IMG/VR virus record: IMGVR_UViG_3300047557_004483
Location: 64,001-112,252 of that record
Strand: one strand, 5' to 3'
Origin: a virus
Lineage: Duplodnaviria > Heunggongvirae > Uroviricota > Caudoviricetes
DNA: 48,252 nucleotides
In this document: piece by piece, positions 1-48,252 of the stretch
Layout: the number at the start of each line of letters is the position of its first letter
How positions within the stretch are numbered: the first letter of the stretch is position 1
Program-made: the position numbers and the translations under genes
Notes under the pieces: generated by a model
What the model was told of the DNA's origin: nothing
Databases searched by the model: none
Seen by the model: the letters and a program-made list of their open reading frames with translations, nothing else

Positions 1-29
1 CAAAATCCCTTCTATACTTTTTTATAAAA

Positions 30-602
30 TCAAACATTTTCATTCGGTTTTGTTCTTTTTCTTGAGGCCAATATTTTTGACCATTTTGATTTGAATTTTT
101 CGTAAAACTGTTGAAGTTTATTGACCATATTCAAAAATTCCTCATCTACTTTGATTGCCGTTCCATTTACGTAGATTCCACTGTCCTCTCCTATAGTCAA
201 AATAAATTCAACATCCTCATCGATAATTTTACCAGACCACTCCACACTATTCGAATAAACATTCAACTCGTTGAAGTCAACTAAATCAGAGACTTCATCA
301 ACAAACTCATCCATCGTTTCTTGGAATGCTAACTTCTCTTCTGATGTGATTTCAACATCGCTTTTTTCTTTACCGTGCATTGATATTATTCCACCCGATA
401 TTCTATATTTTTGAACTACGTCATCTGGTGATTCTTCTTTTTCTACTTTTGCAGTTTCGAACTCATCATTATCTTGGTCTATCTTATCTTCAATACTTTT
501 AGCAATATTGTCTTTTTGTATTGTAACTTGTTCTTTAAGTAATCTTGACTTATTCAATAAAGATTTTATTTGGTCGTATTTTTCATCATGATAGTTACCC
601 AT
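30..602 (-). CDS. Hypothetical protein (190 aa, acidic)
   Basis: Clean ORF whose ATG overlaps the amidase stop; no motif recognised. Confidence 0.8.
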   Translation of the reverse strand: MGNYHDEKYDQIKSLLNKSRLLKEQVTIQKDNIAKSIEDKIDQDNDEFETAKVEKEESPDDVVQKYRISGGIISMHGKEKSDVEITSEEKLAFQETMDEFVDEVSDLVDFNELNVYSNSVEWSGKIIDEDVEFILTIGEDSGIYVNGTAIKVDEEFLNMVNKLQQFYEKFKSKWSKILASRKRTKPNENV

Positions 603-1191
603 GTTCTATTTTTTTTAAAAATTTTTCAAAATCGAAAGCTGGACTCAAATCCGTAAATCTTGTATCGAAATTACTCCTTGATACTATGCCCTCGAAGTTT
701 TTTATTCCTTCTATTTTAGTGTTATGTCCTGTACATTTTTTGGAAATTTCTAAATTTTCACAAATCTCTTTACACAACTCAGAAAGACTTTCCATTTGCT
801 GTTCAGGATAAAAGTCCCAAAAAAAATAATCTCTCCATTTTTTTTCGAAAACTTCTCCTTTATAAATACTCTTGTTCCAGTTAATGTAGTCAGATGAAAG
901 CGGTTTTCTCTCAAGCCACCCTAAATTCTCGAGACTAATTACTATAGAATTTTTGTTTATCTTCTCTTCTTCGAATATGTTAGAAAATTTGTTATTCTGG
1001 AGGGTGTTCAAAATATCACCCTTTTTGGTTATTATATAATGCGGAATTTTATTATATTTCCCATTATATCTAAATTTAAGGGAGGTCAAATATTCATTGA
1101 CCTCCCTTGATGTATGACACAGAATTATTTGTGACTTTCTTTTGTGTATACCCTCAGACTTAAACTCTTCTAAAAGGTAAGTTTTATCCAT
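595..1191 (-). CDS. N-acetylmuramoyl-L-alanine amidase (Amidase_2-like), putative endolysin
   Basis: Motifs ILCHTS, IPHYII, SIVISLEN, YPEQQMESL, GHN and TDLSP. Start moved from the track's 1263 to the ATG at 1191 (MDKTY), which overlaps the upstream gene's stop (ATGGATAA). Confidence 0.8.
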   Translation of the reverse strand: MDKTYLLEEFKSEGIHKRKSQIILCHTSREVNEYLTSLKFRYNGKYNKIPHYIITKKGDILNTLQNNKFSNIFEEEKINKNSIVISLENLGWLERKPLSSDYINWNKSIYKGEVFEKKWRDYFFWDFYPEQQMESLSELCKEICENLEISKKCTGHNTKIEGIKNFEGIVSRSNFDTRFTDLSPAFDFEKFLKKIEHG

Positions 1192-1972
1192 TTCTATTGA
1201 TATAAGATAATCTTTTAATAGTTGTCCCACTTTCTCCCTGTTGAATGTCTTCAGGTTCTTCAATCGTCATTTCTTCGGGATTAAGAGGTTCTTGTTTTGT
1301 AACAACCTCAGGAGTTTCTTCCAAAGTCTTGAATTTATTTTGATTGATTTCCTTAAGGGCTCTTTCCAACTCGGCCAATTGTTGTTCGGTGGGTACGAAC
1401 TTCTCACTTTCTATTTTTGCTTCTTCCTTACCTGCAAGAATACTCAACTCATCTATGTTTTTTTCTTCAATTTGTTGTGGTATCGCTTGTAGTTCTCCTT
1501 TTTTCTTTTTTTCTTCTTCTTCAAATTTTACAAGCATATGTAAGAATGAAAGAGAAATTATTGGTAACATCCCACCAGAAAAAAGTGCCAAGAACCTCTT
1601 ATGGCCGACCATGTCACCAGACTCTACCCCCATAAAACTTACAATTGGGTCAACTAGCTCAACCCAATCGATGAAAGATTCCGAGGTAATATCTATAAAT
1701 TGATAAGAAAAATATATGTTACCTAAGAATTGTATCAAGGTAACAATCGCAAAAGGAAAATAAACTTTTTTACCCATTTGGGCTGAAATTGCAGCTAACG
1801 CCGAGAGAGCTGCAATTTCAATACCAATGGAAAGATATATCGCCCAACTAAGTGGATTCGAAATACCATACCATGTAGTTACGTGTGATATTGAAACAAA
1901 CGCAACTGCAAGTATCGGAACTAAGAATGCGGTATAAATTAGTGTTTTGAAATTTCTTTGAAACCAATTCAT
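1184..1972 (-). CDS. Four-TM inner-membrane protein with charged C-terminal tail (holin candidate)
   Basis: Four hydrophobic segments (LIYTAFLVPILAVAFVSI, WAIYLSIGIEIAALSALAAI, VYFPFAIVTLIQFLGNIYF, FLALFSGGMLPIISLSFLHMLV), directly upstream of the amidase. The holin role is inference. Confidence 0.65.
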   Translation of the reverse strand: MNWFQRNFKTLIYTAFLVPILAVAFVSISHVTTWYGISNPLSWAIYLSIGIEIAALSALAAISAQMGKKVYFPFAIVTLIQFLGNIYFSYQFIDITSESFIDWVELVDPIVSFMGVESGDMVGHKRFLALFSGGMLPIISLSFLHMLVKFEEEEKKKKGELQAIPQQIEEKNIDELSILAGKEEAKIESEKFVPTEQQLAELERALKEINQNKFKTLEETPEVVTKQEPLNPEEMTIEEPEDIQQGESGTTIKRLSYINRNG

Positions 1973-1977
1973 TTTTG

Positions 1978-2253
1978 TTATTTAAGTTTTTTTATCTCTT
2001 CCTCGATTTCAGTTTGTCTTCTAACATCTAATAGTTTTCTATCAGTTGCCTGAATCATCCTTTTTTCCGCTTCTAAACCAGAAATTTTCAATTCTTTCAA
2101 AAGTTCCGTTTTGGTATAGGTTGAATCTTTGATGGACTTTATTTCATTTTTAATTTTAGAAATTTCTCTTGAATCACTACAACCCTTGAAAAAGGCTAGT
2201 AGGGAAATTACAAGAACAATTACAGTAAAATTTTCTTTAATAAATTTTTTCAT
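1978..2253 (-). CDS. Small membrane-anchored or lipoprotein coiled-coil protein (spanin candidate)
   Basis: N-terminal hydrophobic stretch ending FFKGC (non-canonical lipobox), followed by a charged helical segment. Confidence 0.6.
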   Translation of the reverse strand: MKKFIKENFTVIVLVISLLAFFKGCSDSREISKIKNEIKSIKDSTYTKTELLKELKISGLEAEKRMIQATDRKLLDVRRQTEIEEEIKKLK

Positions 2254-2254
2254 G

Positions 2255-2261
2255 ATAAATA
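2255..2261 (-). promoter_or_regulatory. TATTTAT putative phage (late) promoter motif
   Basis: Recurrent intergenic motif; 1 nt before the ATG at 2253. Confidence 0.45.
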
Positions 2262-2266
2262 ATATC

Positions 2267-2674
2267 TTAGTGTTTGTTGAACCTATACACAGGAACTTTT
2301 AATCCTATAGTTCTCAATCTGTCGTTAAAAGAACTTGTAAATGCAAGTCTAACCTGTTCAGAAATTCTAACATCTACTCCGAATATTGGTTCGAATTTAT
2401 GATTCTGTAAATAACAACCAGCAAGCATGAAACCTACGTTGTTTTTCCATGCTGAATGTCTGAAACCTACAGTTGACATGTCTTGTCCTGCAAGAACTTT
2501 CGAATATGTTCCGACTGCAGTCAATTCTTTTGTTATGTTTCCACTAACCTCCAACTGAGAAAAACCGTAGTTTTTTCCTCTGTAAGTTACGTTTCCACCT
2601 TGTACTGAAACCAATTGTGCTTTGGACACCATGAATGATAGTGTCATCAAAAATGCGAATAAAATTTTTTTCAT
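2267..2674 (-). CDS. Secreted protein, probable small outer-membrane beta-barrel
   Basis: Signal peptide MKKILFAFLMTLSFMVSKA|Q, alternating amphipathic strands and an aromatic C-terminal strand (IGLKVPVYRF). Confidence 0.6.
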   Translation of the reverse strand: MKKILFAFLMTLSFMVSKAQLVSVQGGNVTYRGKNYGFSQLEVSGNITKELTAVGTYSKVLAGQDMSTVGFRHSAWKNNVGFMLAGCYLQNHKFEPIFGVDVRISEQVRLAFTSSFNDRLRTIGLKVPVYRFNKH

Positions 2675-2691
2675 AATTTTTTATTTTCTTA

Positions 2692-2698
2692 ATAAATA
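2692..2698 (-). promoter_or_regulatory. TATTTAT putative phage (late) promoter motif
   Basis: GTATTTATT upstream of the ATG at 2674. Confidence 0.5.
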
Positions 2699-2713
2699 CT
2701 AAAAATTTCAGGA

Positions 2714-3511
2714 TTATAAATAATCAAACAAAGAACCTGACTCATTTCTAAGTTTTCTAAGTGCCTTTTCTTTGATTTGTCTGACCCTTTCTTTAGTTAA
2801 TTCGAAATCATTTCCAATGTCTTCTAATGTTCTTGTATTACCTGATAAACCGAAATAATCTTCAATTATTATACGTTCTCTTTCGTCCAAAACATCGAGC
2901 ATCGATAGTAATTTATCTTTTAAAGTATGTTCGGTATTTAATCCTGAATCAGGACTTTCGACGTTAGGGTTTATTACAACATCCATCAAGGTATCTCCGT
3001 CTTCATTAAGTGGTGTTTCAAGGTCAACAGTATATGGTAAGTTAGCAAACCTATCAGATAACTCTTCTCCATTTATTTCTTGTTCCTTTTTTGCCTTATG
3101 TAATTCTTGAACTACGTTCACAGGGAACCTAATGGTTCTCGCGTTCTCATTTAGCGACTGTAATATAGATTGTCTAATCCACCAAACAGCATATGATATA
3201 AACCTCAAATTTTTCGACCAATCAAAGTTCTCTATCGCCTTTAAAAGACCATAGTTACCTTCAGCAATTAAATCTGAAAGGTCTAGTCCTTGGTTTTGAT
3301 ATTGTTTACTTACAGTAATAACAAACCTCAGGTTACCTTCTAATATTTCTTTTTTAATCTCTTCCTTTTGTCTTGGAGTTACACTTCCAGAAAGCATAAG
3401 TTTTGCCAACTCTTTTTCTCTTTCAGGTGTCATGACAGTCAACTTCCTGATGTCTTTAAGATAAACTGAAATCTCTTCTTGATTAATTGGAATTACTGAT
3501 TTTTCTTTCAT
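2714..3511 (-). CDS. rpoD: RNA polymerase sigma-70 factor, RpoD/SigA family (short form lacking region 1.1)
   Basis: YLKDI (region 1.2), NLRFV..DLIAEGNYGLLKAIENFD..RFISYAVWWIRQSI (region 2), RTIRFP (region 3.0), RTLEDIG..LTKERVRQIKEKALRKLR (region 4). The symbol is family-level. Confidence 0.93.
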   Translation of the reverse strand: MKEKSVIPINQEEISVYLKDIRKLTVMTPEREKELAKLMLSGSVTPRQKEEIKKEILEGNLRFVITVSKQYQNQGLDLSDLIAEGNYGLLKAIENFDWSKNLRFISYAVWWIRQSILQSLNENARTIRFPVNVVQELHKAKKEQEINGEELSDRFANLPYTVDLETPLNEDGDTLMDVVINPNVESPDSGLNTEHTLKDKLLSMLDVLDERERIIIEDYFGLSGNTRTLEDIGNDFELTKERVRQIKEKALRKLRNESGSLFDYL

Positions 3512-3514
3512 TTT

Positions 3515-4042
3515 TTATTTTTTTGAATATTCTGACAAAACGTCTTTTTCATAACTGGTTAGTGAATCAATACCTTTATCTTTTATCTTGTCTAATATTG
3601 AATCTAATGATGGTTTTTTATCATTCTTGATTAACTCCAAAAGTGATGCCAAATTTTCATATTCAGACTCATCTTCTTCTTCGAATTGAGCTCGAGTAGT
3701 GTTTTGACTCAATCTGATTTCAGAAGAATTATCAGACTCTAAATCCATTAAATGTTCATATGTTACTTGTGGAAAAGAAACTGACACCTTGTCATTCATT
3801 TCTGTCAAAATAAATGACATACCCACTCCATCACTTTCAATACATGATTTAATATAATAATTGATTTCCTCCATGGGTACCTCTGTTCCAAAGTGGAAAA
3901 CCGATGCACCCTTACTGAATTGAAACTTAATCTGTGGTGTATCCACAAGTGGTGTTAGAGAAATTGCAAAATTTTTCAAATAATTAATGCTCTCAGAATC
4001 CTGTAAATAATCACCAAATACTACTAATAAAAATTTTTTCAT
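3515..4042 (-). CDS. Hypothetical protein with DUF6576-like C-terminal motif
   Basis: C-terminal LDSILDKIKDKGIDSLTSYEKDVL. Confidence 0.7.
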   Translation of the reverse strand: MKKFLLVVFGDYLQDSESINYLKNFAISLTPLVDTPQIKFQFSKGASVFHFGTEVPMEEINYYIKSCIESDGVGMSFILTEMNDKVSVSFPQVTYEHLMDLESDNSSEIRLSQNTTRAQFEEEDESEYENLASLLELIKNDKKPSLDSILDKIKDKGIDSLTSYEKDVLSEYSKK

Positions 4043-4053
4043 AATCTATAACA

Positions 4054-4061
4054 CAAATTTA
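4054..4061 (-). promoter_or_regulatory. Bacteroidota-type -7 element TAAATTTG
   Basis: 11 nt upstream of the ATG at 4042; TTCG 19 nt further upstream. Confidence 0.55.
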
Positions 4062-4062
4062 A

Positions 4063-4590
4063 TTAAACTCTTTTAGAATGCGAAATAACTTGATAAAAAT
4101 CTTTTTTCCCTTCACAATAACTTTTGACTAAAATTAACAAATCCTTGAACATAAATGCCTTTGGATTTTGTTTTTCGCACTTGATAAATAACTCTATCAT
4201 TATACATAAAAATTCAATACTATATTCTCCCAACATACCTAAGGTAGAATACTTAGAATCGAATTTTTGCAAATATCTAATCTGATAATTGTTCCTTTCT
4301 TCCACAGAACTGAATGGGTTAATTATATCGTAGTGTTCTAACCAATCATTGACAAAATTCAAAACCTGAGGTTTGGCGTTCTCACTTTTTATCAATAAAT
4401 CAACAACCCAATGTGTGTGTGATGGAGCTCTTAGTCTTTTATTTGGTGAAAGATATTTTACAACAAAATCTAATTCGGGGTTTGACCCTCTATTCCCTTG
4501 ATATATTGCGACGAAAGTACCATCTCTCAATTCCCAATATTTTAAGGGGAGATGTTCTGCTCCCGTTTTTTTAAATTGCAACTTCTTCAT
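4063..4590 (-). CDS. Hypothetical protein (175 aa)
   Basis: Start moved to the ATG at 4590 (MKKLQFK); the track's 4707 start lies deep inside the upstream gene. Confidence 0.7.
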   Translation of the reverse strand: MKKLQFKKTGAEHLPLKYWELRDGTFVAIYQGNRGSNPELDFVVKYLSPNKRLRAPSHTHWVVDLLIKSENAKPQVLNFVNDWLEHYDIINPFSSVEERNNYQIRYLQKFDSKYSTLGMLGEYSIEFLCIMIELFIKCEKQNPKAFMFKDLLILVKSYCEGKKDFYQVISHSKRV

Positions 4591-5062
4591 ATAGATAAAC
4601 TCTACCTTTTTGTCCTGAATGTTGTTCGTACCATTTTTCATTCTCATCCATCCAAACATATGGTGAGGATGGGTCGACGTTCCATTTATACCTACTGTAA
4701 AACTCAAAGTCTTTCTTCAACAAGTTTGCTTTATGTGAATCGTGAAATTTAGTTTCACCCCACCATTTTGGATAATAAATTGCTTCATTTACGTCTTCAC
4801 GTACCATAGTATTTTTGAATCCTCTTTTAATCCATTCCTCGAGCGATAAGTTGTAATAAACTTTGAGAAGTGGAACATATTTTCTCCACATTACAGAACA
4901 AGGATGATTTAACCATCCCTTGTATGGGGTTCCATCTAATTTTGGTCTACCTGTAATTGCAGACAAGATTTGATATGTTTCGACTCTCTGTTTACCTAAT
5001 CGTTTGTTATCAAGAACTTCTAATGATTTTATTAAGTCGGGGTAGGGTAAAAATGTTTGCAT
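4571..5062 (-). CDS. Pyrimidine dimer DNA glycosylase / endonuclease V-like protein (MSMEG_6728 family)
   Basis: MQTFLPY..LDNKRLGKQRVETYQIL..GWLNHP...MW...EW..RG..N..SHKANLL signature. Confidence 0.85.
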   Translation of the reverse strand: MQTFLPYPDLIKSLEVLDNKRLGKQRVETYQILSAITGRPKLDGTPYKGWLNHPCSVMWRKYVPLLKVYYNLSLEEWIKRGFKNTMVREDVNEAIYYPKWWGETKFHDSHKANLLKKDFEFYSRYKWNVDPSSPYVWMDENEKWYEQHSGQKGRVYLYEEVAI

Positions 5063-5530
5063 TTAATTTAGTATTAATTCTGATAAACCTTTAACTTCAA
5101 TATCAAATTTAAGATAAATCTCATAGTTCAAATATGATGAGTTATTTCTTGCAAAGATACTAACTTTCTGATGTTCTTCCTTCGTTAATTTTACAGTTGA
5201 GCAGTATTTTTTTAGACAAAAAATGAATTCTTCTTGAGACATATTTTCATTCCTATCTAATTCAGAAAAAATAAATTTCATCGCAAAACTTCTTTGAATG
5301 TAATGGTCATCGACTAATTCTGCAACAGGAATTTTTTTTCCTTCTTCTGAAACTAATTTAGTTTTAAAATATACCGCTTGAGAAATATCCCAAACAGGAT
5401 TTCTGTTTCTAACGAAGAAACTCCTACTTTTGACTTCATCGTTTTTGATTTTTCTATATCTTGGTAATAATGCTTTAAAATCTTCTAACGTTTCAGATAT
5501 TTTATCCAACTGATTATTATTCATTCTCAT
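5063..5530 (-). CDS. Hypothetical protein (155 aa), weak HNH/beta-beta-alpha-metal resemblance
   Basis: VDDHYIQR...VKLTKEEH; the resemblance is weak. Confidence 0.6.
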   Translation of the reverse strand: MRMNNNQLDKISETLEDFKALLPRYRKIKNDEVKSRSFFVRNRNPVWDISQAVYFKTKLVSEEGKKIPVAELVDDHYIQRSFAMKFIFSELDRNENMSQEEFIFCLKKYCSTVKLTKEEHQKVSIFARNNSSYLNYEIYLKFDIEVKGLSELILN

Positions 5531-5549
5531 GGAGAAAAGTTTATATATT

Positions 5550-5557
5550 CGAAGATA
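5550..5557 (-). promoter_or_regulatory. Variant -7 element TATCTTCG
   Basis: In the intergenic gap before the ATG at 5530; one mismatch to TAnnTTTG. Confidence 0.4.
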
Positions 5558-5566
5558 TGGAAAATT

Positions 5567-6499
5567 TTAATAAGTTGAGTATTTTTTTTCGAATTCGTTA
5601 AGAAAATCAATTTTTTCCTGATAACCTAAGAATAAAGGTGCAAAGTCTATTGGAATTTCACCTGGTCCTGTTCTTTCATGAATCATTTTGGAAAGTACAT
5701 GGTCCCTTACTTTATAGAACATATCGTCTCTTCTTGCAATAACATAATCACCATTCTCAACGGTATTTGAAGCTCTTTTCTGAATACCGAATGATGTTCC
5801 ATCTCTAACCCACATATCACTAGCAGAAGTAAACCAATAGGATAATTCATCATTTTGGTGCCCCCATAAAAAATCGTAATGTATTTTTAAATCTTCACCA
5901 ACTATAACTTCAGGGTCGTATCTATAACTTTCAGCAACTTTTCTTGAGAAAAGAACTAACCTTGCATAGTTTGGGTTACTTATACCATCAACTAGCGGGT
6001 CTTTACCAAAAAACATATTACCTCTGTAATCAATGTAATTTGCCCCCCAAAGACTGCCGAAATTACCTGATGCGAGTTGAGCATCGTTTCCATTTTTTCT
6101 TGGAAAAATTGAATCGCAAGGACATGTTGCCATCGCATCCGTGTTCGGATATTTTTTCAAATGTCTTTCTACTTGTTGTAAAAAGGTTGGATAAAAGAAA
6201 TCATCTCCATCTAATTGTGTTAGATGTGTAAAGTCTTTAGTCATGAAATATTCGAATACAGTATTCTTACCTGTTGAAGGCGTGCCATCTGACTTGGTGA
6301 CCACATAGGGTATATGGTTATTTTCACAATATTTTGCCATTTGACTCACAAAACTACTATCTACACTATTGATTACCAAATGAACTTCATACTTTATAGA
6401 ATAGTTTCTTTGGTTTAATGCTGTTTGTATACATCTAATTGCTCTTGAGACATCCGAAGATACCAGAGGACAAATCATTAATTTTATTTCTTTACACAT
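5567..6499 (-). CDS. GT-A fold (family 2-like) glycosyltransferase
   Basis: N-terminal Rossmann-like strand/helix pattern, GKNTVF, HLTQLDGDDFFYPTFL (DxD motif) and GEDLKI. Confidence 0.72.
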   Translation of the reverse strand: MCKEIKLMICPLVSSDVSRAIRCIQTALNQRNYSIKYEVHLVINSVDSSFVSQMAKYCENNHIPYVVTKSDGTPSTGKNTVFEYFMTKDFTHLTQLDGDDFFYPTFLQQVERHLKKYPNTDAMATCPCDSIFPRKNGNDAQLASGNFGSLWGANYIDYRGNMFFGKDPLVDGISNPNYARLVLFSRKVAESYRYDPEVIVGEDLKIHYDFLWGHQNDELSYWFTSASDMWVRDGTSFGIQKRASNTVENGDYVIARRDDMFYKVRDHVLSKMIHERTGPGEIPIDFAPLFLGYQEKIDFLNEFEKKYSTY

Positions 6500-8874
6500 T
6501 ATTGACTTACTTTTGAAATGTTATCGCTTTTTGTTATTCTAACGACGTTATTAGCCCAATTATTGACTAATGGGTTATGAGTTATGACAAATATTTTTTC
6601 AAAATAATCCCTCATTTTAGTAAAAAATTCTCCCACCATTTCTAAGTTTTCATTACTTATTTTACCGAAAACTTCATCCCAAACTATAATATTTGGTTTA
6701 GGTAGAGAACAGACTTTAGAAAGAACTGCCCTCAAAGCCATAGCCGCAATACTTCTTTCGTATCCCGAACCTGAGGTTATTAATTTCTCAATACCGGTAT
6801 TATTATCAATCATAATAAATTCTACCTCATTTTTTTCATTGATTCTAATCTCCAAATTGAAGTATGCAGAATCCATCATCAACCTTTGAAGTTCTTGATT
6901 TATCAACGGCATCATGGTTTTCATTATATTTTTTGATATTCCATTTTTACCGAAGACATCCAAGTATATTTTATAAACTTTCTCTCTTTCAAATTCCTCG
7001 ACAATTTTAGTAATATTTTCATGATTTTTACTAATTCTGTCTTGGTAATTTTTGATACTAATTTGGTTGGAGGTAATTATTCTCTCATATCCTCTCTTCT
7101 CATTAATCAACTCATCAATTCTCATATTAGCCTTGATTAGTTGCCCATCTATTTCTTTATTCTTTTTAATCTTATCCTGAACTTCAAGGAACCTCCTTTT
7201 CTTATCTTTGAGTTGGTCTAACTTGATAGTAATAGATTCCAAGGTAATCTCAAACTTTTCTTTGATAAGTTTATTTTTTTCATACTCATCAAAGTCCTTC
7301 TTGAGCTGTATATATGATTTTTCCTTGTAATCTAAATCTTTCAGTTGTTTAGATAAGTTATCTACTTTTTTCTCCCAATCACCCAATTCATCAATCTTTT
7401 GTTTGGTCAAAGCCGCTTCCATCAGTTTTATACCACAATGTTCACACTGTACCCCATTACCAAACTTTTTTATCAGTTGTTCAATATCCTCCACCTTATT
7501 CTGAGCAAGAATCAAATCATTATTTACTTTCTTGAATGACTCCTTTATCTCATCGTGTTTATCTTCATGATAAAACTCTTTAGGTTCTACAATTTTTACC
7601 TCACTAATTTTTCTATTGGTATCAATTTTTCTTGCTTCAAAATCATTTATTTCAGAGTCCAAAACTACAGGATTCAAAACAACTAGCTCTTGTTCCAAAT
7701 CATTGAATTTAGACTTTAGAAGGTTTTCTTTATAGTCTTGTCCCTTCTTTAGTCTACTATCAACGTCGTCGATGTTTTTATTGGAGCCTTCTATTTCAGA
7801 CTGTAAACCTTCAATGTCTTTTGTGAGAGACTCTATTTCCTGTTTCAATGATTCCCTGTCATACAAGTTGGAAATCATACCTTTAGAGAAATTCGAATAT
7901 AATTCTTTTCCTATTTCTTCTTTCTTTTTCAAAAATTCCAATCCGAGAAATCTTGATAAAACTTGTCCTCTTGCGGTTGGCTTTGATTCCAAGAGTTCTT
8001 CCAAATTAGAAGCTGTTGTCAGAATTGTCATCAAGAAGTCGTCCATAGTCCCGATTGACTTTTTGATAAAGTCTTCGGTTTCTCTTCTTTGTTCTCCGGT
8101 AAAATTCTGAAGTTGACCATCAGCTAGTTTTTTGAAAAAGTCCAATTCAGTTTTAACAGTCCAATCACCGTTTTTACTTTTTTTCCTTTCAATTTGTCGG
8201 ACTAAAATATAGTCTTCTCCATCGATTTGAATCTCACCTCTAACTGAAACTTTATTCTTATCAGTAAACCTGTTGAATATTTCTTCGGCTTTGCTTGTCT
8301 TTGTTGTCGTATTAAAGAACAAAAAGATTAGTAAGTCTACAGTTAAAACTGTTTTACCTCCGAAGTTTGGAGGGTTAGATTCGACAACAGTAATTCCATT
8401 ACATTTATCAAAATCTAATACTTGATTTTCTCCGTAAGAAAGGAAGTTAGAAAATTCAATCTTCTTTATATACCACCTTTTGAAAGCAGTAACACTTGTG
8501 TCTTCGCTAATTATTTTATTTTCAACTGCCAAGTCAATATTCATCACATCTTCGAAAGATTGGTCTAATCCTTTCGATAAAAGATAACTTCTAATCAACT
8601 CTCTTTGATAATTTTTATCTAAGATATTGAAAGATACATCAACAGTTTGTTGGTTCTCCTCTGTAGATTTTACTTTGGTGATAACATTAACGTTAGTTGT
8701 AATATACTTTTTTTGAAAGTATTGTTTAACTGACTTCAATCTTTCCTGTGTGAAGTTCTCGGGTGTATCTTCCCAAATTACTTGCACATAAGGATTGTCT
8801 AAACTCTCAATATCAATTTTTTTTGACATAGTGTTATAGTTAAATTCTGGAGTTGGATTGAATAAATCCCACAT
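6499..8874 (-). CDS. sbcC: Rad50/SbcC/gp46-like recombination ATPase with about 130-aa N-terminal extension
   Basis: IEFSNFLSYG, variant Walker A NPPNFGGKT, coiled coils with a CEHCG zinc hook, signature SGSGYE, Walker B IIVWDEVFG and H-loop VITHN. Confidence 0.92.
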   Translation of the reverse strand: MWDLFNPTPEFNYNTMSKKIDIESLDNPYVQVIWEDTPENFTQERLKSVKQYFQKKYITTNVNVITKVKSTEENQQTVDVSFNILDKNYQRELIRSYLLSKGLDQSFEDVMNIDLAVENKIISEDTSVTAFKRWYIKKIEFSNFLSYGENQVLDFDKCNGITVVESNPPNFGGKTVLTVDLLIFLFFNTTTKTSKAEEIFNRFTDKNKVSVRGEIQIDGEDYILVRQIERKKSKNGDWTVKTELDFFKKLADGQLQNFTGEQRRETEDFIKKSIGTMDDFLMTILTTASNLEELLESKPTARGQVLSRFLGLEFLKKKEEIGKELYSNFSKGMISNLYDRESLKQEIESLTKDIEGLQSEIEGSNKNIDDVDSRLKKGQDYKENLLKSKFNDLEQELVVLNPVVLDSEINDFEARKIDTNRKISEVKIVEPKEFYHEDKHDEIKESFKKVNNDLILAQNKVEDIEQLIKKFGNGVQCEHCGIKLMEAALTKQKIDELGDWEKKVDNLSKQLKDLDYKEKSYIQLKKDFDEYEKNKLIKEKFEITLESITIKLDQLKDKKRRFLEVQDKIKKNKEIDGQLIKANMRIDELINEKRGYERIITSNQISIKNYQDRISKNHENITKIVEEFEREKVYKIYLDVFGKNGISKNIMKTMMPLINQELQRLMMDSAYFNLEIRINEKNEVEFIMIDNNTGIEKLITSGSGYERSIAAMALRAVLSKVCSLPKPNIIVWDEVFGKISNENLEMVGEFFTKMRDYFEKIFVITHNPLVNNWANNVVRITKSDNISKVSQ

Positions 8875-8879
8875 ATTTT

Positions 8880-9059
8880 TTACTCGAATGATTCAGTTGC
8901 ACCTGATTCAGTCATTTTTTTAATTTCTTCGAGCTGTTTTTTCATAGACTCGTTGAATAGTTTTTGCATTGCAGATTGAGCTGCTCCAATTTTCTGATTT
9001 CTTGATTGTACTTTTTGTCTGTGGGCTTTAGCTCCACCTCTAACTTTTGATTTTGCCAT
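8880..9059 (-). CDS. Small basic hypothetical protein (59 aa; not in ORF track)
   Basis: Hand translation gives MAKSKVRGGAKAHRQKVQSRNQKIGAAQSAMQKLFNESMKKQLEEIKKMTESGATESFE*, which fills the gap with 5-nt spacing on both sides. Confidence 0.75.
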   Translation of the reverse strand: MAKSKVRGGAKAHRQKVQSRNQKIGAAQSAMQKLFNESMKKQLEEIKKMTESGATESFE

Positions 9060-9064
9060 ATTTT

Positions 9065-9415
9065 TTAATTTTTGTTTGGTCTATTTTCTTCGAACCACTC
9101 CACTATTGAATTAATTGCCCATGTTCCTCCTGATGCTAACATACCATCAAAGAACCATGAAACAAAATTATTCACCCCGAGAAGTTCATGAACAGGTGAA
9201 TATAAGAAAATTCCGAAAAAGAATCCAACCCAAGTTGGCGCACACATCATGCATTTCAACATATCGGAAAGAAAGACCCAAAACCCATGTAACGGAGCAA
9301 ACTCATTTGCCGCCCATTTATTTATTTGATTCCTTGGTCCATTAAAAATACTTCCGTAAACTAATATGTTACTCATTCCATAAGATAACAATATCCATAA
9401 AATTAACTGTGTCAT
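9065..9415 (-). CDS. Small membrane protein, DUF1360-like
   Basis: Hydrophobic segments plus a ML-K-CMMC-APTWVG (CxxC...W) motif. Confidence 0.6.
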   Translation of the reverse strand: MTQLILWILLSYGMSNILVYGSIFNGPRNQINKWAANEFAPLHGFWVFLSDMLKCMMCAPTWVGFFFGIFLYSPVHELLGVNNFVSWFFDGMLASGGTWAINSIVEWFEENRPNKN

Positions 9416-9421
9416 ACTTTT

Positions 9422-10072
9422 TTATTTATATAATGTATCATTCAGGTTTGACCCTCTCAAGAAAGCCGCACCCGCATTTTGTTTATAATTCTCAAAATTA
9501 GTGATTATTTTTTCTAATTCCTCAATTTTTTTATTTTTTTCTCCCAAATCGTGTTTCAGTTTTTGTAAGGTCTGAGTCAACATTTCTGTTTTACTGTTAT
9601 CTTGGACAACAACTTCTTTTGTAATTTCTTTAATTACTTCTTTTTCAACCACCTGTGGTTCTCTATTCTCTAATTCTTTAATTTTATCCAACAGAATTTC
9701 AATCTCTGAGTTGTCGTAAACATTTACTATTTTTTCGACAATTTTTTCTACAGGAACCTCTCTAATTACCTCTCTATCAACATATTCCACAACTCTAACT
9801 TCCGTGGGAGGTGTTGGGACTTCCTTGATAATTTCTACGGTCACTTCCTTAATCACTTCGACCTCTTTTACAACCTCTACGGGTCTATCAACATACTTGA
9901 TAACTTCTTTTTCAGTTATGGTCCCACCTGAAGACAACAACCCATACTTCTCAATCCTAAAACCTTGTAAATAAGAACTCTTGAGAACTTCATCCTCAAC
10001 CAACCCATTCAAATCACAATAGGATTTCAGGTCTTTGTATTCTTTAGTTGAAAGTGATATTGTTTTCTCCAC
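9422..10072 (-). CDS. Hypothetical protein with Val/Glu/Lys (VEVVKEV/VEKIVEK) repeats and C-terminal coiled coil
   Basis: Repeats are visible in the translation; GTG start uncertain. Confidence 0.7.
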   Translation of the reverse strand: MEKTISLSTKEYKDLKSYCDLNGLVEDEVLKSSYLQGFRIEKYGLLSSGGTITEKEVIKYVDRPVEVVKEVEVIKEVTVEIIKEVPTPPTEVRVVEYVDREVIREVPVEKIVEKIVNVYDNSEIEILLDKIKELENREPQVVEKEVIKEITKEVVVQDNSKTEMLTQTLQKLKHDLGEKNKKIEELEKIITNFENYKQNAGAAFLRGSNLNDTLYK

Positions 10073-10080
10073 TTTGATTT

Positions 10081-10860
10081 TTAATAGTTTACCAGTTTTT
10101 CAGTTCCTTCTGTCAAAGACTCAAAAGAGTTGATATAAAAAGAAAGGAATGGTTTAGGATTTGGTAAATCAACAAATGTGTATTCATCAGTTTCTACATC
10201 ATATACCCCATATCCATGATTTCTTACTGTCTCACCAAAGTTTTGTTGGATGGTTGACCCAACCATGTAAGCCTTCTTTTTGCCAGGTATATCGAAAACT
10301 TGTCTTTTATGGATATCACCACACAAAACTATATCGCATCCTTTGAACTTATCTTTATCATACCCTTCCTCAAACTTATATCCAATATCAGTTGTGAGAC
10401 CTTGTATAGGACCATGAAAAAGACCTATATTCTTTTTACTACTTTTTGATATGTCGGGAGGTAGATTATGTTCAACCAATGAGTAAACACACCAATTTAT
10501 ATTTTGGTCTTCGTACACTCCTCGATTTTTGAGATAAACAATATTTTCATCTTGGAGTGAATCTACGATAGGTGTGAGAGCATCTAGTCTTGAACTATTA
10601 TTCTCCAAGAAGTCGTGATTACCGATTACAATGATAGTTTTAGCAATTTTAGAACATTCTGTGAGAACCCATGCAACAAACTCAACGAGTTCAGGTGTCA
10701 TCTGATTCTTTGAATGTACCAAGTCACCGGTAAAAACAATTCTATCAGGAGCAATGGAACCCCACTCACTGAACATTTGCTTCAGTATCTTTTTGTAGAG
10801 TTCGTGGTCTTTAAATAATCTGATATGTAGGTCCGAAAAATGAACTAATCTTTTTATCAT
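10081..10860 (-). CDS. sbcD: Mre11/SbcD/gp47-like metallophosphoesterase nuclease (core only, 259 aa)
   Basis: FSDLH, FTGDLVH, IGNHD, LFHG, CGDIHK, YMVGSTIQQNFGE and GYGVYD motifs. Confidence 0.92.
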   Translation of the reverse strand: MIKRLVHFSDLHIRLFKDHELYKKILKQMFSEWGSIAPDRIVFTGDLVHSKNQMTPELVEFVAWVLTECSKIAKTIIVIGNHDFLENNSSRLDALTPIVDSLQDENIVYLKNRGVYEDQNINWCVYSLVEHNLPPDISKSSKKNIGLFHGPIQGLTTDIGYKFEEGYDKDKFKGCDIVLCGDIHKRQVFDIPGKKKAYMVGSTIQQNFGETVRNHGYGVYDVETDEYTFVDLPNPKPFLSFYINSFESLTEGTEKLVNY

Positions 10861-10881
10861 ATTATAGTATAATATAGTAAA

Positions 10882-11730
10882 TTATTTTTTGAAATTCAAA
10901 TATTTGTTCACATCCATATCCATCACTATATTAATGATGTCTTTAGGAACACGATATTCCTCAAAGGTTGCATCCTCTTTGAGATGTGTTATGATACAAC
11001 CGTAAAGTTTGATGTTTTCGAATTTACTGCCTTCAAGCATTTTAAGTAATAACTTACCGTATAAAGGTAACTGAACATAGTAGTGTCCAAGTGCAGTATT
11101 TGGATAGTTTTCAAATGGACTATACATTCTTTCAGTAAAATCATTCTCAACAAAATTCTTAGGTTTATTGGTCTTCCAATCTGTAATCATCAGACCATAT
11201 TCTGAATTTGTTTTGTTGTGTATCAACCAAACTTTATCGGGCTGACCGGTATACCCAAGTTCAGGATGTCCTAAGACCATTTCTGTATCCAATAGAACAG
11301 AACCTCTTTTTTTCATCAAATCAAGGTATACTCTGCCAGCACCAATCATCTTATCACTTTTCATAAGTTGGGTCAAGTCACACTCAAATATTGGTTGTCT
11401 AACGTCCTTGAAAGAACCGTACATGTCAACCAAAGCTTTTTCCAAAACGAAATGGACTCTACTTCCTAAGTTCGTAGAATATTCACCAGCCTTTGACCAC
11501 TCTTCGAGTAGTTCTTGTTGTCTCTGTGGGTCACCTTTGGCTTTGTTAAAAGCTGCTTCTTCAGTTGGGAATTGTTTATAAAACATTTTCAAAACTTTAG
11601 AAACTGAAGGATAATCTGTCCTTCCATTCATTGTATAGATATGGTCTTCCTCTTTGAAGGTAAGACCTAATTCTTTTTGTTTTTGGGAAACGATTTCACG
11701 TATTTCTTTGGAGATAGATTGTAAGTCCAT
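10882..11730 (-). CDS. PD-(D/E)XK family nuclease (phage exonuclease-like)
   Basis: YPSVS, GSRVH, GQPD...ITDWKT and YYVQLPLY motifs. Confidence 0.85.
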   Translation of the reverse strand: MDLQSISKEIREIVSQKQKELGLTFKEEDHIYTMNGRTDYPSVSKVLKMFYKQFPTEEAAFNKAKGDPQRQQELLEEWSKAGEYSTNLGSRVHFVLEKALVDMYGSFKDVRQPIFECDLTQLMKSDKMIGAGRVYLDLMKKRGSVLLDTEMVLGHPELGYTGQPDKVWLIHNKTNSEYGLMITDWKTNKPKNFVENDFTERMYSPFENYPNTALGHYYVQLPLYGKLLLKMLEGSKFENIKLYGCIITHLKEDATFEEYRVPKDIINIVMDMDVNKYLNFKK

Positions 11731-11733
11731 GTT

Positions 11734-11901
11734 TTATTTTTGAAATTTTGGAGTGAGATATTGAATTAGGTATTTTGCGTAATCTGTCAACAAATCATGA
11801 CCTTCGAATTTAAATACCTCTGTTTTGTTTTGGAGTGCGGTTTGGTAACTTTTTCTCAGATTTTCAAAAGTTTCGGGGGTGAAGGTAATTGTATTGTTCA
11901 T
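11734..11901 (-). CDS. Small hypothetical protein (55 aa; not in ORF track)
   Basis: Hand translation gives MNNTITFTPETFENLRKSYQTALQNKTEVFKFEGHDLLTDYAKYLIQYLTPKFQK*; it is preceded by a promoter-like TATCTTAG. Confidence 0.75.
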   Translation of the reverse strand: MNNTITFTPETFENLRKSYQTALQNKTEVFKFEGHDLLTDYAKYLIQYLTPKFQK

Positions 11902-11916
11902 TTTGAATGATTTATG

Positions 11917-11924
11917 CTAAGATA
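11917..11924 (-). promoter_or_regulatory. Variant -7 element TATCTTAG
   Basis: In the intergenic gap before the ATG at 11901; one mismatch to TAnnTTTG. Confidence 0.4.
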
Positions 11925-11930
11925 CGTAAA

Positions 11931-12860
11931 TTATTTGATTTCGAAAAAATAATCTTTTATTTCCCCCCTCAAATCACAGACATCCTTGTCTTTAGGTAAT
12001 TTCACTATTTTAATCCTATTATATAACTCACCTCCATTTAATTCATGGTAAATCTTTAATCCATCCTGCCACGCATCACCGTCGGTACAGATGATTATAT
12101 CAGATTTGGCTTTATTGTATAATGTCTCGAACAATAACGAACTTATCTTCTTTCCTAACATCGGGATGGAATTCTCCAAGAAAAAACCATCAAAAACACC
12201 TTCTACTAAAAAAATGTCTTTTTCCCAATCTATAAGATGTTCATTGAATATTATCTTGTCTTTTTCTGCTGTAGGGTTTTTGTATTTCATTTTTCTTGGT
12301 GTCCAAGCGCGGGCAATGAAATAGTTTAATTCATCATTACTGTTGAATGATGGTACAATGATTCTGTATGCAAAGTTTCCCTGAACTGTATACCCTATCT
12401 TATACTTTTCAATTATTTCATCAGTGATACCTCTTGATTTCAGGTACCTCATTGCCTCGATGTGTGGTATGAACCTTGAGTTAGATTCTGCAAAAGTCAT
12501 GAATCCCTCAGGAAGTCTTAGTTTCGGTATCTTCTTGTCTAATTGTTTTTGTTCTTCAGGTTTGATTAGATTATAAACCTTTTTTTGTTTTTTGGTTCCA
12601 AACTGGTCGAATAATTTCCCTAATGGTCCTTGGGTACCGTCAGTGTCGGCACAAGCCCAACATTTATAAACATGTCTAAAATAATTGATTTCTAAGTTAC
12701 CCTTTCCGTCACCTTTTTCTAAACCCTTTTCTCTAGCACAAACAGGACAGTCGAAAGATATTTGACCTTTCGACTCATAGTGTTGTTTATCATTACCCAA
12801 AACATCTCTGAGCAACTCAACTAAAACCTCAACTTCCTCAGAAACATTCCTTAAATCCAT
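11931..12860 (-). CDS. dnaG: DNA primase (Zn-finger plus TOPRIM, no helicase-binding tail)
   Basis: CPVC...CWAC zinc finger, YLKSRGI, RIIVP, KYKNP, FLVEGVFD and TDGD TOPRIM motifs. Confidence 0.88.
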   Translation of the reverse strand: MDLRNVSEEVEVLVELLRDVLGNDKQHYESKGQISFDCPVCAREKGLEKGDGKGNLEINYFRHVYKCWACADTDGTQGPLGKLFDQFGTKKQKKVYNLIKPEEQKQLDKKIPKLRLPEGFMTFAESNSRFIPHIEAMRYLKSRGITDEIIEKYKIGYTVQGNFAYRIIVPSFNSNDELNYFIARAWTPRKMKYKNPTAEKDKIIFNEHLIDWEKDIFLVEGVFDGFFLENSIPMLGKKISSLLFETLYNKAKSDIIICTDGDAWQDGLKIYHELNGGELYNRIKIVKLPKDKDVCDLRGEIKDYFFEIK

Positions 12861-13258
12861 TCAACTTGTTTGATTTTTAAATTATTACCCGCTTCAACAC
12901 CAAATGTAAGAAGAAATTCGTTAACATCATTTAAAATGTATCTTCTAATTAGCCTATTAACTTTGATTTTGGAAACTTCCGACTCTTTCAATATTTCTGA
13001 ACCGTACCAATCTTCTCTAGAGCCCCACTTAGCTAAAAGTTTCCCTTTTAACACCAAGTCAATTTCATAATAACTCTGAGAAAATTTGGAATAGGGTCGA
13101 TATTTCCTTATTCTCTTGATTGAGAAGTTTCCATCCAAACACTTTTTCTTCGAAACAAAAGGGGAGTTTCTACTTCCATCCAAGATTTCTAAGTCTTTCC
13201 CGTATTTTTTAACCAAACGGTTTACGTAAACTGTCTCAGCGTCTTTTATTAAGTCCAT
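12851..13258 (-). CDS. Hypothetical protein (135 aa, basic)
   Basis: Clean ORF preceded by a host-type promoter. Confidence 0.7.
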   Translation of the reverse strand: MDLIKDAETVYVNRLVKKYGKDLEILDGSRNSPFVSKKKCLDGNFSIKRIRKYRPYSKFSQSYYEIDLVLKGKLLAKWGSREDWYGSEILKESEVSKIKVNRLIRRYILNDVNEFLLTFGVEAGNNLKIKQVEWI

Positions 13259-13262
13259 GAGA

Positions 13263-13294
13263 CAAAGATAAGGAGAATTTGACTTTCTACCAAA
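13263..13294 (-). promoter_or_regulatory. Bacteroidota housekeeping-type promoter TTTG-N20-TATCTTTG
   Basis: Minus strand has TTTG (13291-13294), a 20-nt spacer and TATCTTTG (13263-13270) just before the ATG at 13258. This matches the -33/-7 consensus TTTG-N19-21-TAnnTTTG. Confidence 0.7.
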
Positions 13295-13889
13295 TTTTTT
13301 CCATTTTCATATATCCTAAAACTGCAGTATATGCGTCAGATTGGTCGTAATTTTCTTTCTTAAGTGTATTATTTTTTGTATATAACCACGTTATTTGGGG
13401 TTCCCTTTTTGCAACTTGTTCCCAAATTATGACTTTTTTGTCAATATCTTTGTTGAATCCTCCAAAAAGAACAAACTTCCCTTTAAGGTTCTGTTCAACC
13501 AAAAAAGGAAATGCAAATTTCCTTGCATTGTAAGTTGAAATAAATTCAGGTACTATACCTAAAACATCATAAACTTCTTTACATACTAAAGTATTATACC
13601 TGATAAGGGTTCCAACAGTATAAACATTGTTGGAGTTCAAAAGTGGTTCTTCGATGACAACTTTTTGTACATTCAAACCCACGTAAGACATAAGTTTTTC
13701 TCGAGTGACTTCACTTTTTTTCATCAACTCAAGCATTTTGTTTTCACCTTCAATTTTTGGTTTCGGTGAAATGTGTGTCAATTCTAATAACTGTTTGCTT
13801 CCAATATCAAATAAAGCAACTCCAATTGTTTTTGTTGAAATATCCAATCCCAATACTTTGGGTGAATCTTTTGAAATATTTTTCTTCAT
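13287..13889 (-). CDS. ruvC: RuvC-like Holliday junction resolvase
   Basis: VLGLDIST, VVIEEP and DQSDA acidic catalytic motifs of the RNase H/RuvC fold. Confidence 0.82.
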   Translation of the reverse strand: MKKNISKDSPKVLGLDISTKTIGVALFDIGSKQLLELTHISPKPKIEGENKMLELMKKSEVTREKLMSYVGLNVQKVVIEEPLLNSNNVYTVGTLIRYNTLVCKEVYDVLGIVPEFISTYNARKFAFPFLVEQNLKGKFVLFGGFNKDIDKKVIIWEQVAKREPQITWLYTKNNTLKKENYDQSDAYTAVLGYMKMEKIW

Positions 13890-13890
13890 A

Positions 13891-16050
13891 TTAGAAATCT
13901 AATTTCACTACAAACTGTTGTATCCCTTGTCTTAACTGAGGGGATTGTAGCTTAGATATAACAATAAGGTCTAAGTTGGAATCGTAAAGTCCTATTTCAG
14001 TAACATAAGAAGTTGTTCCTGAAGTCCATGTAGGATTGGAAGTGTTAGTGAACTGATTACGCCCTAAATTTACCAAATACTTCATCTCATAAATTGTTGC
14101 CGAGATGTCAGTTTCGAAAGCTCCGTAAAAATAATATTCATCACCAAAATTTAAAATTTCAGGACTACCGTTAGGAACCAATGAAATATAATTTGATAGA
14201 TTATATAAAGTTGCCGAAGCAAAATTATTGTCATCAATAATGAAAGTTGTACCTGTCATTGCCGATTGTGCAATTAATCCACCTGATACAACATCACTAC
14301 TAAAATCTATAGAGTACCATTGTGTTGGACTTGGTCTCGTGTCTCCTGAAACTTTTTGGACTAATACTTTGAATCCTGTTGCAGTAAAACCTGAAAGTGG
14401 TGTGGTATTCAAGAATGGAAATTCTGAACCAAACTTAATTGCAACATTCTGTGAGTTATCCGTACATCCTGTTGAAGGTCCTCTAACTACAGAATAGTAA
14501 TTACAGTGCATTGAGTTTGTCCACCCTGTAGACTCGAACAAGTATGTCACCCAAAGTCTTTCTACATCATTATCTAAAAGACCTTGAGAATTAATATTAT
14601 TCGAAGAACAAACGTTTGGAGCTACTGTTGCAACTTGTGGGGCTGGAAGTGTCCAGTTTCTGTTTGATTTGTAAGACATTGCCGCAATTACCTCTTCATC
14701 GTCAATTACAATTATTTGTTGGTCAGGGAAAACTTTACCTATTCTATTCAAATTATTGTTTGCATCAGGGTTCAAATCATAAAGATGATAATACCTAATA
14801 CCAGGGTCATTCATGTTAGAATTGACACTTGATTTAATATAATATGGTGTACATAAGTCGTAACCCGGTGGGTCAATCATAAATGTCTGTCCTATAGTCG
14901 TTCCGGTCGTTTTGTGCCATAGTAATGTCGGTATTGATAGTTTGAGGTGTCTAGCTAATCCAATTGTATCTATGGGGTTCTGAGGGTCAAATGGCTGTGT
15001 TGAAAACTTTTCACCATACACAAAATCAATATCCTGATTTGTGTAATGTATAATCGCAATACATTTTTGGTCTTGTGGTCTAACCACTATCTTTTCATCT
15101 AAAGAGTTGTAATAGAAAGTTTGACTTGTATCAGTTTGTCCACTTGATTGTTGGTAACCCAAATATTCTTTAGTTCCAATATATGATACTGACCCAAATT
15201 TTGTATAATCTTCATAAGTGTTACTAAATAATCCAGCAGGACTTTCAGACCATGGAATATTCATATTCCAAACAGGCGTATTTTCTCTCGCACTTACGTC
15301 ACATGGTGATTCAAAATTTAAAGTATCGGTTTCCCAAAAAGGAGCTGGTGTTACAAAATCGTAGAGCACTGTCATACCTGAAGGATATATCGCAACCCTT
15401 CCATATTGTCCTGATGAAGCAATTCCTACATAATCAGGTGTCGGTCTATCAACAGTGATTGTTGGTAAATTTACTGATTGTATTTTATATGTTAAAACAG
15501 GAACTGTATTAACGTCTTGGCAGCTTCCCACCCCATCCAAAAATATTGTTATTAAATCACCGACAGCTGGAGTTCCAGTTGTTGGTGCACATGTGTCAGA
15601 AATCAACGTAATTGTTGTAGTTCCTGTAAGACCTACAAGTTCTACCCAATAATTTGAAGTAATTGTAATTGCTGAAGAAGTTATAATTGTCCAAGGACTA
15701 GTATTTCCACTGAAAAAACCTTTCGAGGTTGCACTATTATATACTTCTTCTATATTACTATCTTGAAAAGGAATTCCGTAAGTACCACCTTGGTTTCCTG
15801 TAACGTAATATGGATATTTAATATTCTGTTTGTTTGACTGAGGTGAACCTGAGTCATTTTGAGCATTAAATGCTGGCATTAGAATATTATTATTTGTAAG
15901 GTTGTAGTTAGGTACCGCATTGTATGCAACTTCACTATCTCCAACTTGAAAATAAGAAATATTGAAGTTACCTTGAGATAATTTTCTCCTTCCAACGTCA
16001 GTCAACCTGGTGTTGATAAGTCCTGCGGTATTTTTGATTATATATGCCAT
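13891..16050 (-). CDS. Putative virion structural protein (baseplate or fibre attachment), 719 aa
   Basis: N-terminal LTDVGRRKL..YFQVGDSE and C-terminal VTEIGLYD..LIVISKL..VKLDF resemble the two halves of phage fibre-attachment (DUF3751-like) domains. Confidence 0.6.
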   Translation of the reverse strand: MAYIIKNTAGLINTRLTDVGRRKLSQGNFNISYFQVGDSEVAYNAVPNYNLTNNNILMPAFNAQNDSGSPQSNKQNIKYPYYVTGNQGGTYGIPFQDSNIEEVYNSATSKGFFSGNTSPWTIITSSAITITSNYWVELVGLTGTTTITLISDTCAPTTGTPAVGDLITIFLDGVGSCQDVNTVPVLTYKIQSVNLPTITVDRPTPDYVGIASSGQYGRVAIYPSGMTVLYDFVTPAPFWETDTLNFESPCDVSARENTPVWNMNIPWSESPAGLFSNTYEDYTKFGSVSYIGTKEYLGYQQSSGQTDTSQTFYYNSLDEKIVVRPQDQKCIAIIHYTNQDIDFVYGEKFSTQPFDPQNPIDTIGLARHLKLSIPTLLWHKTTGTTIGQTFMIDPPGYDLCTPYYIKSSVNSNMNDPGIRYYHLYDLNPDANNNLNRIGKVFPDQQIIVIDDEEVIAAMSYKSNRNWTLPAPQVATVAPNVCSSNNINSQGLLDNDVERLWVTYLFESTGWTNSMHCNYYSVVRGPSTGCTDNSQNVAIKFGSEFPFLNTTPLSGFTATGFKVLVQKVSGDTRPSPTQWYSIDFSSDVVSGGLIAQSAMTGTTFIIDDNNFASATLYNLSNYISLVPNGSPEILNFGDEYYFYGAFETDISATIYEMKYLVNLGRNQFTNTSNPTWTSGTTSYVTEIGLYDSNLDLIVISKLQSPQLRQGIQQFVVKLDF

Positions 16051-16055
16051 TTCAA

Positions 16056-16062
16056 ATAAATA
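16056..16062 (-). promoter_or_regulatory. TATTTAT putative phage (late) promoter motif
   Basis: ATATTTATT upstream of the ATG at 16050. Confidence 0.55.
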
Positions 16063-16076
16063 TCTTTTTTTACATT

Positions 16077-18479
16077 TTAACAGAAGACTTGTGAACCACC
16101 AGGACTCAATACTGCCCCTGTTACTTGTCCTGTGCTTGGATTAACATAATATAATCCTGTTTGATACGAACAATAACTGTATCCGAGTAAAGGTGATGGT
16201 GAAGTTGGATTGCCTCCAAAAATAGTAACTCCTACTCCGAATGATGGTGCATTTATAATTCTTAATGGTGAAGAAGTTTCATCAATACATGCTAAGGATG
16301 TTGTTTCACCAACACCTAAAACTACTTGACTATAGTTTTGTGTTGCACCCCCATCTCCGAAGCTTATCGAATGTTGTAATCCACCAGACGAAGTACTATT
16401 AGTATTAACCGTACAACACTGACATCCGTTGACAACTCCTTGTAGAGGTAGTACTGATATTTCTTGTTGTAAGTTAGTTACACAACCGTTAGATGCTGAA
16501 ACTCCTGAAGTTATTGATAGACTTGAGTCACTCACACCACTAACCACAGTTCCTGCCGACATTGTAACATTATAAGATTGTAGAATGGTTCTTGTTTGAG
16601 TGGTGAATGGTGAACAATTTGGTCTTCCGTTAACCGATGTATTAGTATTTGTAGAGTTTGGATTAACTAATCCTGACCCAACATATACCTGACTTACCGA
16701 TGAAGTAACACCTGAACCTGGAGAATTCATAATTTGTATTGTTTCAATATTCAATGCGAAACTCAAGGTAGTTCCAACAGGTATCGGTGGAGTAACATTC
16801 ACCTGCCAAGTTGCTCTACGAAGATTTCTACTTAGATTTTGTAAGTTAGTATTTGCAATTGAAAGAGAATATGTTGTAGGTGCTCCTGTTTGAGTTATAA
16901 CTACGCTTCTTTGAATTGTTAATCCTGTTGTATCTTTAACAACAACATTATATGTGTTTGGTGAAAGTCCGTTGAAAACACTCGAAGTTGTATATGTCGT
17001 ACCACCATTTATCGAATATTGATATGGCGGTAATCCTCCTGAGGTTACCACACTGATGCTTCCATCATTACCACAATCACTATTTTCTGAGTTAATTACC
17101 ACAGTCATAGGTGTATATGTTGGACAAGTACCTTCCAATACTACAACTTGCGGTATTGGGGTTGTTGTTGCTCCAACGACAGTCCAATTAGAAAGTGGTG
17201 GTGTTGAAGTTGTTGTACTTACAACAGTTCCTCCATTTACTGAAAGTCCATTTATTTGCCACCTTTGGTTCGAAACGTTCCAAGCCATAGTATATGAACC
17301 TGACACCCAAACAGGTCTTGTGTTGACTATTCCGTTGTAAGTAAATTGTATTGGTGCTAATGCTGGAACCAAACCACTTATCAACACACATAGTGATGAA
17401 TAAACTGGTTGAGTTGATGGTGTTGGGGTTAATGTCATTGTTGGCGTTGGTGACGGTGCAATAGCATCAACAGAACAGAATGTGTTAGCTGTATAGTCAC
17501 CATAGAAGTCAACAACAACAGCTTCGTATGTTCCTTCTTTCAATCCAGTTCGTGTAGCATTTTTACTATTACTATCTGCCCAATAAATTGAATATGGACT
17601 TGTTCCACCTGTAATGTCCAAAGTCAATACACCATCAAAACTTGAAGCATTACTTGGTTGAACTAAAGTTCTACAAGTAACTCCCATATCAAATAATGTA
17701 AATACAGAACAATTATTCTGTAAAGTTATTACCTGTGTTGGTGCTGGGGTTCTTGTTGGTGTCAGTGTTGGTGTGGGTGAAGATGTTGTCGTAGGTGTTA
17801 TTGTTGGTGTTGGACTTAAAGTAGGTGTGATACTTGGGGTTGGAGTTGGGGTTGGGGTTCCACAACTTGTAGTTGCTACAATACCTGAATTAGTAATACC
17901 TAAATTAGGTCTTTGCGGGTTATAAATTATTACAGTACCAACATCGGTCCCTGAAATAAATGCACCACAACAATCAGTATAATAATGAGAACCAGTTGTT
18001 GTACCTGAAACACAAAACAATGTAGTCGTAGTTGGGGTAATCGAAGGTGTCGGTGTATTTGATGATGTCACAGTTGGTGTAGCAGTTCGAGTAGGCGTTA
18101 ATGTTGGTGTTCGAGTTTGGGTATTTGTCGGGGTTAAAGTGGGTGTTGTAGTAGTTGTGGTTGTTGGCGTAGGTGTTGGTGTTGGAGTTTCAGTTGGTGT
18201 TGGGGTTGGACAACAACTTATTGTTGTATTTGAAGCAGTCGATTGTCCTGCAGCCGGACTATCATTTTTATAGTAGAAAGAACTCGGAGAAGAACTTCCT
18301 GTGACACAAATATCACTTGGGTAGGTTCCGGCAACTGTATATGACCTATCAAAAGGAATTCCGTTACAATCAACGTAAGATATATAGACGGTATTATTGG
18401 GGAACGAGGAGTTACCCGTTGCATCATCCAAGTCCGCTTGAGCAATTATTACGTCATATAATGTACAGTTACAGGCCAA
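16077..18479 (-). CDS. Putative fibre/adhesin with PT linkers and SprB-like repeats, 800 aa
   Basis: TTG start; PT tracts; DGVLTLDITGGTSPYSIYW and DGSISVVTSGGLPPYQYSINGG..FNGLSPNTYNVVVKD repeats. Confidence 0.7.
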   Translation of the reverse strand: MACNCTLYDVIIAQADLDDATGNSSFPNNTVYISYVDCNGIPFDRSYTVAGTYPSDICVTGSSSPSSFYYKNDSPAAGQSTASNTTISCCPTPTPTETPTPTPTPTTTTTTTPTLTPTNTQTRTPTLTPTRTATPTVTSSNTPTPSITPTTTTLFCVSGTTTGSHYYTDCCGAFISGTDVGTVIIYNPQRPNLGITNSGIVATTSCGTPTPTPTPSITPTLSPTPTITPTTTSSPTPTLTPTRTPAPTQVITLQNNCSVFTLFDMGVTCRTLVQPSNASSFDGVLTLDITGGTSPYSIYWADSNSKNATRTGLKEGTYEAVVVDFYGDYTANTFCSVDAIAPSPTPTMTLTPTPSTQPVYSSLCVLISGLVPALAPIQFTYNGIVNTRPVWVSGSYTMAWNVSNQRWQINGLSVNGGTVVSTTTSTPPLSNWTVVGATTTPIPQVVVLEGTCPTYTPMTVVINSENSDCGNDGSISVVTSGGLPPYQYSINGGTTYTTSSVFNGLSPNTYNVVVKDTTGLTIQRSVVITQTGAPTTYSLSIANTNLQNLSRNLRRATWQVNVTPPIPVGTTLSFALNIETIQIMNSPGSGVTSSVSQVYVGSGLVNPNSTNTNTSVNGRPNCSPFTTQTRTILQSYNVTMSAGTVVSGVSDSSLSITSGVSASNGCVTNLQQEISVLPLQGVVNGCQCCTVNTNSTSSGGLQHSISFGDGGATQNYSQVVLGVGETTSLACIDETSSPLRIINAPSFGVGVTIFGGNPTSPSPLLGYSYCSYQTGLYYVNPSTGQVTGAVLSPGGSQVFC

Positions 18480-18492
18480 TTGTTCTTTTTAT

Positions 18493-18505
18493 AATAAATA
18501 ACAAG
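18493..18505 (-). promoter_or_regulatory. CTTGTTATTTATT putative phage (late) promoter
   Basis: Identical 13-mer also at 38082-38094; upstream of the TTG at 18479. Confidence 0.6.
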
Positions 18506-18534
18506 TTTTTCTTTTTTATGAAGTCAAAAGAATA

Positions 18535-21500
18535 TTATACACTACAACTATCACCAGGAGCTGACCAAAAACTACCACCTGCTGAAGATGGAAAACCATT
18601 AACGATTATGTAAATACTGCCGACACTCCTTGCACACACAGGATTACTTGGTGTAACAGTACCCCTATTTAACGTTTGATTAACTCCACTACAATCTACA
18701 TATTCAAAATAAACACCACTTTCAGAGTTATCTATATCAGTTTGGTCAGCAGTTGCAATATATTCGAAACATGGAATTGGTGTTGATGATGGAGTTTCAG
18801 TCGGAGTTGGTGTTGAAGTTTCTGCCGGAGTTTGACTTGTTGTAACTGTGACCGTTGGAGTAATCGTTGGGGTTGTTGTAATTGTTGGTGTAGGAGTTTG
18901 TGATGGACAAGTAGAACAATTTGTCACTGCCAAAACTTGACCATTAGTACCAATTTGTATTGAGTATTCAGTCGGAGCACCCCAAGTTGTTTTAAACCAT
19001 TGACTATTTCCGTTGAACAAGGTTGTAAGGTTGATATCTTGATAAACAATGTCATTAACTGTTGGCGTAGAGTCTGTTGGATTGACATATCTAGTTTGTG
19101 AGTAAGTTGTCAATCTACAAGCCACACAATCATCGTTTTGTGGTGTTGATAATTGAATTGCTGAACCCAATGGAGTTGTTGTAGGTGTTATTGTTGGAGT
19201 AACAGTATTAGTTGGTGTTATTGTTGGTGTAGTTGTAACAGTAGGTGTTGGAGTCAAAGAAGGTATTGTACTACAATCAACAACATCAGATATCAATCCT
19301 CCAGTACCAATTCTAACTGCCCATGATGAACCACCTCTAAACATTTTATGATACTGTTCTCCACCATCGTAGAATGTTGTAAGTGTCGATTCATTGTAAA
19401 CATAAATTCCAGTCTGTGGTGTTGTATATGTTGGGGGCAAATATTTCACAGTTCCACCAAGAACACCATTTCTACAAGCATTTTCTGCCGTAGTGAAGTT
19501 GGTTGGGTCTAAATTATATTGAATTCCTGGACTTGTTGGTGTAGGTGTTGTTGTAGGTGTCGCAGTATTAGTTGAAGTGATTGTAGGTGTTGTTGTTGGA
19601 GTTATTGTATTTGTCGGTGTTAATGAATTGGTAGGAGTTATCGAAGGTGTTGCTGTTCTTGTAGGTGTTGCAGTGACCGTAGGTGTTGGAGTTGTAGTGA
19701 CTGTAGGTGTAGGAGTTAGTGAAGGTATTGTACTGCAATCAACCACATCAGATATTAATCCTCCTGTACCAATTCTAACCGCCCAAGATGAAGCACCTCT
19801 GAACATTTTATGATACTGGTCTCCACCATCATAAGTTGCCGTCAGGTTTGAATCATTATAAACAATAATTCCGGTCTGTGGTGTTGTGTATGTAGGTGGT
19901 AGGTATTTCACGGTTCCACCAAGAACTCCATTTCTACAAGCATTTTCAGCTGTTGTGAAGTTAGTTGGGTCTAAATTATATTGAATTGCCGGACTTGTTG
20001 GTGTAGGTGTCACTGTTGGTGTTCTTGTAATTGTTGGGGTCACAGTTCTTGTTATAGTTGGAGTTACTGTATTGGTAGGTGTGATACTATTTGTCGGTGT
20101 AGATGTTATTGCCGGTGTATTTGTAGGGGTTGGAGTTGCAGTCACGGTAGGAGTAGGAGTTACACTTGGACAAGTTGAACAATCTTTAACCGCCAATACG
20201 ACTCCTGATGCACTTATCTGAATAGAATATTGTGTTGCATTTGGACTCCACGAAGTTTTGAACCATTGACTTGCACCATTGAATACGTTTGTCAAAGTAG
20301 AGTTAGTGTAAACAACATCATTCACTGATGGTGTGGTATCAACAGGACTAACATAACCAACAGTACTATACGTCGTCAATCTACATGCAACGCACTCATC
20401 ATTCTGAGCTGTAGCTAATTGGATTTGAGTTCCAGGTGAAGTCACTGAAGGCGTAGGTGTCCCTGTCCTTGTTGGTGTTGAAGTATTTGTTGGCGTAACA
20501 GGAGGTGTTGCAGTCCTAGTTGGTGTTATACTCGGAGTCACTGTTGGTGTAGATGTTATTGTTGGTGTTTGAGTAGGAGTTGATGTTGGCCTCACGCAAG
20601 AAGTAAATGTTCCTGCACTATACAATGTTTTATTTATCGGATTTTGTGATGTATAACCGGTGATTGAAACACTTGTTATTTGTCCGTTATAAGCTTCAGG
20701 TAGTTCTAATAGTTTAGATGATTCTGAGCCTTGTATTGATATTGTGTAAGAACTATCGAAAGTTGAAGCGGTATAAATCGCAGCAACAAATTGAACCCCG
20801 TATCCACTGTTTGTTGTATCTCCCGATATTGTTTTTATTATGAAATTTATACCTGAACCAGTGAGTGTACAAACTTGTTCTTGGTCTATTAATAAAGTAT
20901 TTGACCTAAAGTAGAAAAAACTCTCCTCTAAGGTTAAAATTTCATTGTAGTAGAAAGATTCTGCTTCTTCGTAGGTAGTAGCAATTCCATTATTAGTTGT
21001 ATAAGTATAAAAAGTATCTGCAGAAACGGGTGTTCTAACAAAACCTCTTTTAATTTCTGAGCTATTATAAAATTGTGAAGTTCCCCACTTTTTAGGGACA
21101 AGAATCGATTCCTCAGGTTGTGCAGAACTTGTATACCATCCACTCGTGAAGTCTTTTTGAGTTTGTATTACATTTTTAGTTCCACCTGTTAATGTTGATG
21201 TTACTGTTGTGCTGGCGGAAGAGGTCATTATGAAGATATCTTCAACTGTCCCTGATAAGACGAGAGCAAATTCTCTATAGTTTGTTTCAGTTTCATATGC
21301 ATAATATCCGCTCAGAACTTGACTAAATCCATCAGAGTCCAAATATATCTTTTTACCAATTGTTAAACCTGATAAATTTGTATTATCGTAAAAACATGTT
21401 ACCTCTCTCGGTAAATCTTCAATCTTTATTTCGTGGGAAAAAACAAATATTCCACCAACCGTATTGGAATTGTAAGTATAACTTGCAAAGGTTGGTTGAG

Positions 21501-24147
21501 TATCTGCGGTAACTGTATTGAAAAATCTTTGTGCTTGTTCATCCGCATCTACCTGCGAAATTTCTGAAGTAAAAAATCCTTGCTCGAGTTCAAACTCATT
21601 CGGAAGAGGAATGTTCATTTCTCCTATCGTATCAACGCCACCATATGTTGTACCATTAATAGAATTACTTTGATAAGTTGGTAAAGTTGTATACCTGTCG
21701 GGCACACCTGAGACTAAAGGTAACAAAAATAAGTCACCTATTATGGTAATATTTGTCGATGGAGAATCTGGAAGTATACTGTATTGTCTTGGTGTTCTTG
21801 TGGCCGTATATGATACTTCTTTGTGAGTGACAGTTCCTGAAGAAAGTGTGTAAAAATACGCACCGTCACATACATAACCCGTCGGAACGGTACTTGTAAA
21901 GAATCTATCATAATATAAAGTACTTCCTGTAAATATGTACGGTGTGTTGGTGGTCAAAACTCGTAGTTCTTTACAACATTCTGTAATTAGCTTGTTTAAT
22001 CTCAAAGTCCACGCAATTATCCCTAAAACAATAAGAACAACTGCAACTATTATAGCAATTTTGGGATTACTAACACACGCGGTAACTACTTTGTCAATTA
22101 TTTGTATTTTTCCTGTTCTTCCTCCATTCCAGTTTCCTATTTTCATTGCATTTCTTCTCTGTATCCTTTGAGCTTTTTGAGGACTTATAGTTCCGTTTCT
22201 ATATCCTCCTCCACCCGTCACAACGACTTTCAATACTAGTAATCCCGCAACAACTGCGGCGGTTCCAATTATCGTATTTATTATACCAAATGCATTATTT
22301 CTCATTGCAGTTTCCAAGCCGTCATACTTTGTACGAGCACCTGTAAAATTGTCTAAATAAGAATTCAATAAGTTAGTATAAGCATTTCCAAATTTTACGA
22401 TTGCATATTCAGTACCTGTTACAACATAACAATTGTTGTTGGCTGCCGGGTCTTCAACATCAATCAGATTGAAAAACTTATCATTGGATTGAGCTTTTAC
22501 TGTGTCTAATCCCATATAGTATCTATACCCTGCCGGTTGAATAACATTCGCTTGGAGTACCTTGTCACGTATCACTCCCATATCCGCAACCATGTGAACA
22601 CAGGTGGGTAATAGTCTTCGTCCAGTTGCAGGTGTTTCTATAATTTGGTTTGTAAAAAGAGAGGTTATTTTTTCTACGTCAGCATATCTTTTGAAAGCCT
22701 TTTTAGTTATTTTATATTGTGTTGTTGTTCCCCAATCCCTTCTAAAAGGGGAACCCACTTTATAGGTTGCACCACTTACAGAGTACCAGTAAGGAAATGC
22801 TGGTTGAATGAAATAATTATCGTTGAATAATACAGTGCTGTTTTTGGTCCAAGAAGCTAATGGAGTTATAGAATAAACTTTAGTTGTAAGTCTAGGACTA
22901 ATAATTGAATCATAAGCCGAGTATACGTGTAATCCAGCGTTATATTTGTAAATGGGAATTCCAGTACAACTTGAACTTATAGTTGTAGTAATTTGGGGTC
23001 CCAAATTTTCAGCTTGTCCTTTACCTAAACAAATTTTTACTTTCAACAATCCACTTCTAGGAGGAATAACTCTGAAGGTAACACTACTTACAGATGTATC
23101 TATCCTATATAAACCATCTTCGTATTGTGGAATGAAAAAAGGAGTCTGCGACACCGGAGTATCAGAATATGATACTTCACCAGGAGCTTGGACTGTTCTG
23201 CTAAATGCATCATCTTCGAAGGTTACATAAGTATAAAAAAGTGCAGGTGCGGTTTTGGTTATGGTAATACTATATATAGAATTTGAACCGCCTGGAAATT
23301 CTATGGTCGCACAATGTATCGAATATTGTTTAAAAGAATATTCACCAGCAATAAAAGTGTCATTTGTTCTCTCTTCCGTCTCGATTAATGGGTTTATATA
23401 TGTATATCCTGTTGGATTGTGTGTATATGTCGACGTTCCACTACAAGATATCAACGCACAATTATTGTTACAAATACCTATCAAAGTTTGTGTAAATGTT
23501 GAACCATCGTAATACCAAACTAAACCTCTAGTACGACCACCAACGTCTGGCGGAACAATTCCTGAGTTATCTCCCCAATATCTGTAATACCCTGTTGGAA
23601 GAGGGATTGTAAGTTGGTCATCTAAAAACCAAACACCTTCATAAAAAGGGAAACCGACATTCCCATCTGTAACAAGTGCATATACTTTGAAGAACTCCGT
23701 ATCGATGCAATCACAAGTGTCTAAAAAAGTAGTACCGCTACAAAAAGTACCTTCCACTAAGTTAGTACTACAGTCTAACCCAATATTTAACTGACCTGTA
23801 GTTCCACCTGAAGTGGTTATTTCAAGAGTAATATAATTATTTTGACCAGGATTTTCACCAAAATCTAAAAAGTGAATCAAATCTCTAGATGAAGTAATGT
23901 TTCCCAAGTTCCATGTTTGTCCTGTAACTTGAACATTGTCTCTATAATATATTATAGAAATGTTGACTGAGGAACCATTGTTAGATATATAATCGAGTGG
24001 GATTAAAATAAATTCTTTATTAACATCCACAACCAAAAATTGTATATAGGTTGTAGAAGTACCTGTCCATTTAAACTCTTGGACACTACCACACTCATTT
24101 GTTAAATCAGTTCCTACGGGGGGACAATAGACTGTTACTTCATTCAT
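18535..24147 (-). CDS. Large modular putative virion protein (1870 aa) with hydrophobic hairpin, DUF5977-like motif and duplicated Cys-bounded domains
   Basis: Long ORF with PT linkers, an A-B-B-A arrangement of duplicated domains and two long hydrophobic segments near residues 620-710. Confidence 0.75.
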   Translation of the reverse strand: MNEVTVYCPPVGTDLTNECGSVQEFKWTGTSTTYIQFLVVDVNKEFILIPLDYISNNGSSVNISIIYYRDNVQVTGQTWNLGNITSSRDLIHFLDFGENPGQNNYITLEITTSGGTTGQLNIGLDCSTNLVEGTFCSGTTFLDTCDCIDTEFFKVYALVTDGNVGFPFYEGVWFLDDQLTIPLPTGYYRYWGDNSGIVPPDVGGRTRGLVWYYDGSTFTQTLIGICNNNCALISCSGTSTYTHNPTGYTYINPLIETEERTNDTFIAGEYSFKQYSIHCATIEFPGGSNSIYSITITKTAPALFYTYVTFEDDAFSRTVQAPGEVSYSDTPVSQTPFFIPQYEDGLYRIDTSVSSVTFRVIPPRSGLLKVKICLGKGQAENLGPQITTTISSSCTGIPIYKYNAGLHVYSAYDSIISPRLTTKVYSITPLASWTKNSTVLFNDNYFIQPAFPYWYSVSGATYKVGSPFRRDWGTTTQYKITKKAFKRYADVEKITSLFTNQIIETPATGRRLLPTCVHMVADMGVIRDKVLQANVIQPAGYRYYMGLDTVKAQSNDKFFNLIDVEDPAANNNCYVVTGTEYAIVKFGNAYTNLLNSYLDNFTGARTKYDGLETAMRNNAFGIINTIIGTAAVVAGLLVLKVVVTGGGGYRNGTISPQKAQRIQRRNAMKIGNWNGGRTGKIQIIDKVVTACVSNPKIAIIVAVVLIVLGIIAWTLRLNKLITECCKELRVLTTNTPYIFTGSTLYYDRFFTSTVPTGYVCDGAYFYTLSSGTVTHKEVSYTATRTPRQYSILPDSPSTNITIIGDLFLLPLVSGVPDRYTTLPTYQSNSINGTTYGGVDTIGEMNIPLPNEFELEQGFFTSEISQVDADEQAQRFFNTVTADTQPTFASYTYNSNTVGGIFVFSHEIKIEDLPREVTCFYDNTNLSGLTIGKKIYLDSDGFSQVLSGYYAYETETNYREFALVLSGTVEDIFIMTSSASTTVTSTLTGGTKNVIQTQKDFTSGWYTSSAQPEESILVPKKWGTSQFYNSSEIKRGFVRTPVSADTFYTYTTNNGIATTYEEAESFYYNEILTLEESFFYFRSNTLLIDQEQVCTLTGSGINFIIKTISGDTTNSGYGVQFVAAIYTASTFDSSYTISIQGSESSKLLELPEAYNGQITSVSITGYTSQNPINKTLYSAGTFTSCVRPTSTPTQTPTITSTPTVTPSITPTRTATPPVTPTNTSTPTRTGTPTPSVTSPGTQIQLATAQNDECVACRLTTYSTVGYVSPVDTTPSVNDVVYTNSTLTNVFNGASQWFKTSWSPNATQYSIQISASGVVLAVKDCSTCPSVTPTPTVTATPTPTNTPAITSTPTNSITPTNTVTPTITRTVTPTITRTPTVTPTPTSPAIQYNLDPTNFTTAENACRNGVLGGTVKYLPPTYTTPQTGIIVYNDSNLTATYDGGDQYHKMFRGASSWAVRIGTGGLISDVVDCSTIPSLTPTPTVTTTPTPTVTATPTRTATPSITPTNSLTPTNTITPTTTPTITSTNTATPTTTPTPTSPGIQYNLDPTNFTTAENACRNGVLGGTVKYLPPTYTTPQTGIYVYNESTLTTFYDGGEQYHKMFRGGSSWAVRIGTGGLISDVVDCSTIPSLTPTPTVTTTPTITPTNTVTPTITPTTTPLGSAIQLSTPQNDDCVACRLTTYSQTRYVNPTDSTPTVNDIVYQDINLTTLFNGNSQWFKTTWGAPTEYSIQIGTNGQVLAVTNCSTCPSQTPTPTITTTPTITPTVTVTTSQTPAETSTPTPTETPSSTPIPCFEYIATADQTDIDNSESGVYFEYVDCSGVNQTLNRGTVTPSNPVCARSVGSIYIIVNGFPSSAGGSFWSAPGDSCSV

Positions 24148-24158
24148 ATATACTATAA

Positions 24159-24464
24159 TTATGGCGTAGGATTATTAATAACTGCGTATGCATTTCCGAG
24201 TAAAGTTTGTTGTAAGTTCAGAATTCTTATAATATCGTTATATTGTTGTTGGTCAACATCTGCAGGAAATTCCCCATCCCAAATATATTGTCCTTCTTTA
24301 TCACTGTATAACAATAAATTAGTTTTTCTAGCCTGTTGCAAATACAAACTAAAATGAAGTTGGAAATAGTTTACATTTTCTGAGATTTGAAACCATACTA
24401 CTTTTCCAACATTTCCGAAGTAGCTATTATATGTCACTTGAGGTATTGATAATGGTGTTGCCAT
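24159..24464 (-). CDS. Hypothetical protein (101 aa), possible fibre accessory
   Basis: Tightly spaced ORF between two giant structural genes. Confidence 0.7.
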   Translation of the reverse strand: MATPLSIPQVTYNSYFGNVGKVVWFQISENVNYFQLHFSLYLQQARKTNLLLYSDKEGQYIWDGEFPADVDQQQYNDIIRILNLQQTLLGNAYAVINNPTP

Positions 24465-24474
24465 TTTTTTTTAT

Positions 24475-27400
24475 TTAGTTTGGATTATCTGCCTGCCCAA
24501 CACAAGCTCCTAAGTTTACTATTCTACCACCTGTTGGTGTTGTTCTTGAACAAACCGGTCCTGCGTTTGCTCCTGCTTGTACGAATATTTGTGTGGTAAT
24601 TCCTGTAGAACAATCAACATATTCATATGTTGTACTGAAACTATTTGGACCTAAGTAATAACTTATGCATGATGCATTATTTGATGGTGTAATTGTTGTT
24701 GTAGGTGTTGGAGAAGGTACAAGTCCTGAAGTTTTTGTAGGTGTTGGGGTTAAGGTACTTGTTGGAGTTGGTGTCAATGTTGTACAATTCGAACAACTTG
24801 TACTTGCAGTCACTGTGTTGTTTCCGTTTATCACATTAACTAATCTATATTGACCACTGTATTGAATATAATATGAACCTGTACTATATTGACCAAATGA
24901 TGGATTTGTATATGTTGTACAGTTACAGAATGAAGTACCGTTACCTTCTGTAGGGTCAGGGTTGAATAATATTGCATTACAAGCCCCGGCAATCGTTCCA
25001 TATAGGTCAGACGTTACTTCTGAGAATAGAGGTGCGTTACAATTATAGAGGTAAGGACAACTCACACAAACATCCATGGTCACATTATTGAAATTACCTG
25101 AACTGTTATTGGCAAAAACAGATAAGTCCATCGCAGTTCCCAAATTAAATCCTATAAATCCAACCGTCTTTGTTATTGATTGTGTTGGGGAAGTAAATTG
25201 AAATACCTCACCTAACCCCTCTTGTAAATTACCAACGAATACTTCAAAAATACTCGTTGCGCCAGTCACTGATATTGTAACATCAACATTTCCATAACTT
25301 TGTCCTAATTCTACAATTCCATTGTATGTTGTAGCGTTTGGCTCAGTTATTATCAAATTGAAGCAAGTATCACAAGTATATACGACAGGTAGACAGTTTG
25401 CCACAGGAACAATTGATGAAGTTATATTCGTATAACAATCATTTCCATTATAGACTATACACAAAATTGGCGCTACCCCGCAGTTATCGATACAAACATC
25501 AGTAGCATACGTTCCTGAAAAATTATAAGTATTTTGATTTATTGTATTATCATTCAAACAATCAGGGTAAGTCAAATAAACTGCGCCATTATCACTCAAG
25601 TCCAAATCTGCTTGCGTTATGATAACATCATAACTAGTACAACCTGTACAATATCCTGCAGATGTTGTCACTGTTGGAGTCACAGTATTTGTTGGTGTAA
25701 GTGTATTAGTCGGAGTTATAGTATTAGTTGGAGTTATTGTATTAGTCGGAGTTATTGTTGGGGTATTTGATGATGTTGCTGTTGGAGTTGTAGTTGGTGT
25801 TGTCGTATTCGTAGCAGTTATTGAAGGTGTTACAGTTGGTGTTGTCGTATTTGTCGGTGTTGGCGTTTGTGATGCACCTTCGCTCATTGTCATTGTTGGA
25901 GTAACACTATTAGTAGGAGTTATTGTTGGCGTGACAGTTGGAGTTTCCGTATTAGTTGGAGTCACTGTATTTGTTGGTGTCTCAGTGTTCGTAGGTGTGA
26001 TAGTATTAGTTGGAGTTATCGTTGGTGTTTCCGTATTAGTTGGAGTCACTGTATTTGTTGGTGTCTCAGTGTTCGTAGGTGTGATAGTATTAGTTGGAGT
26101 TATAGTTGGAGTTTCTGTCAAAGTTGGTGTTGGTGTTTGAGAAGCTCCCTCACTTGGAGTATTTGTCGGAGTTATGGTATTTGTCGGAGTTATTGTTGGA
26201 GTAACAGTATTTGTTGCAGTTATCGAAGGTGTAACTGTTGGTGTTTCAGTGTTTGTTGCAGTTATCGAAGGTGTAACTGTTGGTGTTTCAGTGTTTGTTG
26301 CGGTTATAGAGGGGGTTACTGTCGGAGTTTCAGTATTTGTTGCAGTTATAGAAGGGGTTACTGATGGTGTAGTTGTATTTGTCGGAGTTATGGTAGGAGT
26401 TTCTGTCAAAGTTGGTGTTGGTGTTTGAGAAGCACCTTCACTTGGAGTATTAGTAGGAGTTATGGTATTTGTTGGAGTTATTGTTGGTGTTTCAGTATTG
26501 GTAGGGGTTATAGTATTTGTCGGAGTTATTGTCGGAGTTTCAGTGTTTGTTGGAGTAACCGTATTTGTTGGTGTTTCAGTGTTTGTAGGCGTAGTAGTGT
26601 TAGTCGGTGTAATAGTGTTAGTTGGAGTTATTGTTGGTGTTTCAGTATTTGTAGGCGTAATTGTGTTCGTTGGAGTTATCGTAGGAGTATTAGACCTAGT
26701 CGGTGGAGGGAATGTTTCTGTTGGAGTAGTTGTTATGGTGTTGGTTGGTGTTATCGTAGGTGTTTCAGTATTTGTAGGTGTCTGTGTATTAGTCGCTGTC
26801 ACAGTGTTAGTTGGTGTAATAGAAGGTGTAACTGTTGGAGTTGGTGTTAAAGTAGGTGTTGGTGTTTGAGATGCTCCTTCACTTGAGGTATTTGTTGGGG
26901 TTATAGTATTAGTTGGTGTAACAGAAGGAGTTTCAGTAATAGTTGGAGTTATAGTTGGGGTAGTTGTATTTGTGGATGTTACTGTAGGTGTATTAGACCT
27001 AGTCGGTGGAGGGAATGTTTCGGTCGGTGTTGTTGTTACTGTATTAGTAGGTGTGATGGTTGGTGAAGTTGTATTTGTTGGTGTTATTGTATTAGTCGGA
27101 GTAATAGTGTTAGTTGGTGTTATTGTATTAGTCGGAGTAATAGTGTTAGTTGGTGTTATTGTGTTTGTTGGTGTTATAGATGGTGTTGTTGTATTTGTTG
27201 TTGTTACCGTAGGAGTATTAGACCTAGTCGGTGGAGGGAATGTTTCAGTAGGTGTAGTTGTAACTGTGTTTGTTGGTGTTATAGTATTAGTTGGAGTTAT
27301 CGTTGGAGTAATAGTTGGAGTTTGAGTATTTGTTGCTGTAGGTGTTTGTGATGCACCAGGACTACTTGTGTTAGTTGGTGTTACAGTATTTGTTGGAGTT

Positions 27401-30228
27401 ATGGATGGTGTAAGAGTATTAGTTGGAGTTAACGTGTTTGTCGGGGTAACAGTATTAGTAGAAGTTATGGATGGTGTAATAGTGTTAGTTGGTGTTATTG
27501 TATTTGTAGGTGTGACAGTGTTGGTTGGTGTTATAGTGTTAGTTGGTGTTATTGTTGGAGTGTTAGACCTTGTTGGCGGAGGGAATGTCTCAGTCGGTGT
27601 AATTGTAACAGTATTTGTCGGAGTTATTGTTGGGGTTTGAGTAACAGTTGGCGTTACAGTATTAGTTGGTGTTACTGTTGGAGTGTTAGACCTAGTCGGT
27701 GGAGGGAATGTTTCTGTTGGTGTAGTTGTAACAGTGTTTGTCGGAGTTATAGTGTTTGTTGGAGTTATCGTATTTGTTGGTGTTACAGTATTTGTCGGTG
27801 TAATAGTATTGGTAGGAGTTATTGTGTTTGTTGGTGTAATTGTATTAGTTGGAGTTATTGTTGGAGTATTAGACCTAGTCGGTGGAGGGAATGTTTCAGT
27901 TGGAGTTGTTGTTACGGTGTTGGTTGGTGTAATAGTATTAGTCGGAGTGATGGTGTTTGTTGGTGTTATGGTATTAGTTGGTGTTACAGTGTTGGTTGGT
28001 GTTATTGTATTAGTTGGTGTTACAGTGTTAGTTGGAGTTATGGTTGGAGTGTTAGACCTAGTTGGTGGAGGGAATGTTTCGGTTGGTGTAGTTGTAACAG
28101 TATTTGTCGGAGTTATAGTGTTTGTTGGAGTTATCGTATTAGTTGGAGTTATTGTATTAGTTGGTGTTATAGTATTTGTCGGAGTGATTGTGTTAGTTGG
28201 AGTTATCGTATTAGTTGGAGTTATAGTATTGGTTGGGGTTATGGTGTTAGTTGGAGTTATTGTGTTAGTTGGAGTTATGGTGTTAGTTGGAGTTATTGTT
28301 GGAGTGTTAGACCTTGTTGGTGGAGGGAATGTTTCGGTTGGGGTATTAGTTACGGTATTTGTTGGAGTAATTGTATTAGTTGGTGTTGTTGTGTTAGTTG
28401 GTGTAATAGTATTAGTAGGTGTTTGGGTATTTGTTGGTGTAATAGTATTAGTTGGTGTTATTGTGTTTGTAGGAGTTATTGTAGGAGTGTTAGACCTTGT
28501 TGGTGGAGGGAATGTTTCGGTTGGGGTATTAGTTACGGTATTTGTTGGAGTAATTGTTGGTGTTTCTGTGTTGGTAGGAGTTAAAGTATTTGTTGGTGTT
28601 ACGGTATTAGTTGGAGTTATAGTATTAGTAGGGGTAATTGTAGGCGTTTCTGTAACAGTTGCCGTTGGAGTTTCAGTCGGTGTTTCTGTAATAGTTGGAG
28701 TTGGGGTTGAAGTTTGTGTTGGAGTTGGAGTAAGTACACAATTGATAGGGAATGGAGCAGTGACTGTATTTCCAGAACCAATAAAAAAGACTTGTCCAAC
28801 GGAAATCGAACCTGTAGGCCCCAAAATAGGAACTCCAGTACAACCTACTCTATAGAACCTATTAGCGAGTCCTGTTAATATTGCAGTTGGATATAGATTT
28901 TGACCAGTATTAACTGTTCTGTTATAGAAATAATACGGTGGAAAAGTTGTTCCATTCGCTAGTGGAGGAGCTTGTATCTGAAATCTCGACCCAACAGCTA
29001 TATCGTCGAAATTGAGGGACTTACTACACGCATTATTACCTCCAGGTACTAATGTATTATTAACCAAATATAAACAATTGTTTGATGCACAAGCCTCTTC
29101 CAAAGTAGTACCCACGGAAACTGGAATGACTTGTCTTGCTGGTTGGCAGTTTCCAGGACACAAAGTTCCATTAGAACCATCAGTTCGTATTAATCTTGGC
29201 ACAAGTGTTCCTGTAGTCGGATTTGTTACCATTTGTATTTGTATGAACCAACCATCATAAACAAAATAAATTCCCGCAGGAATTGTTGAAGTGAAAGCCG
29301 GAACATTTAAAGGTGTTCCCGAACAATCACTATAGAAAGTCATGTTTGCACAATCATAAGGTGCAACACTTCCCATCGTAGAACTCCAAAAAGTCAGAAT
29401 GTCAGCACTTATATCTGTTTCTGTGTATACATAAATTGTAATAGAACCAACCGAACCTGCGAAATTATTCATCGCCTCATTCATGGTATTACCCGTATAA
29501 ACAGTAATTTCTTGACAAAATCCTCCAGCAATAGGAACTGCTAAAACTGTTGCATTTGTTTGTAGTTCTGTAGTGGTAAATCCTGAACTTGAACCAGAGT
29601 TATAGGTACCAATTGTAGTACTTAATTCAGTCATAACCCCTCCTACTTCTTGGAAGAATTTCAGACTTTCATATCTTGTTTGGTCTATGTTTTCAAATGG
29701 TATGCCTATTGTGATAGGATAGGTAATATTAATTCCACTTGTTTCAAAACTATAAGATTCAATAGTATTTGAAAGGTAATAATTTGTTGTAATCACATTA
29801 CCTGTTAAATTAGTTCCCTCGGTTATATTTTCTTCGGAACCAGGTATCACTGAAAAATATCCTCCAGGAGCGCCAGGAACTGTTCCACCACTTGTAAATT
29901 CTATTGTGACAGGTGTTCCTGAGTTTGGTATCGAATAATTAAAACTTGTACCAGCACTGATTGAACCTTGTGGAATATCAATCGCCGATATTGCATATAT
30001 TTCTTGAGCCCATGAGAGCGAATCATTACTACCTTCTATTGTAACAAGTGAAATACTTGGGTTAGCAAGTCCTGAAAATGTGATAACACCGGTTTCTCCA
30101 TCGATTGAAATATAACTATCTATATCAGGTTCCGTCGAAACAATTTCATATAGTTCAACTTTCCCTCCTAATTTTATGGGAAATTTTTGACTTACTTCAT
30201 TAGGTCTTGATATTATATAACTCGGCAT
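24475..30228 (-). CDS. Giant Thr/Pro-rich mucin-like putative fibre protein (1917 aa)
   Basis: About 500-aa beta-rich N-terminus, about 1020-aa (TPTNTI)n tract and Cys-rich C-terminal modules. Confidence 0.8.
25670..28735 (-). repeat. Coding low-complexity repeat (TPTNTI)n with 9 [13 protein letters not shown] punctuations
   Basis: Nine ggagggaatgt copies counted between 26700 and 28520. Confidence 0.92.
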
Positions 30229-30244
30229 CTCGTTTTGTTACAAA

Positions 30245-30251
30245 ATAAATA
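30245..30251 (-). promoter_or_regulatory. TATTTAT putative phage (late) promoter motif
   Basis: GTATTTATT upstream of the ATG at 30228. Confidence 0.55.
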
Positions 30252-30269
30252 CTTCGAATAATGATTATA

Positions 30270-33200
30270 TTATGCACATGCCCCAGCATCTGTTAATCCA
30301 CCATTAAGATAATTTTGAGAAAGGTAAGAAGTTGGGTTAATGTATATTATCGAAGCACTAAGTAAGAAATCATCAGGTCCTGTTGAAAGTGTACTGAAGT
30401 CTTTAGAACCATTTGCAGGAATGAACACTTGTGTGAAGTTACCTGGTCCTGTTTCTATAGTTTCATAGTCAATACCAATTTCAATCTGAGTCAAAACGTT
30501 AACTGAGTTTGTTCCATAAGCTCCAGGAGTCGCATCTGCATATCCATTGAAAGTTATCAACCACTCTGAACCATTGAATTGTGGTACAGGTTCAACGCAC
30601 ACACTTATATAGATGTCTAAGAATGGTGTTTGTGTCACTGTAGGAGTAATAGTTGTTGTTGGTGTTATTGTTGGAGTATTAGACCTTGTCGGTGGAGGTG
30701 CCGTTTCGGTAGGTGTGACTGTGGTAGTATTGGTTGGAGTTATCGAAGGAGTAACAGTATTAGTTGGTGTTATTGTAGGAGTTGTTGTTGTGGTAGGTGT
30801 ATTTGTTCTTGTAGGTGGTGGAGCAGTTTCAGTAGGTGTAATACTCGGTGTTATTGTTGGAGTGGCAGTACGAGTTAGAGTTGGTGTTGGTGTATTAGTT
30901 CTTGTAGGGTTAGGGGTTCTTGTATTTGTTGGTGTTATTGTGTTAGTTGGAGTTATTGACGGAGTCGCAGTCCTTGTTGGAGTAATAGTATTAGTTGGAG
31001 TTATTGACGGAGTAATAGTATTTGTTGGAGTAATAGTATTAGTTGGAGTAATAGTATTAGTTGGAGTTATTGACGGAGTAATAGTATTAGTCGGAGTTAT
31101 TGTGTTGGTTGGAGTTATTGAAGGAGTAACTGTATTTGTTGGAGTAATAGTATTAGTTGGAGTAATAGTATTAGTTGGAGTTATTGTGTTGGTTGGAGTT
31201 ATTGAAGGAGTAACTGTATTAGTTGGGGTTATTGTGTTTGTCGGGGTTATTGTGTTGGTTGGAGTTATTGAAGGAGTAACTGTATTAGTTGGAGTAATAG
31301 TATTAGTTGGAGTTATTGATGGTGTCGCAGTCCTTGTTGGCGTAATAGTATTAGTTGGAGTTATTGTGTTGGTTGGAGTTATTGAAGGAGTAACTGTATT
31401 AGTTGGGGTAACTGTATTAGTCGGAGTAATAGTATTCGTAGGTGTTATTGATGGAGTAACTGTATTAGTTGGGGTAACTGTATTAGTCGGAGTAATAGTA
31501 TTCGTAGGTGTTATTGATGGAGTAACTGTATTAGTTGGAGTAATAGTATTAGTTGGAGTTATCGATGGTGTTACACTATTAGTTGGAGTGATTGTGTTAG
31601 TAGGGGTTATAGATGGTGTTAATGTATTAGTTGGAGTTATTGTGTTAGTTGGAGTTATTGTATTTGTTGGTGTAATTGACGGTGTTATTGTATTTGTTGG
31701 TGTAATTGTATTTGTAGGTGTGATAGATGGAGTAAGAGTATTAGTTGGCGTTAAAGTATTGGTTGGTGTAATAGATGGAGTAGTAGTATTCGTTGGGGTT
31801 ATTGTATTTGTAGGAGTTATTGAAGGTGTTGTAGTGTTAGTTGGGGTTATTGTATTTGTTGGAGTTATTGTATTCGTTGGTGTAATTGATGGTGTTATAG
31901 TATTAGTTGGCGTGATGGTATTAGTTGGTGTTATTGATGGAGTGATAGTATTGGTTGGAGTGATGGTATTTGTAGGAGTTATTGAAGGTGTTGTAGTGTT
32001 TGTTGGAGTAGTTGTATTTGTTGGAGTTATTGTATTAGTTGGAGTTATTGAAGGTGTTATTGTATTTGTAGGAGTAATTGTGTTAGTAGGAGTATTAGTA
32101 TTGGTAGGTGTGATAGATGGAGTAATAGTATTTGTTGGTGTTATTGTATTCGTTGGTGTTATGGTGTTGGTTGGAGTTATAGATGGAGTAACTGTATTAG
32201 TTGGGGTTATCGTAGGGGTGTTAGACCTAGTTGGCGGAGGGAATGTCTCAGTCGGCGTATTTGTTACAGTATTGGTTGGAGTTATCGATGGTGTTATTGT
32301 GTTCGTTGGAGTAATAGTGTTAGTTGGAGTTATTGTGTTCGTTGGAGTAATAGTGTTAGTTGGAGTTATTGTGTTCGTTGGAGTAATAGTATTTGTTGGT
32401 GTTATTGATGGTGTGACGCTATTAGTTGGAGTTATTGTATTAGTTGGAGTAATAGTGTTAGTTGGTGTTATTGATGCTGTTACAGTATTGGTTGGAGTAA
32501 TAGTATTTGTCGGTGTGATAGTATTCGTTGGAGTTATCGATGGTGTTATTGTGTTCGTTGGAGTAATAGTGTTAGTTGGAGTTATTGTGTTCGTTGGTGT
32601 AATAGTATTAGTTGGTGTTATTGTGTTAGTTGGTGTAATAGTATTCGTTGGCGTTATTGACGGAGTAATAGTATTAGTTGGTGTTATTGTGTTAGTTGGT
32701 GTAATAGTATTCGTTGGCGTTATTGACGGAGTAATAGTATTAGTTGGTGTTATTGTGTTAGTTGGTGTAATAGTATTCGTTGGTGTTATTGATGGTGTTA
32801 TTGTATTTGTTGGAGTAATAGTGTTAGTTGGAGTTATTGTGTTCGTTGGTGTAATAGTATTAGTTGGTGTTATTGTGTTAGTTGGTGTAATAGTATTCGT
32901 TGGCGTTATTGACGGAGTAATAGTATTAGTTGGTGTTATTGTGTTAGTTGGTGTAATAGTATTCGTTGGCGTTATTGACGGAGTAATAGTATTAGTTGGT
33001 GTTATTGTGTTAGTTGGTGTAATAGTATTCGTTGGTGTTATTGATGGTGTTATTGTATTTGTTGGTGTTATGGTGTTGGTTGGAGTTATAGATGGTGTTA
33101 CACTATTAGTTGGGGTTATCGTAGGGGTGTTAGACCTAGTTGGCGGAGGGAATGTCTCAGTCGGCGTATTTGTTACAGTATTGGTTGGAGTTATCGATGG

Positions 33201-34484
33201 TGTTATTGTGTTCGTTGGAGTAATAGTGTTGGTTGGTGTAATAGTATTAGTCGGAGTTATTGTGTTAGTCGGAGTTATAGATGGTGTAATACTATTAGTT
33301 GGTGTTATTGTGTTAGTAGGTGTTATTGTATTGGTAGGTGTAATTGTGTTAGTGGGTGTTATTGATGGCGTAGCTGTGTTAGTAGGAGTGATTGTGTTGG
33401 TTGGAGTTATCGTATTAGTCGGAGTTATAGTATTAGTCGGAGTTATAGTATTAGTAGGAGTTATAGTATTAGTAGGAGTAAGAGTATTTGTAGAAGTTAC
33501 TGTAGGAGTATTAGACCTAGTTGGTGGAGGGAATGTCTCAGTTGGAGTAATTGTAACAGTAGTTGTTGGTGTTAATGTATTAGTTGGAGTAATTGTGTTG
33601 GTTGGAGTTATTGTGTTGGTTGGTGTTATAGATGGTGTTACTGTATTTGTAGCTGTTATTGTATTTGTAGGTGTTATTGTATTAGTTGGTGTCTGTGTAT
33701 TGGTCGGACTGTTAGTATTAGTTGGGCTTATAGATGGTGTAATTGATAATGTTATTGTTGTAGTAGGTGTTAGAGTTTGGGTGGCGGTAATAGTTGGTGT
33801 TTGAGTAATAGAGGTTGTTGGGGTTTGTGATGGTGTCAAAGTTTGAGTAGGAGTTGCTGTTTGTGGAGGCGTTCCGGTTGGTGAAGGTGTTTGAGTATTT
33901 GTTGTCGTTGGAGTTGGTGATGGTGTTTGTGTTGGACTACTTGTCTGCGTTGGAGTAAGGGTTATAGTGGTTGTTGGTGTTGCAGTATTGGTTGGTGTTA
34001 TTGATGGCGTTACTGTATTAGTTGGGGTTATTGTGTTAGTTGGTGTGATTGTAGGTGTTATTGTATTTGTTGGTGTTGGAGTTCTTGTAAAACAAGGAGG
34101 TAAAGGACTTATCGGTAGTGTTCTTGTAGGAGTTGCAGTATTTGTTGGTGTGACCGGTATTGTGGTGCTTGGACTTGGGGTTATTGTCGGGGTGTTTGTT
34201 GCAGTTACTGACGGTGTTGTTGTCGGAGTATCGAATGGTGTTGCGGTGACAGTTGGTGTCGGCGTCTCTGTTACGTAAACCCATTGCAAAAATTCACAAG
34301 CGTCATTATCTACTATTTTTATTATAAAATTATTGTCAGCATATGGTGGGGGTACTGTGAAAGAAATCGGAAATGTAGTTGCTGAAGTAACAAATACACA
34401 GTTAGCACTAAAAGAATCACAATAGTATATATCTACCGGGGTATTTGCTGTTACTGATTGTATTGTTACTAATTCTGAAGCCAT
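30270..34484 (-). CDS. Giant Thr/Pro-rich mucin-like putative fibre protein (1404 aa)
   Basis: Start moved to the ATG at 34484 (MASELV; TAATG overlap with the upstream stop). About 75-aa N-terminal domain, about 1220-aa [10 protein letters not shown] tract and about 115-aa C-terminal domain. Confidence 0.8.
30620..34280 (-). repeat. Coding low-complexity repeat ([10 protein letters not shown])n with nested 18/66/252/909-bp duplications
   Basis: 66-bp unit at 32651/32717, 252-bp tandem at 32561/32813 and near-identical block at 32222/33131. Confidence 0.9.
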
Positions 34485-34708
34485 TAGATTACTGTTGTTA
34501 CTCCTGTTATTGAACAATTGTTAAAATCAATCGCCTTTATCATATATGATGTTCCTGTATTATAAGGTTCTGGTATATCAAACACATAAGGAAATTCTGA
34601 AGCAGTTATAGTATTAATATAAAAACAAGAATCCCCCGTCGGTTGACAAACATAAATATCAAATGGTGTTTGTCCTGTTATATTATTTATTGTTGCCTGT
34701 ATTGCCAT
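34484..34708 (-). CDS. Small Cys-containing beta protein (74 aa), paralog of the downstream gene's N-terminal domain
   Basis: [41 protein letters not shown] aligns with [41 protein letters not shown]. Coupled overlaps at both ends (TGATG, TAATG). Confidence 0.8.
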
Positions 34709-37700
34709 CAGTATTGACTTAATGGTGATTTAGTTACTGTTGATGGTGTTATCGACAAAACAGAGAATACTGTTTTGGTAACAGCCGAACAATTTCCGTC
34801 CAAAGGACATTGCTCTAAATTATAGGAAGTGAAGTTTTGTGTTACAAACGAACTACCAGCAGGTATTGTGATGAAAATTGTTTCATAATTTGTTCCCGAG
34901 CAATCGGTAACTTCTAAACTTACTTGGACAGTTATATCAACCGTAGTTATTGTTTGTGTGCCATCGGAATTGAAATTTGTTACTCTCAGAGTGGTCTCCG
35001 ATTTACTATATCCACCACAAAAGTCTGGTTGTCCTGTAACGAAACCATCATTATTTATCGTAATTTGAGAAGTTGTAGTTGGGATTCCATTGATACATTC
35101 AGAACAATTGGAATAAATCAATGTTCCGATACTTGTAAAATAATTTCCATTCCAACTTGTCGCAACTACATTAATAGGTGGAACATAGCTTGAAACAAAC
35201 GCTCCAAGATATGTCCAACAATTACCCACACTATCTTTGAATCTCTCATTCACTCGTATACTTGGTAATTGTGTTGTTTGAATTATTTGATTATTCAAAT
35301 ATGGATTGATTTGTAGTGGTTGACAACTTTCATAAACATAAACGAAGGTCATAGGACTTGAAGTTAATGTTGGTGTTATTGATGGAGTCGGTGTTATACT
35401 AGCAGTTACCGATGGTGTTGGTGTTACGCTAGCCGTTACCGATGGTGTCACACTTTGTGTAAGTCCCGGTGTCTTAGTTATTGTAGGTGTCACTGAAATT
35501 GATGGAGTAATTGTTGGTGTAATCGTCGGTGTAGGTGTAGTCGTTGTTGTTGGTGTAATTGATGGCGTTGGTGTTGGACTTGGTATATTTGAACATTCTG
35601 CATAAGTACCATAAATTCCAAAAATACTTTGAACAGAGCTGTTCGATGATAGATTGGAATCATTTCTTAAATAAGTTACACATAGATTTTGTCCGTTTAT
35701 TGTTGCTGCTATAGTAATTCCAACAACAATTGGAGTATCATTGAATATTAATGGGTCTGAAGTGTAGTACTCTGTTCCTGTTGACTCATCTAACAATACT
35801 TTTACAGATGCACAAATGAATTGGTTTTGTATAATTTCAAATGTTGCAGAGCCCGAGAAGGTCACGGGAATTGTTGGTGTAATCGTAGGAGTTGGTGTCG
35901 GTGTAACATTTGAACTCGGCGTATAAGCACTTAGAGAAAAATCAATACCAACCGAGTTACAATATTGTCCTGAAGGAGTTGGTGTTGGGGTCAATGTCAT
36001 TGCGCTGAGTGAAAAACCAACAACGTCACAGGATATGGCTGTAGATGGTGTCGGCGTAATCTGACAATCGAAATACGCATTGAAATCGAGAATATCGCAA
36101 TCAACAGGTGGTGTTGGAGGAGGTAAACAAGCTCCAACAGTGAAAACATTTCCGTCTAAGTCAGGACAGGTAGAACGGCAAGGATAAGCCCCCCTGATAA
36201 TACAAGGACCTCCCAAATATGTACTTAAACACCAACTTGTTCCATTGAAGAATATAATTCCGTATTGTGTTCCTCCCCCTTCATAATATGGGTAACAATT
36301 ATAGTAACCTCCGTACCACGTATAATTTCCAGTGAGTGCAGACAAACTATCTAATCCTGTATCTAAACAATAAACAAAATTTTCACATGTAAAAAATGTA
36401 GAATTCGTTGGTGTTGGTGTCGGTGATACTGCCGGTGTAGGTGGCGGAACACAACTTTCACAATTATTCGATATTGGCCCTTGTAAATATGGACCACCAG
36501 GCCCTGAAAATTCTTCGAAGTAATAACATTCTCCGTTATAAACATATGTCCCACCAGGGAATGCGGTATCTTCATCTATCAACGCATAAAAAACAGTGCC
36601 GGTTCCACATTTCAAAAGAAGCGCCGCTCTTCTCCCTACTCTTGGGCAAATCGTTTCCGCACAATCGAAAATTTCCGTAAAAGTAACCCCAACCGCATTG
36701 AATAGAGGGCCGGTATTTGTATTTGCTGTGTATGTTGCACATCCTTCAAACTCAGTGCTTCCCGTTATAAAATATACGGAACCCAACGTCAAAGATTGAA
36801 GTGGTCCTGCAAATCTAAAAATAATTCCACTGTCACAATCAATAAACTGAACAACAATTCCTGGAGGTGCAGGTGTTTGAGTTACAGAAGGAGTAAGTGT
36901 GGGTGTTGTAGTTGGTGTTGATGTAATCGTAGGTGTTGGTGACTCGGTTGGAGTAGATGTTTGAGTAGGTGTCGGTGTTTCAGTATTAGTTGGTGTAATT
37001 GTAGGTGTCGGTGTTTCAGTATTAGTTGGTGTAATTGTAGGTGTCGGTGTTTCAGTATTAGTTGGTGTAATTGTAGGTGTAGGTGTTTCAGTATTAGTTG
37101 GTGTAATTGTAGGTGTAGGTGTTTCAGTATTAGTTGGTGTAATTGTAGGTGTAGGTGTTTCAGTATTAGTTGGTGTTAAAGTATTAGTTGGTGTAATTGT
37201 AGGTGTAGGTGTTTCAGTATTAGTTGGTGTAATTGTAGATGTAGGTGTTTCAGTAGGTGTCGGTGTTTCAGTAGTTGTAGGAGTTTGTGTTGGGGTAATG
37301 GTTGGTGTTTCTGTCAATGTTGGTGTTGGTGTTTGTGAGGCTCCTTCGCTTGGGGTATTGGTCTGAGTTGGTGTATTAGTTGGAGTTTCAGTTGGAGTTG
37401 GAGTTTCAGTTGAAGTTATAGTTGGGGTTGGGGTTGGTGTGAGTGATAATGGTCCACAATAGCTTCCACAAATACTAACGTCCGCAATACTCCAACTTAT
37501 ACAATCAGTGGTTTGTCCAGGAGAACAGTAAATATCATTAGTATATAGAGAATCCTCAATTGCACAATTAATGATTGACTGTTGTCCACCTGGTCCTCCT
37601 GGTGCGGAATGAGAGTTTAATACACCATCACAATCGAGATAGTAAACAGTTTTAGTTGAACTATAAAAGTTTATAACCTCGTACTGTCTACAAGAAACAC

Positions 37701-38064
37701 ATCCTGTTGATGGTGATATTGTTACAGTGGGTGTTGGTGTTGGTGTTGGGGTCTCACCAGGTCCTCCTCCTCCTGTTGTTGAGGTAGGCGTTTGGGTGGG
37801 TGTTGAAGTTGCTTGAGGTGTTGGTGTCACACACCCAAAACACGGCTCATTACTTTGTGTTACGTTGATACAATCAATGGTTGTATTATCACAAGCATTC
37901 CCGAAAAAAAAGATACTGTTTTCCGCAGCACAAGGAATATTAGTTTGTTGTCCATTACCCGGAGCAGATATTGAAGATGGGGTGTCATCACATGCAGTAT
38001 AAAAAATAGTAACCGCACTTGAATAATAATTGACTATTTCATATGTATAACAACATAACGCCAT
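34708..38064 (-). CDS. Cys-rich modular putative fibre protein with PT linkers (1118 aa)
   Basis: Multiple small Cys-bounded domains separated by PT tracts. Confidence 0.75.
36965..37240 (-). repeat. 36-bp near-perfect tandem coding repeat ([12 protein letters not shown]), about 7 copies
   Basis: gtaggtgt(c/a)ggtgtttcagtattagttggtgtaatt starts at 36965, 37001, 37037, 37073, 37109, 37145 and 37199; the copy at 37145 is partial. Confidence 0.9.
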
Positions 38065-38081
38065 TAATAGTATTTCTTTTC

Positions 38082-38094
38082 AATAAATAACAAG
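38082..38094 (-). promoter_or_regulatory. CTTGTTATTTATT putative phage (late) promoter
   Basis: Identical to 18493-18505; upstream of the ATG at 38064. Confidence 0.6.
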
Positions 38095-38172
38095 AATTTT
38101 AGTTTTATTAGAAATAATACATATTATTTCAGAATATTAAACGAGATTGAAACTTACTTTCGATTTATATTA

Positions 38173-40047
38173 TTAATAGATAAAGTAAGGTGGGGGGTTT
38201 ACCCACGAAGTATTACCAGCAATTCCACTCGCACCAGAAACTTTTTGCGATAATTTGTTAGATGGTTCTCCTTCAGTTGAAACGTAAATTACTTGGAAAC
38301 CTAAATTATATATTAACAAATCATAGGTCATACCATATACATCACCCAAGTAACTGAACATTCCCCTTATATTGTTTAAGTCTGTGTAACTTGTTCCAGT
38401 ATATCCACTGAGATTAAGTTCAGTTATTGTATTTCCTGATGCATCAAACAAAGTTGCATAACTTATACTATTTCCTGTATTAATATATGTCAAAGCATAT
38501 TGGTTTGTTATTGGGTCATACAAAACATCCCCATTTACGATACAGTTAGGACATTCTCCCGATAAAGAAAATACCAATTCTGAGGTAGAGGCCGATAAGT
38601 TCAATCTGTAAACACTATTTGTTGCAATTAGTAGTGTATTATCATCAACAGCAGTCATGCCTGAGCCTACTAAACTTGGGAAAGAATATGTTGTATCAAA
38701 AGTTACCGAGAACGGTACCTTAACATAATCATAAGAATAGATGTAACCCAAAGTATCATTAATGAAGATTTTATTATCAGTAATACCAATATTCAAACTT
38801 GTTCCTGATGTTGCGGCACTGAACAAATAACCGATAAGATTTGTATCAGGATTGTATCTATAAATTGAGTTATCAGTACTATCGATGAACATAGTATCCC
38901 CACTATTGAAAATAGGAATTGATGTTGGAGTTGGTGTGATTGTTGGAGTAGGCGTTAAAGTTAATGTAGGTGTAATTGTTGGAGTAACAGTAGGGGTTAT
39001 TGATGGTGTTGGAGTTGGAGTTGGTGGTGTGACTGAGAATCTTGGTGACTGAGCAACCAAATTCAAGAATATTTCTTGAATGTCCAAAGCAAAATCATAA
39101 ACATAAACATTCGATATTAACCCGTCGAAATATTCAGAAGAGGAAATATTTCCAACGCCCACAGTTAAGTTGGAAATAGTTGTGACATTGTGAGATGACC
39201 CTGGTTGGTCTGAGCCAACTAAGATTCCATCCAAATATATTTTTCTATCAGTTCCGTCGAAAGTTGCAACTATATTGTGCCATGCACCAGTACTAACAGC
39301 AACTGTCGCTGTTAAATCATTACCTTGCCACGAATTAACTATTCCTGTTGAAGTTAGTTTAAGGATGTTGGCCTGATTTGTACCAGAATAGTTACCCCAC
39401 GAAATAATTACCTTATTACCTAATGTAGTCGGTTTTACCCAAGTTGTGATTGTATATTCATCATTACCATTCGGTATATCAGTAACCGCCGAAAAACTGA
39501 CATAAGAGTTTCCTGACGATGAAAATGAAAGTGAACCACTTGCATCTGAATTGTAAGATACGTTATTTAATAATCCGTGATTGTTTTTACCTGATAAGTC
39601 GTCCCATTTTGTTCCAACTAATGGATAGGATAATGTATAGCCAGCATCCAAATATAAAGTTAATCCTTCAGATACTAATGTAGAACAGAATATATTTTGA
39701 ATACCATATTTACCCTCCGATTCTAACCATCCCACAGCATCTTCTATAGTTGTAAATCGAGGTTGCCCAAATCTATCTGGTAAACCGTTTATAAGTCCAA
39801 CAAGTAAAGAATCTGTCTTAGCTGAAGTACCCCAAAAAATTGGGTAGGAATTCGCCTCAGTCGTCAACCCTTGGGAATAACTATCTGAGACTATTACATA
39901 ACCTATTATTGGTGTATAAGCGTACCATCCCGTTTTCACAGTAGGTCCATAGTCTACGTCAGCAACACCGTAAGACATCTGATTTTTCTTCAAAGAGAAA
40001 TTCAGTGTCGTACCACTATTATAATGAACAGGATTGGTTGCTGGCAT
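38173..40047 (-). CDS. LamG/concanavalin A-like jelly-roll protein with PT linker and C-terminal beta-rich (propeller-like) domain, 624 aa
   Basis: GLTLYLDAG..W.DLSG..N.G, YTITTWVK, WHNIVATFDG..RKIYLDG and YFDGLISNVYVYDFAL, typical of phage LamG-like domains. Confidence 0.8.
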   Translation of the reverse strand: MPATNPVHYNSGTTLNFSLKKNQMSYGVADVDYGPTVKTGWYAYTPIIGYVIVSDSYSQGLTTEANSYPIFWGTSAKTDSLLVGLINGLPDRFGQPRFTTIEDAVGWLESEGKYGIQNIFCSTLVSEGLTLYLDAGYTLSYPLVGTKWDDLSGKNNHGLLNNVSYNSDASGSLSFSSSGNSYVSFSAVTDIPNGNDEYTITTWVKPTTLGNKVIISWGNYSGTNQANILKLTSTGIVNSWQGNDLTATVAVSTGAWHNIVATFDGTDRKIYLDGILVGSDQPGSSHNVTTISNLTVGVGNISSSEYFDGLISNVYVYDFALDIQEIFLNLVAQSPRFSVTPPTPTPTPSITPTVTPTITPTLTLTPTPTITPTPTSIPIFNSGDTMFIDSTDNSIYRYNPDTNLIGYLFSAATSGTSLNIGITDNKIFINDTLGYIYSYDYVKVPFSVTFDTTYSFPSLVGSGMTAVDDNTLLIATNSVYRLNLSASTSELVFSLSGECPNCIVNGDVLYDPITNQYALTYINTGNSISYATLFDASGNTITELNLSGYTGTSYTDLNNIRGMFSYLGDVYGMTYDLLIYNLGFQVIYVSTEGEPSNKLSQKVSGASGIAGNTSWVNPPPYFIY

Positions 40048-40229
40048 TATTTATTTTTTCTAGAATTCTTTGATTCTTTTATTTTATAGATTTTTAACAA
40101 TCTCAAAGAGTCCAAATAATGCTTTTCCAACTTATCCAATTCTTCAATTGGTAACCCCGATTCGCAAGCACGATTGTATTGCTCCTCCGCTTCTTGAATA
40201 ATACTTTTGATTGTTTTCAGAAGTTTCAT
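40047..40229 (-). CDS. Small hypothetical protein (60 aa)
   Basis: TAATG overlap with the LamG gene; two TATTTAT motifs upstream. Confidence 0.65.
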   Translation of the reverse strand: MKLLKTIKSIIQEAEEQYNRACESGLPIEELDKLEKHYLDSLRLLKIYKIKESKNSRKNK

Positions 40230-40234
40230 ATCAT

Positions 40235-40259
40235 ATAAATATGAATACTCACATAAATA
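40235..40259 (-). promoter_or_regulatory. Two TATTTAT motifs (40235-40241, 40253-40259)
   Basis: Both lie in the 40-nt gap at the head of the structural block. Confidence 0.55.
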
Positions 40260-40269
40260 ATACGGGAAC

Positions 40270-41112
40270 TTATGTCCTTGATATCATTGAAATTCCATCT
40301 GATGAATGATGTGTGAAGTTATTCTCTTTTATCCAATTAGTAATTAACTCTTTATCTTCTTCACTCAAATTGAAATCCTCATATATTATAAAGTTAGGAA
40401 TATTTTCTTTTGTCAAACTCAAAATAAGTTTTACATCCAATCCTTCAACATCCATGTGAATCCAATCTAAATTCCCACCAATAGATTTAATTAACTCATT
40501 TAATGATATAGAGTTTTTAACTGATGAATTAACTTCTTCCGTTTCCCAACTTCTTATCACCCTTTCAACTACGGAGTTTGTGTACCCCCTACCTCCCTCA
40601 AAAAATTCTACCTCACCTCCGTTAGGTGTAATAATTTCTTTTATTAAAGTAATTCCTGTTCTACCTTTGTAATTTTTTTCTAATTTTTCATATTGTTTGT
40701 CTGAAGCCTCAACCAAATAAACATCACTCATAAAATTCCTAACCAAAGGAACCCATTCGCCAAATTCACCATCATGTGTTCCTATCGCCAATCCTTTTGG
40801 GGTTTTCCCTGAATTAACTAATCCTTTACAGTACAACCATAAAGATTTATAAAATATGGAACCATGTTGAAAAATATCCCAATGATACTTAGTAACAAAT
40901 TTATTTTGATTATCTAATATGATGACATCATAGATTTCGTTTTGTCCAAATTTTGCCCACATGTTTTCATACAGCTTGGTAGACCAAACAACCTCTTTTG
41001 AAATTGCTTGTTTAATCTGAATCGTTAAGGGTAATTGGTCTTCTTTAAATACTTTTTTAAGTTCTCCTGTGGTTACTACTATTTTTCCACCACTATAGTC
41101 AATATTAATCAT
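40270..41112 (-). CDS. FkbM-like SAM methyltransferase with an extra N-terminal beta domain
   Basis: GLAIGTHDG (motif I variant), YLVEAS, FFEG, ISLNELI and WIHMDVEG. Confidence 0.78.
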   Translation of the reverse strand: MINIDYSGGKIVVTTGELKKVFKEDQLPLTIQIKQAISKEVVWSTKLYENMWAKFGQNEIYDVIILDNQNKFVTKYHWDIFQHGSIFYKSLWLYCKGLVNSGKTPKGLAIGTHDGEFGEWVPLVRNFMSDVYLVEASDKQYEKLEKNYKGRTGITLIKEIITPNGGEVEFFEGGRGYTNSVVERVIRSWETEEVNSSVKNSISLNELIKSIGGNLDWIHMDVEGLDVKLILSLTKENIPNFIIYEDFNLSEEDKELITNWIKENNFTHHSSDGISMISRT

Positions 41113-41654
41113 AAATGCTTATCAATAAATTCATCTATTTTATCTGACCACATTAACATAGCTTCAGTTTTGATTCTATCTTCAGTCCAATCCCACCATT
41201 TGATTTTTAATAATGAGTCAATCTGTCTTTCATTGAATCTGTACTTAACTATCTTAGCCGGATTTCCAACAACAATTGCGTATGGTGGTATATCTTTAGT
41301 GACAACCGAATTTGCACCAACAACACTTCCGTTATGGATTTTTACTCCTGACATTATTGTAGATTTTGCACCAATCCATACATCGTTTTCAATTATAATA
41401 TCACCCTTACATGAAGGATGTCCCATATTCATATGTAAGTTTGCTATTTCAGGAGTAACGGGTCCCCATAATTGTGAGCTTGTTGTTATCCAATCAGGTC
41501 TGTGATTTGCATGTAAGAAAAAATTACAATCCCTACCTATAGAGTTGTATTTACCAAGATGAATGTGAAAATCATCACTCCAACTTATAATATTAACATT
41601 TCTGTCGAAGTAAGTTCCTCTGTCAGCGTGCCAAAGATGTAAATTTTCAATCAT
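41109..41654 (-). CDS. Hexapeptide-repeat O-acetyltransferase (CatB/Vat-like family)
   Basis: LGKYNSIG, NHRPDWITT, KGDIIIENDVWIG..IMSGVKI..GSVVGANSVVTKDIPPYAIVVGNPAKIVKYRF and KWWDW. Confidence 0.92.
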   Translation of the reverse strand: MIENLHLWHADRGTYFDRNVNIISWSDDFHIHLGKYNSIGRDCNFFLHANHRPDWITTSSQLWGPVTPEIANLHMNMGHPSCKGDIIIENDVWIGAKSTIMSGVKIHNGSVVGANSVVTKDIPPYAIVVGNPAKIVKYRFNERQIDSLLKIKWWDWTEDRIKTEAMLMWSDKIDEFIDKHL

Positions 41655-41655
41655 T

Positions 41656-42582
41656 TTAAATCTTTTCTAAAGTATTATGTTTAATTTTTTCCAAAATTTG
41701 AGAAATGTCATGAACTTCATTTTGATATTTTAGTTTGACTTTTTTTAAGTTAATTTTGTTGAACCCTAAATTAATTATATCTAAATTATTTATAGTATAC
41801 TCCGTCTCTTTATCTTGGATAATCAAAGAAACTTTTTGTTCATTCATATTATCGTAAAATAATAATTTAATTGGTTCGAGTGTCTCATCGTTTTTTTCAA
41901 TAAAAAATTTCAAACCCTTTATTGGTGAAAAATTAAAAAAATCGTGTTCCTGATAATAGTAAATTTCATCTTCAACAGGAGTTTGTTCAATAGTATAATT
42001 TAATATTTTTTCTTTATTGTGTAACCAAACGAAAGCGTCCGCACCTCTGAGTTCGATATAACTTTCTTTAGTTATTTTTGACGCAAAATTTTGTAGATTT
42101 TCCTTGTTGAAAATCATGTAATGAAGCCCGACATCCCAAATCTTATTTTGTCTTTTTGACGGATAAACTGAGTTTGTTTTATCCGAATAAAATCCAGAGA
42201 TGACATTATCGTCAATTTTCAAATCGTATATGATGTGAAAGAACTGTTCATATCCTAAATTGAGTGAAATTTCACTAAGTTGTTTCACTTGATAAAGTCC
42301 TGCAAATCCATAATCAGGATTAGTGGCTGCAATTTTATAGTTTGACATTTCGGAAGATAGTATTCTCCAATGATACATTGACCTCTCGGGCCATTCTAAC
42401 ACCAAATTATCTTTAGTCAGAAAAAAATAATCACATAAGTCAACTATTTGTTTTTCCAAATAAAAGGGACTAATTAAAACCACGTCAATATTGTGACTTT
42501 TGATTGTTCTAATATTTTTTTCTAATACTTCAAGTTTTTTTTTGGTATCACAAAACGAACTTATTAGGGCTACTTTCCTCAT
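41656..42582 (-). CDS. Uncharacterised GT-A-like protein (paralog of 43199-44161)
   Basis: Rossmann-like N-terminus and LGYEQFFHIIYD, shared with its paralog. The GT role is inferred from context. Confidence 0.55.
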   Translation of the reverse strand: MRKVALISSFCDTKKKLEVLEKNIRTIKSHNIDVVLISPFYLEKQIVDLCDYFFLTKDNLVLEWPERSMYHWRILSSEMSNYKIAATNPDYGFAGLYQVKQLSEISLNLGYEQFFHIIYDLKIDDNVISGFYSDKTNSVYPSKRQNKIWDVGLHYMIFNKENLQNFASKITKESYIELRGADAFVWLHNKEKILNYTIEQTPVEDEIYYYQEHDFFNFSPIKGLKFFIEKNDETLEPIKLLFYDNMNEQKVSLIIQDKETEYTINNLDIINLGFNKINLKKVKLKYQNEVHDISQILEKIKHNTLEKI

Positions 42583-42587
42583 TTATA

Positions 42588-43178
42588 CTAATTTTGATTT
42601 TCAATTATACCAATACCTCCCCAATGATTATTACTCATAAACCAATATTTGTTGACATCCATATCATTCCAAAAATTACTAACAAAACAAGCTGCCTTTG
42701 CGTGGAACTCAGATTCTTTTATATCATGAAATCCAATCAACCCACCATTTTTAACAAACTCCTTATACATGAAATAATCTAATTTTACCCCGTTTTCTGA
42801 ATGGTCTCCATCAATAAATAAAAAATCTAACTTTTTATCTCCGAGTATATTTTTTATTTGACGATGAGTTTTTAATGAATGAGAATCCCCGTTTATTATA
42901 TAAACCTCGTCCCCCATTTCTTTAAGTCTTAAGTCTCTTTTATCCACATCAAAATTTGTTGTTCCCCATGGACCATGAGCCCAGTCCAAAGAAATTTTAA
43001 TCCCTTCTGTCCCAGTAATTCTACTCCAACAAATAAAAGTACCCCCTTCATTTGTCCCAATCTCCATAAAATTTTTTATTTTTTTAGTTTTCAAAAAATC
43101 TAAACAACTCAAAATTTCATATCTGTTTTGAGCCATCCCCAATTGGTAAGCCTCTTCTATAATATATAAATTATCCAT
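42588..43178 (-). CDS. Class I SAM-dependent methyltransferase (Methyltransf_24-like)
   Basis: FMEIGTNEGGT, GDSH, LDFLFIDGDHS and GGLIGFHD. Confidence 0.88.
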   Translation of the reverse strand: MDNLYIIEEAYQLGMAQNRYEILSCLDFLKTKKIKNFMEIGTNEGGTFICWSRITGTEGIKISLDWAHGPWGTTNFDVDKRDLRLKEMGDEVYIINGDSHSLKTHRQIKNILGDKKLDFLFIDGDHSENGVKLDYFMYKEFVKNGGLIGFHDIKESEFHAKAACFVSNFWNDMDVNKYWFMSNNHWGGIGIIENQN

Positions 43179-43198
43179 ATGTTTTCTTTATAAAAAAA

Positions 43199-44161
43199 TT
43201 ATTCGGAGTTTTTGAATTTTATAAAATTTTTACGAGTAAAGTTTTCATACCCTATCTCATTGAAATCCCAATAGTGAGAAATTTCGTTGTTAATTATTAA
43301 CGTTAAATTATCTATTTTATCATATGATTCTAATTCTCTGAAAATCCAAATTTTTGGTTTAATTTCTATACTTATTAAACTTTTTTTATTTATGATTAAG
43401 CTTACTTCGAATGTTTTGTCTGAATCACTATTCCAACCGAAAAAAAACATTTTCTTACTTGATTCGTGATATATTGGTACCATCCAACGATTCAATGCAA
43501 TTTCATCATGTAACCCAACAAGAATATTGTGTTTTTTCAATTGCTCTTTATCTTTACATAATACAGGTTGCGATTTATCAATTAAACTTTTTTCATATTC
43601 TTCGGAAAGTTTAGAAGTATTTCCATTAAAAAAATCTAATATTTTTTTATCTGATAGTTCAAACCACTCGTTTGAAATTTTATTCAAATTAAAAGAAATC
43701 GGTGCCGAGGGTAAGGGGAATAATTGTGTAATATAATATATTATATTGTAACTTTCCAGTAAATTGGAGTTTTCTTGTAATTCAAGAAGATTGTTAATTC
43801 TAGAATCATATTCAAAAAAATGAACCTTTTCATAACCTAAACTTTTAGCATAAGATAACCCATGTAATAATAGTTTTATCATGGCAAATGCATGATTCCC
43901 TTTGAACGTTTCGGTGCTAGATATCATGAAACCCTCGTCTTTAAAAACCATTACACTTTTTTGATTTATGTCTGTTAGAATTTTATTTTCGGAATCACAA
44001 ATAACAAAGTTTGATTTTTCAAAAATATCTTTTGGAATGAAAATATGTGTGGATATCATTATATCATACTCCTTATCAATCACATCATTCACTAACTCTC
44101 TTAACATCTGTTCTTTTTTGCTATTTGATGCATGAGAAGTTATTAAAATTAATTCTCTCAT
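43199..44161 (-). CDS. Uncharacterised GT-A-like protein (paralog of 41656-42582)
   Basis: LILITSH..KEQMLREL..IMISTH and LGYEKVHFFEYD. Confidence 0.55.
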   Translation of the reverse strand: MRELILITSHASNSKKEQMLRELVNDVIDKEYDIMISTHIFIPKDIFEKSNFVICDSENKILTDINQKSVMVFKDEGFMISSTETFKGNHAFAMIKLLLHGLSYAKSLGYEKVHFFEYDSRINNLLELQENSNLLESYNIIYYITQLFPLPSAPISFNLNKISNEWFELSDKKILDFFNGNTSKLSEEYEKSLIDKSQPVLCKDKEQLKKHNILVGLHDEIALNRWMVPIYHESSKKMFFFGWNSDSDKTFEVSLIINKKSLISIEIKPKIWIFRELESYDKIDNLTLIINNEISHYWDFNEIGYENFTRKNFIKFKNSE

Positions 44162-44265
44162 TGATTTTTATGTATTTAAAATTCTTCCGTAATTCTGTGT
44201 ACCCTTTGTACCATAATGTTTAAATTATAAATCATTAACATTATATTTTCAATAAAAGATTTCAA

Positions 44266-46560
44266 ATGTTTATCCCTAAAATATACGCTCACGGTTCTTA
44301 TATAGGAAATACTGGATATAATCATCATACAAGGGATTTTTTCAGAAAATTAAGTTTACATTGTAATATCAAGGTAAGAAACTTTACTGTGGGTTCTACA
44401 TGGGATGGTTATAATTTATACCCCCACGATAACGAACCATACATAAATGATGTAGACAAATCCATCTTATACCAACAAATACTTTGGTCAAAAGACAAAA
44501 CTAGAGAAAATTTTTCTATATACCCGTCAATAGATAAAGAATTCTCACACGATGTTAATTTAGTTTTATGTGAAACAAATCATTACATATTCTACGATGA
44601 TTATGTGGGACCAAAAATTGCATATAACGTTTGGGAGACAACTTTACAACCTGAACAATTCTTCAATAGATTAAAAGAGTTTGATGAACTTTGGGTTCCT
44701 TCAAAATGGCAAAGAGATTGTACAATAGCACAAGGTTATGACCCCAATAAAATAAAAGTAGTTCCTGAAGGAGTTGATGACAAAGTTTTCTTCCCAAACC
44801 CACAAGTTAAAAACCAGCTTACGTCAGATGGTAGGTTTAAGTTTTTCTTAGCAGGAAGGTGGGACTATAGAAAATCAATAAAAGAAATTATAGAAACATT
44901 TATCAATACGTTCGATAAGGATGAACCTGTAGATTTATTAGTTTCAGTAGACAATCCGTTTTCGAATGATGGAATGAAAACCACAGAAGAAAGATTAAAA
45001 TTCTACGGGTTGGAGGATGATAGAATCAAAGTTTTACATTTCCCTTCGAGAACAGATTACGTAGACATATTGAAAAGTTGTCATTGTTTTGTTTCTTGTG
45101 CAAGGTCTGAGGGTTGGAATCTTCCTTTAATTGAATCTATGGCTTGCGGTACGCCTTCAATTTATTCGAATTGTTCAGGTCAGTTAGAATTTGCTGAAGG
45201 AAAAGGTATACCTGTCAATATTTTAGGTGAACAACCAGCATCTAATGGAACTTACAATCACTTCAATGAAATGGTTGGAAACTACTACGAACCTGACTTC
45301 ATAGACCTATCTTTCAAAATGAGAATGGTTTATAAAAACCACAGTGAGTATAAACAAAAAGCAATCAAAGAATCTGAAACCATTCGTGAGAATTTCAATT
45401 GGGATAAAATTGGAAAGTTGGGTTATGAAACTATCAAAGAATTTGTGTCAAAATCAAAATACAAACCAAAGAAAAAAATGGAAACAAATAAAATTCAAAT
45501 AAATTATATAGATGGTCCAAAAGTTGAAATTCTGGGACCTAACGAAAATTTGTATAAGGTAGAGTTTATTAATAAAACCACAGGAGAAGTTTTACACTCT
45601 GAAACAATTAAAAATAACATGTGGGTTGCTTGCGGTAAAAAATATTTCATACCTTGGGTCATAAAAATAAATGATGTAGTTTATGATGAATTCAATTTGG
45701 AAAATAAAAGAGTTTTGATATCGATAGAATCCAAATCAATCGGTGACACTTTATCTTGGGTTCCATATGCTGTTGAGTTTCAGAAGAAATATAAGTGTCA
45801 CGTTATCTTATCTTCTTTCCATAACCAATGGTTTAAAAATACAGAACCTTATAAAGACATAGAATTTATTGAACCGGGTCAATCCACGCCTTGCTTTGTT
45901 GTGTATAGAATTGGGTGGTTCAAAAATAATGAAGGTAAATTTAAAAACACAAATTTAAATCCAACTCAAGTTAATACAATACCTCTACAAAAAACTGCTA
46001 CTGATATTTTAGGATTGGATTACATCGAAGTTAACCATGGTATCAAATTCAAACCAAAAAAGAAACCAATAGATAGTAAATACATAGTCATTGGTCCCAT
46101 ATCAACCGCAGGTTTGAAAGAATGGCCCTATGAAAATTGGTCAGAATTATCAAAATTATTAAATAACGAAGGTTATATAGTTGTCTCACTAACAAAAGAC
46201 AAATTCAATTTACCTAATGTTGCAAATTATGTTACAAGTGATTGGGATGAAATTTTCAATTTTTTACATCATTCAGAATTTTTTATAGGTTTGAGTTCAG
46301 GTTTATCTTGGGTCAATTGGGCATTAGGTAAACATACAGTAATGATATCAGGTTTTAGTTCTGATGACCATGAATTCCAAAATAATGTTACGAGAATATC
46401 AAATCAGGTGTGTATTAAGTGTTGGAATGACCCCGTATTTACATTTGATGGAGGTGATTGGAATTGGTGTCCGGTATATAAAGGGACAGAAAGACAACAC
46501 ATATGTCAAAAATCAATAACAGTAAGTCAAGTATTTAATAAAATTAAAAACCTTTTATAA
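44266..46560 (+). CDS. Fusion of GT4 glycosyltransferase (about aa 1-400) and TibC/AAH-type autotransporter strand-loop-strand O-heptosyltransferase (GT-B, about aa 405-764)
   Basis: GT4: VWET, VPSKW, VPEGVD, GRWDYRK, EGWNLPLIE (EX7E). Heptosyltransferase: DGPKVEI..GKKY N-terminal domain, KRVLISIESKSIGDTLSWVPY, PLQK...ILGL, FIGLSSGLSWVNWALG..VMISGFS and a C-X2-C-X15-C-X11-C motif. Confidence 0.88.
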   Translation: MFIPKIYAHGSYIGNTGYNHHTRDFFRKLSLHCNIKVRNFTVGSTWDGYNLYPHDNEPYINDVDKSILYQQILWSKDKTRENFSIYPSIDKEFSHDVNLVLCETNHYIFYDDYVGPKIAYNVWETTLQPEQFFNRLKEFDELWVPSKWQRDCTIAQGYDPNKIKVVPEGVDDKVFFPNPQVKNQLTSDGRFKFFLAGRWDYRKSIKEIIETFINTFDKDEPVDLLVSVDNPFSNDGMKTTEERLKFYGLEDDRIKVLHFPSRTDYVDILKSCHCFVSCARSEGWNLPLIESMACGTPSIYSNCSGQLEFAEGKGIPVNILGEQPASNGTYNHFNEMVGNYYEPDFIDLSFKMRMVYKNHSEYKQKAIKESETIRENFNWDKIGKLGYETIKEFVSKSKYKPKKKMETNKIQINYIDGPKVEILGPNENLYKVEFINKTTGEVLHSETIKNNMWVACGKKYFIPWVIKINDVVYDEFNLENKRVLISIESKSIGDTLSWVPYAVEFQKKYKCHVILSSFHNQWFKNTEPYKDIEFIEPGQSTPCFVVYRIGWFKNNEGKFKNTNLNPTQVNTIPLQKTATDILGLDYIEVNHGIKFKPKKKPIDSKYIVIGPISTAGLKEWPYENWSELSKLLNNEGYIVVSLTKDKFNLPNVANYVTSDWDEIFNFLHHSEFFIGLSSGLSWVNWALGKHTVMISGFSSDDHEFQNNVTRISNQVCIKCWNDPVFTFDGGDWNWCPVYKGTERQHICQKSITVSQVFNKIKNLL

Positions 46561-46928
46561 TGGAAATACAAGTTGGACTTGGAGAAATTATTGATAAATT
46601 ATCAATATTAATGATTAAAAAAGAAAACGTCGTTGACCCTATTAAATTGAATAATATAAATAAAGAATTAGAATACCTAAACCGAATTGTTGAAAGTCTA
46701 CAAATTGATGCTGAGGATATTTTTTTATTGAAAGAAATTAATAAAAAATTGTGGCAAATTGAAGATGATATCCGTAACAAAGAAAGAAATAAGGTATTTG
46801 ACGATGAATTTATATATCTCGCAAGACAGGTGTATATCACTAACGATTTAAGAGCTGATGTGAAAAGGAAAATAAATGAAAAATATTCCTCAGACTTTAT
46901 TGAGGAAAAATCGTATTCTGAATATTAA
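46560..46928 (+). CDS. DUF6165-like protein
   Basis: [48 protein letters not shown] and EEKSY. Confidence 0.85.
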
Positions 46929-48250
46929 TCAGTTGGATATTTGTCAACATATTCAATATCGAACCTTTCGATATCTTTTCTTTCTGCTAAAATTATAAAA
47001 TAAGTATTTATAACTCCAGTTTCTGATTCGATTAAGATTTTATTATCTAAAATACTTCTTACATAGTGTACTGTAGGAGTCCCTTTGGGCGTCAATTGAA
47101 CTGTCATTGAGTCTTCATATACCAAATTAACCCAATAATCTGGTAGATATATTAAATTTTCAGTAGTATACCCTCTTAGATAAACGCCATGTTCAGGCCC
47201 TTCGAGCACACCATATCTGAGTCTGAACCCTTTTTTTGTTGGGTGTATTATATCGAAGGATTTTGTTGTTGCAACTATATCTCCAACCACAGTTAATACT
47301 GTTCCATCGAATGTCATGTTTGGTTCCCCGTTCAAAGTACCAGGTGTATTACTACCCGTAATTACTCTATTATCAGCGTTGTTATTTATAGTCGCAGTTC
47401 CAGGAGCACCTTGAGCACCTTGAGGTCCTTGTGGACCAACTGCTCCTTGCGCACCTTGACCTCCTTGAGCACCCTGAGGACCTTTAGCACCTGTAGGTCC
47501 AATAGCTCCTTGAGCTCCTTGTCCTCCTTGAGCACCTGTAGGTCCAATAGCTCCTTGAGCTCCTTGTCCTCCTTGAGCACCTGTAGGTCCAATTGCACCT
47601 TGAGCACCTTGAGGTCCTTGTGGACCAACTGCTCCTTGAGCACCTTGTCCTCCTTGAGCACCCTGGGGACCTTTAGCACCTGTAGGTCCAATAGCTCCTT
47701 GAGCTCCTTGTCCTCCTTGAGCACCTGTAGGTCCAATAGCTCCTTGAGCACCTTGTCCTCCTTGAGCACCTGTAGGTCCAATAGCTCCTTGAGCTCCTTG
47801 TCCTCCTTGAGCACCTGTAGGTCCAATTGCGCCTTGAGCACCTTGAGGTCCTTGTGGACCAACTGCTCCTTGAGCACCCTGAGGACCTTTAGCACCTGTA
47901 GGTCCAATAGCACCTTGAGCACCTTGAGGTCCTTGTGGACCAACTGCTCCTTGAGCACCTTGTCCTCCTTGAGCACCTGTAGGTCCAATAGCACCTTGAG
48001 CACCTTGAGGTCCTTGTGGACCAACTGCTCCTTGAGCACCTTGACCTCCTTGAGCACCTGTAGGTCCAATAGCACCTTGAGCACCTTGAGGTCCTTGTGG
48101 ACCAACTGCTCCTTGAGCACCTTGTCCTCCTTGAGCACCTGTAGGTCCAATAGCACCTTGAGCACCTTGAGGTCCTTGTGGACCAACTGCTCCTTGAGCA
48201 CCTTGACCTCCTTGAGCACCTGTAGGTCCAATAGCACCTTGAGCACCTTG
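46925..48250 (-). CDS. Collagen-like (Gly-X-Y) fibre protein, 5'-partial, with phage fibre C-terminal domain
   Basis: The frame starting at 48250 reads [27 protein letters not shown]... without a stop into [33 protein letters not shown]...[29 protein letters not shown]. The track's 46925-47335 ORF is its C-terminus. Confidence 0.9.
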
Positions 48251-48252
48251 AG
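47396..48252 (-). repeat. Gly-X-Y coding repeat with 81-bp higher-order unit
   Basis: caactgct recurs at 47941, 48022, 48103 and 48184 (81-bp period; unit [27 protein letters not shown]). Confidence 0.9.

Follow-up and report, generated by a model that had tools for sequence, protein, structure and literature searches.

What would a large, uncultured lake phage do with a cluster of glycosyltransferases and tailoring enzymes set beside a collagen-like fibre gene, and which protein would receive the sugar? The window analysed here is a stretch of 48,252 nucleotides reaching the end of a 112-kb contig. At 40270–46928 it carries a GT4–TibC/Aah fusion, two GT-A-fold proteins, two methyltransferases, a hexapeptide acyltransferase and a DUF6165 protein, preceded by genes rich in Pro/Thr (PT) tracts and followed by the fibre gene (Table 1). 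A preliminary description of this DNA had proposed that the phage glycosylates its own fibres, PT tracts and collagen alike; every component it had placed in the cluster was found there.

Table 1. Features of the window discussed in the text.
Position	Strand	Feature	Remarks
16077-18479	-	800-aa protein, SprB repeat	160 PT linker residues; orthologues in L002, G001, G003
18535-24147	-	1,870-aa protein, hydrophobic hairpin (residues 618-722)	repeated modules joined by 305 PT linker residues
24475-30228	-	1,917-aa protein, 490-residue N-terminal domain, C-terminal Cys-rich modules	1,074 PT residues; no orthologue in complete relatives
30270-34517	-	1,415-aa protein, ([12 protein letters not shown])n stalk	stalk of 1,212 residues; orthologues in G001, G003, L002 (213-456 aa) have the N-terminal domain in common and only ~60-90 PT residues
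34708-38064	-	modular protein of 1,118 aa, small Cys-rich domains	370 residues of PT linker; orthologues in L002, G001, G003, L571
38173-40047	-	624-aa protein, ConA-like/LamG domain	one 50-residue PT linker; LamG part resembles a Synechococcus phage S-PM2 protein annotated in RefSeq as virion structural protein
40270-41112	-	FkbM-family methyltransferase, marginal	Pfam 23.5 bits (cut-off 22.7)
41109-41654	-	hexapeptide-repeat acyltransferase	profile match
41656-42582	-	parA308, GT-A-fold glycosyltransferase-like (residues 1-205) and C-terminal beta-sandwich	AlphaFold model
42588-43178	-	class I SAM methyltransferase (Methyltransf_24)	47 bits
43199-44161	-	parB320, member of new GT-A-fold family	first gene of minus-strand enzyme operon; alignment A1
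44266-46560	+	GT4 and TibC/Aah-type (BAHT) protein glycosyltransferase	764 aa; GT4 residues 1-400, TibC-like 405-764
46560-46928	+	DUF6165 protein	31.8 bits (cut-off 27)
46925-48250	-	collagen-like fibre, 5'-truncated at contig end	95 [15 protein letters not shown] triplets, then 155-residue C-terminal domain

As judged from its sequence, the product of 44266–46560 is a true homologue of the TibC/Aah (BAHT) enzymes, in agreement with the preliminary description. Its TibC-like domain scored 233.5 bits against NCBIfam TIGR04414 (equivalog cut-off 200, model positions 10–373 of 374) and aligned with PDB 4RAP over TibC residues 39–384 (E 1.2e-39). For the N-terminal beta-barrel, Pfam TibC_1st gave 21.9 bits, below its cut-off of 27; the TIGR04414 and PDB alignments span this region. 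The catalytic Asp-110 of TibC is kept as D494 and the phosphate/heptose (donor) contacts Thr-226, Lys-230 and Trp-305 as T614, K618 and W682, and catalytic base and donor contacts are invariant across eight phage homologues. The iron finger is also kept: C716, C719, C735 and C747, spaced C-x2-C-x15-C-x11-C, align one to one with the Fe ligands Cys-339, Cys-342, Cys-358 and Cys-370. The GT4 part scored 50.8 bits with Pfam Glycos_transf_1 (cut-off 26.4), and its EX7E motif is E282/E290.

Two positions of functional weight in TibC are altered. Arg-286, which contacts adenine N1 of ADP-heptose and gives ADP-sugar specificity (PMC4358343), is replaced by I663 in a column that is variable among the phage homologues, and neither the contig nor any of three complete relatives has a SIS_2/GmhA-type gene. 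Given this replacement and the absence of a GmhA-type gene, the donor may be other than heptose. Of the beta-hairpin thumb residues Phe-265, Val-266 and Phe-368, required for the TibC dodecamer (PMC4358343), which correspond to N651, V652 and H745, V652 alone is kept, and the thumb region is 10 residues shorter than in TibC. Compared with the E. coli pairs TibC–TibA and Aah–AIDA-I (TIGR04414; PDB 4RAP and 4RB4; PMC4358343), the phage enzyme is homologous along the whole TibC chain, soluble and predicted cytoplasmic, and its gene likewise lies beside that of a long, repetitive, hydroxyl-rich surface protein. In contrast to them, it is phage-encoded, fused to GT4 and accompanied by putative extension and tailoring enzymes. 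Its candidate substrate is a collagen-like fibre instead of an autotransporter beta-helix, no autotransporter being encoded here.

The two paralogous glycosyltransferase-like proteins of the preliminary description, parA308 and parB320, had no match in Pfam, PHROG or NCBIfam. They do form one family (alignment A1; 19% pairwise identity, E 1e-4), with invariant K16, N59 and Y119-D120; among 14 family sequences the canonical DxD is not conserved, whereas Y119-D120 is. In the AlphaFold model of parA308 (pLDDT 77), residues 1–205 adopt a GT-A nucleotide-diphospho-sugar transferase fold, matched by Foldseek to glycogenin, A64R, LH3 and GT2/GT8 enzymes (E 4e-5 to 1e-6, probability 1.0, TM 0.3–0.5); parB320 was assigned to this fold by alignment A1 alone. 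A parA308-like match was present in 38 of 97 TibC loci, and the parB320-like form in 11. The FkbM-family methyltransferase scored 30.8 bits against TIGR01444, whose cut-off is 37.7. For the acyltransferase the closest class was Vat/CatB, at 122 bits and far under the equivalog cut-offs of 300–350, so that a xenobiotic acetyltransferase of that kind was rejected, the hexapeptide fold class alone being in common. The start of the DUF6165 gene overlaps the GT4–TibC stop; relative L002 has the gene too, as do L521 and L522 to judge by the spacing, and its position is taken in G001 and G005 by a second short TibC-like gene.

Gene fusions join these enzymes, which suggests that they act in one pathway. 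The GT4–TibC fusion was found in 82 ORFs of related loci, Microcystis phage Mel-JY01 has a GT4–GT-A–TibC fusion, locus L095 joins a parA-like GT-A domain to FkbM, and a marine lineage has GT4–TibC–PIG-L. All seven enzymes lack transmembrane segments and signal peptides and are predicted to be soluble, and the fibre and most PT proteins likewise have neither.

Such enzymes might instead remodel the O-antigen or capsule of the host and block superinfection, which is the published default for glycosyltransferases in the tail-fibre region of aquatic myophages. The pelagimyophage hypervariable region interpreted in this way (PMC7029224) is the same kind of genomic setting, and the marine TibC loci of our comparison share its layout. 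GT4, GT-A, methyl- and acetyltransferases are equally typical of polysaccharide clusters. However, the key enzyme scores above the equivalog threshold of a family that acts specifically on proteins, a type of enzyme that PMC7029224 does not recognise. Moreover, the proteins are all soluble, the profile matches of the cluster genes include no flippase, polymerase or polyprenol-type gene, and the cluster has no membrane glycosyltransferase or integral-membrane O-acetyltransferase. Host glycans, for which the strong and specific fibre link described below would be unexpected, are in our view an improbable target. Glycosylation of phage DNA at hypermodified bases appears far less probable still. 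GT-B-fold phage glycosyltransferases do act so in other phages, as cited in PMC12619734, and the complete relatives have a thymidylate-synthase-family gene. But this gene, some 150 kb away from the cluster, scores as a normal ThyA (324 bits), and DNA modification is linked neither to enzymes of the BAHT type nor to the fibre association.

The preliminary description had put forward, as a check on its proposal, the co-occurrence of TibC with long PT and collagen genes. This held for one type of collagen, and did not hold for PT tracts outside one group of freshwater phages. In these comparisons, in which the loci are phylogenetically non-independent and the control record sets are of a different phage type, of 47 viral records whose collagen is Pro-free and saturated with Ser/Thr (GSS/GTS, a class defined by more than 1.2 Ser+Thr per triplet), 17 had a TibC-family gene, whereas none of 48 with ordinary collagen did (p 1e-6). 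All five GSS/GTS records of at least 90% completeness had it. Among fibres with the same C-terminal domain, TibC adjoined 15 of 16 with GSS/GTS collagen and 0 of 9 without (p 5e-6). Of 43 TibC loci, 21 had a collagen-like gene no more than 10 kb away, compared with 2 of 34 control loci centred on Glf; counted as clusters at 70% identity, the proportions were 8/12 and 1/10 (p 0.011). By comparison, these counts identify the conserved partner of TibC across phages as the Pro-free, Ser/Thr-saturated collagen-like fibre, and within the freshwater group as the fibre gene lying tail to tail with the TibC operon, here 46925–48250. The Ser-dominated GSS/GTS repeats fit such a role, because TibC and Aah modify Ser, not Thr (PMC4358343).

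Proximity to the fibre could also reflect a shared structural or hypervariable location, the module acting, like that of mycobacteriophages, on other virion proteins such as those of the capsid, sheath or tube. In mycobacteriophages, virion glycosylation was shown experimentally (Freeman et al. 2023, Cell Host Microbe; as cited in PMC12619734), and, according to PMC12619734, glycosyltransferases encoded among structural genes put O-linked glycans on virion proteins. Those enzymes belong to another family and modify capsid and tail-tube subunits at their C-termini, whereas the target proposed here is deduced from gene association. In relatives the module is also embedded in virion structural gene blocks; in the marine lineage it keeps its place after the head-tail adaptor gene on one side and the genes for tail sheath and tube on the other, collagen present or not. 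Collagen was absent within 10 kb from 22 of 43 TibC loci, and in nine of the 43 the nearby collagen was solely Ser/Thr-poor. Location alone, however, fails to explain the two contrasts above (15/16 vs 0/9 and 17/47 vs 0/48), in which TibC goes with GSS/GTS fibres but neither with ordinary collagen nor with collagen-free fibres having the same C-terminal domain, and we regard these other virion targets as unlikely.

The fibre of the present phage has the C-terminal domain common to the GSS/GTS fibres that adjoin TibC in relatives. Its triplets include 31 GAQ, 17 GPQ and 12 GPT and no Ser at all, with 0.14 Ser+Thr per triplet, versus 1.8–2.0 in the orthologous fibres of L002, L026, L074 (G001), L095, G003 and L522. 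In the complete relatives G001 and G003, the TibC-side fibre is the sole one of GSS/GTS type (1.8–1.9), and the three remaining fibres are of GAQ type (0.28–0.49). From its composition, the assembled part of the partner fibre is here swapped to an ordinary, Ser-free GAQ/GPQ/GPT collagen. This is not an artefact, since L521, an independent assembly of a relative, has the same GAQ/GPT fibre adjoining TibC; in another relative, a TibC 96% identical to ours has a GSS/GTS fibre as partner. Because the visible fibre is Ser-free and no run of at least four G-[STN]-[STN] triplets occurs anywhere in the 112-kb contig, a GSS/GTS substrate is not visible in the window.

The flanking gene announced as a GPT-rich collagen is therefore a collagen, but not a GPT-rich one, GAQ and GPQ being dominant. 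This weakens the analogy that had been drawn with BclA of Bacillus anthracis, a collagen-like exosporium glycoprotein whose (GPT)n repeats are O-glycosylated on Thr by enzymes unrelated to those of the phage cluster. Both proteins are collagen-like filaments with a potentially sugar-bearing Thr in the Y position. However, GPT makes up only 13% of the triplets here (12/95), and the partner that co-occurs with the phage enzyme is GSS/GTS collagen, not GPT.

The PT tracts total 3,171 residues (1,391 Thr, 183 Ser), spread over six of the eight genes listed between 16077 and 40047, which bears out the more than 2,500 residues noted for these ~24 kb in the preliminary description; TPTNTI alone occurs 135 times. 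Their ~1,400 Thr might be the main acceptors, forming mucin-like O-glycosylated stalks in addition to glycosylated collagen. PT-linked proteins are syntenic with the module in every freshwater-group member examined (L002, L026, G001, G003, L524, L533, L534, L536, L543 and L571), and in fibre-anchored loci spanning 8 kb or more they occur in 6 of 14 with TibC versus 0 of 20 without. The tract here is about five times that of relatives, while the TibC-side fibre lost its Ser, and enzymes and PT proteins would both be cytoplasmic before assembly. Yet PT proteins adjoin the module only within the freshwater group, as far as the compared sequences go: tracts were found in 2 of 97 TibC loci, both of that group, versus 1 of 56 control loci. 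Conversely, of 45 records bearing (TPTxTx)n tracts, 2 had TibC, and of the four complete ones none did; TibC is missing from a complete phage genome of 321 kb with 1,182 PT residues, in which five PT-rich proteins are encoded side by side. PT tracts can also serve as plain rigid linkers without sugar. The Ser specificity of TibC and Aah (PMC4358343) is at odds with tracts whose hydroxyl residues are 88% Thr, and the pairing of a 96% identical TibC with a GSS/GTS fibre allows hardly any shift in specificity. PT tracts as main acceptors are thus doubtful, though less so than the other alternatives. What stands of the original proposal, that the phage glycosylates its own fibres, is the TibC homologue, the soluble enzymes, the setting in a structural block and the association with a collagen fibre; the PT tracts as acceptor are not supported.

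Giant viruses offer a parallel, with virus-encoded, host-independent soluble glycosyltransferases for their own surface proteins, as for the Mimivirus fibrils and the PBCV-1 capsid (A64R, PDB 2P6W). A64R is among the GT-A enzymes matched by the parA308 model; the match is at the generic level of the GT-A fold (TM 0.37–0.51), with no sequence relation, and hosts and enzymes differ. Taken together, we estimate at roughly 55% the probability that the cluster serves the phage as a cytoplasmic system for the O-glycosylation of protein and sugar-coats the tail-to-tail virion fibre, which is its most likely job because the conserved, tail-to-tail partner of TibC is a GSS/GTS fibre. Synthesis would begin with the TibC/Aah-type domain, which would attach an initial sugar to side-chain hydroxyls in a phage structural protein. 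Extension of the glycan would fall to GT4, in the same polypeptide, and to parA308 and parB320, and its tailoring to the two methyltransferases and the acyltransferase. In this phage, the candidate acceptors are a possible GSS/GTS segment in the unassembled 5' part of the fibre, the Thr of its 12 GPT triplets and the Pro/Thr proteins encoded nearby.

All parts named in the preliminary description were found in the window (coordinates in the table). Profile matches identified the FkbM-like and Methyltransf_24 methyltransferases, the hexapeptide acyltransferase and DUF6165, and the two unannotated genes, here called parA308 and parB320, were members of one family (alignment A1). In the predicted model of parA308, a GT-A fold precedes a beta-sandwich. 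None of the seven cluster proteins has a transmembrane segment or a signal peptide. The central enzyme combines a GT4 part (Pfam, 50.8 bits, EX7E motif at E282/E290) with a TibC/Aah-type domain scoring above the NCBIfam equivalog cut-off (TIGR04414, 233.5 versus 200 bits), and its sequence aligns with residues 39–384 of the TibC crystal chain (E 1.2e-39).

Coordinates of the features in the window, in the whole 112-kb record (genome) and in related viral loci and genomes
Feature	Position	Strand	Description
Pro/Thr protein genes	window 16077-40047		3,171 Pro/Thr-tract residues, including 1,391 Thr and 183 Ser
1,870-aa Pro/Thr protein	window 18535-24147		hydrophobic hairpin at residues 618-722 (two segments, Kyte-Doolittle 19-residue maxima 2.4 and 3.1); otherwise soluble, no signal peptide
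74-aa ORF	window 34484-34708	-	below 80-aa threshold; start overlaps stop of 1,118-aa gene; stand-alone paralogue of N-terminal domain of 1,415-aa stalk protein
60-aa ORF	window 40047-40229	-	helical-looking; between FkbM and LamG genes; stop overlaps LamG start
Enzyme operon	window 40270-44161	-	
parA308	window 41656-42582	-	GT-A-fold family
parB320	window 43199-44161	-	GT-A-fold family
GT4-TibC gene	window 44266-46560	+	764 aa
DUF6165 gene	window 46560-46928		
Collagen-like fibre gene	window 46925-48250	-	tail-to-tail with TibC operon; 5' end beyond contig end
Cytidylyltransferase-like and APS-kinase-like genes	genome 38122-38964 (L025:4123-4965)		small cytidylyltransferase-like gene; the two side by side
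GAQ-type collagen-like fibres	genome 44904-51286 (L025:10905-17287)		three in tandem, each with terminal Peptidase_S74 intramolecular chaperone domain
GT4-TibC-PIG-L gene	L005:8605-12324		marine; similar loci known; about 1,240 aa
Second TibC-like genes	G001:C1:312307-313182; G005:C1:22967-23830		short N-terminus; after GT4-TibC, in position of window's DUF6165
Mixed collagen-like fibre	L113:2-3244		related phage

In TibC, the key residues are the catalytic Asp-110, Thr-226, Lys-230, Trp-305 and four Fe-binding Cys; Arg-286 touches the adenine of ADP-heptose, and Phe-265, Val-266 and Phe-368 form the hydrophobic “thumb” contacts of the dodecamer (PMC4358343). E. coli produces ADP-heptose itself. 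By residue mapping, the window enzyme has retained the catalytic Asp (D494), the next three residues (T614, K618, W682) and all four Cys (C716, C719, C735, C747). In contrast, the adenine-contacting Arg is replaced by I663, and two of the three thumb contacts are changed (Phe-265 to N651, Phe-368 to H745), Val-266 being kept as V652. No sedoheptulose-7-phosphate isomerase (SIS_2/GmhA) gene was found in the 112-kb contig or in three complete relatives. Because this gene was not found and Arg-286 is replaced, the donor sugar may be other than heptose. Beyond that, the search for a heptose pathway gave a single small gene, cytidylyltransferase-like and distant from the cluster, and the idea of such a pathway was dropped. 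The cytidylyltransferase-like and APS-kinase-like pair could have a role in nucleotide-sugar or sulfation chemistry.

The GT4-TibC fusion is the usual arrangement in the 97 related viral loci compared, with 82 such ORFs, and 38 of these loci have a gene of the new GT-A family next to TibC. Other fusions are GT4-GT-A-TibC (Microcystis phage Mel-JY01), GT-A-FkbM (locus L095) and GT4-TibC-PIG-L (a marine lineage); in this last lineage the module is flanked by the head-tail adaptor gene and the genes for tail sheath and tube. In Mel-JY01, a cultured phage, the fusion adjoins a Ser/Thr collagen-like frame, which reads on the strand opposite to the one annotated in its record, and a gene whose annotation is structural protein. 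In IMG/VR, the TibC family has members on at least 539 contigs. By their recurring fusions and neighbourhood, the cluster enzymes form one module. The PIG-L part of the marine fusion is a PIG-L/LmbE-type de-N-acetylase, and a Polysacc_synt_2 dehydratase/epimerase gene comes next, which together hint that the glycan there contains an amino sugar. The idea that the N-terminus of the FkbM protein is a copy of the TibC beta-domain was unsupported (BLAST E 0.18, hhalign probability 2.9%). Promoter and terminator scans of window positions 33000–48252 gave fewer sites than in shuffled sequence, and therefore nothing on co-transcription was drawn from them.

Association of the enzyme with repeats was examined in both directions. 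The forward test took in TibC loci of at least 15 kb, and its controls were loci built around the phage's Glf gene. A collagen-like gene lay within 10 kb of TibC in 21 of 43 loci (12 Ser/Thr-saturated, 9 Ser/Thr-poor), versus 2 of 34 control loci; counted by 70%-identity clusters, the figures were 8/12 and 1/10 (p = 0.011). Pro/Thr tracts were present in 2 of the 97 TibC loci, both from the window's own group, and in 1 of 56 controls. For the reverse tests, IMG/VR was scanned for three kinds of repeat, and whole records were then searched with TIGR04414. The preliminary description had proposed testing TibC for co-occurrence with long collagen and Pro/Thr genes. The outcome was positive for collagen made of GSS/GTS (Pro-free, Ser/Thr-saturated) triplets, with TibC in 17 of 47 records, 8 of 10 at least 60% complete and 5 of 5 at least 90% complete, versus none of 48 records with ordinary Pro/Ala collagen, including eight complete ones. 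It was negative for (TPTxTx)n tracts (2 of 45 records, 0 of 4 complete ones).

For an internal control, metagenome contigs were selected by the C-terminal domain that the window's fibre carries. Among fibres of this same family with a downstream flank of at least 6 kb, a TibC gene was found in that flank for 15 of 16 with GSS/GTS collagen, versus 0 of 9 without it (p = 5e-6). In two complete relatives (G001 and G003), the fibre adjoining TibC is of the GSS/GTS type, with 1.8–1.9 Ser+Thr per triplet, and the other three fibres, counterparts of the window phage's three Peptidase_S74 fibres, are of the GAQ type with 0.28–0.49. The TibC-side fibre of G003 appears to span the record ends, and would then be about 2,000 aa long; PHROG matches on its flanking genes were uninformative. 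ETD-MS has shown that TibC and Aah modify Ser and not Thr (PMC4358343), which fits the Ser-dominated repeats. The preferred reading of the cluster is a module that glycosylates the protein of a virion fibre.

The window's own fibre is of another type. It had been called GPT-rich, which is overstated since GPT makes up only 12 of its 95 triplets; Ser occurs in none, the repeat is of the GAQ/GPQ/GPT type, and no G-[STN]-[STN] run was found anywhere in the 112-kb contig. Chimeric assembly of this end from the phage's other collagen genes was rejected, as these are only 70–72% identical at the DNA level (longest shared word 34 nt) and a fibre of this type also stands on an independent contig, L521, where TibC follows 371 bp downstream of it. 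The Ser-free fibre beside TibC is therefore not an assembly artefact. A second related locus, L522, is 84% identical to the window in DNA over a stretch that takes in some of the fibre C-domain, DUF6165 and the 3' portion of the TibC gene, and its TibC part shares 96% protein identity, yet its fibre is GSS/GTS, as is that of L026, another close relative. The pairing of a near-identical enzyme with a different repeat indicates a recent exchange of the collagen segment, during which the enzyme hardly changed.

Public runs did not yield the missing 5' part of the fibre gene. The contigs that Logan has for the source samples end at 47434, the start of the collagen repeat, and the repeat itself occurs in short fragments only. 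Window positions 47435–48252 were present in public runs as short contigs at depths up to tens of times that of the flank, and words of this repeat are common to many related collagen genes in the community. A GSS/GTS segment in the missing part is possible, because one fibre of a related phage (L113) mixes GSS/GTS with GAQ/GPQ segments.

The Pro/Thr proteins, proposed earlier as acceptors, are modular. Their Pro/Thr linkers connect a LamG domain, an SprB repeat and small domains rich in Cys, and in two of the proteins the stalks reach 1,074 and 1,212 residues. Three have orthologues at the same place in L002, G001 and G003, where the tracts total only about 500–670 residues; the Thr-Pro stalk set of the window phage is five-fold expanded, with about 1,400 Thr and proteins of up to 1,917 aa. 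Related modular proteins occur in 6 of 14 TibC-positive fibre loci versus 0 of 20 TibC-negative ones, and with the syntenic orthologues this makes them a constant neighbour within the freshwater phage group. A functional link to TibC is conceivable; shared ancestry would give the same pattern, the two being inseparable here, and the association vanishes outside that group. A complete 321-kb jumbo phage record (L402, IMGVR_UViG_3300031951_000002) encodes five neighbouring Pro/Thr-rich proteins of up to 2,305 aa (1,182 Pro/Thr residues), unrelated in sequence to those of the window, and has no TibC-family gene.

The Pro/Thr proteins lack signal peptides, one weakly matches a “virion structural protein” PHROG, and a phage S-PM2 protein with that annotation is similar to the LamG part; the case for them as virion components is thin. 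Neither the 719-aa neighbour nor the first 1,180 residues of the 1,870-aa protein had a match in the phage-database search, a pattern scan with the N-domain of the 1,917-aa protein found nothing, and ESM Atlas matches were uninformative or at most 0.8. Pro/Thr tracts as acceptors remain a minority reading, unsupported by the comparison or by the known Ser preference. We consider it improbable that the module, its Ser-rich collagen lost, switched to decorating the expanded Thr-Pro stalks and so made mucin-like glycoprotein brushes on a bacteriophage. If true, such brushes would be the work of a cytoplasmic family so far known only for Ser in E. coli adhesins.

The window is the final 48 kb of the IMG/VR record (GC 35%, CheckV completeness 37%). 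Complete relatives of 317–321 kb are collinear with it, from a sigma factor through SbcCD-like genes, primase and RuvC to the studied region. DNA of the window phage recurs in freshwater metagenomes, and the SprB repeat may point to a Bacteroidota host.

Searches of the accessible literature returned no paper tying TibC/BAHT to phages and none describing Mel-JY01. Phage virion glycosylation is already known as a process, and what would be new here is the enzyme family. To our knowledge, mycobacteriophages are the only phages with virions experimentally known to be glycosylated. The TibC/Aah heptosyltransferases, which coat E. coli adhesins, are a different enzyme family from that of mycobacteriophage virion glycosylation, and their phage relatives show a tight linkage to Pro-free Gly-Ser/Thr-Ser fibres, themselves of an unusual class. 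The window represents a natural variant that has retained the enzyme, exchanged the Ser-rich repeat for another and enlarged its Pro/Thr stalks, and it could serve to probe enzyme recognition. Should the GSS/GTS fibres prove to be glycosylated, fibres coated with sugar would be common among large aquatic phages. This would bear on host recognition, on stability, and on the reading of “auxiliary” phage glycosyltransferases, which the current literature assigns to host O-antigen remodelling.
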